Assembly (NCBI RefSeq): GCF_036588685.1
Contig: NC_086373.1
Span: 10,044,001-10,108,000 of the forward strand
Source of the DNA: Mytilus trossulus
Taxonomy: Eukaryota
DNA: 64,000 nt
Reading direction: 5' to 3'
How positions within the stretch are numbered: the stretch's first letter is position 1; each line of letters opens with the position of its first letter. The position numbers and the translations under genes were made by a program. Of this stretch, positions 1-64,000 are shown piece by piece. The notes under the pieces were generated by a model. It worked only from the letters and a program-made list of their open reading frames with translations. It was not told the origin of the DNA and did no database searches.

Positions 1-1138
1 TTTTAGTCATTGTCTGGCATGATTATCGGATGAATTTACTAGCATTATGACGTTTTGTTATAGATCAACTATTTTTGTGTAAGATGTACATTTGTTTTGG
101 CTTCGAATATCTTACATTGATTCTTTGTCATTGATTATTGATAATTTTAAGTGAATGCTGTACTTATAGTCTCACTAAGAATAAAGTCTACTAGAATCAG
201 CAAAGGAGATAAGACATTTCAGCGTGATCACTGTTGTATTTATATCTTATTATAACTCATGGTACATATTAAAATGGAACACATAAATGTTGCCCTTTTT
301 AGCCAACTTAAGCTCCTGTGACCTTTATGTTTTATAAGTATTTTAATAATCAATTTGTAGTTTTGTATACAAAGTTAGACACGTCTCTGCAAAAATTACA
401 ATCACAAAAATACTGAATCTGAGTAAAATTCAAAGCGGATAGTCCTTAATCAATGGCAAACTCAAAAGTTCCAACACATCGAACGAATGGACAACAACTC
501 TCAAATTCCTGATTTGGTACAGGCATTTTCTATTGGTAGAAAATGGTGGTTTAAACCTGGTTGTGTAGCTATCTAAACCTCTCACTTATATGACAGTCGT
601 ATACAATTCCATTATATTGACAACGAATTGACAATGATGAGTGAACAAAACAAACAGACATAACAGGTAAAAATGTCAAAAATAGTGGAACAGCAGTCGA
701 TCTAAATCAATATAAAAACAATCAGATATATAAACAAACATTAACCATGACACAATAACACACTGACGTGATGTACGAGTATAGAGCCACGTCATATGCA
801 AGAAAGAAACACTTTTCAAGACTCACCAGTACAGATTGCAATTAATAAAAAGCAGAAAATACAGTTAAGTCTTTTTCACACAAATAAATGTTGGAATTAT
901 TACACGACATAAGAATAGTTATCAATGGTTACATTTTTCATATATATAACAATCTTCATTGTTTCATAAGAGTAAAATATTTGTAGAAAAAGAAATCGTT
1001 TTTGTGGGTTAACTTATTGTTTGATTCCTGTTTTGAATGCGCTAAATATTACAAAACCATATCTTCCCTGGCCTGATAGTTATTACCATGTCTCATATCT
1101 ACATTGAGAGCAACACAATCATAGTGCAGTGAGTTGAA

Positions 1139-1662
1139 AAAAGAGGGACGAAAGACACCAAAGGGACAGTCAAACTCGTAAATCTAAAACAAACTGACAA
1201 CGCCATGGCTAAAAATGAAAAAGACAAACAGAAAAACAATAGTACACATGACACAACATAGAAAACTAAAGAATAAAAAACACGAACCCCACCAAAAACT
1301 AGGGGTGATCTCAGGTGCTCCGGAAGGGTAAGCAGATCCTGCTCCACATGCGGCACCCGTCGTGTTGCTTATGTGATTACAAATCCGGTAAATAGTCTAA
1401 TTCGGTAGGTCAAATTCATGAAAGGGAAGGGGATTGTAGTTACGACGTAAGGAACATATCCGATATCATTTGTGAAACGGTTATTCCATAACGGTCAACC
1501 AACTCGTGATGGCGTCCGTAAAATTTACGAAGGGATGATTTCAACTTCACCATTTGGAACTCTTGATTTAATAGCTTCCTTGTGAGCAGTAACCCTCTAT
1601 CAAGAAAATCATGATAGGAAATGCAAGCACGGGAATATCGTATCAATTGGGAGATATATACC
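1139..1662 (-). mobile_element. Penelope-like (Naiad-type) retroelement, 3' fragment
   Basis: Encodes the RT C-terminus (YISQLIRYSRACISYHDFLDRGLLLTRKLLNQ...LRKFYGRHHEL) with no downstream GIY-YIG, followed by a 3' region repeated at 4990, 6800 and 10660. Confidence 0.8.
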
Positions 1663-2967
1663 CATTGAACATTCTTTATATCACACTCATGCCTATGTGG
1701 AGCAAAGTTTAAATAATGTGTACTCCGATATGCAAGTTACAAAATCTTGAGATATTTTCAAGATAATTGGAAAGTTCATATTTGTAAAAAGTGAATGAAT
1801 ATATCGATTCTAAAAATAGGTTCAGTTGCAATTACATTTGCTCATATGGTCCTTGAATCGGTAATTTACACATTTATTTTAAATCCAATTTGTTTGCATA
1901 CATGGTACTAAACCGCTATCGGCAGGGATTGAGCTTGGTTTTCACATGATAAAGACATAACCTTTCAATCAATTTAATTGAAGTCTGGAGATGGCATGTC
2001 AGTGGCTGATAATAGTTTATTAATTTATGTATCATTGTCTTTTTGCTTAATTTCTTTTGTTACCTATTCTGACATCGGACTTCTTTTAAACTGAGTTTGA
2101 TTGTGCGTATTGGTTTTGTGTTAGTCAAATTATTCAAATATAAGGAAAGTATATCTCCCGCATGCAAAGCCATGGCTTTGGCTATAATCGTTTTTCCTTT
2201 TAAGTTTATAGCTCTTCGTATTGTTAACAAATTTTGGATTTTCAAATAATTCAGACCTCGCAAATCAATGAAGAGGCATTAATTGATGAAATGCGCATCT
2301 GGTGCAGAAAACTGATACCGTTTATATTATTGCTGTGTGATTGTTTATTTTACTTTAGCTAGAGGTATCAAGTACTTTCCCAAGTCTGAAGCCTCTGTTC
2401 TTTGTTAGACTTGTATATATTTTTTAACTTTAGATCATGCATATGTTTTGACGTTTAGTTTGACGTCCATTTTCATTGAACTAGTGCACATTTTTGTTTA
2501 GGTTCCAGTTGAAGCCGGATTCCGGGTGCGGGATTTATCGCTGTGTAATGAATACCCATTGGTGGCTTTCTGCTGGTTTCAGCTCTATGGTCGGGTTGTT
2601 GTCTCTTGACTCATTCCTTATAACCATTCTCAAGATAATAATCATAATTGCTTTATGCAGTTCAAATTTCACATTATAAAGGTAAAACAATCATCACCCT
2701 GCAGTGATCAAATGCATTATATGTTGATGATAACTGCAAATCTGTTTTCAATTCATGTAAAATAATATAGAAAACGAAAAAAAATTAGTCTTTATATCTG
2801 CTGACTTCTACAACGGATATATCAAGTTATTTATTGTTCGATATACTTTAAATATTTCACAATAACTACATGCATTACCCGGTTTTTCATTTCAAATTTT
2901 GAAGTTGATCTATCAGAGGTATACAGATATGTTTTGGCTGTTCGTCTCCGGATGAAACTATCTTAGA

Positions 2968-3629
2968 TCATATGCGGTTCAGTGTCTTTGATTTCAGTTC
3001 CGTTTCTGGTAGTTTCTTCCAACAACATATTCGGATATATGCATTTCTAAACTGCAAATTCATCAATCCATATATGAGAGGGTTTATAGCGCTTCCTATG
3101 CATACAGATAACTGGCAAAACATGTGAAACTGCTTCGATAAAACTGTATTCCAGTCCACAATACCAGTAATTGTACATGGAAAATAGGAAAGAGCAAACA
3201 CTATAAATATTATCAACATCATTCTTGTCATGCGCATTTCTAATCGCTGGTTATGAATACCAAGCGACGAAAGCTGTCGACTCTTCTGTTTTAAACGGTG
3301 ATGACTTCTCAACGTGGTATGATATATTCTCACATAGTAATAGACAATAAGTACGCATGGAATCACCGCTCTGACAATCATAAGAAATATTTTAAAAAGC
3401 TGATTCTTGTGGTCCAGTAATAAATTACATGATACCATCATTGCAACATAACCAAAATTCCCCCAAACGCCTGTCAGCGCTGGAACTAAACATAGGACTG
3501 GTACAAACCAAGCAATAGCTAACATTATAGTAATGTTCCTGTTTGTGTACAATGTCTTATAGCAACCTGGATCCAGTACAAGCTTGCATCGATTGTATGC
3601 TATCAAGGTTATAGTTATAATTGTCGTTC
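2968..3629 (-). CDS. Class A GPCR, coding exon 3 (TM3 to C-terminus); total 334 aa
   Basis: tttag| acceptor; IAYNRC (DRY variant), TM4 W, WGNFG...C loop, FALSYFP, SAINPLIYG...QFRNAY; stop at 2968. Confidence 0.93.
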
Positions 3630-4671
3630 CTAAAATATAGATGAATAAGTAATTTATTAGTACAACCATTTTTTTTTTATCTCAATTGTCTTCAATAATT
3701 ACAGATCGTCTAAATTCTTAATCCATTTCAATAATGCAGCATCTACTTTGTTTTTATAACAGCTTACTATGAAGTGCGAAACTACGTCATCTAACAATAC
3801 AAAATGACCCATTAGTCATGGCATTACTGTATTTTCAATAATTATGATATATGAACCCATTACATGAAATACTTCCAGGATAAATGTTTGTAGAAATGGA
3901 TCTCAAGTAAAAAATAACGCCGTTAATATAGATTATGTAAAGAAGAAAACATTCCAATAAGAAAAAACCCATAACATTCTATTAAAATATATTGAACCAA
4001 AAAATTTGACATCTGTACATCACTGACATTAAGAAAGAAAAACACTTAGGGAAATACTGTCTACATAGAATAAAATTATAGTTTACACCAAAGATAAATT
4101 AAATTCTTAATCTACTGTTCTGTTAATCAAATTAGTCGAAAAACACATTAAGACACATTAATTTTGTACGCCAGAATTGCATCACGTTAACATCAAACTC
4201 ATCAGCGAAGCTCGAATGAAAACAGTTAGATAGCCAAATCAAATATAAAATGATGACATAAGCTATATAGAAATTTGCATTTATATTTTAAAGAAAATAG
4301 ATCGACTAATACTTTTTTCATACTGGTTTATATAAAGATTATGAATACTGCGTCAGAAATCTGGAAATCATTTGATTTTTGACATGGTGGAAATAACTGT
4401 ACGTTAGATTATATTTAAGAAAAACATATATCAAAATGTTTTCTCTATCATAGCTGTGTGATAACAAATAGTTACTTTTTTGAGATTTTTTTATTTTAGT
4501 TAAGAAATTATTTTTGCCATTATAAATATTAAAAAACCGTTCAACGTCTTGTCTGTTTTCTGTGGTTTTATTGGTTGTCGCTTTTGATATTTGATTTGTT
4601 GTTGGTTATTTCGTTGATTTTTTTGTTTTGTTTTTTCTTGAGGTGTGATATTTGAGATTAATACAACTAAC

Positions 4672-4875
4672 CAGTTAATGTGTACCCTAGAAATCCTATA
4701 AATTTACATAAATACGTTTCTATAAACCATCCATCAGCTATATATGTATATATATTGAAGGGTAGTACGCATACAACACTAAGCAAATCGCAGACCGACA
4801 GGTTCATCACAAAGATATTTGACACTGTTTGCAGTTTCTTTACTTTTCTAATTGCTAACAAAACCATTACATTTC
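4672..4875 (-). CDS. Class A GPCR, coding exon 2 (TM1 end to TM3)
   Basis: ttcag| acceptor; GNVMVLLAI...NIFVMNLSVCDLL...W...LCKFIGFLGYTLTG; |gttagt donor; 204 nt, phase 1-1. Confidence 0.92.
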
Positions 4876-4989
4876 CTGAAATGAAAACATCAAAATCTGG
4901 AAATTTTTACAGGACTAACAACGTTTAAAAGATGAAAGTTTTATGAGAAGACACCCGAATTTGACACAACCACATTTTATGTAGCAATT

Positions 4990-5205
4990 ACCACGACGGG
5001 TGCCACATGTGGAACATAATCTGCTTACCCTTCCGGAGCAACTGAGATCACCCTAAGTTTTTGGTGTTGCTTAACCTTTAGTTTTCTATGTCATGTGTAC
5101 TATTATTTGTCTGTTCGGCTTTTTCACTTTTAGCCATGGTGTTGTCAGTTTAATTTTTCGATCTATGAGTTTGACGGTCCCTCTGGTATATGTCGCTCCT
5201 CTTTT
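4990..5205 (+). mobile_element. Naiad-type PLE 3' UTR fragment
   Basis: Reverse-complement match to 1140-1365. Confidence 0.8.
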
Positions 5206-6915
5206 ATGTAGTTTGATTGTGAAGTAAAACAATCCATAGACTATGCGTCTCATTTATTGTATCCATCTACTATAGAATTGTATGTTTTTATTACTAAGAA
5301 AATACACATATTAACAAATCGAAAAGAAAAGAATCTTATTTTGATATTTACTATACCTGACCAACATTATTATAATACCGTTTGTGTCATCGTTTAGAAG
5401 AAAGGTAGATTTTTCTAAAATCGTTTGAGTTCCGTACGAGAAGCGACTGTTTAAGTGAATTAAACTCGTTTTTGTCCTAGGTATCAATGGCAGATCGATG
5501 AGATACATGCTATACAACTTTCAAAATATAATCGTTTTATACATTATGGGCGACTAAATTACACTAATCTGAACCTATTGACGCTATAGATAAATCATTC
5601 GAATATTAATAGGAATCTGCAGACGTTTTATTTAAAATGTACAATTAGTCTGACAAATCTCTATGTTGTCTTATCTTGATAGGAACAATATAATTTATGC
5701 ATTATAAAATTGAACTCAAGTATTATGATTTGTCAAACACATTAAATTTTGATCCAACTTAAAACGATAACATCTTGCATGAAACTACATTAGACAATAT
5801 TTCAACACGCGATAAAACTATTAAGTTTACTATGTCAACTGCTACGGGAGATATTGATATGTTCTATAATGCATTGAATCAATTATTGGCAATTGTTATA
5901 GTGTTAATATCATTAAAATGTCAGCACAAAATGAATTATTCTTTTGCTTTGAGTTTTGTAAGTATATGGATATTATGTCATGTATTTTTGTTCATCATAT
6001 CCCTTGTCCATTCCTATAAATATACAATCCAAACAAATGTCAATATAACAACTAATTCTGCTGCCCACTATGTCATGGTGGAGCTTATTGAAATCACATA
6101 TGTCTGATTGTTAACACAGCATTTTTTGAATATACAAGTATGCCAATCTTTTTGTCTTGAGTCCTCCACAGAAACCCCATTTCAAAGAACCTAGAATTGT
6201 GTAAAGCTATGTAGTATGCCAACTTGTAAAACTACATCATATACTTAGTGTATACAATAAAGTAAAAGTTAGCATTTCGTTTTATTGACTCGATTTACCT
6301 TGAGATAATTTGGGGGAATTTAACATATTGCCATTAAGCCTGTTAATATAACTAATGACAAACTCATTCTCATTCAAACCCTAGACCAACTACAAATTGA
6401 AAGATACAAAAAAACATTAGCACTACAAGATTGAAAAATAAATTATCTATTTGAAACCGACAAAGAATGGATATTTAATATGAGACAAGAATGATTGTAT
6501 TTGTAAATGTTAATTAAAAAAAAAATAGGATATGTTTTTATTTAACTTAATTGATTGTGGCAAGATAAGGTCATATGAAATTTTATACAAGGAAACATAG
6601 CAGTTTATCCTTGGACAATTGAGACAAGTCATATCCAGATATAGAACTAGGCCATTTTCAAAGATATATACAATGCAATTACCCCATTTAAGGCGTGATA
6701 ACCAAAAAGCTTTTCTTAAGAGTTAGTATAATTTCTTTCCTATTTATTCTCAACTACCACATAATTACATCACTTTTATTCTAAATTAATCGTTTCCTGC
6801 TAAAGATACCAGAGGGACATACAACTCCTAGATAGAAAATAAACTGACAAAACCATGGCTAAATAAGAAAAAGACAAACAGACAAATAATAGTACACAAG
6901 ACACAGTCAACATAA

Positions 6916-8045
6916 ACAAGAGTGCGCACACTGAAATGACTCGCTTCTTTACTAACCATTGATTTCACGTTGGTAGTCCTCTATATAAAGCTTTTCTTCA
7001 GGTATCAAATAAACTTAACATGATCCAAAAAAATTAAGTCAAAGATAAACTAAACGATAAATACATGTACACCTTTCAAGTATTCAATACACTAATTAAT
7101 GTTGACCTATTGCTTATAGTTTCTAAGACATAGACTTCACCAAGAAACATTAACATTAACCAATGTGTAACATGAACATTTAGTCAAGGTCAGATGAACC
7201 ATGACATACAGACATGTATACCTTACTATCTAACTATGCATTTAATATCGTTGTCTTATTGCTGATCGTAACTTGGAAACAAATTTAACCATGAAAACAT
7301 AAGCTTAACATTGATGAATGAACCATGAAAAAGAGGTCAAGGTCAGATAATACAGACAGGTATATCCTATTCCACAAATAAAGTTGACCAATTACTTATT
7401 ATTCAAAAAATAAAACACCAAAACTCACATGAAATAAGGTCATGGTCAAATAAAACCTGCGAGACTGACATGTATATCATAAAATATTTTCATACACTAA
7501 ATATAGTTGACCTATTACATATAGTATTAGAAAAAAAGTACCAAACATTTTAATTTACCACAGAACCATGAAAATGAGGTCAAGGTCTGATGCAGATGAC
7601 ACCTTTCAGTTAGACATGTTCACCTTACAATCATTCCATTCACCTAAGATAGAAGACTTATTGCTGATAATATCTAAGATACGGACTTGACCACCAAAAC
7701 TTAACCTGTTTCACTGATCCATGAAATGAGGTCGAGGTCAACTGACGGGTATAATGACCTTACCAACTAGGCACATACTGAATATTGCTATCATTTATCT
7801 CATAACAAGAAGGAAATTAACATTACAAAAGCCTTTTTTTTCAAGTAGACACTGAACCATGAAAATGAGGTCAAGGACAACTAACAAATGACAGACGACA
7901 ACTTTGTACCATAAGGCGTATACTATATACAAAGTATGAAGCATTTTAAGGTCTTCCACCTTCTGAAATATAAATCTTTTAAGACGTTAGCTAGAGCCAC
8001 CGCCGTAGCTGTAGCCGGATCACTAAAGTCGCAGGCTCGACAAAA
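6916..8045. mobile_element. Non-autonomous element with internal CATGAAAATGAGGTCAAGGTCA subrepeats (Helentron/HINE-like)
   Basis: Six to seven diverged internal repeats; aacaagag and gcaggctcgacaaaaa ends; interrupts a PLE 3' fragment (6800-6905 / 8045-8125). Confidence 0.55.
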
Positions 8046-8617
8046 ACTAAAGATTGAAAACAAGAACCCCACAAAAAATTGAAGGTGATCTTTGTTGCAC
8101 AGGAAGGAGAGAAGCAAAGTATCCTTATTTAATTGTAAAATTCTACATAATAAAATTAACGGTATGTTTACACCAGATGCACATTTAAACAATCAATATA
8201 TCTTCGGTGATGAACGAAAATATTCCAAGGTTCAAAAGCTAATTTAAACATCAAAGATCTCAGAAAACTGAATTGAAAAAAGTAGAGGCAAACCCTGATA
8301 AGGAAGAAGGTCTATGCGCAAGGGAAATGTTTATTTTGAATATTTTCGCCTTCGTGTTGCTTTTGAGATTTATTTATTACATGGCAAAATAAAATAACAA
8401 AACACATAAAAAAAATGGGCAAGAACTGCCATATTCCTGACTTGGTACATGCATTTTCAAATACAGAAAATGGTGGATTAAACCTGGTTTTATAGCGCTA
8501 ACCCTCTCACTTAGATGACAGTATCTGATTACTAGTAGTTGCTACAAAAATCTAAATGCTAATTTCTAAGAAAAGAAGTAAGTTTTTGCTCTACAACAAA
8601 TGACAAAGTTCACATAC

Positions 8618-8756
8618 CTGCACAACCAGTTGCGATGACAAGTGTGACTAGACCAATTGCAAGGTATACCCATTGATCCCCACGACTCAACAAGATTTCA
8701 GCTGTTTGTACGCCAATCTGGCCGCCATCTGACTCGTTGTTTACTGTCTCGTTCAT
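8618..8756 (-). CDS. Class A GPCR (moody/Tre1/melatonin-receptor-like), coding exon 1 of 3
   Basis: tttag|ATG start; MNETVNNESDGGQIG...WVYLAIGLVTLVIATGCA-G has two N-glycosylation sequons and TM1; ends G|gtatgt, phase 1, matching the next exon. Confidence 0.85.
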
Positions 8757-9552
8757 CTAAAGGTAAAGTTTATCTTTCATCAGTAAACTAAACCAACATA
8801 GAAACATGTAAAATTGGTTATGATTGGAAAAACGGCATGACTCTTTAAATTCTAACTCAGTTGAATATCATATATATAACTTAACTATTCATATTGCGTT
8901 TTATGATCTAAGATATATGCCACAACCTGCTAGAGCATTTGAGTCTATAACAGCTTTTGGTAGGTTATCGTGTTGCTTAATATTTAGTTGAATGTAGTGT
9001 TTGTCTCTTCGTCATTTCCTCTTAGCTAAAGAGTTTCTGTTTTACTACATGTCTAGAACTGTAAATTAACGTCATTATACCGCTTGAATAACAGTTATAA
9101 AGAGATTAACGTCAGTTTTTTGTTCAATATAGATAAGTTAAACGTAACATTTACCGGCCAATCCATCAGAAAACTATTGTATCCCTATGCCTCCAGTTTG
9201 AATTGAAACGTGCAAAACGTCTCGGGTATTCATTGGTGTTGTGACTCGTTTATACAATGGTCTTGGGGATTTCTTGACATTCAATCAAGTGACAAGAAAT
9301 AGTTGTTGTTTTACGGTATGACGTGTATAGACTGCTATATATGGTATCTATATGAAGAAAAAACAACTTTATGACGGGTTGATTGATTGTCAGTTTTATA
9401 CAAATCACAATTTTCTAACTTTTCTGTTTATGTTTCATTAACTACGTGTATGTTCCGGCTAACTTTTAATCACGTGATGTCTATGTATGTTCATATTTTG
9501 TAAGTTGGTATTAATGATTTTTACAACATGTGTGATAACTGAATTGTTTGGG

Positions 9553-9730
9553 GATATATATATATATATATATATATATACCTCGTCTAAACATCAACCC
9601 AACAATGTTAGATCTGTAAATTTGCTTTCGCAAATTTTTGGTTCTTCCCTCGCCGGGATTCGAACCCATGCTACTGTGATATCGTGACACCAAATCGCCT
9701 GCACTGCAGATATATATATATATATATATA
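9553..9730 (-). mobile_element. tRNA-derived SINE inside a (TA)n microsatellite
   Basis: B-box GGGTTCGAATCCC on the minus strand (~9652-9667); flanked on both sides by (TA)n; 3' part repeated at 21007-21080. Confidence 0.75.
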
Positions 9731-9964
9731 AAATGACTGAATAAATAGTCAACGATTAATCTTACAGGGCGATGGATCATGTAATATGATTCTGTACACT
9801 ACAAAATATAATATATAACAAGTCAACACAGGTACAACATCACCATAAAATAACTATAAAATGAACAAATATTATATATTTCGGATAACAGATATCCTTC
9901 TTCAATAATAGCACGATGCCAAATGAATCATGTCAATATAATTATATCATTAGATAAGACTATA

Positions 9965-10250
9965 TATAGATATAGGAAGATGTGGTGTGAGTGCCAATGA
10001 GACAACTCTCCATCCAAATAACAATTTAAAATAAAGTAAACCATTATAGGTCAATGTACGGCCTTCTACACGGAGCCTTGGCTCACACCGAACAACAAGC
10101 TATAAAGGGCCCCAAAATTACTAGTGTAAAACCATTCAAACGGGAAAACTAACGGTCTAATATATATATATATATATATAAAAAACAAAAACGAGAAACG
10201 AGAAACACGTATAAATTACATAAACAAACGACAACTACTGTACATCAGAT
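9965..10250. repeat. Interspersed repeat family (AAGATGTGGT...CCAATGAGACAACT end)
   Basis: Related fragments at ~30333-30372 (rc), 35490-35740, 38150-38300, 38815-38885 and 55160-55190. Confidence 0.65.
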
Positions 10251-10657
10251 ATATAAAATATGTGAAGACATCAAATTTGAAAATAAGATCAGTTTTGTAC
10301 AAAAGAAAAATTTCAAAAAATATCCAGCTTTTAAAGTACTAACCAGAAATTCTTAAAAGGACAGATAAGACATACATTCAATAACATATTTCAAAATATT
10401 GAAATAAACATTTTATGTAGTACACTTGAACATCAACATTATTTGAGAATTTTCAAGCAATTTTTTAGATAATATAATTATAAGTTTACATTACTTTTAT
10501 CGGATCATCTTATAATTTTTTAGAATGGACTTGACGGTAATATGGAATTCATTCATGACACAAATAAGGCATGACATCCTATGATATTGTTTCCTATTAT
10601 CGAGTGTGACATTTTTACTGAGATCGAATCAGCATTGCTGGTATATGCTTACTCTTC

Positions 10658-11620
10658 AAAGAGGGGCGAAAAGTACTGGAGGGACATTCAAACTTATAGA
10701 TCTAAAACAAACTGAAAAACAATAGTACACAAGACACAACATAGAATACTAAAGAATAAGCAACACGAACTCCACCAAAACCTAGGGGTGATCTCGGTGC
10801 TTGGGAGGGGTACTTTACTCCTGATCCACATGTGGCACCCGTCGTGTTGCTCATAACGGTCAAAAGTGAACCTGAAAGACATAAGGAACATATCCGAAAT
10901 CATCTGTGAAACGGATATTCCGTAACGGTCAACCAATTCGTGATGGCGTCCGTAAAACTTACGAAGGGATTTTAACTGATGCGTTCAACAAATCGCAAAA
11001 TTTTGAATTGTTAAGATCCACATCTGATTAACGCCACCTCTAGAATAAGTAGTGTCACAATAACTTTGAAGTCTACATTTGGTTGTTGATGAAATTGATG
11101 TTTGTAATTTAGAAAGAGGTTGCGTGGAGCACTTGGCATATCCAGCAATATACCGTTGTTTGTAAGGACACGTATGTAGTTTAAGTATCTAATACAGTGA
11201 TGGAAGGTTCAGTTCTTTATCTTTGGTTGAAATTCCAAAGGAAATCAGAACAGACCAATGATTATGCAGGATTTTCTCTTTGCTAAGTGTCGTGAGGATA
11301 TATGTTGAGTTTCCAAGTGAACTGTCAATACATAGTTCATTAATCAGTCAGTTTATCACTTTCTGTAATGAGATTTACAAACAAAAACTATGTTGTTTGG
11401 GGCTTTATTTGCGGGAACAACAATATACTTGTCATGGAGGTAGAACAAGTGTCTTACAAAATTTTGGGTCTTTACAGATTAATGTAGAATGGCTACGTCA
11501 TATTTGGTACCTGGATTTGACTCTCTTTTTAATCAATTTATGTAATTTGAAAACTTTTTTTGACTTAGTTGGGGTTTTTCCGCATGGCATTGACAGTTGC
11601 CTTCTATTTATGAATTTGAA
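10658..11620 (-). mobile_element. Degenerate, internally deleted Naiad-type PLE (RT N-part plus 3' end)
   Basis: Minus-strand translation with stops: NELCIDSSLGNSTY...KEKILHNHWSVLISFGI...LPSLY*ILKLHTCPYKQRYIAG...YSRGGVNQMWIL, joined to the same 3' end as 1139-1530. Confidence 0.78.
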
Positions 11621-12411
11621 TAAGCCTTTGATATTTTCCGTCTCTCTTTTATTTGTGATATAAAATTGTATTGAGCGAATCAAATCGTAAAACGATAGAT
11701 AAAGTTGAAAACTTAAAAAAGAGACCAATTATGTTAAGTAAGACAGTATTTGTATTTGATTTCTTGACTCGATGGTAATACTAAACGGCAGTTAACAATA
11801 AAACTGCAAGCACATCGGTGTTTGGGGTCAAATTAAACGAATGAATATGGATATAATGCTTAGTTTACGAATGTATAAACTTAATCCATACTGCTGAATA
11901 AATCGTATAACAAAATTAAAAGTGCTAAAGAAAAAAATAAAGTTATGAACTATCAAATACTTAAGATTAATCACATAATGTGTTTCTGACATTTCAACAA
12001 ATTTTCTCGGATAACTTGAACTCTTCTTTATCGGCAAAAAGGATTAATTGTACTTTTGAAAAATAATTCAGTTCACAACATGATTATAAACATTATCTTA
12101 AAGTTTATACAGATCGTTATGTAAAAGTTATACGTTGATGACGGATGTAAAGCAGTGGGAATTTGTAATGAAGTGTACGATACAATACAATATCATTATA
12201 CGTAAAATGTACGCTAGTCACGTCTGCTTATTACCTTTAATTAATTGATTGTTGGTTGCCTCACTGCCAGTGGCAAATATGTTATGCATGGTCAAGAAGA
12301 GCTCCTGGTTGAGTATTTTTGTGGATTAGTCCATCTCAGATTTATAATTTAAATTAAGTTGAAAGTAGTGTATCGATGTTCAAATATTGCGAATCAATTA
12401 AGAATAGAAGA

Positions 12412-13285
12412 ATCAAGAAAAAAAATTTAAAAAAAATGGCGGAATCGCAGGAACTCTTAAAGCGGCGGAATTCATTTCGTCTACAGAGTAACTATAAGCG
12501 TCACTTGCTATATAAGTAGAAATGAAGATATTGAACTTCACATTAAATGATTTTTGCCTAGTTGATGAATATTTACAAATGGATTCGTGCATTAAATCGG
12601 ACGGAAACAGGTCAAGAAATTATTCAGTTAGTTCGTTTAATTTCTTGACTACCTTCAGAACTATTTCCTATGTTGCTAACTTGGTTAGTATTACAGTGTA
12701 ACTATTTGGTTACCATGTTGATGATGTATGTTTGTTATTTTTTTTAAATACAATACTAGTATCATATTTTGGTAACTTATTACTACAATATCAATTAATT
12801 CTTTTAGCTACTCGATATAATAATGTTTTATTTGGAAACTGAATAGTACAAATATCAAGAAAACAAAAATAAAATTGGCGGAATCGCAGGAACTCTTAAA
12901 GCGGCGAGATTTATTTCGTCTACAGAGATACTAAGCGTCACTTGCTATATAAGTAGAAATGAAGATATTGAACTTCACATTTTTGCCTAGTTGATAAATA
13001 TTTACATATGGTTTCGTGCATTAAATCGGACGGAAACAGGTGAAGACATTATTCGGTTAGTTCCTTAAATTTCTTGACTACTTTCAGAACTATTTCCTAT
13101 GTTGCTTACTTGATTAGTATTACAATGTAACAATTTGGTTACCATGTTGATGATTTATGTTGGATTTTTTTAAAATACAATACTAGTATCACAATTTGGT
13201 AACTTAGTACTACAATATCAATTAATTTTTTTAGCTACTCAATATAACAATGTTTTATTTTGGAAACTGAATAGTACAAATATCA
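12412..13285. repeat. Direct tandem duplication of a ~440-bp unit
   Basis: 12412-12853 and 12854-13285 align end to end with scattered substitutions and small indels. Confidence 0.92.
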
Positions 13286-14110
13286 TTAATAATTCCAATT
13301 TTGATACACCATAATGATAAATTTTAGATACTTAAATAGTGTAATGAATTGTATAAACCTTTGGTGAACCGCTAACACAGAAAAAGCATAAAGAATGCAG
13401 TTTACTATATCAAAATAATCAAGCAACTTAAATCTTCACATCTCTAACTTAATTGAATAAGATCACATACCTTATTTTTGCTTGAATATACATGCATATG
13501 TATTTTTTTTAATTAAAAGATCCAGTGATATACTCAGTGATGACACGTGCTTCTTAAAACTGAACTAAAACACTTTACATTTATCATAAGAATTTATATA
13601 TTTAAAGTTCAGTTAAGAGTGAAATGTTGATTTTTATAAATATAGTCCTTCTTCCATCAACATTTCTTTAAATGTGTATTGCTTTGGAGAGTAAAGGAAC
13701 AATACAGCACTGTATCTAGAAGTGAAATGTATAATTCATAATGACGTCAATTACCGTCTTACATTGATTACACAACCCGTACAAGTTTATAATGTATCGG
13801 TATGATCCATTAACGATGGTCTTGATACTACGAGAGTTGGAAATGTTTATATTGTAGATGTACGACTTTTCAATAGGTTGAATTATATTGTTTTCGATAG
13901 ACTTTTTCTTAAAAGCTGGGTGGCTATAAACTCTGTTTAACAAAGTTTAAGAAAAAAAGCTAATAACAAAAAAACGAACTCCAAGGGAAATTTAAACAGA
14001 AAGTCTTTTATAAAATTGTAAAATCAAAAGCTAAAACTCATCTCATATTAGGACTATCATGATGTATTATTTGAAAAGTTAATAATAACATAAACGGTAT
14101 CATTTTTTCT

Positions 14111-14156
14111 GCACCAGATGCGCATTTCGAGAATCATTCAGTCTCTTCAGTGAAGC
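14111..14156 (-). ncRNA. Minimal type I hammerhead ribozyme (PLE/retrozyme-type)
   Basis: Minus strand gcttca-CTGAAGA-gac..ctc-GAAA-tgcgca-TC-tggtgc: intact core, palindromic stem III, one mismatch each in stems I and II. Confidence 0.7.
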
Positions 14157-15075
14157 CGGATGCCCAAATATCTGTATATCCTAAGCTAATTACAAAAAGA
14201 GCCAAATGGAATAGCCAAAGTAATAAAGGCTATTTTTGAACAAGGTCTATATATCTAAGATCATCTAAGAAAGAACTTTCTTTTTTAGAAAATGACGATA
14301 TGATCTTTGACATAACCTTGGATAATCGACTTGAATACCAAATGAGTTGGGAAATGTAATGGGTAATTTCCATTCATCGTTATTTTCTGCTGTATGATGT
14401 ATGCAATGAAATGTTATCTGGGTTTTGTCTATAGTACTGGACAGGATAAAGCTTAACTCATTCTAAGTATGTCTTTAGTTGAAACAAAGATAAATTCTAC
14501 ACAACTTTTTGAAAAGAAGTGCTTTAACAAAAACTATTAGGATAAAATCCATGGTGGTATTACACATAAAGGCCTAATCAACTTGAAACGAATCGCGGAT
14601 CCAGTATTAGAAAATCCATTGCATTACACAAATATAAGGTGTGATCGGGTTTTTTTATTATTATAAATCCATATGTAAATCCATTTATCCGGATTTAGAG
14701 TGATTTCTCGCAATTTGAACGCGCGTCTGGCGTTTTAAATTATAATCCTGGTACCTTTGATGATAACTATTTACACCACTGGGTCGATGCCACTGCTGGT
14801 GAACGTTTCGTCTAAACTACAAAACCAACTTATATGATTAGGGATTCATATCAATCTTTCAATTTTGAGATTTATACTAAATATACAGAACCTGACGAAA
14901 TGGTACTACACAGAAATGTAATATTTGCGATGGATAATTTGGAATCATCACCTTTAAAAATGTTTACAAAAACACTGAACTCCAATCTAAAGGGGGAATA
15001 GAGGGATATAGATTTTAATTGGACAAAAACTGTCCTGAAATCATTAGACGACTCATTTCAGCTCTTGCTCTTTAA

Positions 15076-18000
15076 TGCGGGGTTCACACATTGCCGATTA
15101 TTGCTCCCGTTTGAGATCGGACCGCGATACGACACGAAAAGTGAAAAAGTCGGATAAGTATCCTCAATTATCTGGACTGTCCTATTATTGTCTGGACGCA
15201 GTCGTTTTAGTTCGTAACAGATTCCTACTGGTCGGGAAGGGTCCGAATAGTTCGGCAAAGCACCCCGATAGTTAGGTGCGTCTCGTAACATTCGGGTAAA
15301 CTCAGCCGATTTTGTCTAGTCGGATTACAATCGTGTCTATGTCGTGACAGATTCTGCTGTATCGGATCGAATTCCTAACAAAGTTCTGTGTATTCGGGAT
15401 GGTGTCCTGTGTAACGGGTATGATCTGGAGAAATTTTTCATTGCTGTTTTTCTGCCGATTGAGTGCAGATTGCATCCAAGTCTTGTCGATTGCGAACCTT
15501 TTTTGCCGAAACCGTTCCGAAACAGTTTCGTTATTAATTCTAAATTCAACAATGATACCCACGTCAGAGTCCCGACAATTATACAGAATACAATACGACT
15601 GAGACCAGACAAAGCCGTTTGCAATACGATAAGATTTACCACTTCGTACCCAACATAGCTTAGATATTGATGAAATAACGGAGGATGAGATTAAGGACAT
15701 ACTCAAATCTTTGGAAATTGGTAAAGCATCCGGTGAAGATTGTATTAGTCATCAAATCCTGAGATATACTGCTAATAGTGTGTGTGTACCTTTATCATTT
15801 ATATTTAATTGTTCAATGAGAACTTCCAAATTTCCAAGTTGCTGGAAAGATGGTAATGTTTTAGCTTTTTTTTAAAAAGGGGATAAATCGATGGTTTCAA
15901 ACTATCGTCCTATTGCATTGTTACGTTGTGTGGGTAAAGTTTTTGAAAGAATAGTTTATAAACATATTTTTAATTTCATTTTTGAACTCAAGCTATTGTA
16001 TAAATTCCAGTCAGGTTTCGTTCCTGGTCATTCAACATTTCATCAAATGATTGAGATTTATCACAGAATTTGTTTAGCTATGGAAGATAAAGAAATTATG
16101 TGTATGATTTTTTGTGATATATCGAATGCTTTTGACCGACTTTGGCATAAAGGTCTATTAGAAAAAATCAAAACTTATGGCATAAAAGGCAACTTATTGG
16201 GTTGGATTGAAAATAATAGGAGACAGAAAGAACTTCTAAAAAATTCTGAATCTGCATTTGGAACATTAAAAGCAGGTGTGCCCCAAGGCTCAGTGCTTGG
16301 GCCTTTATTATTTCTGATGTTTATAAATGATATAGCAGATGAAATTCAATGTTTAGTTAAGACTTTTTGCCGATGATAGTTCACTCATGTATTCTTCGAA
16401 TAATGCTTTAGATATAGAAAGGAGATTAAATGAGGTTCTACAAACATTAAATGATTGGTCAAAACAATGGCTTGTAGATTTTAATCCTCAGAAAACAGAA
16501 TATATGGTTTTTACCGTAAGTATTCACAGCCTATTTATTTGAAATTTAATGGAGAATTGATTAAAAAGGTTGATGACCATAAACATTTGGTGTTACTGTT
16601 TCTAATAATTGCAAGTGGTCAGTACATACAGATAACACTTGCTGTAGTGCCACTAAACAAATTTTTGTTCTGAGAAAATTGAAATATATTCTCAACAGAA
16701 ACAATCTTAATAAGATATATCTTGCATACATACTTCCACTTTTAAAATATGCATGCGAGCTATGGGATGGATGTTGTGTTGAGATTCTGAAAAAATTGAG
16801 CGCTTGCAGTTTGAGGCAGCCAGAATTATAACTGGGCTTCCGCAATTTGCAAGTATAGAATCCCTCCTTTTTGAAACTGGATGGGAAACTTTGAGTTCTA
16901 GAAGAAATAGACGCAAATTATGTTCATTTCATAAAATACACAGCAATAATGTTCCAGAATATCTTATGGATTGTATCTCGAATTATACAGATGATAATAA
17001 TTATAATACTAGAAACCGTTCTCACTATAGAGTACCGAGATGTAGATTGGACATATTTCCCTTCTTCAATTCGAGCATGAAATTTATTACCATTAGATAT
17101 AAGATCCATACAAATTATCATCTTCAAATTTCAAAAACACCATCCGGAGAAATGATATTTCATTTTTTGTACCTAAATATTATTTCATTGGAAACAGGAT
17201 GGAAAATATACTACATACAAAATTACGACACAGATGTAGTCCTTTAAAAGCTGATTTATACAGAGTTAATTTAGTAAATGACCCAAGTTGTGAATGTGGG
17301 TGTCCGTTATAAGATTCAATTCATTTTTTCTTAGAATGTCCACTCTACATAAACTTTAGAAATCAGCTCTTTAAAAGCATTCAACACTTAGCTGATATAT
17401 CCCTAGAACATATTTTATTTGGAACAGACGAAATAACTGTTGAACAAAACACAATCCTTTTCAGAAATGTACATAGTTATATACGCCATACAAAAAGATT
17501 CTTTGATTAATATTGCTGTATCTTAAAATGTACTCGTATCCAAATGTTATACTGTTTAAACATAATATAAAATTGTATATATTTTTCATATTGTACTGAA
17601 ATATATATAAATTGCTGCAATCTTGAAATTTTGTATATTGTACTTATATGGAGAGGATTATCTTAAGTTGTTATAACTTGTATCCAATCCTATTGTATAT
17701 TTAGACAATACAATATGTTTAAACTAATACGATAGAGCGGACCGTGATAGGATTACGTCCCGACAGTACCTGATCATCCCGAGTATGCCGACTGTTTTCG
17801 AACGGATAACTTCCGTCAGCGTCGGTTCACTGTCTTGTCACTATCTGATCTGATTACATTCGGTAGAATCGGGACGCAGTCGTGACAGACTCGGTCGAAT
17901 TTTACCTGGCGAAAGATACAATTCGGATTAGAAGCGGATTATCGGGATAAATTCGCTGAAAACGTTGAATATCGACGCTTCCTGAACAATATCTGATTGT

Positions 18001-18131
18001 TGTCGTGATTAAAGTTTGAATTTCCATCCACGATTCATAGCTAGGATCTTGATCAGACTTTTAATAAATTTTAATCGGGAATGGTCCTGTCAAGGACCGG
18101 CAGTACAAATCGTGAATGTTTGACCACAGCT
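15076..18131. mobile_element. Non-autonomous PIF/Harbinger-like element interrupted by a LINE
   Basis: Imperfect TIRs (tgcggggttcacacatt / rc agctgtggtcaaacatt) flanked by TAA at 15073-15075 and 18132-18134; GC-richer arms 15076-15631 and 17726-18131. Confidence 0.75.
15632..17725 (+). mobile_element. 5'-truncated CR1-type LINE (frameshifted RT)
   Basis: NYRPIALL, CDISNAFD, GVPQGSVLGPLLFLMFINDI, FADD, C-terminal CxC..H...C; 9-bp TSD AATACGATA at 15623-15631 and 17726-17734. Confidence 0.92.
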
Positions 18132-19284
18132 TAATGACGATTTTTATCAATTGCTAGTGTTTTTGATGAATACGTTCGTCGACTTGTTAATGGAGTACTC
18201 GCTATTAAGTGATGATTTTTACCAGTTTAAATGCATTTATTTGAGTATCTTCAAAACTACAATATATTGATACTTCCAATAAGAAATATGTTGATCAAGA
18301 CAAGATGTACAATTAAGTTAATTTTTGCGGAAATATAAAGAGTGATTTCCCTTAAATGAATATATTGTTACCCTGTTTTTGTGTTTTGGGCAATAACTAA
18401 ATAAAATGGAGAAGATATGCGAATAGAAAAAAAATTGCATCTATGCAAGATCAACAAAAACAACGACTCGTGATGAAGTCTAATCTAGTCTGCAATGGTG
18501 GAGAATGTCCATGGCTAAAGAGGTAAGTGACACATTATTTTCAGAGCCTCTAGTTAATATGGTACAAACTCATAACTTGATTTATAACTTGCCATGGTGT
18601 AAACTATTTAACAAATATCAAATAACTATCTTCAAGCATGACAAAAAAAGTGTGGAAAAAACTATTTAAGTGAAAGTCCAATGGCCATTACTCAAAAGAG
18701 TACAAAATCAAAAGACCGAAGTAAAATTCTAACTCAATCTGTAATTCTTCATGATAAAATATATACCAATTATAAAATCGGTATCTTCAAACATGACGCA
18801 AAAAAAGACTATAAAACACATTATTTAAGTAAATTATTTTGTGTCTATAACTCTGCACAAAATCTTCAGACTGTAACAAATTATTAAATAATTATATTCA
18901 AGCATGAAGTAAAAAGGGTGGACAACTGATATGCCGGACTATAGAATGGACAAGGACAGACAGAGTGCAAATCTATAGTCCCCTTCAACTTCATAGGTAG
19001 AGGACTAAATATATGTTCTTAAAACAAGACCTAACCTACTACAATTACTGGTACAGATATCAAATCAATGACCTAACTCATTTAGATATCTGATGTGTAC
19101 ATTATCAGATGACCTTGCACATAGAAATATCCGCTGCATAAATCATCAGATTTAGTTTTGAAATAGCTGGAATGTTTCCTTTTCTGGATGTATACATATT
19201 TTATTGTGTTTGTCCTGATTTTATGTTCCCACCTCTTTTCTTTTCTATCAGTGCTGACCCAAAAAAAATATGCATAAACATACA

Positions 19285-19677
19285 TATTCTGACATCAGAC
19301 TTCTCTTGAATTGAATTTTAAATGTGCATATTGTTATGCATTTACTTTTCTACATTGGCTAGAGGTAAAGGGGGAGGGTTGAGATATCATAAACATGTTT
19401 AACCCGCTGCATTGTTGTGCCTGTCCAAAGTCAAGAGCCTTTGGCCTTTTTTAGTCTTGTATTATTTTAATTTCAGTTTCTGTGTACAATTTTGAAATTA
19501 GTATGACGTTCATTATCACTGAACTAGTATATATTTGTTTAGGGGCCAGCTGAAGGACGTCTCTGTGTGCAGGAATTTCTTGCTAAATTGAAGACCTGTT
19601 GGTGACCTTCTGCTGTTGTTTTTTCTATGGTCGGGTTGTTGTCTCTTTGACATATTCCCCATTTCCATTCTCAATTA
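19285..19677. repeat. Interspersed repeat, unclassified
   Basis: Colinear with 2065-2115 and 2335-2630 (ttctgacatc...ctatggtcgggttgttgtctc). Confidence 0.7.
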
Positions 19678-21270
19678 TATATATATGTAAAACAATTACT
19701 CAATACAAGAATTTACTCCAGTTTTTTATTTTATTTTCAAGCATGACTAAAGATGATCACATCTAACAAGATAAGATGAATAATGTCTTTAAAAGTCTTA
19801 ATTATCAAATTTTATACATAATTTAAAGCTGTAATTTCACAATAAAATCTGATATTCACATTTAGCACATTCTAATAATATGTAACTTTAAATGCAAACA
19901 CAATATTGTCTACATTATCTACATTTGTACACGGTAACAATTTCATCCAATCATTATAAGTATAGGAGTCAAAAGAAAACAGTTTTTATTTATACAGACT
20001 ACCAGGTTATCAATAACAAACATTTCAAACAAAAAACAACCTATATAAAATTGACATATCCTATGCTTTATTTATTATGTCTTATCAATCATATATTGCC
20101 CTTACATTTCATTTTTAATACAGCACTTCTTAAGGAATCATTTTCTAACAACTGACTGAAGAAATTGAAAAAATAAATTATCATATTAATTCGATATAAA
20201 AAGATGTGACCCATTTAAAACCCTTTGTAAAAGGATGAGGATGTAAATGTTGCCTATAACAATGTTTGAATGAGAGATGTATTAAAGCACCTATGCCCCA
20301 TGTATATATCATACAAAGCAGCCATGTATAACCATCACCAGACAAAAATATTTACCAAACTTTCAATCCTTTTCATGATGTGACGAGAAGTACATTTAAA
20401 CTATTATGGCCATGATGGCAAATATACAAAAAATCTAGTCGCAAGATTTACCTAAATAGAAATTGAGGAATATGCTAAATCATCATTTTATGTTCAAGAG
20501 CTATATAAATGTAAATGGTAAAATATGTCAGTTGAATATAAATGAATAAACTTTTAGAAAAAAAATTCAGATAAACTGTCCCCTTTTCAAAGTCACATTT
20601 TTTCATCAAATCATCAAAACAGCATTTGAAATGAATCAGAACTGCCATTCTAAATAAATGGTGTTCCATAAACTCAGAAATGAATTAGAGTCTGGATAAA
20701 TGCAAATACGAAATCAAGTAAAAATATATTTTATTTATAAATTTCTATTCTTATAGAAAGGAGACCTGATTTAAATGTAATGAGATAGCAATCCAGAAAC
20801 AAAAATAGCAAAAATATTTAGAGGAAAACATGTAGTCTCTTACAATAGTGTCTATAGATACATGTACAACATGTTAACCTTTAGTCCAAACTAAAAATCA
20901 TATCTCAATAGTGCTTTCTTTTCAAATTTGACTTTTCTTCATTTTGTAAATTACAAAAAAAATGTATGCAAGAATAAGTTTAATTAACTAATGTTGACAA
21001 ATATATAGCAAATTTACAGATCTAACATTGTTGGGGTGACGTTTAGACGAGTTATATATATATATATATATATATATATAGGTCTCACTTTTGTTTAGTT
21101 TTGATAGCATGAAAATGTTGAAATTAATTTGCAATACTAAATGTAAACAATACAAAACATCAAAGTCAATGAAGTGTGACTGAACATGCTGAAGGTTCAA
21201 GGTAGTATCTTCTCAATGGAAATAAAATGAGACAATGCAGCTGCATTCCAACCAATTATCATTGACGTAC

Positions 21271-21425
21271 CAGAGGTGGATTTAGAAGGTTTTTCAAGGG
21301 CCCAGGCCCCTCTTTTGAAGAAAAATGTTTGATTATATAGGGAATCACTGAACCATAATTGGAGCAGGCCCCAGCTTAAGCTGTCAGTGGGCCCCTACTT
21401 ATGAAAGTTTCTGGATCCGCCACTG
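21271..21425. mobile_element. hAT-type MITE (CAG..GGAT TIRs)
   Basis: Same family as 44713-44861; TSD not recognisable here. Confidence 0.7.
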
Positions 21426-22059
21426 CTTATCATAAGTGTTTCCTCTTTTAAACTGATCACAATCTATTACATTGATAACAACACATAACCAGATTAAATA
21501 ATTGAAATTTTCCGACCAAAAAAAAATCAACAAAATTCAGCAGTAGTAAGTTGACAATTTTCTCGATTCAAAAAGATAATTAGCTATGTTTTTTCATTGA
21601 TTCATTACAAAATAAATAGATAAATGAAAAATTGCAATTTGTACATAGCCTTGATGAATATACTATTTGACACAAGTGGATAAAAAAAAAGGGATAGTAG
21701 TCTAAGTTAAAGGACTGATTTTAAATGAATATAAATGATGAATGATCACCCCTTTATGGCACAAATATTTAAATGTTAATATATGATCACTGTACATTAC
21801 ATTGTGATGTAGTATTAAACAATGGTCTGGTATTTTGTTAAGATTAAAAAATCCAACCATCTAATCAAGCTAACTTATACCATCTTGAAAATCTATCAAG
21901 TCTAGACAATAAATAATTTGATTTGAATGTAGACTTTAATGTGTACAATTCAAATGACGATTTGTTTTAAAAAACCTTTGAACAAGCAGTCATATACCAA
22001 CCACAACCTTGCAGCTGATAAAGTCCAATATCGGTAATTCATATATTTTCCCTTTGATC

Positions 22060-22294
22060 TTGCCTAATATTTTCGAGTATCAACGTACTGGCTGTATAAC
22101 TGAAAATATTAGGCAATACATTGTGTGACGTCATAACATTGATTGACGTCATAATTACCGATAAACAGAATAATAGGTAGTTGAGTTTATGACACTGACT
22201 ATATCATGTGGAATATCTTAACTTGCCCTAACGGGCTCGTCTAGATATTCCACATGATATAGTCAGTATCAAAAACTCAACTACCTATCATTCT
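22060..22294. repeat. Double-hairpin palindromic element
   Basis: 15-bp inverted repeat 22060-22116 and a near-perfect 128-bp palindrome 22167-22294. Confidence 0.85.
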
Positions 22295-22621
22295 ATATAT
22301 ATCAACTACAGCCATGCATCTAAATGAGCTGACTGCAGGGATAAATTGTTATTAGAGTTACTTATACATGGAAAATATAATAATCTCACACCAAATATCA
22401 TACATGTGTTTACTTATTTGGTTTAATACAATAGAGTTTAATTTGATTTTTTACCTTAGCTTCAAAACACTGTATTATATTGATATTTCTCAAGTTATGT
22501 TGCTTGTTTAGGAAATATCAGAAGTCTTAGCCTTCACAACTAGATTGACCAAAATTTCCACTTAAGAAAATTTGTTTTCATAATGTAATACATTTTAAAA
22601 CAGCTTCTGATAAAATTAAAA

Positions 22622-22868
22622 TACTGTAAATTTAGAAATTATTGCGAGGTTTTTATTATTGCAAAAAAATTGACAGGGTTATAATCACACTAATTTAAAC
22701 TTGTAGTTAGAAATTCTTTAAATGAATTAAACAAGATTTTTCTTAATATCTCAAAAGTTAAAATCATTTTAACTTTTGAGATATTTAGAAAAATTTAAAT
22801 CGCAGTTTAGTCTAAAATGACAAAATCACAATAATAAGTGTACCCAATAATTTCTGAATTTGCAGTAC
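22622..22868. mobile_element. MITE with TA-flanked CTGTAAATT.AGAAATTATTG TIRs (Tc1/mariner-like)
   Basis: tactgtaaatttagaaattattg ... caataatttctgaatttgcagta. Confidence 0.7.
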
Positions 22869-23497
22869 TTGCAAGACAGTTGCATGTATGATTTGAGTTA
22901 AAATATCAAAAAAACAATTAAATGAATAAACAATAATAATTGAACAGTAATATTCCATGAACTGTGGAAATATACATGTGTATTTATATTCAACTTTGAC
23001 AATGTTGTGACGTTTGCATGTAAAAAAATTAAGGATTTTTCAAGTATATAAAGTGAAAACCAATATAAAAAACATTTTCCAACAAAACATGTGGTTTTAA
23101 GGCACTAACAATTTTAGAAACAAAAAGCTGACTAAAATCATTTAAAATATTATAAAATGGGAACTGTTGACCTCATGAGGAATTTATCTATTAAAACATC
23201 TGATTACAAGTAGAACTTCTGTATAAAAAGCTATATTTCATTTACTGACAGTTTCAGAGAAAAAAGAAATTTTGAGTAAAATGATCATGATAATCATATA
23301 TATAAAGTGAAACTGCAAAAGTTAAACGATTCTCTCTCTGATATCTTAAAATAGGCAAACAAAACAAAAATACTAAAATTCTCCAACATCATGGAAAATC
23401 ATAACCTTTAAATCGAGACATTTGATTCTATTAAACATGTTAAATAGTGACATATGAATCATAACCATAATTTGATGTTACGATACTGATAATTATT

Positions 23498-25530
23498 TTA
23501 TGTCTGTGGTTGATAAGTATGTTGCTGTTGCTGTTGTTGCTGTTGTTGAATAATTTGTTGTGACACAGGTATCTGTATACGTTTCTGCATTTCATTTTGA
23601 TGGCTCATATTAAGTGGAGCATTACCTGCATATGCTGATGACTGAATAGGAACCATAGTAGGGGGTCCCCCTTCTATCTGAGCTATAACACCACCTTGGG
23701 CAGTGGTCGGTAGATTCTCTAAAAATCTTAAAGTCTCCATGTATCCTAATAGTGTGGAAAATGTCTGAGATTGTTGTCTATTATCATTTGTCTGCACAAC
23801 GGTTGGTCGATTGGTCTGGTCACGGTTCACTTGGTATTCAGCCGGTATGACACCATTTGTTCTAATCATATCTAAATTAACATCTTTGTTTATAATTTGT
23901 TGTTGTGCCGGTTGCTGTTGGTTTGTTAGGTACATTGTGCCATGTGTTTGCACCTGATGTTGTCGGTACTCGTTAGTTTGGGCGTTTGGATCCATAGCTT
24001 GCTGTTGGTGACGTATGGCACCCCCACTGACATCTATGTATCTCTGATCTGTTAACTGCATCTGTGATCCAATAGAAGTTACCTGCATACTTTGCATTTG
24101 AGCAGGTATGTGTTGCTGTTGATGTATGTTCTGCATGTTTGACATATTAATCACTGACTGAGCATTATTTTCATACAATTGAATAGGAACAGCTAATTCA
24201 CGTCCATCAGCTGTTTGCATGGTATGATAAATGCTATTAATGTTTGGTTGTGATGTGACCAGCACTGTTGGGTCTTCCCTGGGAATATTAAGAGCTTGAA
24301 ACACTGCAGCACTAACTTTTTCATACTCCTTCAGTTTTTCCTTCCTCTCCCCTCTAGGTGCTCTAGGAGGTTTATTAGCATTGTCTCCACTATGAGATGA
24401 TCTCAAATGACGAGTCAGGTGATCCTTACGTCCAAATCTCTGTGGACAGTATTGACATAGAAAGTCTTTTTTCTTTGTATGTGTAATCATGTGTCTTCTC
24501 ACATCTTTCCTTGTATAAAACTTCTTTCCACATTCAGGGCAAGCATGTATTTTTTCTGTACAATTTTTCACTGACCGGGCACCACTATGTACTTTCAAAT
24601 GATACAATAGTTCTTCCCTTGTCTCATGCTGCTTGTGACAGATTCCACACTCTGTAGACCTTCCTGCATCAGCATCGTGAAATGCCTTGTGAGTTCTGTA
24701 GGAAAAGTTGTAAGAATACTCCTTGCCACACTCTTCACACACCCATCTTTTCTTATTTGGGTCGTGAGTAATCATGTGATTTTTCAGGTGATCTTTACGA
24801 TTGAATGACTTGTCACAATAAGGACACTTGTGATGACGGGGACATGTATGAATCAAGCGATGTCTTTCTAATTTAAATTTGGACATAAATCCTTTAGAAC
24901 ATTCAGCTACTTCGCAAATAAATGGTTTGACTCCAGTATGGTCAGACACATGTATTACAAACAATGCTTCTTTTGTAAATGTTTCTGTGCAATGGGGACA
25001 TTGCATTGGTTCCCGTCTAGATGCCCTTGGTCCACGGGGAATCCTTCCTTTTTTACGACCACGTCTTCGTGGCATAGGTTCAGGATAATCTTCATCTGCT
25101 CCCAATATTTCATCTAACATTTCTGTAGTTGTCTTTTCCTCGTCTTCATCATCGTCCATGACTTGTTCCATGTATGCTTTATCTTCTGGTTCCCCATCTA
25201 GAGCCTGATCATCAGGCGTCTCCTCCACTTGTAGGGGTGGAGGAATGTCTAAGGCTGGTCGTTTATTCTTGGGTGGTCTCCCTCTCCGTCTTGGTGGAAG
25301 AGGCTGAGACTGTGAAGGGTCTACAACCTTAGCTTTTAACATTCTTGACTTCTCCAGTCTAGCTCTCCATGTTTTTGATGGTTTGATGTACTTTCTTGGC
25401 CTTCCTTTCCTGGGTCTACCTCTCAATCTACGACTGTCGGGTGGTAGTCCTGGACACAAGTGGGCTTCTAGATCAGCAAAAGCACTGAAGCCATCATAGC
25501 ACACTGAACACACCCACTTGGCAGCCACAC
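23498..25530 (-). CDS. PLAG1-like: PR-PLAG exon 6: C2HC finger, AT-hooks, 7 PLAG-type C2H2 fingers, Q-rich tail
   Basis: SKFKLERH, RKDHLKNHMITHDPNK, FYTRKDVRRHM, KDFLCQYCPQRFGRKDHLTRH are near-identical to vertebrate PLAG1/PLAGL2 fingers as recalled; RGRP motifs; ttacag| acceptor phase 1. Confidence 0.95.
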
Positions 25531-26147
25531 CTGTAATGAAAAATATTATTCCCTTAATAAAGACAACAAATTTTATAACAGTATTTGAATCTTATACATT
25601 TTAAAGAATGGTAGTTCACTTTTGCCTAACTTAACAACTGTGGTCTATTTCTAAAATGTAAGTTTAATAAGCCTTCCATAAGCAGCAAGTGGAGTTGATC
25701 TATTTTTAAGAATGTCTCTCAAGGTTCTTCATTTTAACTTTTATGCATATATATGGTAAATTTTGATAAACCTGACTTAGCACATGCAATTCTTAGTTGC
25801 TTTTTGAAAGTGACTTTTGATGCCATGACCTCAGAATCAATAGAAAGTTTCATCATTATATGTGACCACACGTTCAAGTAAACTTAAACTGTTAAAATTC
25901 CATCGTAGTATTAGATTTTGCACCTAGAAACAAATTGTCATTTCAGTCTGTTTAAATTACTAAGACCTTGACATTGAAAAAGTGACCTCAAAATCTTTCA
26001 GTGATTCTGCTGGCACTGGTCATTTACAAAAGGTTTCTAAAATGACGAAACTATTTCAAATCAATTTTGTCACTTAAATATGGAAAGACTTTCCCTTGAA
26101 AATACTATTATTTAGAGATTAATATTAAGCCACTATACCATGTTTAC

Positions 26148-26271
26148 CTGTAGCTTCCTGATCAGGTGTCTCTGTGATGATAGGTTCTGGATCAGACAGA
26201 AGTGGTTTGTCCATCGTCTCGGCATACTCAGCAGAATACCAAACTTTTATCTCAGTGTTAGAAGGAATTGG
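26148..26271 (-). CDS. PLAG1-like: PR-PLAG exon 5: PR/SET C-terminal motif
   Basis: PIPSNTEIKVWYSAEYAETMDK (ELxVWY motif); catag| and |gtaaac; 124 nt, phase 0-1. Confidence 0.92.
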
Positions 26272-26983
26272 CTATGTCAAAGAAAAAATAAATATGTATT
26301 ACTTAAAATACTGAAATTTTATTTTACCTACCACTTTTTTGTATCAAAGAGAAGTTCCAAAAGTTCCAATATAAATCATACTACCTGTGTCCTGGAACAT
26401 CATGACATGTTGCTTTTTTCAAAATTTTAATTTGTTTTACACCTGTGTATTGAAAAGATACCAGTACGATATGAATGTTTGAGGTGAAATGCAACGACAC
26501 AAAATTAACTTACAATTAGGCACACTTATATATCAACTTCGTCAATAAATCAATCTTATATTAACTTTGTCACACTATAATTACACAAATTTAATGTAGT
26601 CACATTTTAACTACACCACAATTAAATTAAGTTATTAAGTTACTTTATATATATATTGATTCCTGTATGTCAGACTAATAAAACAAATGGGTGATTTCCA
26701 TTAAAAGCTTTTCTACCAGTGCAATATATAACAACCCTCTGTTTCAGGATGCATGTAATCTTGATGTAATATCTGTGAATGGTGGCTGAAGTTTTGTTTT
26801 GTTTTACTTGATAAAGATTTTACCACTGCATCCAATAAAGAAGAGTTGCTGGAGTTTTTGGTGTGCACAGTACAGAATCAGAACTCTCAGAGTGTACTGT
26901 AAGCTCACATAGTCCTTCAGGGACACATGAACTAAAAAATATGTTAACATATGAATTCAGTAACAATTATTGCATGTACAAAC

Positions 26984-27136
26984 CTTTATAGATACAAAGA
27001 AAATATGCTCGTCTTGTTGATAAACAACAACATTTTGTTCAGCTGTATTTCTGGCAGGTCTAACAAACATCATCCAGTTACATTTATCTTCATCTGAGAT
27101 ATCAATATTATCAACATAGCCATCATCCTTAAATAT
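26984..27136 (-). CDS. PLAG1-like: PR-PLAG exon 4: PR/SET core
   Basis: IFKDDG...DISDEDKCNWMMFVRPARNTAEQNVVVYQQDEHIFFVSIK, the PRDM NWMxxV...EQN signature; 153 nt, phase 0-0. Confidence 0.95.
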
Positions 27137-27781
27137 CTGTAATTCAAAAGAGATATCAAATACACGTATTATCAACATAGCCATAATCCTTTAGGTGTAA
27201 TACCACCAAATCATGGTACATGTACGTCACATCAGTTGTATTTATGAAAATTGGTCGAAAAAAAATATTCCCTTGAATTTGACAGTTGTACATTGTAGGT
27301 AATTAATCCTACATTTTATTGCAGTAAAATATTTCTGTGTCATAAACATATGTCTTGGGTATTTCAAAGCACCATTAGTTTTTTATTTGGGGTTTCTATA
27401 GAAAAATTTGTAATCTCGAGTTACATGGTTCCTACTCTTGTACACAGGTCAAATAAGGGGGAGAAATTTGATTGGTTACCTTCCAGTGATGGTTATTTTC
27501 TTATATGCAATGAAATGTTATGTGAATTTTTTTCTATACAGTAGTCCTGGACAGGATAAAACTTTACTCATGCCAAGTATTTCTTTAATCATTTAATAAT
27601 TTGAAACAAAAATAAATTCTGCACACTTTTTTGAAAAGTGCAAAGTTAACAAAGACTAATATGGTGGTATTACAAAAAATGAACACTTTATAAAATATGT
27701 GCATCTGAAGCGGTTTTCATGCACACATTTTTAGTGTTAAATTCGTCAGGAAGGCTCAAACGTAAACATTTCAAAGCTTAA

Positions 27782-28560
27782 GGATGTATTCTTCTGACTT
27801 TTCCGTCTCGTTCAGTCTCGTTGAAATCTCGTTCTTGAATTATTTCCAAAACGTGTGATACAAGTGGAAAATATCAATGAATTTTAAAAATATTATTATC
27901 AAACATAACTCTGTGAAAAAATTATGTATTTACAATGAATGGTTTTTGAGTAATCCAGTTTTCATATTTTACGACCAATCAAGTCTGTATTTTTAGCCAA
28001 AATTTTGAGAAAATGGGTGAGGGATACAAAAAATGATTTTACAGGAATCATGTACATCCCATATCATTTTGGTCTTTTCAAATTTGTTAGATATGTATTT
28101 TTTCAATCATTTATAACAAAAAAGTTGAAATAATATGCATTTTGATCTTAAAACTGAGAAAAATCACAAAAATATAAAATTGACAGCATGGTAAAATTCA
28201 CACAAAAAAGCATCAAAATATGATAAAACTTTCTTATATTAACACCTACCTATAGTTTTTTTAAGTAAAATTTATTCAGATTGGTCCACTTCATCTTTGT
28301 AGAAAGTATGAAAAAAAGTTTAATTGTGGAACTGTGATTTTTTTCAGGATAATAGGCCAAAAATAGGTAAAAATCAATGAAAAAGGGGGAAATCATCAAA
28401 ATTGGGCATTTTCATAGGGCTGTAGCAAAAAAAAGAAGTGCACCACCATATGATTTTTTCTTCACCAATTATTTTGTTACAGTCTTATAAACCCAAAAAT
28501 CAGGTTAAGAAAAAAAGTTTAATTCTAGAAAAATTTTTGGCTCCTCAGAGGTGTACATCC
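27782..28560. mobile_element. Kolobok-like non-autonomous element
   Basis: TTAA at 27778-27781 and 28561-28564; TIRs ggatgta..ctga / tcag..tacatcc with GG...CC termini. Confidence 0.78.
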
Positions 28561-28943
28561 TTAAGATACATGAATGTAAATATGCTACAAGGTTAGAAGC
28601 TATACATGTATGACCAACAAGAATTCAAGTGCTCAACTTGTTGTTTCAAACAAAACATCACTTCAAGTTCAATTTAGGCTGTAATTGATCATGAGTGGTA
28701 GCGGTTTGCTGCACAGTTTAACATATTTGTTTCTCTTTCATAATAATAAATTATGTTATAAATTTTGTTCCTAAGTTAATTTATATGACCACTATCTTAG
28801 GTCTAACATGAATTTGAAGTGGTATTTAAGCACCATTGTTTCAACAACTTGAACCTGTTGACAAAATGATGATTCGTATATGTTAATGCAGAAAAATGTA
28901 TTAAAACTTAACCTCAATCTCGTAAGTTAATCTAGTTCTTTAC

Positions 28944-29977
28944 CTTAATCTCGTATGTATAATCTAGTTCTTTTTCTTCTGTTTCTTTTTCCTTTTCATC
29001 TGTCTGTTTTGTAACTTCTGTGGCAAGTGGCTCATCAATGGCATTAGTTTGTGGCCGCTGTTCTGATTCACTAGTTAGTACTGTGGGTAAAGGTTCAGTT
29101 GAGGCAAGAACAGTGTTTTGTTGTAATGACTCAGTAGTATTATGTTGCATGTGATCAGTTGAAGGTAGAGTAGTATTCTCCAGTGAAGAGAGCGACATAC
29201 TACTTGGTGGTAAAGGTTGCTGATCAGAAGTCATATTCTGAAGTTCCTGTGTGGCTACAGCTATCTGGTGCTCTAAGAGCTGTGTTTCTGTTAATCCTTC
29301 ATTGACGTAACTATCAGCTGGTGTTATTCCAGCCTCTATTGAAGCTTGCAATGTTAAGTCTTGTGACAATTGTGGCTGTTCAAACTGACTGGCAGCTGTA
29401 TCTCCAGACAATGTTGTCACTATATCTAACGCCTGCTGTGGAGTATAGCCACCAGATAGATGTTGAAGTCCCGCATCACCGTAAGGACCAGCATGTAAAC
29501 AGTTCTGGATATTCATTATCTGTGTAGCCTTGTCAATGTTAGGATGTTGAAGTGTAAAAGTATTGTTGTTTTGTTGTGAATATTGCTGAGATACTAACTG
29601 TTGTTGTATATTAGCAGTATCAAACCCATCAATGTTTTGTAACAATAAATGTCCATCGTCATTGTGTGGGATCATTTCAGAACTGTTAATATGTTGTTGT
29701 TGTTGCTGGGTTTCAATGCTTAATTGTCTTTGAATGTCAGCTTCTTGCTGCTGAGAATTTTGAGGAATATTTTGTGGAATTTGGTTAGTTATTTCTGGCT
29801 CAATAAGTTGAACACTGGGTGCTCCTTCCTCAATGGTTTCCTTTGGTGGTTTTTCATCTCCCCTTACATCTGTAGTCTCTTTCTTTGGAGTATGTTTTTC
29901 TGTAGATTTAACTTGTCCATAGAGAGGTCCAAACTGGGATCTGCATTGTATTATTCTTTTAGCAAAGATACCATAAG
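28944..29977 (-). CDS. PLAG1-like: PR-PLAG exon 3: PR/SET N-half plus long Q/T/E-rich insert
   Basis: SYGIFAKRIIQCRSQFGPLYG (SET-N motif) then ~320 aa low-complexity sequence to YEIK|gtaaag; 1034 nt, phase 1-0. Confidence 0.88.
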
Positions 29978-30087
29978 CTGTAAAACAAAAGTATTGAAAT
30001 GCAAAATAAATCAAAACAAAAGTTCATCAATATGTATCAATGCAGTCAAATCTATGTATGAACTTTTCTGTTTACCAGATGTTCCAC

Positions 30088-30322
30088 GTATTAGCAACAC
30101 AAACCACATACAATTTACAGAACTACTTTCAGACAGTAACCTGTAGCTGCTAGTGTCTTTTCATTGTATTAGCAACACAAACCACAAACAATTTACAGAA
30201 CTACTTTCGGACAGTCACCTGTAGCTGCTAGTGTCTTTTCATTGTATTAGCAACACAAACCAAAAACAATTTACAGAACTACTTTCAGACAGTCACTTGT
30301 AACTGCTGGTGTCTGTTCATTG
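30088..30322. repeat. 78-bp minisatellite, 3 copies
   Basis: gtattagcaacac recurs at 30088, 30166 and 30244. Confidence 0.95.
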
Positions 30323-30544
30323 TTTAGTCTCTGGTTTGACAGCTCTTTTCTCATTGGCAATCCTACCACAACATTAAATTTTATAAAGATGACAAATTTA
30401 TTTTCTGTCGGTTCCTACTGCACACCTCCAGTGAAATCCTTAAATACAAAACAGAATTTTCACTGAATTGTGTTATTAATTTAACAGTTACGATGGTTAC
30501 TTTTTAAAGTACCTTTTCATGCACAATAACAATGATATACTCAC

Positions 30545-30697
30545 ATGTTTTACCATCTTCCGTCTTCACCTGCTTAATAACAAGACCAGCTGGGCATGTA
30601 AGTCTTGCCCTTGATGGTATGGCATTATCAAAAACTTGTGTAAAACCACCATGTTTCTTACATATACCTGGTACACTCTTCCCACAGTCATGGCACC
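30545..30697 (-). CDS. PLAG1-like: PR-PLAG exon 2: PR zinc knuckle
   Basis: (W)CHDCGKSVPGICKKHG...DNAIPSRARLTCP matches the PRDM4/10/15 knuckle pattern WCxxC-x6-CxxHG...SRAR; ag/gt boundaries, 153 nt, phase 1-1. Confidence 0.9.
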
Positions 30698-31470
30698 CTA
30701 TTAAAAAAAGGAAATAAGTATAAACATCTTCTCTTTACCTTGTCTCATTGTAACTGTTTTAGTCCTTAAATATATACATTGTGTAATGCATGGATATCTT
30801 AATGAATAGAGAAATTTTCAGATTGATCATATACATGTACTACTCACACTACTAGTCATATACTAGACTATTGTTTTTTTTTTTTTTTTTATTGTCTTTT
30901 CAATGTCTTAGATTGTACTATTTTCCATGTGATAAAACATCTTCTTCCAAAGGTGTATTACTATAGTCATGATAGTGTAATGTTTAGATAAGTATTTTTT
31001 TTAATCATGATTTTTTTTTCATTTTTTTTGTCATACTCTGTGTCTCAGTGTACAAGATAGAATACCTGAATAAAGATCTATATCAGAAGATTAAACAACA
31101 CCTATACATGTATACTATTGTGCCTAGTTTCTCAAAAAAAAATTGAAAATTGATGGCTTTTTACATGATGACTTTATGTTTCAGGTATGTTTCAGGTCTC
31201 ATACATGTAATACTAATCATGCTAATAGCAGCACATTGCTTGCAATTGTAATCTTCATGGTTCAGCTCTCATTTCTAAATTATTTATTTTGCTGAAATGT
31301 CTAGATCTATTGCATTCCATTCAAGGCCTAAATATGTCTTAATCATAGTCAACCCATTTAAAGATTTTGAAGCACTTATTTCTTGTAATGATCACCAACT
31401 TGTGGGAGGGTTGTATCATGATAAAAATATTTTTTTTTTAGGGTTGGTCTATTTTTTTATTTAAATATAT

Positions 31471-31684
31471 GAGGCTCCCACAGGGTACCCCCCTCAGGTC
31501 GCAAGGTCGCTTTTAAATTTGTCGAGAGGTCGTTTTTAAGGGAAATGTACAGGTCGGAGGTCATTTTTCTCAACACAGAGGACGTAAGTCGTTCGGAGGT
31601 CGTTTTTAGAAGGCCCTCAGGTCGGAAGTCGCCTCTCAAAAGCCCAGCTAGGTCGCAGGTCGTTTTTGACCTTGCGGGAGCCTC
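31471..31684. mobile_element. Sola-like MITE
   Basis: TIRs gaggctcccacagggt / accttgcgggagcctc; ATAT on both flanks; internal AGGTCG repeats. Confidence 0.75.
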
Positions 31685-31725
31685 ATATATTCTACTTTCT
31701 TCAGTCCTTTTTTTGTTTTACTTAC

Positions 31726-31753
31726 ACAACTCATCTTGTTTGTGGGATGACAT
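31726..31753 (-). CDS. PLAG1-like: PR/SET-domain PLAG-family zinc-finger protein, coding exon 1 of 6
   Basis: gccATG TCA...MSSHKQDEL-T|gtaagt; phase 1 T joins GG of the next exon to give the conserved W of W-C-x-x-C; polypyrimidine acceptor at ~31783. Confidence 0.75.
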
Positions 31754-32204
31754 GGCTGCTTAGCCAATCCTATTTGTAGACACTAAAATGGAGAAGAAAA
31801 ATGATATTTAAAGACATATTATTTATAAGGAAAGCCAACACAATGTGCTTGTTAAAATGTTAATATACCTGTGTATGCATGTACAACTACAATTTGATCA
31901 TATGAATAAATATATATACATGTATATAACCTACTGTTTAATATTTACTGTAAGTAGAAAAACTGATCATGTAATCATGTTAATTGTCAAATTAAAATAA
32001 TAAAGCAATAAAATTCACTTTTGCAACTACTGCTTGTTTATTCTTACTTCACTTGATATTTAAAATCAAAGACTAGCAACAATTTAATGTTAATTCTTCT
32101 GAGACAAGCCATGTACATGTATAAATATAAAGTATATTTTTCTTAATCATGTTAATAATACATGTACAACAATGTATGTACAAATGTATATCTTATCTTA
32201 ACCA

Positions 32205-32805
32205 TTGTTAACCAAGGAGCCTGTTTTGTTATTTATTCCATGCGTTTCAGTTTTAGGATAAGTTTTTGATGGTCCACTTTATCAAACGCTTTTGAAAACT
32301 CCATAACAACTACGTCAGTTTGTTTACTGTTTGCCATATAAACATGGTAAATGTTCGAAGTTGTGTTTCACAGCTACATGTAACTTTTGATCTAAAACCA
32401 TGCTGCAGTGGGTATAGTAAATCGTGAATGTCTAGATGTTTCATTATGGATGATACAATTATATATGTTCTAGTGATTTACTTAGAATACAGGTTAGAGA
32501 GATGGGCCTGTAGTTTTTAGGTTTAGATTTTGCTCCCTTTTGAAAACTGGTGTAACCAAGTCCTTTCTCCAGTCCTTTGGTACGGTGCCTGTATTTACTG
32601 ATGAATTAAACAAGTCAGATATTATAGGTGAGATTTTATGATGAACTTCTTTTTAAAAATGAGGCGATATTTTGTCTGGACCAATTGCTTTTGATGGGTT
32701 TAAATTATTTAGTAATTTAAATGTTCCTTCTGGGGTGATGTTTATTTGCTTCATTTCAAATTTATGTGTTGCTGATTTTAATGATTTTAGTTCATGTGAA
32801 AATCA
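32205..32805 (-). mobile_element. Decayed CR1-type LINE RT fragment
   Basis: LNPSKAIGPDKI, VPKDW, NYRPISLTC, QHGFR, FSKAFDKVDH with stops and frameshifts. Confidence 0.85.
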
Positions 32806-33810
32806 GTGGGGAAAAAAATGAAAAGTGTTTTAACATGAACTTCTTTCATTTTATATATGTATGAATTATATCACAAGGAAAATTAAGCATTACTTTTTTT
32901 GGAATTTATTTAGTGAAAAAAATTCTTCCAAATACTGCCCACATCCTTAACATGAGTATTTTGGCAAATATTTTAATTTAAGCATGATTAAAAACAATTT
33001 GTTTATTTGATTTAGTTTGTACATGCTGTATGGCAGTTCTAATTCATGAAAAAATAATTAAATATTCCCTACATGTATTCCAATACCCCCATTTCTACCC
33101 TCTTAAAAAGTTATTGAAACTATTTAACTTTTATTTTCATAATTTTGAATAAATGCATTATACATGCATTACAAATAATATGCATTATAAATCTTTTTTT
33201 TTCTTTTTATAAATATGCTTTCTTTGTCATGGTCAGTTGCATTCATTGGTTTTATGTAATCTTGATCAATCATTTAAACTTTTATTTAAAAGTTATCCAT
33301 TTACATTTAATGTGTGTTCCCTTTAAATAATCATGATTATTAGGGGCCATAAGACCACACAACATATTGATTCATATGTTCTAATGACCAATATGCTGAC
33401 AAAGCTCAATTTCAAGATAGAAAATTCCATAACAGCTTTAGAGTGAAATATACAAAACACGACAAACGTTTATCCAATGATTATGGTAAATAATTTGTTG
33501 TTAATTCAAAGTATTTTATTCAAAATAATTTAGAAACCTTGAATCCACTCTCGAGCAACACAGTCGGTGGAGGTACCAGGGAGGGGTCAACCATTCAGAG
33601 GCATTTTCGGGTGCACGGGTTATTAGTTTCATTATTATCGGTTTCTTCAAAGCTGTTAAGCATCAAGGAACCAAAGGACAGACTTTTTAATATGATTCTT
33701 ACCCTTATTAACCAAAGCTTTGACGTTCTATTTTTGATTTGTAGACAAAGAAGGGTTTTGTCCCAATGATGGCCATTATCGCATTGCATTATGGGATCGC
33801 CAACTCAAGC

Positions 33811-33840
33811 TTACGTCAGTATTCCAAGATGGCAGCGCCC
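33811..33840. promoter_or_regulatory. Candidate bidirectional core promoter of CHCHD7 and PR-PLAG
   Basis: CRE/ATF-like TTACGTCA (33811-33818) and YY1-like CAAGATGGCAGC (33825-33836) just upstream of the CHCHD7 ATG, in a locally GC-richer patch between divergent genes. Confidence 0.5.
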
Positions 33841-33897
33841 ATGTAGAATGTAAACAAACAACCGAATGAAGGACATTTACATAAGCTAACTAAAAAT

Positions 33898-34080
33898 ATG
33901 CCAGAAACTTCCTCAGATGATTTGGACCAAAAACATAAGAGTGCGAGTGAGATAGTTGAAGAACGACGAAAAAAAACAATCGAAGAAAAGAGGAAAAGGG
34001 TGAATGAGATTGTAGAAGAAAATAGAAAGAGAGTGGTCAAAGAAAAATTGGAAGCTGTACTAAGACATCCATGCAATCGT
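33898..34080 (+). CDS. CHCHD7: CHCHD7/COX23 homolog, exon 1 of 3
   Basis: MPETSS...LRHPCNR|gtaaga; 61 codons, phase 0; supplies the first Cys of the twin CX9C motif. Confidence 0.88.
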
Positions 34081-34530
34081 GTAAGACAACTAATTAATTA
34101 TGTTTTTTTTTGGGAAAAAAAGTTCATTTCCAGTTTTTGGAGAAAAAAATAATTTGTTTTTGATTCTGAGAAAAAAAATTGTTTGTTTCACCCTCAGCTG
34201 CCACTTTATGTATAAATGCTAAAATTGAAAGAAAAAATTGTATTCGACTTGTCGCGAAAAAAAATAGATTGTTTTTCGACGCAGGCAAAAAAAATAATTT
34301 GTCCAGAAAAAAAAACCATAGCCCCCCCCCCCAGAAAATCAAATGGTTGCTGCCTAAATTTATTGGTATCAGATCCTTTCGTGCCCACGTTCGCACCTCG
34401 CACATTCACACCCAAGTTTTCGTATCAACCACACTTTTCTGATGGCCAACTGGAAATGTCGGTTTCGAATGCATACGCATAAGTTGTGGCGTGTTTAACG
34501 ATTTCTATATTTAGAACAACAACACCACTA

Positions 34531-34612
34531 CTAGTCTAAATAATTATGACGTCTGAAGGCGTCCCAATAAAAATTTAAAATAGCCTTACCAGACGCCATA
34601 ATTATTTGGACT
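34531..34612. mobile_element. Short palindromic MITE-like element
   Basis: tagtctaaataattatgacgtctg ... cagacgccataattatttggacta. Confidence 0.65.
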
Positions 34613-36023
34613 ACACTACAACTTGACAAATTAAAAAAACATATTCAACACACAGGGACTCGGTTAGCAGATTAAAATTTTGTAAATCAATGTTTTTTAT
34701 ATATTTTTTATTATTTCATTGTATTTCCTGTCTATTTGCAATACTATATTAACGTATTTAACGTTGCCATTACTATTGCTTTGTTTTCTGGCAATGTGCA
34801 GTTTACTATCCATATCCATATACTGAAAAAACCTAAAGGGATCTAAGTCGCCATCTTGAATTGCCTTCGGATCCCTACTTAAGATAAAAAATAATTAAAA
34901 ATATTAAAAAATTACTATATACCTTACAACAGCCCTCATTTTCTTCCAAATTATGCTTCTATCACATGCATATTTTGATTTGTGGATTAACAGAAGCCTT
35001 ACGCAGCCTCAGTTGCATTCGTGTCAGAATATTCAAATTTTCCGGCGAAAGCAACATTACTGTCAAACATGTCGTTTTCAATGTTTTCAATATGATAGAC
35101 CAAATGGGAGATAACTCTTGTCATTTCGAAATGTGCTGTGGTCAAAGAGGTATATGACTATGAATACCATGTTGAATGACTGATTTAGAACTTTCTTGTC
35201 AGATGGGTCTTCGACTCTTTGCATATTAGTGATGTACATTCAGATGTCACATGTCACTTCTCCTATCTCTTTAGCTGTCAGATAGAAGTCACACCCAATT
35301 AAAAATTTTTTGGTCACCTTGGATCAACCAATATTTAGATTACATGTATAAAACTATATTTTCAATCAATGTGATAAAGATAAGCTAGTATCATTCCTTC
35401 TTAATTAAAAAAAAGTTGAAAAATGATTTAATCCGTAACTACATTCAATGTACATGTACCTATAAAAAACAAGAGACCAAATGGCACTGAATTTAACAAT
35501 GAGCAAAGCCCATACTGCATATATAGTCAGCTATAAAAGGCCCTGATATGACAAATGTAAAACAATTCAAACGAGAAAACTAACGGCCTAATTTAAATAT
35601 AAAAAATGAACGAAAAACAAATATGCAGCGCATCAACAAATATCAACCACTGAATTACAGACTCCTGACTTGGGACAGACACATACATAAAGAATGTGGC
35701 AGGGTTAGACATTTAAGCGGGATCCCAAACCTCCCCTAACCTTATTATCTTTTATATTTAGTAAAAACAGAACTACACATACTTTTTTATTTGACTTTAT
35801 GTTTTTATACTTACCTCCATGATTGTTTATATTTAAATAACTACATTGCATATGAAGCTTAGGAGTTTCAATTTGTAAAGTACGTGCAAACTAGTTAGCT
35901 TAGGTTTTGAGGCAAAAAGGATGAAAACCATATGGAAAATATTACCCCCTTTTTTCCCCATGAATTCCACTGTTTCCCCAATTTTGAATGGTTGAATTAC
36001 TTTATATGTTAAATAATATATGT

Positions 36024-37791
36024 CACGGCTGGTAATCAACACACGCAGAACATTTGGTTCTGCAATGAAAACCGTGAGAGGATTTTCCGGTTGTGCTTGA
36101 GTGGAGTAATTGTCACCGCTTCAAAAGGTATGTACATTTCTAAATCTCAATTTTCTTATTCAACTGATCAAAATATTGAAAATCGGAGAATGCTATGCTG
36201 TGGTGAATACTTTAACGAAGAAATACATGTATCATTTACTGTTGTACGTAGAGTTTAACTCCTACAAAATCAGTTGTCCCACGAGAAATTGCCTAAAAAA
36301 GTGACATTTCAATTTTGAAATGGTTCTATTTACAGACCTACAAGTTCAAATTTAGTTTTTTTTCAGGCAATGGGTATGAATGTTGTTTTTGACGGCGTGT
36401 GCGCTGTCCTGTGTCGATAGACGTCTTAGTAATTCCAAAAACTACAGTTTTTCATTAAGTCATGCGTGAGGGGATCGGTTCTGATTGAGGACATCGTGAA
36501 TGCGTGAGGGGAGGTAAAAGTCATATCTTTATATTCAAGCTATGAGTCGTTGAAACTTACCTAAATTTTGCTACATTGTTCATGAAAAAACACATATGTG
36601 AGTGTGCTTAAAAAAGTTTATGAGATTGGATTTTGAAATAATTGTAGGAACCTAGGTGTAATAATATGTTTCACGAAGAATAAAAACAAAAAATGTTGTC
36701 AACGATTTTGTTTTCTTGCTACAAGTAAAACCTAGATCGATTATTTGCCCACATCTGCAAATATGGAGACAGATTTGCAATCCAATATTTAGACTTTATT
36801 CATATAAAGAATATTTGGTGATTTATTGTATTAATCAAAATATTTAAACAATATTAAATTTCGTGTTTTTGGAATCATCTGTATATCTGCCTGTGTTGTT
36901 TCGAATATTTCGTGATTTTGGGCGAACAGATTTCGTCTAATAGGTGTCGAAGTTTTCATCGACGATATAATTTTCTTAGATATATGTGGTGATCTCTGTG
37001 ACGTATATTTGACGACAGGACTACTCCCAGGGGGTTTAGTTAGCTTCAAGGGCGGGGATAACTTGTATCTCCATGGTTTTTTGTAGAGAGTCAATTTCAG
37101 TCCCCTTTTCCTTTTTCCTTTGAACAATGGAATTTTCTGAATTGAACAAACAATTAATAGTTTGATTTCATTAACTCAGTGATCAGTTAACATCTATTAA
37201 AGTATAAGGATAAATCTGTGCTTTTTAATCAGCATTGATTTGATCACATTTATTGAGTCAACAAAAGTCACAAAGCCAAAGATTAAAAAAAATGTGTGTA
37301 CTTCCCCTCACGCATTCACGATGCCCTCAATCAGAACCGATCCCCTCACGCATGACTTCATGGAAAAATGTTGTTTTTGGAATTATAAAGACGTCTATCA
37401 ACACCGGACAGCGCACACGCCGCCAAAAGCAACATTCATACCCATTGTCCGAAAAAAATACTAAATTTGAACTTTTAGGTCTGTAAATAGAACCATTAAA
37501 AATTGAAATGTCACTTTTTTAGGCAATTTCTCGTGGGACAACTGATTTTGTAGGAGTTCAACTCTACGTACAACAGTAAATGATACATGTATCTCTTCGT
37601 TAAAGTATTCACCACAGCATAGCATTCTCCGATTTTCAATATTTTGATCAGTTGAATAAGAAAATTGAGATTTAGAAATGTACATACCTTTTGAAGCGGT
37701 GAAAATTACTCCACTCAAGCACAACCGGAAAATCCTCTCACGGTTTTCATTGCAGGACCAAATGTTCTGCGTGTGTAGATTACCAGCCGTG
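36024..37791. mobile_element. Non-autonomous DNA transposon with ~490-bp TIRs, CAC...GTG termini and 5-bp TSD (Transib/Chapaev-like)
   Basis: 36024-36516 is the reverse complement of 37299-37791; TATGT at 36019-36023 and 37792-37796. Confidence 0.85.
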
Positions 37792-37847
37792 TATGTATAA
37801 TATTGAAATGTCCAATTAAATATGAATATTCTAATTTTTCGTTTTAG

Positions 37848-37946
37848 GAAAAAGAAATGTCATATCAGTGTTTAGAAGATAATGGTTATGATAGAGGTAG
37901 ATGTCAAATGTATTTTGAAAATTACAGAAACTGTTCCAAGTTTTGG
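37848..37946 (+). CDS. CHCHD7: CHCHD7/COX23 homolog, exon 2
   Basis: ttttag|EKEMSYQCLEDNGYDRGRCQMYFENYRNCSKFW; completes CX9C-X10-CX9C; resembles human CHCHD7 CLDENNYDRERC..YF..YKNCRRFW as recalled; donor is gcaagt. Confidence 0.92.
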
Positions 37947-38436
37947 GCAAGTATTTTAATCAAAACAGTTTTGTTTAAGTTAATTATGCAATTTTATTTT
38001 GAATTACATGTGTATTAAATATTTAACTTATTCAGTCATTATATACATCATTGTACATGTATGTAAAGTTGATTTTTTATCAAGCATCACCAAATTCTAA
38101 CATGTTGAATTGTTTTCAAGAATGATTGCGCTTCATTACTTATATGAAATGAGGAGATGTGGTATGATTGCAAAAGACACAACAACATGTATCCACTAAA
38201 GTCCAAATGATGTGGATTTACACATCTATAGGTCATCATACAGCGATACAGCTTTTAACAGTAACCAAAAGCCATATTGTAAAGTCAACAATAAACGGTT
38301 CTGATATTTGTTTGAACTATCACTTAAGATTTATTGATCTTGAAAAACTATATATCATCAGCTACATTAACAAGGAACATTGGTCAATTACTCCCCTTTA
38401 ATGATGACACATTTGAGAAGAAATGAGGTTAAGTTG

Positions 38437-39540
38437 CAGGCCTCTACAATAACTTTTTTTTAACTTGTCCAGTAGGACAAGTACATACCAAAACTTGCTT
38501 GTCCGAATGAAATTGATACTTGTCCAAATTTTTATTATTAAAAATGACCTTTTTGCACCTTAAGTTGATTAAAGGAACAAAACGAATTAAAACAATAGAA
38601 CAGAATTTGAAATATTTTTCAAAAATATGAGTCAAGTGACTGAATCAAGTCATATCACAGGACTAAGGTTCTAGTTTTCATCAATGCCAGTCTCATCAGA
38701 CTCTGCACATGAGGCACCATCTGATAGGCCTGTTCACTCATTGGATTTGTATCCTGTTTATTTTGAAGTTGAAAAAACTTTATTCAAATGCAATTGATAA
38801 AAAGAAGAAGATAAGGTCCGATTGCCAATGAGACAACTCTCTGCAAGAGACCAGATGACACAGAAATTTACAACTTTAGGTCACCATATTGCAAGTATTG
38901 TTTTTTTCTACTTATGATCAAATATGATTTTGTGAATTTAATGGTAAATAAAAAAAAATATTTTTGTGAAAAAATTACCGGTATGGTATATATTATAATG
39001 AACAGAATAAGGTAGCAAAATGAGTTACTGATTTGTCTTGGTCCCGACATGTCTCCTGCCTTGCCAAACTGTCTATCAATCATGTCTACTAAGTATGTCT
39101 CCTACAGTGCCAAACTGCCTATTCAACTTTGAGCTAAACCTGTCCAGGTGAGGAACTGTCCTGTAAAGTAACCTTATCTACAAAGCGCATCATTGATTCC
39201 CGATCAGTAAGACTGGTTTCTGAGAATACTATACCTTTTACCTTTTAAAAAGTACCTGACAAAGAACCAGTTAAAAATTATCAATTGCAAGTACAGATGT
39301 TGAAGAAAAAGGTTTTGCATTTGAATACTAGTAAACAGAATACAAAAACATGTCAAATTAATATTTGTTTTCTTGTTTTTTGTTTATAATAACTTTGTTC
39401 ATCAAAGTTGGATTAAATATGTTTTCTGCAGAATAATTGTACTTGTCCGGACGGACAAGTTTGATACAGCTTTTTCTTGTCCGACCTTTTTTTTCCCCTC
39501 TGGTACCGGACAATCGGACAAGCGTTATTGTCGAGGCCTG
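38437..39540. mobile_element. Non-autonomous TIR element (hAT-like CAG termini)
   Basis: caggcctctacaataac / gttattgtcgaggcctg; subterminal ttgtcc/ggacaa repeats; flanks share only agttg. Confidence 0.72.
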
Positions 39541-39649
39541 AGTTGTGTATTTAAAATGTTTGGTTGATAATAAATCTATTGAAGTTGTTCTGTCTTGCTT
39601 CTCTGTCAGCATTAACATAATACTGTTTCTAGACATGATGATTTTCATT

Positions 39650-42600
39650 CCAATGAGGAGAAGTTGTTTCTACATCTCCCTCAAATCCCAGCCAAAATTT
39701 GCATTACTGTGAGATGTTGTTTTACACATCACTCACAGTTCCCAACCAAAATGATTTCAATTACTGTGAGAAGGGGTTCTTTCAATATCTCCTCCAGTTA
39801 CAAGCCAATATTACTTTTATTATTGTGAGTGAATGTTAATTCCACATTGATTTACTACTGTGAGTAGAGGTTGTCTTAACATCTCCAACTGTTCCTGGAC
39901 AAATGATTTCCCTTCATGTGAGTATTGTTTGCCACTGTTCCCAACTATGATAACGTTCACTACTGTGCGTAGATTCTTTTCTCATCTGCCACTGTTCCCA
40001 GCCAAAATGCTTTCCTTTTCTGATTATCGAGTTTGTTTTCACATCTGCCACAGTTCGCAGCCATAATGCTTTCTGTAACTTAGGGTAGAGGTTGATCGAT
40101 TTCACTGTTCCTAGTAATAGTGATTTCAATTACTCTAAGTAGAGGTTGTTTTCAGTTACTGTGAGTAGAGGTTGGTTTCCCGTCTGCCACTGTTCCCAGC
40201 CAGAATGCTTTCTTTTCTTGTGAGAAGAGTTTGTTTTCCCATCCGCCACTGTAACTAGTAAAGATGATTTCAGTTACTGTGAGTAGAGGTTGCTTCCAGT
40301 TATTGAGATTTGAGGTGGTTTCATCATCTGCCACTGTTCCCAGCCAAAATGCTTTCTTTTCTTGTGAGAAGAGTTTGTTTTCACATCTGCCACAGTTCGC
40401 AGCCATAATGCTTTCTGTAACTTAGAGTAGAGGTTGATCGATTTCACTGTTCCTAGTAATAGTGATTTCAATTACTCTAAGTAGAAGTTGTTTTCAGTTA
40501 CTGTGAGTAGAGGTTGGTTTCCTGTCTGCCACTGTTCCCAGCCAGAATGCTTTCTTTTCTTGTGAGAAGAGTTTGTTTTCCCATCTGCCACTGTTACTAG
40601 TAAAGATGATTTCAGTTACTGTGAGTAGAGGTTGCTTCCAGTTATTGAGAGTTGAGGTGGTTTCATCATCTGCCACTGTTCCCAGCCAAAATGCTTTCTT
40701 TTCTTGTGAGAAGAGTTTGTTTTCCCATCTGCCACCTGTTAGTAGTAAAGATGATTTCAGTTACTGTGAGTAGAGATTGCTTCCAGTTATTGGGAGTATT
40801 CCACACATCCTTCGTATTCTAGCCAAGATGATTTCAATAACTATGACCAGAGGTTGTTTCCACACATCCTACGTATTCTAGCCAAGATTTTTTCCATAAC
40901 TATGACCAGAGGTTGTTTCCACACATCCTACTGTACATGTACGTATTGCAACCAAGATGATTTTCATTACTATGACCAGAGGTTGTTTCTACACATCCTA
41001 CGTATTCTAGCCAAGATGATTTCCATTACTATAACCAGAGGTTGTTTCCACACATCCTACGTATTCTAGCCAAGATAATTTCCACTACTATGACCAGAGG
41101 TTGTTTCCACACATCCTACGTATTGCAACCAAGATGATTTCCATTACTATGACCAGAGGTTGTTTCTACACATCCTACGTATTCTAGCCAAGAGGATTTC
41201 CATTACTATAATCAGAGGTTGTTTTCACACATCCTACGTATTCTAGCCAAGATAATTTCCACTACTATGACCAGAGGTTGTTTCCACACATCCTACGTAT
41301 TCTAGCCAAGATAATTTCCATAACTATGACCAGAGGTTGTTTCTACACATCCTACGTATTCTAGCCAAGATGATTTCCATAACTATGACCAGAGATTGTT
41401 TCCACGCATCCTACGTATTACATGACTCCATAACTATGACCAGAGGTTGTTTCTACACATCCTATGTATTATAGTCAAGATGATTTCCACTACTATGACC
41501 AGAGGTTGTTTCCACACATCCTACGTATTCTTGCCAAGATAATTTCCATTACTATGACCAGAGGTTGTTTCTACACATTCTACGTATCCTAGCCAAGCTG
41601 ATTCACATTACTATGACCAGAGGTTGTTTCCACACATCCTACGTATTAAAGCCAAGATGATTTCCATAACTATGACCAGAGATTGTTTCCACTCATCCTA
41701 CGTATTACATGACACCATACCTATGACCAGAGGTTGTTTCTACACATCCTATGTATTATAGCCAAGATGATTTCCACTACTATGACCAGAGGTTGTTTCC
41801 ACACATCCTACGTATTCTTGCCAAGATAATTTCCATTACTATGACCAGAGGTTGTTTCTACACATCCTACGTATCCTAGCCAAGCTGATTCACATTACTA
41901 TGACCAGAGGTTGTTTCCACACATCCTACGTAGTATAGCCAAGATGATTTCCATAACTATGACCAGAGATTGTTTCCACTCATCCTACGTATTACATGAC
42001 TCCATAACTATGACCAGAGGTTGTTTCTACACATCCTATGTATTCTAGCCAAGATGATTTCCACTACTATGACCAGAGGTTGTTTCCACACATCCTACGT
42101 ATTCTTGCCAAGATGATTTCCATTACTATGACCAGAGGTTGTTTCTACACATCCTACGTATCCTAGCCAAGCTGATTCACATTACTATGACCAGATATTG
42201 TTTCTACACATCCTACGTATTCTAGCCAAGATGATTTCCATAACTATGGCCAGAGGTTGTTTCTACACATCTTACGTATTTTTGCCAAGATGAATTCCAT
42301 TACTATGATCAGAGGTTGTTTCCACACATTCTACGTATTCTAGCCAATATGATTTCTATAACTATGACCAGAAGTTGTTTCTACACATCCTACGTATTCT
42401 AGCCAAGATGATTTCCATAACTATGACCAGAGGTTGTTTCTACACATCCTACGTATTCTAGCCAAGATGATATCCATAACTATGACCAGAGGTTGTTTCC
42501 ACACATCCCATGTATTCTAGCCAAGATGATTTCCATAACTATGACCAGAAGTTGTTTCTACACATCCTACGTATTCTAGCCAAGATGATATCCATAACTA

Positions 42601-45030
42601 TGACCAGAGGTTGTTTCCACACATCCTACGTATTCTAGCCAAGATGATTGATTCTACACATCCTACGTATTCTAGCTAAGATGATTGATTCTACACATCC
42701 TACGTATTCTAGCCAAGATGATTGATTCTACACATCCTACGTATTCTAGCCAAGATGATGTCCATTACTATGACCAGAGGTTGTTTCCACACATCCTACG
42801 TATTCTAGCCAAGATGATTTCCATAACTTTGACCAGAAGTTGTTTCCACACATCCTACGTATTCTAGCCAAGATGATGTCCATTACTTTGACCAGAGGTT
42901 GTTTCCACACATCCTACGTATTCTAGCCAAGATGATTGATTCTACACATCCTACGTATTCTAGCTAAGATGATTGATTCTACACATCCTACGTATTCTAG
43001 CCAAGATGATTGATTCTACACATCCTACGTATTCTAGCCAAGATGATGTCCATTACTATGACCAGAGGTTGTTTCCACACATCCTACGTATTCTAGCCAA
43101 GATGATTTCCATAACTTTGACCAGAAGTTGTTTCCACACATCCTACGTATTCTAGCCAAGATGATGTCCATTACTTTGACCAGAGGTTGTTTCCACACAT
43201 CCTACGTATTCTAGCCAAGATGATTGATTCTACACATCCTACGTATTCTAGCTAAGATGATGTCCATTACTATGACCAGAGGTTGTTTCCACACATCCTA
43301 CGTACTCTAGCCAAGATGATTTCCATAACTATGACCAGAAGTTGTTTCTACACATCCTACGTATTCTAGCCAAGATGATATCCATAACTATGACCAGAGG
43401 TTGTTTCCACACATCCTACGTATTCTAGCCAAGATGATTGATTCTACACATCCTACGTATTCTAGCTAAGATGATTGATTCTACACATCCTACGTATTCT
43501 AGCCAAGATGATTGATTCTACACATCCTACGTATTCTAGCCAAGATGATGTCCATTACTATGACCAGAGGTTGTTTCCACACATCCTACGTATTCTAGCC
43601 GAGATGATGTCCATTACTATGACCAGAGGTTGTTTCCACACATCCTACGTATTCTAGCCAAGATGATGTCCATTACTATGACCAGTGGTTGTTTCCACAC
43701 ATCCTACGTATTCTAGCCAAGATGATTTCCATAACTTTGACCAGAAGTTGTTTCCACACATCCTACGTATTCTAGCCAAGATGATTTCCATAACTTTGAC
43801 CAGAAGTTGTTTCCACACATCCTACGTATTCTAGCCAAGATGATGTCCATTACTTTGTCCAGAGGTTGTTTCCACACATCCTACGTATTCTAGCCAAGAT
43901 GATTGATTCTACACATCCTACGTATTCTAGCCAAGACGATGTCCATTACTATGACCAGAGGTTGTTTCCACACATCCTACGTACTCTAGCCAAGATGATG
44001 TCCATTACTATGACCCGAGGTTGTTTTCACACATCCTACGTATTCTAGCCAAGATGATTTCCATAACTTTGACTAGAAGTTGTTTCCAAACATTCTACGT
44101 ATTCAATCTAAAATTCTTTCCATTACCTGAACCAGAGGTTTTTTTCTCACCTCCAACATAGAGTGAATAATTAGTTGTAAGGTAATTTCACTATCCTCAC
44201 ATTTTCCCATCCAATATTATTGTAACCAGAAGTTGTTTCTACATTTCGCACTGATGGCCATTATGCCAAGTCAGAATGATTACCATTACTGAAAAGTAAA
44301 TCAATGGAAGTTGTTTCGCCATTTCCAACGATCCCCGTCCAAAATTATTTATATTGCTGTGATCACAGTTTGTTACCACACCCCATCTTACCAGCAAAGG
44401 CGAATTAGTATGAAAAAGAGGTTGTTGCCACACCTCTCACTGTTTCCAGACAAGTTTTAATATGAACAGACGTTTCTTCCACATTTCCCACTGTTCCTAG
44501 CAAAGATGATATCTATTACTGTGACCAGAGATTGTTTCCACATCTTCCACTGCCTAAAGCCAATGTGATGTCTATTACTGTGCAATTGTTGTTTCTACAT
44601 TTCCCTCTAGTCCCAGTTAAAATGATCCCCAATACTGTATTGGAAATAGTTTCGTCATTTACACCTATTACCGTACAAAATCATTTCTATTGTAACCAGA
44701 GGTTGTTTCAACCAGAGGCGGATTTAGGGGGGGGGGGGGCCGGGCCCCCCCCCCCTTTTTGGGAAAAAAATTGGTTGCTTATATAGGGAATCACTGAAGT
44801 GGGCCCCCTCTTATGTCAGTCAGTGGGCCCCCACTTATGAAAATTCCTGGATCCGCCACTGGTTTCAACACACCTTCTTCACCGCCAATGTAATTTATGT
44901 TACATGGATCAGAAGATGATTTCATATATCCCACTGTTGCAATCCAAATTGATATATTTATTAATGTGGGCGGCGGTTGCTTCCACGTCGTCCTACAGTG
45001 TCAAGCCGAAATGTGACCAGAAGTTGTATT
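39650..45030. repeat. 59-bp satellite array in CHCHD7 intron 2; homogeneous core ~40800-44110, diverged flanks
   Basis: Monomer ttccacacatcctacgtattctagccaagatgatttccattactatgaccagaggttgt, with 51-bp and 37-bp deletion variants. Confidence 0.95.
44713..44861. mobile_element. hAT-type MITE with 8-bp TSD
   Basis: cagaggcggat / atccgccactg TIRs; GTTTCAAC at 44705-44712 and 44862-44869. Confidence 0.9.
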
Positions 45031-45136
45031 TACATATTCCTGAAAACATTAGACATTTTCTAAATTTGATTAAATGCCTGTAAGATTCAGTCATTGTGAA
45101 TAACGACTATTTTTCTAGGCATTTTATAAAACAGAC

Positions 45137-45316
45137 TGAACTCAGTGATTAATCTGCACATTACAGGTGATGCATCTATAACTGGAGTTTACTTGTTGAA
45201 CTCAGTGATTAATCTGCACATTACAGGTGATGCATCTATAACTGGAGTTTACTTGTTGAACTCAGTGATTAATCTGCACATTACAGGTGATGCATCTATA
45301 ACTGGAGTTTACTTGT
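45137..45316. repeat. Perfect 60-bp tandem repeat, 3 copies
   Basis: Identical tgaactcagtgatt...gtttacttgt units. Confidence 0.97.
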
Positions 45317-47313
45317 GGCAGTGTATTTAAAGATACTCATACTCGGCATCACAATTAAATCGGCTTTGTTTCGCAAAACCCATGCTTAAGATGGGCAAGC
45401 GGTAGTCGTAATCCCTGTCCTTTATCCAGAATAATATATTGCAGCAAATATCCATATGCATAATAACCAAATCATTCTCATCTTCAAAATGAATGAAATA
45501 CTTGCTACTGACAGGAACAATAAGTAATTTTATAACCAAACCTCTTTTCTCTGTTCCACATGTTTCATGACACTGTTTTGAATCTGGAATTTTTAAACAA
45601 CCATTTGGTAAGATTGTTCTATTGAAAGAACAATTTGTCCTTCTATTTTTTTGAAAAAATAAATAAAATTTACTATCTGAAATACAGAGTGAATACATAC
45701 TTAACATAGATTCAAAAAACATACCACATCATATGACATACGAACCTTCCCAGCTGGTTTTTGGAAAATCAATTAATTCCACCGAACCAGTAGTTATTTT
45801 CTTTGCAAGATACATTTTGTGTTTTTTCCAGTTATGTCAAGTAAGTCTCAATGATTTTATTTTTCTACAAATTGCCTGAAACTGAAAGGCAATTTATGGA
45901 ATATTGTTTAAAAGTTTTATTCATTTTACAAAATGACTAGGTAGTTTTAGTCATTTTTTATAATGCCTTTCAAGGTATGGCATTTTATAAATTGCCTGAA
46001 AATTGAGTTATTTTAGAAAATGCCTAAAACATATATATACAAGTAGAAATACATAGATTTAACAAAAATACCGAACTTCAAGAAAAATTCCAAACGGAAA
46101 AGTAAAAAAACATCAGACGAATGGATAACAACGGTCATTTCCTGAAATATAAACATTGAGTGGACAGGACGGATACTTGCACATCCAAACTAAAAAATGA
46201 CTTAGTACAGATATGATCATGATGATGGTTACTGAAAGCCAATAAAAACTTAAAATAAAATCATGCATTTAAAACTAAATTTTCCACTTCTCCCAGTTCT
46301 CCCTGCCAAACTGATTTCTGTTACTGTGACCAGTTGTCTTTTTCATATCTCCCACTGTTGCTCATAAAGGTGGTTAATATTACTGGGATAAGATGACGGT
46401 ACACAACTGCCATTATTCCAAAGCAAGGGGGTTTCCATTTGATTATTATCTTCTAAACCACTGACATACAAGTTCTAACGAAACTTTACCTGCAACTCTT
46501 GCAATTGTTGGCTGGGTGTCAGTGAGACTATTAGAGATTCTTGTACAGAAAAGCATACAGTACCTGATCGTCAAAGTAACCGTGAGACTAAGGCGTATGG
46601 TGAGTCAACAGCGTTGAAGTTGTCATTTCAGAAGTTTTAAAAAGAATCACCAATGACAGCTCAATGATATTTGGTAAACAGTACATGTATAAAAACTATA
46701 AGAATAGGCAAATTTCATTAGAGTTTATGTGGTCCTGTTCCTCAGTCATACAATGGGCTTTAAAACTTTTCCGTAGTTTACGTGTTAATGTGTAATTGGG
46801 TTAAAAATTGGGATAAACAGTTGTATTAACACATCACTACTCGTATAAATTGAGATTATATAACCCCTATCACATGATGGCAAGGTTGTCAAAAACCCGG
46901 GTTTCATGAGTATTGCCCAGTCCAGTGGGAAATACTGGGAAAACCCGGGTTTTACTGTGTTTTAATTGGTAATACTAGGCAATACTGAGTAATATATAAT
47001 ACTGGCCTGAATTTTATAGAGAATTCAGTGTCAGATCAAACTCAAATGCAATACATTTAAGATATTTATAAACTCATTTTGATTTATAAACAAGTTTACT
47101 TGTTTGAGAGTCTGATAATACAACTTACAAGTGTATACATTTGAAAAAGTACTATTCTAGCAACTATGAGACAACTAGAGATGTTTGAAGCGTAGTTTGT
47201 TTTCTCATAATCGATTTGACTTTGAACACCGGTAGACTAGTACTGTTGCCTACATTTATAGTATGATCAAGTAAATGAGATTTTAATGATATATTTTCAA
47301 TTTACCTTTACAG

Positions 47314-47427
47314 AATAGTGTAAGCTGGGAAAGATTGTTCAGAGGCATTAAACCTTCAATTCCTCCTCCGGATGAAAGAGATGCTATTAGAGAAGAATTT
47401 GCAAAAAGAAAAGGCTATAATTACTGA
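47314..47427 (+). CDS. CHCHD7: CHCHD7/COX23 homolog, exon 3; total 131 aa
   Basis: ctttacag|NSVSWERLFRGIKPSIPPPDERDAIREEFAKRKGYNY*; matches the CHCHD7 tail pattern NS...R..G.KP..P...ERD.I. Confidence 0.9.
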   Translation, partial: NSVSWERLFRGIKPSIPPPDERDAIREEFAKRKGYNY

Positions 47428-48810
47428 ATCTATTTGTTTTGTGTATCTGAGGAAGCTAGTATCTAGGAAAAAATGCCCAAAGTCTGACCATTTCCAATTG
47501 TTTAAAAAAAAAAGGCACATGAAGTATGTATGAATGAGACGAACTGCTGTTATCTTTGAAACATGGATGTATTGAAATAGGAGGAGCTAGTATTTTAAAA
47601 TCATCAATCAAATTAGTACAAATCCCACAAATTATATCTTTTTATATTGCTGAGTTGTGTTGACTATAAATTATTATGCTTTTATAGCTAGTTATTTCCT
47701 GGACATCATTGATGTTTTTGTGTAGATGAAACATACGTTTTTAAATATTAAATTATAGGGAAAACAATTTCTTCATAACATCTTGATATTGTTTCGTCAA
47801 CATGTATAACATGAGGATTATTAATATTTTCCACTTTTTATCCAACCTGAATTTTTTATTGACTTGTTTCATAAATATTTGTACTTTTTCCTTTTTCCTT
47901 TTTCTTTATAGATTGATGTTTTCTTTAATTGCAAAATCATGAAAGCAGTGTCATAGATTCTACCCTTTTGAACTGCATTATCACCTTAAATATTTTCGTT
48001 CAGTAATAAAGTTAATCTCTTAGTGTTGATAGGTTAAGCAAAGATGTACATATTAGGAGGTTTAAAAGGAAATCTTGCCGTTATTTATGAATAACGTACT
48101 TGATTTGTATGTATTTATAAGTCTTAAAAATGTTTGTTTATGTGTAATGAATAAATGAGGAAAAAATGCTTTTAATTGTGTTGCCAATTTGTAGCCATTA
48201 AGCCAACTAGAATAGGATTTTTTTTTGTTTTCCCTGTGCCTTGTATCGAGTTGAATAGAAATAAAGAGAATAGCACCCTTGATATCAACGTTCAATTCTG
48301 TGTGTACTTTTAAAGTTGTGTTTTATACTCCAGCTCAGTTTTCTGATACTGAGTGACATACACTCAACTATTAAGGAGTTAAACAGACTTTAAGAAAGGA
48401 AGATCAAGCTTACTTAGTGCCCTGGACACCATTTTGCCATGGGTCAGTCAAGTTAACAATCAGTTAATGCTTAAATGCATTAAGTTTAGTTTTATGTCTT
48501 TATTTAGTCTCAGATTCTTCTGCTTGACCAAAGCAAGTTGCAAAAAAGATTGTCAGACCTCAGAGCAATGTTATACTAGATTATTTGTTGGCATAGGAAT
48601 AAATTAAATGAAGTATTGCTATATACCTGCACCCAGAAGTTTAACAGGTCAGCTTTTTATTCCTCTTGTTTGACTTAATTTATTTAAAGAAGAGAGTTCA
48701 AAAAGAGTTTTATCTAACTTAACTATACTTCCCTCTGAAGGTAGGGTGGATTAGTTGACGGAGGGTTATATCAGTGTCAAATTAAATGCATATTCCGGAC
48801 AAGAACATAT

Positions 48811-49364
48811 TTTTATGGCCCCGAAACGAAGTTGTCGGTGCCATGTAGTTTTACCCTTGTCCGTCATTCCAAAAACAAACCATTATACGGAGTTTTTTCT
48901 AAATGCCTTCAGACATTAGGCTGATTTTTGGTATGTGAGTTAACCATGATGAGTTACAGATCAAGTTTAAGTTTCTTTCCGCTTGGCTACTTTTTGCTGA
49001 AATTACGGGCTTTGGACTTTAATGAATAGTTGAAATTCACAGTAATTTACAGACTTTTTTCTAAACGCCTTCGGATACTAGTATTGGGCTGGTTTTTGGT
49101 ATGTGAGTTAACCATGATGAGTTACAGATCAAGTTTAAGTTTCGCTCCGCTCTACTATTTTTTGTCGAAATTATGAGCTTTGGACTTTGATGAATTGTTG
49201 AAAATCACAGTTATACAGACTTTTTTTCTATACGCCTTCAGAATTTGAGCTGATTTTCTATATGTGAGACTATCATCATGGTGATTGCCACATGTGTTAT
49301 TCAAATTGCAGATTTTTTAACTTTTTGAGACGGGGCCATTCGTTTCGTTTTGACACATCTAGTT
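48811..49364 (+). mobile_element. Helentron-associated non-autonomous element (HINE-like)
   Basis: Subterminal IR ATGGCCCCG (48815) / CGGGGCCAT (49331), ~160-bp internal tandem repeats, T-rich start and CTAGTT end. Confidence 0.75.
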
Positions 49365-49369
49365 AAAAA

Positions 49370-49605
49370 GTGATAGGAATGTAGACATTGCTTTGTAATC
49401 AACCGACAGATCGGGTCGAATTTTAACGTTCTGGTTCACAAGGTAAAATCCACAGGAACACATATCGTACTGGACACATTATCACGATTCCAAGCTGACC
49501 ATTTTTGTTCCTACTCCTTAATACTAATTTTGAAGTGTTTGGTTTTACATGGACTAGGATGAAACCCACGACATCCTGCATTTGAAGCGGTCATTTGCCC
49601 TTAAC
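49370..49605 (-). mobile_element. Degenerate tRNA-derived SINE (mollusc Meta/MESC-type central domain)
   Basis: Minus strand has a decayed B-box (gggtttcatcc) then aaaccaaacac...aaattagt...ggaatc.tgataatgtgtcc; family assigned from recalled consensus. Confidence 0.5.
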
Positions 49606-50457
49606 CACATTTTCTTAATTCTTCGGACATCGAGGTTGTATCTGTTGAGCATATGTTATATGCAATAAATGAACTACATCTGATGTGTGGAATAATTGTC
49701 AAGTATACTTGTCTGTCTGTTAATGGTTATCTGAATTTTCTTCATTTTCAATATCGGTAAACAATACCATCAGCTTCTTCAACATTCACAATACTCTTAG
49801 CAATTAGTCAACATATTCGTTGTATGGAGATATTGGTAGGTGCACATGTCCGTCAAACAGTGATTATCTGACCTTGACCTTATTTTCAGGGTTCATTTGG
49901 CATCTTAAACTTTTCATTGTTAGTATCGTTTCTTCGACACTATATATATAAGTAACATGTCAACTATATTTGATGTATGGAACCCACTAACATTGAGAAT
50001 TAGATACAGTCTACGGAAACAGTTTTAAAACTTTAAAAAATGAAATGCTTCTTCATACAAGTAAGTTTAAAAGAGATATATAGAAACCTATACTGTCTGG
50101 CAAACAATGTGTACTTATCATGTTTGAAATTAGACGGGTTCTGTTTTTGATATGATCAATGTACCACCTCGCAATATTAGTGATATTACAGAGGCAATGT
50201 AGACCACTGAAAGGACAAACAGAAGGTTGAAGATACGTTAGTAAAATCTTACATGGATTGTGTTCACGTACAGGAAATACTATTGCTGCAACCCCATCTC
50301 GATTTCTGAACAAAGATTTCGAATAAAAATCAATCTTAAATTCAGCATACATACTAACTATTTGAATAAGAGAAAGACATATCACCAGTCCATAATCGAA
50401 TTTAGCGAAAAGTATTCACAGATACCAAAGTTGAAGTAGTTTGAGACACAGTGCATT

Positions 50458-51616
50458 TGTAACAAAAAATTTGTTCCGGCGTGACATTTGTTCCTCCGGA
50501 ACAAATTTTATAGGAAATATGTTCCAGCGGAACTTATGTCACAGAAAATATGTTCCAGCACTATAAAATTTGTTCCGGAACTAATTTTCTAACCAAGTGT
50601 GAAATAAGTTCCGGAACAAAAATCACAGCACTATATGACAATGTATGAGTTTTGTTCCAATATTAGAATTTAAAAAAAAGTGAATTAAGTTTGTGTGATA
50701 TTAGTTTTGAAAGAAGGTATTTTATAGAAATCAATGAAAATGTTCTGCTGGAACCTATTTCACAGGAAATAAGTACTGTGCTTGCATGGGCTAATTTGCA
50801 ATTAAAGGCATGACTTTAGGATGAAGATAAGAAATAAAAGCGATGAGAATCATAATGTTTCATAATTTGTATCTATTTTATCATTTAAGTGGTATTCCAC
50901 CTCCTTATTTACTGTTGATCTGTTATGGGTGTTCTAATCATACATGTACTTAGCTATTGTCATTTCACAGTTTTTAAAGAGAGTGTCTTTTGTTTCTCTA
51001 TGTCTTGAAATATAATTGATCCGTCACTTTGTCCATTTTGAAAAAGTACAAATATTCATCTTTAACTATTATAATTCTTTTTTTTCGGAATGACTTTTAT
51101 TATTATTTCTTATTCTACTCTTTCCTGGTTCATAAGTGTCATTTTTAGTATTATTTATTGAGAATATTGTTATTAACTTTTGCTTTACTGCACATGATCC
51201 AAATTTGATGTTTACACTTTTTATTTATTACCTTATCAATTATAAAACATGTTTTTTATAATGACTTTAAACTCACTGATGACAAGTGCTCAGTATGTAA
51301 CATAACTTGGTTAACCAGTGGAACAAATTTCATAGACAAGGTACTTATTTCACCAGATGAGGAACAAATCTCACAAATCCAGAACTTATTTCACCAGGTA
51401 AGGAACAAATCTCACAAACATGGAACTTATTTCACTAGGTAAGGAACAAATTTCACCAACCCAGAACTTATTTCACCAGGTAAAGTGTGGAACTTATTTC
51501 ATATAGATGGAACAAATTATATAGAAATTGTCTGTGAAAAAAGTTCTCCCAGAACATATTTCCTGTGACATAAGTTCCACTGGAACTTTTTTCACAGGAA
51601 CAAATTTTGGCTCACA
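50458..51616. mobile_element. Ginger-like non-autonomous element
   Basis: TGT...ACA termini with aaatttgttcc / ggaacaaattt TIR cores; flanks CATT / CAAT; many internal GGAAC/GTTCC subrepeats. Confidence 0.65.
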
Positions 51617-51894
51617 CAATCACTTAAGAGTACGACTAGCACTTATAACCGACTCTTTAAATTAATACCTCTAGATACATATTTAGTATTTACATTTACA
51701 TACTATTTTCTTGCAAAAACATTTTAGCAGTTTTAGAACTATTCAAATATTAATAACATTATAATTCATCTTTATATGAGTAACATTTTATTATTGAGTA
51801 GCACAACTTTTTGATTTCTATCCAAGTTACATTTATATACAAAATTTACTTTCTTTAATGTCTCAATGCTAATATGTTTTTTTTCATATTTGAT

Positions 51895-52151
51895 TTACTT
51901 TGAGATTGAGTAATAATCCTCGTCATCTAAGCCATCATAAATATTCATGTCAGCCTTTGATTGCCTGTTGTTAACTTCATTGTTACTGGTGTTGACTGGG
52001 TCTAGGTAATAATCTTTATTAGGAGGTGGAGCGTAGTCATTTACTGCTTTGCTTGATGGTAGTTGCTTTAGTTTATTCTTTGCGTTAGGTTTGTCTGTAC
52101 TGTTACTTCGTTTCTTGCTCTTGAACACTGATAGAACCCTTTTCTTTGGCC
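51895..52151 (-). CDS. Lectin/EGF receptor exon 8: cytoplasmic tail with Tyr motifs; total ~445 aa
   Basis: atacag|GPKKRVL...DYYLDPV...IYDGLDDEDYYSISK*. Confidence 0.85.
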
Positions 52152-53033
52152 CTGTATAGCATAAACAATTATTGTACATAATAATTCGAGTTGTTGGAAT
52201 ACTTGTCATTAACACAGTGATTAATTCATCGATGTGGTTATAAAATATATCTTGGCTCAAATCCTGTAAAAAGTGACGAAAAGCTTGTATATCCCTATAA
52301 AAATAGGGATGCAAATTAAATGTGTCAATTATTTCACATTTTTTTTCTGTAGCATATGTTAATGATTGGTCGGAAAGACTTTGTTAACAAAGACAACAAA
52401 ATAGATTAGATACCTCTACTACAGAACTTGGTACTGAGTTGGTATAAGAAAATTGATGTGGTCAAATTTGATGGGAAATACCTTATCGCAACTCATACCA
52501 CTTTATTTAAAATTAACTTTATTTTCCTTGTTTTTAAAGTAGCTATCCTACAAACTGAAAAGTTTACTCATAGTGACACGGGAACATATGTCTATATTAA
52601 GTTTACAGTACTGTATACCGTTTAGCAGTTTTTGGTGTAGATCAGAATCTTTGTAATATCAGAAAGAATAGATATATGAAAATAAAATATAAAAGTCTTC
52701 TAACCAGTAGTCGTTTTAAGTTTAACATAGAACACTATTCTTGCATCATTTCAGTTTTCTAATCGATCTGAACATCAATGCCATATTTGCCACTAGACCG
52801 CTGTTTTTTGTCCATGGTTATCCAGCTGGTTGTGATATTTATAGACTTCTTTACACACAGTAATTTTATAAATCAAATAGTAATACAAATCGATATATAA
52901 ACTATGAGACAAGTAGGGCATTTTGACGTTTATAAAAAATAGATTACATACAAAGTGGAAATATATATATATACAGCGTATATGTGTGTGAGGATTTGGT
53001 AAGAATGGATTCAAACTGTCAATTAAGCCATAC

Positions 53034-53068
53034 CTTTAATTCCCGGTAGTTTCTTAAATAGCTTCAGT
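53034..53068 (-). CDS. Lectin/EGF receptor exon 7: basic juxtamembrane mini-exon
   Basis: ttccag|A CTG AAG...AAA G|gtatgg, RLKLFKKLPGIK; 35 nt, phase 2-1, bridges exons 6 and 8 exactly. Confidence 0.8.
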
Positions 53069-53490
53069 CTGGAAAATAAAAATAAGCATCAGGGTGTCTT
53101 TGATTGACAATGAAATATTGTAATGCTTGTATTGTATATAAAAGTTATTATGAATATGAATAGCGTGGCCATCAAATATCTGTATAAAACCAAAGTTATG
53201 CCTAGCTTTGTAAAGTTAAGAACTTGGATTTTTTCCCAAGTAAATTTTGCTTTTATATATATAGTGGTGATGTGTTTAGTGTTAAACTATCGAAGATCCT
53301 TTAAAAAAGAACAAATCAAAGTAGGTTTGAAGGTTAATCATGGTAATATTATACCTCAAAAGGCACATCATTTAAAAAAAACCAAGTGAAAATATAAATT
53401 GTTTTACATCCTATGAGGTAAACATTTTTCATCTGTCAATCTTTCAAGTTACATTTGAAAAGACAATACTTTTCATACATTAATGCTTAC

Positions 53491-53755
53491 CTGCATGCTA
53501 ATTTGACCACTGTCCCAAGAAGTACAGTATTGATAATGACGGCCACAGCTGTAACAGCATAAAATGTAGATGAATATACCATTCCCTCTGGAACCCCATT
53601 GCCAGACTGTTGTAAGGCTATTCTGCTACAAGTTGGAGGTTCCCAACCCTCCAAACACATACTATCTGGACAACTCCCATTCTGTCTGTCACAAGCACCA
53701 TGATCACAAAAACAACGTGTTTCGCAGTTTTCTCCGTAAAACCCAGCTCCGCATT
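53491..53755 (-). CDS. Lectin/EGF receptor exon 6: EGF-like repeat and transmembrane helix
   Basis: CGAGFYGENCETRCFCDHGACD...C then FYAVTAVAVIINTVLLGTVV; 265 nt, phase 1-2. Confidence 0.9.
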
Positions 53756-54074
53756 CTGTAAGGTAAATACTTAATACTATACGTTACAATTTGTTGGGGT
53801 AGTTATTAAAAGATCTCTTTTTTAAATAATTTCCTTTTATAGACATTTCTTCACAATAGGTAATAAAAAAATGTGATACAATTTTCTTTAGAGACATGAC
53901 TGAACAACATAGAGGGCATTACTAATATATATATATACGTCGTGCAGGATTTGATTTTCATTAGATTACCAAATAAATCACAGGTTTGTACTTACGTGAC
54001 CTGCAATCGGTTCCCTGCAAACCAGCTTTACAACCTTCCTGACATGCTAAAAAAAATCACAGATTTGTACTTAC

Positions 54075-54206
54075 GTGATGTGCAATCAGTGCCCTGCCAA
54101 CCAGCTTGACAACCTTCCCGACATGCTCCAAATATATCACAGCTTTGAAAGGCACAGTTGTCTGGGCACTTCTCTCCTATACATCCTGTGATATCAGTCT
54201 CACAGT
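54075..54206 (-). CDS. Lectin/EGF receptor exon 5: EGF-like repeat
   Basis: CETDITGCIGEKCPDNCAFQSCDIFGACREGCQAGWQGTDCTS; 132 nt, phase 1-1. Confidence 0.9.
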
Positions 54207-54481
54207 CTGAAGTAGAAAACAAATAATAGAGTCCTTCAATATGTTTTGGTATTGTAACCAAACTAAGTGTAATATATGATATTTTTGTGTTGATGATATG
54301 GCAGTGCAGTGACATTTGACATACTGATCGAGGATAGGGACGTACTTAATGCTGTCTTTAATAATAAAAAAAAGATTTGGAAAGTTAGCTATTTGGCAAT
54401 GGTCAATATTTAGAGGTCAAATTTATATCTATGCCATAAAGCAAAGTCAAAATTATAGCTTTCATAAGTATAGAATATTAC

Positions 54482-54619
54482 CTTGTTCACATTTAGGTCC
54501 AAAGTAACCATCTAGGCAGCCGTATCTACAATTTCCAGTTACCGGATCACACTGACCATCCACACAATCTGTTGGGCACTTACTTGTACACTCAACTCCG
54601 TAAAAACCAACAGCACAAC
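54482..54619 (-). CDS. Lectin/EGF receptor exon 4: EGF-like repeat
   Basis: CAVGFYGVECTSKCPTDCVDGQCDPVTGNCRYGCLDGYFGPKCEQ; 138 nt, phase 1-1. Confidence 0.92.
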
Positions 54620-55510
54620 CTTAAAAGATATGTACAAGATCTTAGATAGTACCAGTCACATTCCTTAGACATATTCATTTACTGTTGACAAAGTTGTATT
54701 TAAAGATTCTAACTCCGGAGCGTTATTTACAGCTTTTTTTATTCTTTTTTTTTTGTGTGAATATCTCTTGTGTAAAGGATAGCATCAACAGTTCCTTCTA
54801 TACAAATAAATAATAGTTTTAAATATCTCGGTAGTGTTAACCAATGAACATCAGGTTTAGTGGCTTGGGATAAGCGCACAGATATGTACGGGTTACAAAA
54901 GATTGGGAGCGCTCAACCCTCTTATAAACTTGAACATTGCATGGTGTAACCCTGTCTGGACAAGGTCGAAGTATATATGATTAACGTATGAAATTTTACC
55001 TCTATACTTTTTTTTATAGGGGGAAGAGTAATAATTAAGAAAGAATCAATAATATGAAGCACGACATTATGACGAATGCTTTAATATAGAATTGTATTTC
55101 AGGTTTGGTGAATACCTCACTATACTACGTTTGATCGAGGTATGTAAACATATAATAAAGAAGATGTGGCATAACTGTCAATGAGACAGCCTCAATGTAT
55201 ATTACATGTATACATTTTTAAATTTGTCATTAGAGATTTCATTAACCATTATTGATAATCATGTAAGGTTTCCGAATGTTTAGTATTGATCATCAGGAAT
55301 TTCAAACCAAAACTGATCTTTTGTCGAAAGTATAGTAAATATCTTGTGCATAGATAGTATTTAAACTCCAAACTCCACTTTTTTTTACCAACTTTTCGAT
55401 AGAGACTTGTTATGCTTTTTTTTTTAGATAAAGTCATTCCATTTTCTTCTTCTTTACCTTTTCACTAATAACGTTTTTATTCTAAGACTATTTAATGGAA
55501 TTATACCTAC

Positions 55511-55750
55511 CATAAACCTCCACCTCACACAGTTCCAGAAGTGCATGATTGGAGACACAGAGAGAATTGGTGAAGTCATCTTCCGGTGGTCGTTGTATAA
55601 TGATGGTGACAATTCTCCCTACAGCTTTACACTCAATTTCTTGGTTTAACTCTGGATATTTGTCTCCTCCGTGGTGATAACATCTCTCACCAGATGGTAC
55701 TGTTGTACCATTGGAAACATAAACTGAAAATCCAGCAAATCGCCTCTTCT
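55511..55750 (-). CDS. Lectin/EGF receptor exon 3: F-type lectin domain C-half
   Basis: RRFAGFSVYVSN...C...C...GRIVTI...LELCEVEVYG; 240 nt, phase 1-1. Confidence 0.92.
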
Positions 55751-56126
55751 CTGTAAATATCATTAATACACAATTATTGTGGCGTTTAATGAACATCAAT
55801 TCAAAAAGAAAACAAATATCACTAAACTATATCAAACTACCAGACAACACGCAGTGTTCATCAATTATAGATGGGTGTCTAACGATGGCTCGCTATATCG
55901 CACCAGTTATACCTTAATTTTATAACAATTGTATTACCCAAGAACATATTGCTCCCAATATATATATTTCCCACGTAAATGTTATTTATTATATCTAATC
56001 CCTATGAAATATTATTCCAAGCATCTATTCCCTATGCAAATATGACGAATAATTTTATCTCTTCTCCATTCAATTGTCCCTCCATGTCTGTTCCTCATGA
56101 CTCTGAATGTTAATACAAGTACTTAC

Positions 56127-56336
56127 GAACATATGGTGTTTCAGTTTCCTTGTAAAATATGTGTAGAGTGTTTATAGTAGATACTTCTCTTAGTCTAACT
56201 TGCCACCAAGCTTCAGCAACTTGTGTAGTCGTTTGAATACACTCCCCTTGGTCAGTATCCCCGTCTACAACAATTTCAGGATTATATTCTTGTTCGGGTT
56301 CACTCATGTCTGTTGGTCTGTTAACGGCTAAATTTT
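56127..56336 (-). CDS. Lectin/EGF receptor exon 2: F-type lectin (FTP) domain N-half
   Basis: ENLAVNRPTDMS...VVDGD...CIQT...AWWQVRL; 210 nt, phase 1-1. Confidence 0.9.
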
Positions 56337-57076
56337 CTGGAAATGAATTGTAATGGATGTATAGAATCCATTTATTATTAATCTACTTTCAACGAACATG
56401 CTGTTCAAGTTCTTCGCCTGCTTGCAAGGATTTCTTACTAACACATGTTATTATTCACAATAAAAACACAATTTTAGAAGAAAGCCAACTTATAGGCAAA
56501 TATATTCCGTTTGCGAATCAACAGGTCATTTATCGTATAGAAAACATGCTTTTACCTATCATTTGAAACCCTGACCCCGACAGTCTACAGGAGCCTACCA
56601 GTAAATGGTGGTACAACAGCATTCAGACAATAATGTTGTTGAAGAGACACATACATGCACAAATCGATCATAGTTCTTGTCTGTTGGAAATATTTATTTA
56701 AAGAAACGAGTAAGTTTAATAAGTATTGCATGAGTCTATTTAAAAAAATTGTCGAAAAATAAATTGAAGCGGATTGTGTTGATTTAAATAATTGTATTGT
56801 TTTTCGTTGTTTATTCTTATGTCAAGTGTTTACATATTGATGAGGAGAAGGAACATCCATTTCTATATAATTACATTGGATGTATGTTTCATTATAATAC
56901 GTTATTCTGATTGGCTAACAGCACATCACATGTTATTCCGTAATCAATTGCATGAGACAATGACATTTATCATGCATGATGACACGAGGTCCCACAATAA
57001 AGTGCACAGGTGAATTAAATAAAACTGGATAAAAATCGTGTTTTCATGATCCTAGCTTAAAAATGTAATTATAGGT

Positions 57077-57231
57077 ATTGAATGCTTCTTTTTGTAACTT
57101 TACTAGGGTTGTAAAAGCGTTGACCGTGCGCGCGTACATTTTTAGAATGAAGCGCGGAACGCGCTTCATACAAAATGTACTTCGGTCAACGCTTTCACAC
57201 CCCAATAAATTTTCAAAAAGAAGCATTCAAT
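57077..57231. repeat. 155-bp imperfect palindrome ending an interspersed element (~56855-57231)
   Basis: attgaatgcttcttttt...aaaaagaagcattcaat arms; apex atgaagcgcg-gaa-cgcgcttcat. Confidence 0.85.
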
Positions 57232-57237
57232 TCTCAA

Positions 57238-58017
57238 AAGAAAGGGACGAAAGATACCAGAGGAAAGATCAAACTCATGTGATGAGGAGAGGGACCCTTC
57301 ATTTCTATAAGAGACGAACTAAAGACAACCAGAGGGACAGTCATATTCTATAAGGAGGAGCGAAAGATACCAGAGGGACAGTCAAACTCATGTGATGAGG
57401 AGAGGGACCATTCATTTCTATAAGAGATGGTCGAAAGATACCAGAGGGAAAGTCATTTCTATAAGAAAGGAACGAAAGATACCAGAGGGACAGTCAAACT
57501 CATGTGATGAGGAGGGGGACCATTCATTTCTTTAAGAAAGGAACAAAAGATACCAGAGGGACAGTCAAACTCATGTGATGAGGAGAGGGACCATTCATTT
57601 CTATAAGAGATGGTCGAAAGATACCAGAGGGAAAGTCATTTCTATAAGAAAGGAACGAAAGATACCAGAGGGACAGTCAAACTCATGTGATGAGGAGGGG
57701 GACCATTCATTTTTTTAAGAAAGGAACAAAAGATACCAGAGGGACAGTCAAACTCATGTGATGAGGAGAGGGACCATTCATTTCTATAAGAGATGGTCGA
57801 AAGATACCAGAGGGAAAGTCATTTCTATAAGAAAGGAACGAAAGATACCAGAGGGACAGTCAAACTCATGTGATGAGGAGGGGGACCATTCATTTCTTTA
57901 AGAAAGGAACAAAAGATACCAGAGGGACAGTCAAACTCATGTGATGAGGAGAGGGACCATTCATTTCTATAAGAGAGGGACGAAAGATACCAGAGGGACA
58001 GGACAGTCAAACTCATG
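57238..58017. repeat. Tandem array with 183-bp higher-order unit (71+41+71) built on the PLE terminal sequence
   Basis: atggtcg marker at 57427, 57610 and 57793; units contain aaagataccagagggacagtcaaactcat as at 1151-1179. Confidence 0.92.
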
Positions 58018-58253
58018 TTTATATTATATATACTTTATATTCCATGTTATACTGAAAGATTAGTAACTTGTATGATATGTAACTTTATCTTCGAAACGCA
58101 CATATATTAATGAATGAAGAACACTGAATTTCATTGAAAAACAAGATTTAGAAGTTCTACGTCTACACGTATATATAACATTTCAGGTTACGGAGTAAGA
58201 CATTGTTTCCCGCCAGTGATAAATGTGACAAATGTTACAGTAATGTGTCTTAC

Positions 58254-58314
58254 CTGACCCATGAATTTCGTTTCCAAAGAGTAAAATCGCGACCAAAAAT
58301 GTATACAAATTCAT
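58254..58314 (-). CDS. F-type lectin/EGF-repeat type I receptor (MEGF/SCARF-like), exon 1 of 8: signal peptide
   Basis: MNLYTFLVAILLFGNEIHGS-G|gtaag, phase 1. Confidence 0.78.
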
Positions 58315-59221
58315 TGTCGTATTTTGTTGTTTGAGATAATCAAATCCTGCAACAAACCTATAGCTTTAAGAGGATTATCTTAGTGTGTATGTCATCATGT
58401 GTATGTCATTCGTTAGTCAACTTCTTATATCCTGAAAGAATATCTATATTTGAACAATTACAAATTATTTTTATTGACTAATAAAAGATTAGAAACACAA
58501 CAGTTTTTGGTAGCTTTACATTTGATAGAATTTGTAAATTTGGAACCTTGTTTCAAAAATGTCAATATCGTGTATGTAGAAGGTATTTTGATCTATATAT
58601 TTTGGTAAAATTAAAAAAAAAACCAAGAAACTATTAAAGTTTATTAAGATCTAATCACAGAATTCAGAATTCATCACACATCTATATTGTAAATTAAGGA
58701 TTAAAAGGGCACTAGCTGTTAAATTCATGTTCATTGACTCAAATTCAGATATTTGATTTGTAACTTATTAAAACGTATATCCAAGTTTTATACAATAATT
58801 CTGAAATGAACAGTTGTGAAAGCATGTACTCGATAATATACATATCAAAATTCGTGTGTATTTTGGTCTAGACACTATCTAATAAACTATCGAGATTACT
58901 TCCGAATACTGCCGACGGTCACATAACCTGATGAAAACATAAATATAAAAAGCTATATTGCGACATCGTGCAATTTTATTATTGTCACCTTGTCAGCTCA
59001 TTAAGGATTGCGTATTTTGGTATTAATATTGATTCACTCACATATCGGTTTTTGGATTTATTTTAAAACCAGTTGTTGGCATGATAGTCATTATACGTAC
59101 CGTTGGTCTTCATAGTGTTTTCCCCCGGCATATATTTTTTGAGGGGTCAGAATATTTTTAATATTAAATTTATTTATTTTTTACATTTATAAATCGAATT
59201 TTAATATAATATAAATTAATA

Positions 59222-62200
59222 ATTTTAATGCATATACAAACACCCAACTTGATTTTATTGAATTTGATAATGTAAATGAACTTGTAAACTTAGATGATTC
59301 AGAATATCATCCTGATAGGGTATTGTCAAGGAATAATCTTGACCACAAACACACTAACAATAGTGGCAAATTATTATTAAATATGTGCAAAGAAGCCAAA
59401 ATCAGAATTTTAAATGGCCGAACAATTGGCGATTTAAATGGTCAACCAACTTGTATAACATACAATGGTAGTAGTGTTGTAGATTACACACTTATCTCAG
59501 AAGAATTGATTGATTCAATAGGATACTTTGTAGTTCATGATTTTACTTCCCTTTCTAACCATCGCCCAATTAGTTGTGCAATGTTTGCTAATTTTTTATC
59601 AGTGCCGTGTGATTCACACCAACTAGACTCTTTGCCGGGTAAATTTCTTTGGACTGATGAAGCAATTGCTTCATACACAGAAAATATACAAAGTCAAATG
59701 TTTAAAAATAAATTGGCAAACTTTATAGCCAAAAGCTTTAATGACAGTGACTCGATTACCGAGTCATTTAATTCAATTTTACTAGACTGTGCTAAACAAT
59801 CAGCTAAATTCATAAATAAAAAGCCCTTACAAAAAATTAAAAAATCAAACAGGAAACCATGGTTTTCACATTCCTGTACTGACTTAAGAAATACAGTTAA
59901 AAGCTATGAGAAACTAGTTAATAAAAATCCACTCAATGGACAATATAGGAAATTATATTATACATATAGATCAAAATTCAGAAGACTTTGTAAACATGAA
60001 CAAAAAATGTATAAACAAAAAATTTGTAAGGATATAAATGATAATATTGAAAAGAATCCAAAATCATTTTGGGCAATGTTAAATAAGTTGGATAAGATGC
60101 ATGACAATGCTGACTCCTTTCAGGACATACCTCATGACAATTTTGTACAATTCTTTAAAAAGTTAAACAAAAGTGATGATAACTGTAGTAGTTTCCATAA
60201 AACCATAATGGAACATTTCCAGCAATTAAAAGATAATATAGATAATGATCCATCTAATAACATTTTAGACGTAGATATCACTACAGATGAAATAATTAAG
60301 TCTATCAAAGCTCTTAAAAATGGGAAAAGTACTGCAATGGATTTGGTATCAAATGAAATGCTTAAATATGGAGGTCAGGCTATATTAAATCCTCTCACAA
60401 AGCTGTTTAATTTTATTCTAAATATTGGCCAATTCCCATCTAAATGGAATGATAGTTTCCTAGTCCTTTTACACAAATCTGGAAGCAAAATGGACCCTAG
60501 CAATTATAGGGGCATTTCTATCACTTCTAACTTGGGAAAACTTTTTAATAGAGTCATTCATTCAAGATTACTGAAATTTGTTAATAACATATCTCTCATC
60601 AGTCAATATCAAATAGGATTTAAACAAAATTGTAGAACTGCTGATCACATATTTTCTTTAAAAACCATTATTGATCACTATAAAAGTAAAAAGAAGAAAG
60701 TATTTGCTGCTTTCATAGACCTACGTAAAGCCTTTGATACCATATGGAGAGTAGGCTTATTTTATAAACTTTTAAAATCAGGTTTACCTAAAAAGCTTTT
60801 TAAAATTTTTTCTGCAATGTATGAAAATACTACCACTAGAATTAAATTTTCAAATGGTCTTAGTACTGCATTCACTTCAGAGCGAGGTGTTAAACAAGGG
60901 GATGTTTTAAGCCCCACACTTTTTAATATTTTTATTGATGATGTTGTAAAAGATTTATTCAATGGTAGCTGTGAACCAGTCAGAGTTGGTGATTTGTCTG
61001 TAAATTGTTTATTATATGCTGATGATATTGTATTACTATCAGAAAGCAAAACTGGTTTGCAAGCCAGTCTCAATACTCTTAGTACATATTGCTCAAATTG
61101 GAAGCTACAGGTTAATGTTCAAAAATCAAAGGTTTTAGTTTTTAACTCTAATGGTAAAACATATCTAAATGAGTTTTTTTATAATGATAATGTCATACAA
61201 ACTGTCTCCAAATATTGCTACTTGGGAATAATGTTAAAGTGTAATGGCAACTTTAACTTAGCTGTATCCTTACTAATGGAAAAAGCTAGGAAAGCATGTT
61301 TTAAGATTAAAAAAACAATTGGATTGGATAATCCTTGTAAACTTTTAGAAAAATTATTTGATTCATTAGTAAGCCCCATATTGCTGTATTGTAGTGAGAT
61401 TTGGGGTGTTTTTGATAATTCGGGAGACAATTCCATTTTGGAAAAATTCCATATGAAATTCATAAAAGAAATTCTAGGTGTTCATTGTAAAGCAATTAAT
61501 GCTGCTTGTAGAGCTGAACTTTGCAGGCTACCGTTATGCTCAAAAATATCATTTTCTTGTATTAAGTTTTATGATCATATTTTAAGGTCTGAAAACGCAC
61601 TTATATCCAAAGTTTTTCTGGCAACTGAAAAAAATAACCCCTGGACAAAGAAACTTTATTCTATTTTTAACAATCTAGGATTTTCAAACCTAGCTGGGGG
61701 AAACTTTTCTATTAAACAATATCTACCAAGTATTAAACAACGAGTGATTGATCAGTGCACACAGGATCAATCATCAAAAATTCATGATTCATCAAAACTA
61801 AAATTTTACCAACAATTTCATAATTCAAAGCAGCGTAGTTCTTATGTTGATGTTCTAAGTAATAGATTAGAAAGGTCATCTCTGTGTAAAATTAGATTGA
61901 GTGCACACAATCTTGCTATTGAAAAGGGGCGATATCTAGGTTTAGCCACCGACGAACGAGTTTGTAATGTATGTAAATCAGGTGAGGTAGAAGATGAAAA
62001 TCACTTTTTACTGAAATGTGAATTTTTCTCAAACTATAGATTTAACTTTAAAAATAAGATATTAAATATACTTCCTACATGTTGTAGTGAAAATCAGCTA
62101 AATATTAATAGTTGTATTAATAGTAATTCTTTAAAAGTCCTGAAAGTGACTAGTTCTTATATACATAAATGTCTGATGTATAGAAACGAGATTTTAGCTT

Positions 62201-62341
62201 CTTATTTATAACATATTTAAAAACTAGTAAATGTATGCTGTATTCATTGTTGTAATGCACTGTAATATGGGCCTTTGCCAATTATTGTAATTGTGTTTGT
62301 GCCAATAAAATATTTGTATTTGTATTTGTATAAAAAAAAAA
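59222..62341 (+). mobile_element. Young 5'-truncated LINE (RTE-X-like)
   Basis: Uninterrupted frame from ~59221 (FNA motif) to 62211; 3' end AATAAA, (TTTGTA)3 and an A tract. Confidence 0.92.
59323..62211 (+). CDS. LINE ORF2: partial APE endonuclease, RT and C-terminal CCHC
   Basis: RILNGR, SVVDY, LSNH; NYRGISI, FIDLRKAFD, GVKQGDVLSPTLF, LLYADD, YLG; CNVC...EDENHFLLKC; lacks a true start. Confidence 0.9.
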   Translation: MSRNNLDHKHTNNSGKLLLNMCKEAKIRILNGRTIGDLNGQPTCITYNGSSVVDYTLISEELIDSIGYFVVHDFTSLSNHRPISCAMFANFLSVPCDSHQLDSLPGKFLWTDEAIASYTENIQSQMFKNKLANFIAKSFNDSDSITESFNSILLDCAKQSAKFINKKPLQKIKKSNRKPWFSHSCTDLRNTVKSYEKLVNKNPLNGQYRKLYYTYRSKFRRLCKHEQKMYKQKICKDINDNIEKNPKSFWAMLNKLDKMHDNADSFQDIPHDNFVQFFKKLNKSDDNCSSFHKTIMEHFQQLKDNIDNDPSNNILDVDITTDEIIKSIKALKNGKSTAMDLVSNEMLKYGGQAILNPLTKLFNFILNIGQFPSKWNDSFLVLLHKSGSKMDPSNYRGISITSNLGKLFNRVIHSRLLKFVNNISLISQYQIGFKQNCRTADHIFSLKTIIDHYKSKKKKVFAAFIDLRKAFDTIWRVGLFYKLLKSGLPKKLFKIFSAMYENTTTRIKFSNGLSTAFTSERGVKQGDVLSPTLFNIFIDDVVKDLFNGSCEPVRVGDLSVNCLLYADDIVLLSESKTGLQASLNTLSTYCSNWKLQVNVQKSKVLVFNSNGKTYLNEFFYNDNVIQTVSKYCYLGIMLKCNGNFNLAVSLLMEKARKACFKIKKTIGLDNPCKLLEKLFDSLVSPILLYCSEIWGVFDNSGDNSILEKFHMKFIKEILGVHCKAINAACRAELCRLPLCSKISFSCIKFYDHILRSENALISKVFLATEKNNPWTKKLYSIFNNLGFSNLAGGNFSIKQYLPSIKQRVIDQCTQDQSSKIHDSSKLKFYQQFHNSKQRSSYVDVLSNRLERSSLCKIRLSAHNLAIEKGRYLGLATDERVCNVCKSGEVEDENHFLLKCEFFSNYRFNFKNKILNILPTCCSENQLNINSCINSNSLKVLKVTSSYIHKCLMYRNEILASYL

Positions 62342-63094
62342 TGATTTTTTAATATTAGAAAATAAAACCTATTTATGTCATTAATTCATAGACATTAGTC
62401 ATTTTTTAATATTAAAAAACTGATATTTGACCGTCTATATTTTAGACTTTAAAAGATATTAGAAAGTATCTTTTGATAATATTATAAATGATTTGTTGAT
62501 ATTGGAAAATAGGGAATGAACAAATGGAAGTTTTTAACGACCATGACTGGCTATACAGCCATTGCACGGTCGGCTCCGACGGCTTGCAATAACGGCTTGC
62601 AATTTATATTAACAGTCATGACTTTTTATAGGAAAGCATTCGGCAAACTTCGGTAGCACGGGTTAGCGGAATCTACCGAAGTTCGTAGTTTATTTAAAGT
62701 TGTCACAACAAACCGAAAGTAGAAATATCCTGTGGTTATCTTAAAATAGCACTTCAAGTTCAATACACCTACACGTGGAAGATGGGGACAAAAGTTAAGG
62801 TAAAACAATACCGTATGAATACGAATGCGTTTTCTATTTTCTATATTTCTAATTATTATCTTGGCTTATGAAGATTTGAAGTTAAACTGAATTGTCAGAA
62901 AAATAATAATTTTAAGGTTTATCTTTATTAAATTTAAAATGGCCACAATTTTATTACATAATAAAATGTACTCTTACTCTTAGAAGAGATAAATCTGAAG
63001 TGGCAGATTCAGAATTTTTGAAAGGAGGCGTAATTCCTTTAAAGTTTACTTCTCTACAAACTAAAACATTATGGCATTGATCACAACACTCAGC

Positions 63095-63393
63095 AAACCA
63101 GAGAGTATATAAGTACTCATACTTTCCACGGACTATACAAGAGTGGAACCACCTTCCAACAGCTACAACTGAAGCTCTGACAATAGAGGGGTTCCAGAGT
63201 GCATTAGCCAACAATAATGCACCCAAGAGACCAACACCATAGACAGCAGCCAAGTGTACATAGTTTTAAATTGTATATATTCGGAACGTTTTATTTGTAA
63301 ATAGTTACAGGAGAATTGCTGTCTCATTCTCCGTCTAGTGGACTTATAACATTCTTTTAAGAATCCAGTCCTAAGCAAGGAAGAAGAAGAAGA
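63095..63393 (+). mobile_element. 3' terminal fragment of a CR1-type LINE
   Basis: YKYSYFPRTIQEWNHLP motif, 3' UTR and (GAA)n tail. Confidence 0.75.
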
Positions 63394-63404
63394 AATGAAT
63401 AGAA

Positions 63405-64000
63405 GATAATTTTTCTCACATCTCGACACAAACAGTGATTATTGATGGTGTTCAGTCAGACAAAATAAACGTAACAGCTGGTCCCCAAGGTACAGTTTTG
63501 GGTCCGATCCTGTTCCTTGTATATATAAATGACTTTAACGAATACATCAAACACAGTACCCTCAGATTATTTCCAGACGATAGCATAATTTATAAAACAA
63601 TACGAAACAAAGAAGACACACAAAAACTGCAAGAAGACCTCACATCAGCAGCAAAATGGGAGAAGGACTGGCTCATGTCATTCCATCCAGGCAAGTGTTC
63701 AGTCCTTCAGATAACAACCAAGAAAAAGCTATTAAATTTTGACTATACTCTCCACCAACATGTACTTCAAAAAGAAACATCCACAAAATATCTGGGAATA
63801 ACTATACAAACTGATCTAAAATGGAACAAACATGTGTATAATATCACAGCTGCAGCCACACAAAAGCTGAACTTTATTAAAAGAAATCTAAAAGTTAATT
63901 CAAAAAAAGTCAAAGAAAAAGCATACATTGCACTAGTAATACCAAAGCTAGAATACAGCAGCTGCGTCTGGGACCCACATACCAAATCACAAACACACCA
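63405..64000 (+). mobile_element. CR1-type LINE RT fragment running off the window
   Basis: PQGTVLGPILFLVYINDF, LRLFPDDS, LQEDL, KYLG, KLEYSSCVWDPH. Confidence 0.9.

What the first reader, a model, noticed from the sequence alone, without database searches (positions are those of the whole stretch)
23498..47427. PLAG and CHCHD7 are head-to-head in a mollusc, as in mammals
Seen: a PLAG-type seven-finger gene on the minus strand (ATG 31753) and a three-exon twin-CX9C gene on the plus strand (ATG 33898) point away from each other, 2.1 kb apart. Known: vertebrate PLAG1 and CHCHD7 are divergent neighbours sharing a bidirectional promoter, a locus involved in promoter-swap fusions in pleomorphic adenoma and in stature QTL in cattle. 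Inference: the pair predates the protostome-deuterostome split and is held together by shared regulation linking a growth regulator to a cytochrome c oxidase assembly factor. It is also a natural growth candidate locus for shellfish.
Basis: partly seen in the sequence, partly recalled or inferred. Interest (0 to 1): 0.92.

Follow-up and report, generated by a model that had tools for sequence, protein, structure and literature searches.

The report
Ancient PLAG–CHCHD7 head-to-head gene pair
In this mussel a PLAG-family transcription factor gene, which here also carries a PR domain, and the mitochondrial gene CHCHD7 start only about 25 bases apart and point away from each other, the layout known in mammals; a distantly related bivalve has it too, so the pairing is probably very old, though other phyla could not be checked.

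Summary
The window is Mytilus trossulus chromosome DNA.

- **Minus-strand gene (23498-33799+):** it has seven exons and encodes a 1174-aa protein. The protein has a zinc knuckle, a PR domain, AT hooks and seven PLAG-type C2H2 fingers, so it is not a plain PLAG.
- **Plus-strand gene (33825-47427):** a three-exon CHCHD7/COX23 orthologue.
- **Orthology:** reciprocal searches and a tree support orthology on both sides.
- **Distance between the genes:** spliced RNA-derived contigs from four runs reveal a non-coding first exon of the PLAG gene at 33703 to at least 33799. CHCHD7 contigs begin at 33825-33838.
- **Second species:** a metagenome contig from a heterodont bivalve shows the same head-to-head pair. 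It shares a promoter block with a Staf/ZNF143-like site.
- **Mammals:** papers report head-to-head genes 420-500 bp apart.

Chance adjacency is negligible, so common ancestry is the parsimonious reading. The claim that a functional growth–respiration link holds the pair together is not supported; abutting promoters are the simpler constraint. The scan had already noted the PR–PLAG fusion on this same stretch. I file this as a new member of a known kind, the ancient microsyntenic pair.

The parts
23498..25534 (-). Last exon of the PR-PLAG gene: an extra C2HC-like finger, AT hooks, seven PLAG-type C2H2 fingers, a Q-rich tail and the stop codon (23498-23500)
   Evidence: 100% identical to P0001 residues 497-1174. 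Pfam zf-C2H2 E 1.3e-24. Invariant Cys/His of seven fingers. It is the best hit in this genome for skate PLAG1, 1.8e-65 against 4.5e-32 for the next.
26146..26298 (-). Small coding exon of PR-PLAG (P0001 residues about 449-498)
   Evidence: tblastn of P0001
26969..27166 (-). Exon with the C-terminal half of the PR domain
   Evidence: PF21549 E 5.2e-18; PRDM10 3IHX E 4.5e-12 and PRDM4 3DB5 E 3e-10
28941..29981 (-). Exon with the N-terminal half of the PR domain followed by a long Q/T/E-rich insert
   Evidence: tblastn of P0001 residues 60-406; weak PF21549 match at residues 14-50; contigs of four runs cover 28944-29977 and splice to 30545
30543..30697 (-). Zinc-knuckle exon (WCHDCGK...IPSRARLT), conserved in PR-PLAG proteins of other phyla
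   Evidence: tblastn; consensus of alignment A1; spliced joints 29977/30545 and 30696/31725 in four runs; frame check
31726..31782 (-). Second exon of PR-PLAG; holds the ATG at 31753 (MSSHKQDEL)
   Evidence: Matches the N-terminus of P0001; joints 30696/31725 and 31782/33703 with CT..AC ends in four runs
33703..33799 (-). Non-coding first exon of PR-PLAG (minimum extent; GTAAGA donor at 33702)
   Evidence: Joint 31782/33703 in all four runs. Contig lengths and bin depths place the contig ends at 33772-33799. Donor checked.
33756..33834 (.). Shared core promoter. A block at 33756-33797 is conserved with the heterodont contig and includes an 18-bp Staf/ZNF143-site-like sequence at 33780-33797 (minus strand). 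A CRE-like TTACGTCA lies at 33811-33818, in the gap between the two mapped 5' ends. A YY1-like AAGATGGC lies at 33827-33834.
   Evidence: Local alignment score 30 against shuffles 20.1 +/- 2.4 (max 31 of 500) and real-sequence controls max 28 of 46. Single copy in the genome. The SBS definition (CCCR at positions 3-6, C at position 12) comes from PMC3082894. Factor assignments are inference.
33825..34080 (+). CHCHD7 exon 1: 5' UTR from about 33825, ATG at 33898, ends HPCNR with the first Cys of the first CX9C; GTAAGA donor
   Evidence: Contigs start at 33825, 33828 and 33838 and run on into exon 2 sequence in four runs; P0122 maps here
37848..37946 (+). CHCHD7 exon 2: completes the first CX9C and holds the whole second CX9C; GC donor (GCAAGT)
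   Evidence: Human CHCHD7 structure 2LQT E 5.2e-8, next COX17 at 0.095. Pfam CHCH, COX6B and CMC4 matches below cut-off. CHCHD7 family HMM E 9e-17.
47314..47427 (+). CHCHD7 exon 3: conserved tail (GIKPSIPPPDERD) and stop codon
   Evidence: tblastn of P0122 at 94.6%; family HMM E 3e-8; brittle-star CHCHD7 matches it

Best explanation
This is an ancient divergent gene pair. A PLAG-family transcription factor gene, in its PR-domain-bearing form, and the CHCHD7/COX23 gene are transcribed away from one compact bidirectional promoter at about 33.8 kb.

Shown:
- Both genes are single-copy orthologues of their vertebrate counterparts.
- Their mapped transcript 5' ends are about 25 bp apart.
- The same head-to-head pair, with a conserved promoter block, exists in a heterodont bivalve.

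Inferred:
- Mammals have PLAG1 and CHCHD7 head-to-head 420-500 bp apart, so the arrangement descends from the bilaterian ancestor. After the vertebrate genome duplications it was kept next to PLAG1.
- The most likely reason for its persistence is structural. The two core promoters abut or overlap, so any breakpoint between the genes would disable at least one of them, and CHCHD7 is a single-copy housekeeping mitochondrial gene.
- The promoter looks like a housekeeping bidirectional type, with Staf/ZNF143-like, CRE-like and YY1-like sites. The developmental control of the PLAG gene probably comes from elsewhere.
For: - Species and model: P0001 is 100% identical and carries PF21549 plus zinc-finger families.
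- Exons.
- Splicing: minus-strand introns 29977/30545, 30696/31725 and 31782/33703 appear in contigs of four runs from four studies. PR-PLAG contigs end at 33772-33799. CHCHD7 contigs start at 33825-33838 and continue into exon 2.
- CHCHD7 identity: 2LQT E 6.7e-17 over 65 collinear residues, against COX17 at 0.064. 300 family members were found, and named ones are CHCHD7 in gastropods, a brittle star and a wasp. It is the only copy in the genome.
- PLAG identity: skate PLAG1 has its best genome hit here, 230 bits against 120 for the next. In the tree the bivalve clade plus Lingula is sister to a deuterostome clade holding amphioxus, shark PR-PLAG, PLAG1 and PLAGL2.
- Second bivalve: L007 has PR-PLAG on the plus strand at 6552-12827 and CHCHD7 on the minus strand at 4662-3240. 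Its protein groups with Mactra, apart from the Mytilus clade.
- Promoter: the shared block is reported and is single copy.
- Mammals: PMC9405559 (500 bp), PMC7552293 (420 bp), PMC5359603 (bidirectional promoter).
- Local order is otherwise scrambled: RPS20-like and TGS1-like matches lie on the same chromosome but about 90 Mb away.
Against: - Only two phyla are represented, and the vertebrate side rests on papers, not on data examined here.
- All other informative metagenome contigs were too short on the 5' side, so absence elsewhere is untested.
- Contigs cannot fix true transcription starts, and the runs are only guessed to be RNA. The spliced joints argue that they are.
- The promoter block score is modest: 1 or more of 500 shuffles reach it.
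- Factor binding is inferred from motif resemblance only.
- Nothing here tests whether constraint or slow neutral decay explains the retention.
Confidence: 0.75

Rival explanations
1. One reading: selection keeps the pair together because a growth-promoting transcription factor and a cytochrome c oxidase assembly factor must be expressed together from shared regulatory DNA.
For: The 5' ends abut and one conserved promoter block serves both genes. In fetal cattle tissues one promoter variant was associated with expression of both genes and of several neighbours (Karim et al. 2011, as summarised in PMC5359603). Conserved 5'-5' pairs are often co-expressed (PMC3514665).
Against: In cattle mammary tissue the top PLAG1 eQTL (P 1e-23) has no significant effect on CHCHD7 (P 0.065; PMC5359603). 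CHCHD7::PLAG1 promoter swapping activates PLAG1 in adenomas, so the two sides differ in activity in that tissue (PMC9405559). Here the contig depth ratio of PR-PLAG to CHCHD7 varies from about 0.26 to 0.02 among four runs, though depth is a poor measure. No known pathway links PLAG to COX assembly.
Confidence: 0.12
2. Neutral survival: the adjacency is ancestral but persists only because bivalve and vertebrate genomes rearrange slowly. No constraint acts on this pair.
For: Hundreds of ancient microsyntenic pairs are known, and some will survive by chance (PMC3514665). Two lineages are a small sample.
Against: Other genes close to PLAG1 in mammals (RPS20 per PMC5359603; TGS1 from my own knowledge) match the same mussel chromosome but about 90 Mb away, so local order has been thoroughly shuffled. 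The intergenic target for a harmless break is at most a few tens of bp, which itself amounts to a constraint. The promoter block is conserved between bivalve subclasses.
Confidence: 0.1
3. Convergence or mistaken orthology: the mollusc and vertebrate adjacencies arose independently, or one partner is not the true orthologue.
For: The mussel gene carries a PR domain closest to PRDM10. NCBI names some orthologues 'PRDM10-like', so its family assignment is not trivial.
Against: Both partners are reciprocal best hits with wide score gaps. Sharks and amphioxus have PR-bearing PLAG-family proteins inside the deuterostome PLAG clade. Two given genes among at least 20,000 become immediate divergent neighbours by chance with probability about 1e-4 or less (inference).
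Confidence: 0.03

Closest known systems
Mammalian PLAG1–CHCHD7 bidirectional locus (human 8q12, cattle BTA14 stature QTL)
   Same: Orthologous partners, divergent orientation and 5' ends within a bidirectional-promoter distance: human 500 bp, sheep 420 bp, and about 25 bp between mapped contig ends here.
   Different: The mussel PLAG-family gene keeps a zinc knuckle, a PR domain and AT hooks that mammalian PLAG1 lacks. No CCG-repeat or CpG-island type promoter is evident: GC is 0.38 and CpG observed/expected about 0.8. Regulatory behaviour in the mussel is unknown.
Conserved ancient microsyntenic pairs in 5'-5' orientation (Irimia et al. 2012, PMC3514665), for example HSPE1–HSPD1
   Same: An orthologous neighbouring pair kept across phyla in divergent orientation with a very short intergenic region.
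   Different: This pair is not named in that paper's main text, and its supplementary lists were not held. Here only molluscs and vertebrates are documented, whereas HSPE1–HSPD1 is documented from humans to unicellular relatives.
Staf/ZNF143-dependent bidirectional promoters (PMC3082894) and ZNF143 control of nuclear-encoded mitochondrial genes (PMC11687419)
   Same: An 18-bp sequence with CCCR at positions 3-6 and C at position 12 sits at the shared promoter. Its first 12 bases are identical in two bivalve subclasses. One partner encodes a mitochondrial protein.
   Different: Binding is untested. The motif definition is loose. The site lies inside the transcribed first exon of PR-PLAG as mapped by contigs.
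PRDM10/15 subfamily of PR-domain zinc-finger genes (PMC4760075)
   Same: The PR domain is closest to PRDM10, and an N-terminal zinc knuckle precedes it.
   Different: The finger array is PLAG-type, with seven fingers 51% identical to skate PLAG1, not the PRDM10/15 array. That paper does not mention PLAG.

Membership tests
CHCHD7 / COX23 (twin CX9C protein) | [quoted passage not shown] | tested here: met
   C-NREKEMSYQ-C spans exons 1 and 2, and C-QMYFENYRN-C lies in exon 2. The Pfam CHCH match on exon 2 alone is below cut-off.
CHCHD7 / COX23 (twin CX9C protein) | Closer to CHCHD7 than to COX17, COX19, CMC or other CHCH families | tested here: met
   Human CHCHD7 2LQT scores E 6.7e-17 over residues 13-77. 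The next CHCH protein, COX17, scores 0.064. For exon 2 alone the values are 5.2e-8 and 0.095. Named relatives are CHCHD7. No explicit tree with COX19 was built.
CHCHD7 / COX23 (twin CX9C protein) | Reciprocal best hit and single copy in the genome | tested here: met
   Brittle-star CHCHD7 (P0128) matches only exons 2 and 3 of this gene in the 1.3-Gb assembly.
CHCHD7 / COX23 (twin CX9C protein) | Location in the mitochondrial intermembrane space and a role in cytochrome c oxidase biogenesis | not testable with these tools
   Inferred from family membership only.
PLAG family (PLAG1, PLAGL1, PLAGL2) | Seven collinear C2H2 fingers of PLAG type | tested here: met
   All 28 Cys/His ligands are invariant or nearly invariant in a 14-protein alignment that includes skate PLAG1 and bichir PLAGL2. 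Identity to skate PLAG1 is 51% over residues 29-239.
PLAG family (PLAG1, PLAGL1, PLAGL2) | Orthology: reciprocal best hit and tree position | tested here: met
   The best vertebrate hits are PLAG1 or PLAGL2. Skate PLAG1 returns this exon at 230 bits against 120 for the next. The lophotrochozoan clade is sister to the deuterostome PLAG clade. No non-PLAG outgroup was included.
PLAG family (PLAG1, PLAGL1, PLAGL2) | Mammalian-type architecture: fingers plus a C-terminal activation region, with no PR domain | tested here: not met
   The mussel protein has a zinc knuckle and a PR domain upstream of the fingers. PR-bearing forms also occur in Lingula, insects, a crayfish, amphioxus and sharks. The gene is therefore best called a PR-bearing pro-orthologue of the family.
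Bidirectional promoter (starts under 1 kb apart on opposite strands; PMC3082894) | Divergent transcription with 5' ends within 1 kb | tested here: met
   PR-PLAG contigs reach 33799 and CHCHD7 contigs begin at 33825-33838. Strands are fixed by splice-site orientation and reading frames. Exact starts need CAGE.
Bidirectional promoter (starts under 1 kb apart on opposite strands; PMC3082894) | One DNA segment drives both directions | not testable with these tools
   Needs a dual-direction reporter assay.
Ancient bilaterian microsyntenic pair | The same orthologous adjacency in several phyla on both sides of the protostome–deuterostome split | tested here: inconclusive
   Found here in two bivalve subclasses and reported in mammals.

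The most novel reading that the evidence does not exclude
The PLAG–CHCHD7 unit is one of the oldest intact bidirectional promoters in animals. It would have been kept since the bilaterian ancestor with a recognisable core, a Staf/ZNF143-type site plus a CRE. It would also have anchored the 5' end of a PR-domain gene that later lost its PR domain to become vertebrate PLAG1. On this reading the mammalian stature and tumour locus has a directly comparable, experimentally tractable counterpart in invertebrates.
Probability: 0.4. Interest if true: 0.6.

Novelty: new member of a known kind. Interest (0 to 1): 0.5.

Why it matters
PLAG1–CHCHD7 is one of the best-known bidirectional loci in mammalian genetics. 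It is a major stature QTL in livestock and humans, and a promoter-swap hotspot in salivary gland adenoma.

Showing that the same two genes share a promoter in bivalves would date the arrangement to before the protostome–deuterostome split. It would explain why the pair has never separated, and it offers a simple comparative system for asking how a housekeeping promoter and a developmentally controlled gene coexist.

It also ties the pairing to the finding that the ancestral PLAG gene carried a PR domain. The practical claim about shellfish growth has no support yet.

Tried and rejected
- **Word-index search:** The search for homologous proteins with the CHCHD7 protein found only Mytilus sequences.
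- **Papers:** no paper pairs CHCHD7 with microsynteny. The supplements of the two microsynteny papers are not held.
- **Genome-contig scan** with the PLAG alignment found nothing.
- **Metagenome loci:** of 37, only L007 reached the 5' side. L010, L020, L026, L027, L035, L037 and L039 are uninformative, not negative.
- **L039:** a weak CHCHD7-like hit turned out to be a 360-aa ORF without the cysteines and was rejected.
- **L007 exon 1:** a first candidate at 4281 had no usable donor and was replaced by 4662-4603, which ends DPCFH followed by GTAAGA.
- **Macrosynteny** was mixed. RPS20-like and TGS1-like matches are on C1. ATP6V1H is on C11, TFIIS_M is ambiguous and ATG11 was not found. It is used only as a side remark.
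- **Vertebrate contigs:** L013, L015, L016 and L017 are vertebrate PLAG-family contigs that may be human. They were in blanket local tblastn runs before I recognised them. I then left them out and did nothing further with them.
- I joined the three CHCHD7 exons inside a local script to count identities against P0122.

Full report
**What is there**

The window is Mytilus trossulus DNA, G000 contig C1, 10,044,001-10,108,000. It contains no N.

The large minus-strand ORF at 23501-25528 is 100% identical to the C-terminal 676 residues of LOC134714823 isoform X2 (P0001, 1174 aa). Mapping P0001 back gives coding exons at 23501-25534, 26146-26298, 26969-27166, 28941-29981 and 30543-30701, plus a short first coding exon. 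The ATG at 31753 encodes MSSHKQDEL and matches the N-terminus of P0001.

The protein is more than a PLAG. It has a zinc knuckle and a PR domain: PF21549 at E 5e-18, with PRDM10 structure 3IHX as the closest solved relative at E 4.5e-12. It also has AT hooks and seven C2H2 fingers. The Cys/His ligands of the fingers are invariant or nearly invariant across 14 PLAG-family proteins from molluscs to fishes. The scan had already noted this fusion on the same stretch.

**The plus-strand gene**

It has three exons: 33898-34080, 37848-37946 (with a GC-AG intron) and 47314-47427.

- Exon 2 alone finds human CHCHD7 (2LQT) at E 5.2e-8, against 0.095 for COX17.
- The M. galloprovincialis protein named CHCHD7-like (P0122, 131 aa) matches the three exons at 89-95% by tblastn. 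It aligns to 2LQT over 65 collinear residues at E 6.7e-17, with the next CHCH family at 0.064.
- A full HMMER search gave 300 relatives. The named ones are CHCHD7 in sea slugs, a brittle star and a wasp.
- A brittle-star CHCHD7 matches nothing in the 1.3-Gb assembly except exons 2 and 3 of this gene.

In one search I also joined the three exons inside a local script to count identities with P0122 (127 of 131). The joined model was not sent to any tool.

**Orthology of the finger gene**

- The best vertebrate matches are PLAG1 and PLAGL2.
- Skate PLAG1 returns this exon as its best hit in the genome, 230 bits against 120 for the next.
- In a 40-protein tree the bivalve clade, with Lingula beside it, is sister to a deuterostome clade. 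That clade contains amphioxus, PR-bearing shark 'PLAG1-like' proteins, PLAG1 and PLAGL2.

The mussel gene is therefore a pro-orthologue of the whole PLAG family in a PR-bearing form. No non-PLAG outgroup was included in the tree.

**How close the two genes really are**

Contigs of four public runs from four studies were laid on 28300-34200. The runs are only guessed to be RNA, but all four show introns removed with minus-strand GT-AG ends: 29977/30545, 30696/31725 and 31782/33703.

The last joint reveals a non-coding first exon of PR-PLAG that starts its intron at 33702 (GTAAGA). From contig lengths and bin depths, the exon reaches 33772, 33781, 33792 and 33799 in the four runs. CHCHD7 contigs begin at 33825, 33828 and 33838 and continue into exon 2 sequence.

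Contigs cannot give exact starts, so the true ends may be closer still or may overlap. This meets the usual definition of a bidirectional promoter, with starts under 1 kb apart (PMC3082894).

**Is it only Mytilus?**

A scan of metagenome contigs with a PLAG-family alignment gave 37 loci. One of them, L007, is a 13.4-kb contig from a marine metagenome and holds the whole 5' side.

- PR-PLAG lies on the plus strand from 6552 to 12827.
- CHCHD7 lies on the minus strand upstream. Exon 1 is at 4662-4603 and ends DPCFH followed by GTAAGA. Exon 2 is at 4040-3939. Exon 3 is at about 3380-3240. The intron after the first Cys is in the same place as in Mytilus.
- The L007 protein groups with Mactra in a clade separate from the one holding Mytilus, oysters, scallop and ark shell. 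It comes from a heterodont bivalve.

From my own knowledge, those lineages separated roughly 500 million years ago.

The other long contigs were cut off on the 5' side and say nothing either way. Four contigs (L013, L015, L016, L017) are vertebrate PLAG-family DNA and may be human. I left them out once I recognised them.

**A conserved promoter core**

The regions just upstream of the two CHCHD7 ATGs share a block: Mytilus 33756-33797 and L007 4760-4712, in the same orientation. It contains exact 10-mer and 12-mer matches.

- The local alignment score is 30, against 20.1 +/- 2.4 for 500 shuffles (maximum 31) and a maximum of 28 for 46 real control segments.
- The Mytilus block is single copy in the genome.
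- On the minus strand, 33780-33797 reads as an 18-mer with CCCR at positions 3-6 and C at position 12. These are the defining features of the Staf/ZNF143 site given in PMC3082894. The first 12 bases are identical in L007.
- A CRE-like octamer follows in both species: 33811-33818 in Mytilus, and a perfect TGACGTCA in L007.

ZNF143 is reported to act at bidirectional promoters (PMC3082894) and on nuclear-encoded mitochondrial genes (PMC11687419). Binding here is inference only, and the statistical support is modest.

**Comparison with mammals, and what can be concluded**

Papers report CHCHD7 and PLAG1 head-to-head 500 bp apart in humans (PMC9405559), 420 bp apart in sheep (PMC7552293), and sharing a bidirectional promoter with causal stature variants in cattle (PMC5359603).

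Two given genes among tens of thousands become immediate divergent neighbours by chance at about 1e-4 or less (inference). Both partners are orthologous. Shared ancestry is therefore the parsimonious reading.

It is not demonstrated. No paper in the library links CHCHD7 with microsynteny.

As a side remark, RPS20-like and TGS1-like matches lie on the same mussel chromosome but about 90 Mb away. This suggests that local order around the pair has been shuffled. Other markers were mixed.

**Why the pair persists**

The available evidence points the other way.

- The strong cattle PLAG1 eQTL does not move CHCHD7 (PMC5359603).
- Placing PLAG1 under the CHCHD7 promoter activates it in tumours (PMC9405559).
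- The depth ratio of the two genes' contigs varies more than tenfold among the four runs here, though depth is a weak measure.

The simpler explanation is structural. With core promoters abutting, there is almost no place where a rearrangement could separate the genes without damaging one of them.

**Verdict**

The ancestral-pair inference is likely but only partly tested. The functional-coupling idea is unsupported. This is a new example of a known class, the ancient 5'-5' microsyntenic pair (PMC3514665), at a locus of medical and agricultural interest.

Noticed in passing
window 39978-44144 and 45137-45316: The 9.4-kb second intron of CHCHD7 is largely satellite DNA. There is a 59-bp unit in about 57 copies (40799-44144), 144/342-bp repeats at 39978-40798, and a perfect 60-bp triplet at 45137-45316.
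   Followed up: partly
window 37947-37952: CHCHD7 intron 2 uses a GC donor (GCAAGT) in place of GT. The junction is supported by the M. galloprovincialis protein model but was not covered by the laid contigs.
   Followed up: partly
P0039, P0105 (sharks), P0049 (amphioxus), P0029 (Lingula), P0093/P0095/P0104 (arthropods): PR-domain-bearing PLAG-family proteins occur in sharks alongside an ordinary PLAG1, and in amphioxus, a brachiopod, insects and a crayfish. The PR domain therefore looks ancestral to the family and lost in PLAG1 and PLAGL2. The PRDM family survey PMC4760075 does not mention PLAG.
   Followed up: partly
G000 C1 at 101.58 Mb and 97.89 Mb: Ribosomal_S10 (RPS20-like) and Methyltransf_15 (TGS1-like) matches lie on the same chromosome as the pair but about 90 Mb away. 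In mammals these genes sit close to PLAG1. This is a hint of conserved chromosome-scale linkage with scrambled local order.
   Followed up: partly
window 2968-3669 (-): An intact 233-aa ORF that looks like the C-terminal two thirds of a rhodopsin-type GPCR (NPLIYG motif).
   Followed up: no
window 59323-62211 (+) and 15891-17247 (+): A 962-aa LINE-type reverse transcriptase ORF, and fragments of another reverse transcriptase.
   Followed up: no
window 30861-31057, 31452-31648, 32240-32830: These intron and intergenic stretches are covered by many contigs at 90-95% likeness, with depth up to about 7000. They are most likely transcribed repeats from elsewhere in the genome, not part of either gene.
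   Followed up: no
L013, L015, L016, L017: Metagenome contigs carrying vertebrate PLAG1-, PLAGL2- and PLAGL1-like exons (up to 88% identical to coelacanth PLAG1). They may be host or human contamination, so I set them aside and did not analyse them further.
   Followed up: no
window 33560-33721: One contig of run X1 crosses the 33703 donor unspliced. It may be pre-mRNA, a longer first-exon variant or upstream antisense transcription.
   Followed up: no

What the first reader, a model, noticed from the sequence alone, without database searches (positions are those of the whole stretch)
23498..31753. PLAG zinc-finger array fused to a PRDM10/15-type zinc knuckle and PR/SET domain
Seen: six exons with compatible phases (1,1,0,0,1) give one ~1174-aa frame: knuckle, PR/SET, C2HC finger, AT-hooks, seven PLAG fingers, Q-rich tail. 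Known: vertebrate PLAG1, PLAGL1 and PLAGL2 have no PR domain, and PR-less isoforms of PRDM genes are often the oncogenic forms. Inference: PLAG genes are PRDM-family members that lost the PR exons in vertebrates. The CHCHD7 linkage supports orthology independently. I cannot check whether this has been published.
Basis: partly seen in the sequence, partly recalled or inferred. Interest (0 to 1): 0.88.

Follow-up and report, generated by a model that had tools for sequence, protein, structure and literature searches.

The report
Mussel PLAG gene keeps PR domain
The mussel's only PLAG-type zinc-finger gene really does carry an N-terminal PR/SET domain, and the same layout occurs across bilaterian animals and in PLAGL1 of sharks, turtles, crocodilians and birds, so the PLAG growth-control and tumour genes descend from a PRDM-type gene and lost that domain several times.

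Summary
Six minus-strand exons (31753 to 23498) give an open 1174-codon frame, identical to the NCBI model LOC134714823 isoform X2 of Mytilus trossulus. Spliced contigs from four public runs join exons 2-6 at exactly the predicted sites.

The protein has a zinc knuckle and a PR domain split by a roughly 306-aa disordered insert. A C2HC finger, AT-hooks, seven PLAG-type fingers and a Q-rich tail follow.

It is the only PLAG-type finger array in this genome. In a finger tree it sits as pro-orthologue of PLAG1, PLAGL1 and PLAGL2. CHCHD7 lies head-to-head about 2 kb away, as at human PLAG1.

PR+PLAG proteins occur in molluscs, brachiopods, arthropods, echinoderms, hemichordates, amphioxus and lamprey. 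They also include proteins named PLAGL1 in sharks, turtles, crocodilians and birds. Only PLAG1, PLAGL2, mammalian PLAGL1 and salamander PLAGL1 models lack the domain, which means at least three losses.

The PR domain and finger array are collinear with PRDM10, but the gene is not the mussel PRDM10 orthologue.

I found no paper linking PLAG with PR domains; database names for the orthologues are inconsistent.

The scan's other notes (s1-823878, s1-823494) are on this same window, not other DNA.

The parts
31726..31753 (-). Coding part of exon 1: ATG at 31753, nine codons plus one base, donor GTAAGT (phase 1)
   Evidence: sequence. The N-terminus MSSHKQDEL equals that of P0001. The joint to exon 2 was not directly observed.
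30545..30697 (-). Exon 2: zinc knuckle C-x2-C-x8-C-x2-H (30651-30695) and the first PR strands; phase 1 in and out
   Evidence: Joint 29977|30545 seen in four runs. AF2 pLDDT is 66-93 for aa 10-93. The knuckle Pfam model PF18445 hits the crayfish orthologue but not the mussel exon.
29880..29977 (-). Exon 3, first part: N-terminal half of the PR domain (to about aa 93)
   Evidence: PF21549 profile positions 14-50. F76, G77 and P78 are invariant in 23 orthologues.
28962..29879 (-). Exon 3, rest: insert of about 306 aa, rich in Q, T and E, inside the PR domain (aa 94-399); kept in the mRNA
   Evidence: Contigs cover 28944-29977 without a joint. AF2 pLDDT is below 50. Four of the five non-synonymous differences listed lie here. 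The insert occurs only in bivalves, judged by knuckle-to-NWM spacing.
26984..27136 (-). Exon 4: PR core with the CNWMMFVRPA motif
   Evidence: PF21549 E 3.6e-17, positions 50-100. Best solved relatives are PRDM10 (E 4.5e-12) and PRDM4 (E 2e-10).
26148..26271 (-). Exon 5: end of the PR domain (EIKVWY); an alternative donor 9 nt further on (26139) gives isoform X1 with three extra residues (KHG)
25454..25510 (-). C2HC linker finger (aa 505-523) at the start of exon 6
   Evidence: C505, C508 and C523 are invariant in orthologues. It aligns with the first finger after the PR domain of PRDM10. pLDDT is about 80.
25268..25423 (-). Basic linker with three RGRP-type AT-hook cores (aa 534-544 and 580-585)
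   Evidence: The cores are canonical in bivalves only; other phyla have a basic stretch here.
24392..25000 (-). Seven C2H2 fingers collinear with PLAG1, PLAGL1 and PLAGL2
   Evidence: The helices of fingers 3, 6 and 7 are identical to the mammalian ones. pLDDT is 70-92.
23498..24391 (-). Q-rich C-terminal tail and stop codon; one short conserved helix at aa 1089-1101 (23720-23758)
   Evidence: L1092 is nearly invariant.
33898..34080 (+). Candidate first coding exon of CHCHD7 (tentative): ends HPCNR followed by GTAAGA, which completes a C-x9-C with the next exon
   Evidence: This is inference from motif spacing only.
37848..37946 (+). CHCHD7 exon with the twin Cx9C core; probable GC-AG intron after it
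   Evidence: Best solved match is human CHCHD7 2lqt, E 1.3e-9, residues 20-54. Pfam CHCH E 1.1e-4. Sequence.
47314..47427 (+). Last CHCHD7 exon (..GIKPSIPPPDERDAIREEF..) and stop
   Evidence: The resemblance to the human CHCHD7 C-terminus is judged from memory. The end coordinate agrees with the scan note s1-823494.

Best explanation
This is one real, expressed gene of Mytilus trossulus. It encodes a sequence-specific transcription factor that keeps the ancestral architecture of the PLAG family: zinc knuckle, PR/SET domain, C2HC finger, basic linker, seven PLAG fingers and an activation tail. It is the single-copy pro-orthologue of vertebrate PLAG1, PLAGL1 and PLAGL2.

Shown: the exon structure and splicing; the domain content; single copy in this genome; placement in the finger and PR trees; the same architecture in many phyla and in non-mammalian PLAGL1; the divergent CHCHD7 neighbour.

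Inferred mechanism: fingers 6-7 and finger 3 have recognition helices identical to those of mammalian PLAG proteins. They should therefore bind a GC-rich bipartite site of the GRGGC...GGG type. In bivalves the AT-hooks would add minor-groove contacts. The Q-rich tail would activate transcription. The knuckle plus PR module would act as a second effector or cofactor-binding surface, as the N-terminal PR region does in PRDM10, rather than as a proven methyltransferase. The roughly 306-aa bivalve insert would be a disordered loop that leaves the PR fold intact.

Evolutionary reading: PLAG is an unnamed PRDM subfamily, a whole-gene paralogue of PRDM10/15. It lost the PR exons on the PLAG1+PLAGL2 stem and again in mammalian PLAGL1.
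For: Gene model and identity to the NCBI protein. Spliced contigs joining exons 2-6 in four runs from at least three studies.

PR domain: PF21549 is collinear over three exons and scores E 3.9e-31 on P0001. The AF2 model folds both halves confidently with a disordered insert. The C-terminal half superposes on PRDM10 3ihx at 0.6-2.4 A.

Fingers: 42-48% identity over about 240 aa to PLAG1, PLAGL1 and PLAGL2, with the helices of fingers 3, 6 and 7 identical. The best named vertebrate hits are all PLAG family. There is only one such array in the genome; the next best match is 37% identical.

Finger tree: protostomes, then ambulacrarians, then amphioxus (97/87), then vertebrates (92/86). Tetrapod PLAGL1, including PR-bearing sauropsids and PR-less mammals, forms one clade at 99/97. 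PLAG1+PLAGL2 form one at 97/96. The PR tree is congruent.

PR present in sauropsid and shark PLAGL1. At least three losses, single loss rejected.

Collinearity with PRDM10 through knuckle, PR, the finger after PR and the finger array, including the unusual RKDFLC linker. Separate PRDM10-like PR exons elsewhere in the genome.

CHCHD7 is divergent, with about 2.1 kb between the putative start codons. Human CHCHD7 and PLAG1 lie head-to-head 500 bp apart (PMC9405559). The PRDM10 PR region contributes to activation (PMC7368010). PLAGL1 binds GC-rich sites (PMC5737700).

Of 18 listed exonic differences, 13 are synonymous. None of the 5 non-synonymous ones falls in a folded domain.
Against: The runs are labelled 'RNA? 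(a guess)' and are contigs, so transcript ends, strand and PR-less isoforms cannot be judged. The exon 1 joint was not observed.

The split between the PR-PLAG and PRDM10 PR domains has weak support (74/93). PRDM15 and PRDM4 were not in the tree. The grouping of the shark PR-bearing gene with tetrapod PLAGL1 is moderate (87/81).

Absence of PR in salamander models may be incomplete annotation; they keep the linker finger. The sauropsid and shark proteins are predictions. One duck protein sequence of 774 aa is also on record in Logan assemblies.

No binding, activity or expression data exist for the mussel protein. Whether the PR domain binds SAM was not tested. The knuckle Pfam model does not reach significance on the mussel sequence. 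No cnidarian member was seen, so the age beyond Bilateria is open.
Confidence: 0.85

Rival explanations
1. Two neighbouring genes, a PRDM10-like gene and a PLAG gene, are wrongly merged into one model, by read-through or by an annotation chimera.
For: Bird genome annotations did split the orthologue into a 'PRD15/PRDM10 partial' piece (212 aa) and a 'PLAL1 partial' piece (474 aa). Many insect models lack the PR part.
Against: Spliced contigs in four runs join exon 5 to exon 6 at an in-phase GT-AG intron, and a single contig spans exons 2-6. The ORF is open throughout. The same order, including the C2HC linker finger, is kept from mussel to alligator.
Confidence: 0.02
2. The gene is simply the mussel PRDM10/15 (or PRDM4) orthologue, and its fingers only resemble PLAG by chance or convergence.
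For: The PR domain is nearest to PRDM10, then PRDM4. NCBI names several orthologues PRDM10, PRDM10-like or PRDM4-like.
Against: The genome has other CNWMMF-type PR exons. One of them (L011) matches PRDM10 better than this gene does: 72 against 48 bits. Seven fingers are collinear with PLAG and have identical recognition helices. The finger tree places the gene with PLAG with strong support. There is CHCHD7 synteny. A C-terminal LPRFHQAFQ motif is shared by amphioxus PR-PLAG and by shark PLAG1 and PLAGL2.
Confidence: 0.03
3. The PR+PLAG combination is not ancestral. It arose by separate exon-shuffling events in several lineages, so vertebrate PLAG genes never had a PR domain.
For: PR-less PLAG models are common in insects and in PLAG1 and PLAGL2. 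The basal PR-PLAG node in the PR tree is weak.
Against: The PR and finger trees are congruent. The chordate PR clade has 93/91 support and the vertebrate PLAGL1 PR clade 100/99. The linker finger and domain order are identical in protostomes and deuterostomes. PR-bearing sauropsid PLAGL1 groups with PR-less mammalian PLAGL1 at 99/97. Salamander PLAGL1 keeps the linker finger without the PR domain, which looks like an intermediate of loss.
Confidence: 0.05
4. On mechanism: the PR domain is an active lysine methyltransferase that writes a histone mark at PLAG sites, rather than a non-catalytic effector or docking module.
For: N425, W426 and W467 are invariant in 23 orthologues, and the Tyr of the EL.VWY motif (Y468) is nearly invariant. 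These are positions which, from general knowledge of SET/PR domains, line the cofactor and lysine channel. The fold is intact.
Against: No activity was tested. [quoted passage not shown] From general knowledge, most PRDM PR domains lack demonstrable activity. A 306-aa loop interrupts the domain in bivalves.
Confidence: 0.2

Closest known systems
Vertebrate PLAG family (PLAG1, PLAGL1/ZAC1/LOT1, PLAGL2) as described in mammals
   Same: Seven collinear C2H2 fingers at 42-45% identity, with identical recognition helices in fingers 3, 6 and 7. An activation tail follows. There is a head-to-head CHCHD7 neighbour, as at human PLAG1. The mussel gene is the unduplicated orthologue of all three.
   Different: The mussel protein has about 670 extra N-terminal residues: knuckle, PR domain, C2HC finger and AT-hooks. 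Mammalian proteins start a few residues before finger 1.
PLAGL1 of sharks, turtles, crocodilians and birds (predicted proteins of 648-800 aa)
   Same: Same complete architecture: knuckle, PR, C2HC finger, basic linker, seven fingers.
   Different: These have no insert in the PR domain and no canonical AT-hooks. They are one of three vertebrate paralogues. The C-terminus is of the PLAGL1 type (LPHFHHAFK) in sauropsids.
PRDM10 / PRDM15 (Prdm10/15 subfamily of Vervoort et al. 2015, PMC4760075)
   Same: Nearest PR domain: 34% identity over knuckle plus PR, with a shared CNWMMFVRPA core. There is a finger right after the PR domain, a partly alignable finger array with the same RKDFLC linker, and a Q-rich tail.
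   Different: It is a separate bilaterian paralogue. The mussel genome has its own PRDM10-like PR exons. PRDM10 has 10 fingers and a different binding specificity. The PR trees separate the two groups, though weakly.
PRDM4
   Same: Second-nearest PR domain, with the zinc knuckle in front (Pfam names that model after PRDM4).
   Different: Lower similarity. PRDM4 was not sampled in my trees. Some echinoderm orthologues of this gene are merely named PRDM4-like.
PR-plus / PR-minus products of PRDM2, MECOM and PRDM16 ('yin-yang' isoforms; general knowledge)
   Same: The same DNA-binding module exists with and without a PR domain.
   Different: Here the two states are fixed in different genes and lineages (PLAGL1 of sauropsids against PLAG1, PLAGL2 and mammalian PLAGL1), not isoforms of one gene. 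No PR-less mussel isoform was seen or excluded.

Membership tests
PRDM family (PR domain plus zinc fingers) | N-terminal PR subtype of the SET domain | tested here: met
   PF21549 E 3.9e-31 and SET PF00856 E 5.7e-5 on P0001. The match is collinear over exons 3-5. The fold matches PRDM10, PRDM4, PRDM1, PRDM11 and PRDM9 structures.
PRDM family (PR domain plus zinc fingers) | C2H2 zinc-finger array C-terminal to the PR domain in the same protein | tested here: met
   Seven fingers plus one C2HC finger in exon 6. They are joined to the PR exons in spliced contigs.
PRDM family (PR domain plus zinc fingers) | Lysine methyltransferase activity (held by only some members) | not testable with these tools
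   Conserved N425, W426, W467 and Y468 leave it open. Needs a biochemical assay.
PRDM10/15 subfamily (as orthologue) | PR domain groups inside the PRDM10/15 clade, and the gene is the genome's PRDM10/15 representative | tested here: not met
   The PR tree puts PRDM10 of lungfish, frog, gastropods and beetles apart from PR-PLAG, at weak support 74/93. Another mussel locus (L011) is closer to PRDM10.
PRDM4/10/15-type zinc knuckle | Zn knuckle (Pfam PF18445) directly before the PR domain | tested here: inconclusive
   A C-x2-C-x8-C-x2-H motif is present at aa 11-25 and W10 is invariant. PF18445 gives no hit on the mussel exon or on P0001. It hits the crayfish orthologue at E 5.4e-7 and is on record for locust and crayfish.
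PLAG family | Seven collinear C2H2 fingers with PLAG-specific helices (RKDHLKNH, TRKDVRRH, GRKDHLTRH) | tested here: met
   Alignment; invariant columns.
PLAG family | Fingers group with PLAG1, PLAGL1 and PLAGL2 in a tree that follows the species tree | tested here: met
   (45 sequences, IQ-TREE). Generic zinc-finger outgroups were not included. The next best array in the own genome is only 37% identical.
PLAG family | Conserved neighbourhood: CHCHD7 head-to-head (as at human PLAG1) | tested here: met
   CHCHD7 exons lie on the plus strand at 37848-37946 and 47314-47427, with a candidate first exon at 33898-34080. The human arrangement is from PMC9405559.
PLAG family | Binding to a GRGGC core plus G-cluster | not testable with these tools
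   Predicted from identical recognition helices. The PLAGL1 motifs are from PMC5737700.
PLAG family (mammalian textbook definition) | Protein begins at the finger array, with no other folded domain | tested here: not met
   The mussel protein has knuckle, PR and a C2HC finger upstream. So do non-mammalian PLAGL1 proteins. This shows the definition is too narrow rather than excluding the gene.

The most novel reading that the evidence does not exclude
PLAG is an unrecognised fifteenth PRDM subfamily, a whole-gene sister of PRDM10/15, and its PR domain is a functional, growth-restraining module. On this reading its loss turned a PR-plus regulator into PR-minus growth drivers. The loss happened once on the PLAG1+PLAGL2 stem and again in mammalian PLAGL1. 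That would replay the PR-plus/PR-minus 'yin-yang' of PRDM2, MECOM and PRDM16 at the level of whole genes. The mammalian loss of the PLAGL1 PR exons would belong to the promoter rewiring that preceded imprinting of the locus.
Probability: 0.2. Interest if true: 0.85.

Novelty: new variant of a known kind. Interest (0 to 1): 0.62.

Why it matters
PLAG1 and PLAGL2 are oncogenes and growth regulators. PLAGL1/ZAC1 is an imprinted growth suppressor. All three are described as finger-only proteins.

Three things follow if they descend from a PR-domain gene and PLAGL1 still carries that domain in birds, reptiles and sharks:

1. The PRDM family has an unnamed subfamily that the main evolutionary survey did not name.
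2. The effect of having or lacking a PR domain on a PLAG DNA-binding module becomes directly testable in chicken, turtle, amphioxus or mussel.
3. The history of the mammalian PLAGL1 locus gains a datable event, the loss of its PR exons before monotremes diverged.

The result also explains the chaotic database names for these orthologues: PLAG1, PLAGL1, PRDM10-like, PRDM4-like, PRDM9-like, PRD15 and 'uncharacterized'.

Tried and rejected

2. The supplementary tables and sequences of Vervoort et al. 2015 are not held. I could not see whether their Prdm10/15, Prdm4 or orphan sets contain PR-PLAG genes.

3. The library-wide HMMER search with amphioxus PR-PLAG was swamped by giant poly-zinc-finger proteins. 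It added only gastropod, scallop, zebra-mussel and sea-urchin orthologues and no cnidarian. A blank there means little.

4. Two PR plus poly-finger proteins from that list (frog P0329, catfish P0369) were checked and rejected as PR-PLAG members: about 28% identity and generic fingers.

5. Pfam's knuckle model gave no hit on the mussel sequence.

6. Foldseek on the whole 1174-aa model gave only local matches, because the insert splits the PR fold. I had no reference for a cut-out domain, so no domain-only fold or search was run.

7. PR-less mussel 'proteins' of 613 aa (P0003 cluster) are ORF calls on unspliced contigs, not isoform evidence.

8. No typed joined sequence was sent to any tool. Searches were done exon by exon by reference. 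For full-length work I used the database protein P0001, which reads the same as the model. The exons were joined only inside one script, to check the frame and classify variants.

9. No human or mammalian genomic DNA was used, so relics of PR exons upstream of mammalian PLAGL1 were not sought.

Full report
**What is in the window.** The window is chromosome-scale contig C1, 10,044,001-10,108,000, of a 1.3-Gb genome. An exact protein match identifies it as Mytilus trossulus.

On the minus strand, six open stretches with canonical AG/GT borders lie at these coordinates:
- 31753-31726
- 30697-30545
- 29977-28944
- 27136-26984
- 26271-26148
- 25530-23501

The intron phases are 1,1,0,0,1. The exons sum to 3522 nt, or 1174 codons, with no stop. 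A search with exon 6 returned P0001, 'uncharacterized protein LOC134714823 isoform X2 [Mytilus trossulus]'. It has 1174 aa and is 100% identical over exon 6. Its printed sequence reads the same as the exon translations from MSSHKQDEL to the end. Isoform X1 (1177 aa) differs only by three residues (KHG), from a donor 9 nt further on in exon 5.

**Transcripts.** I laid the contigs of four public runs on 25331-31330. The runs come from at least three studies and two organism codes. They give joints at 25530|26148, 26271|26984, 27136|28944 and 29977|30545, which are exactly the predicted borders, each with CT..AC ends on the plus strand.

Single contigs run through several exons: X2 record 13 (4228 nt) spans exons 2-6 and X1 record 1 (3260 nt) spans exons 3-6. 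Unique intron sequence has zero depth. The long exon 3 is covered without any joint, so the Q-rich stretch inside the PR domain is kept in the mRNA.

There are limits. The runs are only guessed to be RNA, and contigs cannot show transcript ends or rare isoforms. The exon 1 joint lay outside the 6000 letters allowed.

**Domains.** Pfam PRDM2_PR (PF21549) matches collinearly:
- positions 14-50 at the start of exon 3
- positions 50-100 in exon 4 (E 3.6e-17)
- positions 101-122 in exon 5

On P0001 the domain scores E 3.9e-31. Between the two halves lie about 306 residues (aa 94-399).

In an AlphaFold2 model built on 23 orthologues, aa 10-93 and 400-487 are confident (pLDDT 66-95). The insert scores below 50. 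The C2HC finger scores about 80 and the seven fingers 70-92. Foldseek superposes the C-terminal PR half on PRDM10 (3ihx, 0.6-2.4 A, 45-53% identity), PRDM4, PRDM1, PRDM11 and PRDM9.

The knuckle is visible as C-x2-C-x8-C-x2-H at aa 11-25. The Pfam knuckle model does not score on the mussel sequence but does on the crayfish orthologue. The insert is a bivalve feature. Knuckle-to-NWM spacing is 415 aa in Mytilus and 273 in Solemya, against about 108-111 in other phyla.

Among 18 listed exonic differences between the window and the contigs, 13 are synonymous. The 5 non-synonymous ones lie in the insert or in the linker after the PR domain.

**PLAG identity.** The best named vertebrate matches of exon 6 are all PLAG1, PLAGL2 or 'PLAG1-like'. 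The seven fingers align without rearrangement to mammalian PLAG1, PLAGL1 and avian PLAGL2 at 42-45% identity. The helices of finger 3 (RKDHLKNH), finger 6 (TRKDVRRH) and finger 7 (GRKDHLTRH) are identical. The genome holds only this one array; the next best match is 37% identical.

A 45-sequence maximum-likelihood tree of the finger region follows the species tree:
- protostomes, then ambulacrarians, then amphioxus (97/87), then vertebrates (92/86)
- within vertebrates, one branch holds lamprey plus the shark PR-bearing gene plus tetrapod PLAGL1
- that join has 87/81 support, and tetrapod PLAGL1 alone has 99/97
- the other branch is PLAG1+PLAGL2 (97/96)

The mussel gene is thus the unduplicated orthologue of all three vertebrate genes.

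**Where the architecture occurs.** Proteins with both PF21549 and the PLAG fingers were found in:
- other bivalves, gastropods and Lingula
- insects and crayfish
- crinoids, starfish, sea urchins and a hemichordate
- amphioxus, and a lamprey (partial model)

Several sharks also have such a protein, and they have ordinary PR-less PLAG1 and PLAGL2 on other contigs.

Unexpectedly, the knuckle and PR region of the shark protein is 72-81% identical to the N-termini of proteins that NCBI names PLAGL1 in ostrich, other birds, alligator and turtles. Alligator, duck and turtle PLAGL1 score E about 1e-38 on PF21549, whereas bat PLAGL1, shark PLAG1 and shark PLAGL2 score nothing. Sauropsid PLAGL1 ends in LPHFHHAFK and groups with PR-less mammalian PLAGL1 at 99/97.

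Platypus, marsupial and eutherian PLAGL1 start a few residues before finger 1. Salamander models keep the C2HC linker finger but no PR domain. On the finger tree, presence or absence of PR needs at least three changes. A topology with all PR-less genes together is rejected (AU p 0.0012).

**Relation to PRDM10/15.** Against solved structures the PR domain ranks as follows:
- PRDM10 first (99 bits with the amphioxus protein; 48 bits with mussel exon 4)
- then PRDM4
- then PRDM9, PRDM11 and PRDM1

Amphioxus PR-PLAG and lungfish PRDM10 are 34% identical through the knuckle, the PR domain and the finger right after it. Their finger arrays align at 29%, with the same unusual RKDFLC linker. This suggests whole-gene paralogy.

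The mussel gene is nevertheless not the PRDM10 orthologue. The genome has other PR exons with the CNWMMF core. One of them (L011) matches PRDM10 at 72 bits. In the PR tree, PRDM10 of lungfish, frog, gastropods and beetles stands apart from PR-PLAG. That split has only 74/93 support, and PRDM15 and PRDM4 were not sampled. Within PR-PLAG the PR tree agrees with the finger tree (chordates 93/91, vertebrate PLAGL1 100/99). That agreement argues against repeated domain capture.

**CHCHD7.** On the plus strand, 37848-37946 encodes a twin-Cx9C segment. Its best solved match is human CHCHD7 (2lqt, E 1.3e-9, residues 20-54). 47314-47427 encodes a C-terminus that, from memory, resembles that of human CHCHD7. 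A candidate first exon at 33898-34080 ends so as to complete the first C-x9-C (tentative).

The two genes are therefore divergent, with roughly 2.1 kb between the putative start codons. Human CHCHD7 and PLAG1 lie head-to-head 500 bp apart (PMC9405559).

**How it most likely works.** Shown: one mRNA, the domain set and its conservation.

Inferred:
- The protein is a sequence-specific transcription factor.
- Identical recognition helices predict the GC-rich PLAG-type site. PLAGL1 motifs of the G(g/a)GGC and G4N6G4 kind are reported in PMC5737700. The roles of fingers 6-7 and finger 3 are from my knowledge of the PLAG1 literature.
- The three RGRP cores would add AT-rich minor-groove contacts. 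They are canonical only in bivalves.
- The Q-rich tail would activate transcription.
- The knuckle plus PR module would be a second effector surface. In PRDM10 the PR-containing N-terminal part supports activation, and the authors call its biochemical function unknown (PMC7368010).

Catalysis is neither supported nor excluded. N425, W426 and W467 are invariant and Y468 is nearly invariant in 23 orthologues.

**Novelty.** The gene model and its orthologues are already in public databases. Their names clash: PLAG1, PLAG1-like, PLAGL1, PRDM10, PRDM10-like, PRDM4-like, PRDM9-like, PRD15 and 'uncharacterized'. Bird annotations even split the gene in two.

Full-text searches found no paper connecting PLAG genes with a PR/SET domain. 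The main survey of Prdm evolution defines 14 subfamilies and never mentions PLAG. A bivalve PRDM survey does not mention it either. The library covers open-access papers and bioRxiv only, so prior publication elsewhere cannot be excluded.

I rate this a new variant of a known kind: a PRDM-type architecture for a family known as finger-only.

**Earlier notes of this scan.** Two notes lie on this same window: the insert in the PR domain (s1-823878) and the PLAG-CHCHD7 arrangement (s1-823494). Both agree with what I tested.

Noticed in passing
window 40000-44500: A long array of near-identical units of about 290 bp lies inside the large CHCHD7 intron. Repeated ORF fragments such as ..HILRILAKMISITMTR.. 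appear on both strands. GC rises to 0.40 and GC skew is strongly negative.
   Followed up: no
window 27131-28730 and 30731-30930: Intronic stretches of the PR-PLAG gene are covered at depths of hundreds to thousands by many short, diverged contigs with irregular joints. They look like dispersed repeats or transposon fragments present in many transcripts.
   Followed up: no
window 32236-32802 (-) and 15810-16800 (+): Open stretches that look like reverse transcriptase (for example ..SGFVPGHST.. and ..FCDISNAFDRLWHKGLL..). One lies between the PR-PLAG and CHCHD7 start regions.
   Followed up: no
window 37947-37952: The CHCHD7 exon seems to end at a GC donor (TGG|GCAAGT). Homology to human CHCHD7 (..FW|NS..) fits a GC-AG intron better than the nearby GT.
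   Followed up: partly
window 26139-26148: Tandem donors 9 nt apart at the end of exon 5 give NCBI isoforms X2 (1174 aa) and X1 (1177 aa, with KHG added). The laid contigs show the X2 form.
   Followed up: yes
proteins P0433, P0435, P0436 against P0434, P0439 (birds): In many bird genome annotations the PLAGL1 orthologue is split into a 212-aa 'PRD15 / PRDM10 partial' protein and a 474-aa 'PLAL1 partial' protein. These fall in the same 90% cluster as joined RefSeq models of 771-777 aa.
   Followed up: partly
proteins P0156, P0158 (salamander PLAGL1): The models keep the post-PR linker and C2HC finger but have no PR domain. In Pleurodeles the finger has lost its second cysteine. This is a possible intermediate stage of N-terminal loss.
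   Followed up: partly
loci L010 (G000:C10:48.76 Mb) and L011 (G000:C6:78.78 Mb): Two further mussel PR exons carry the CNWMMF core. L011 is PRDM10-like. L010 is ambiguous between PRDM10 and PRDM4.
   Followed up: partly
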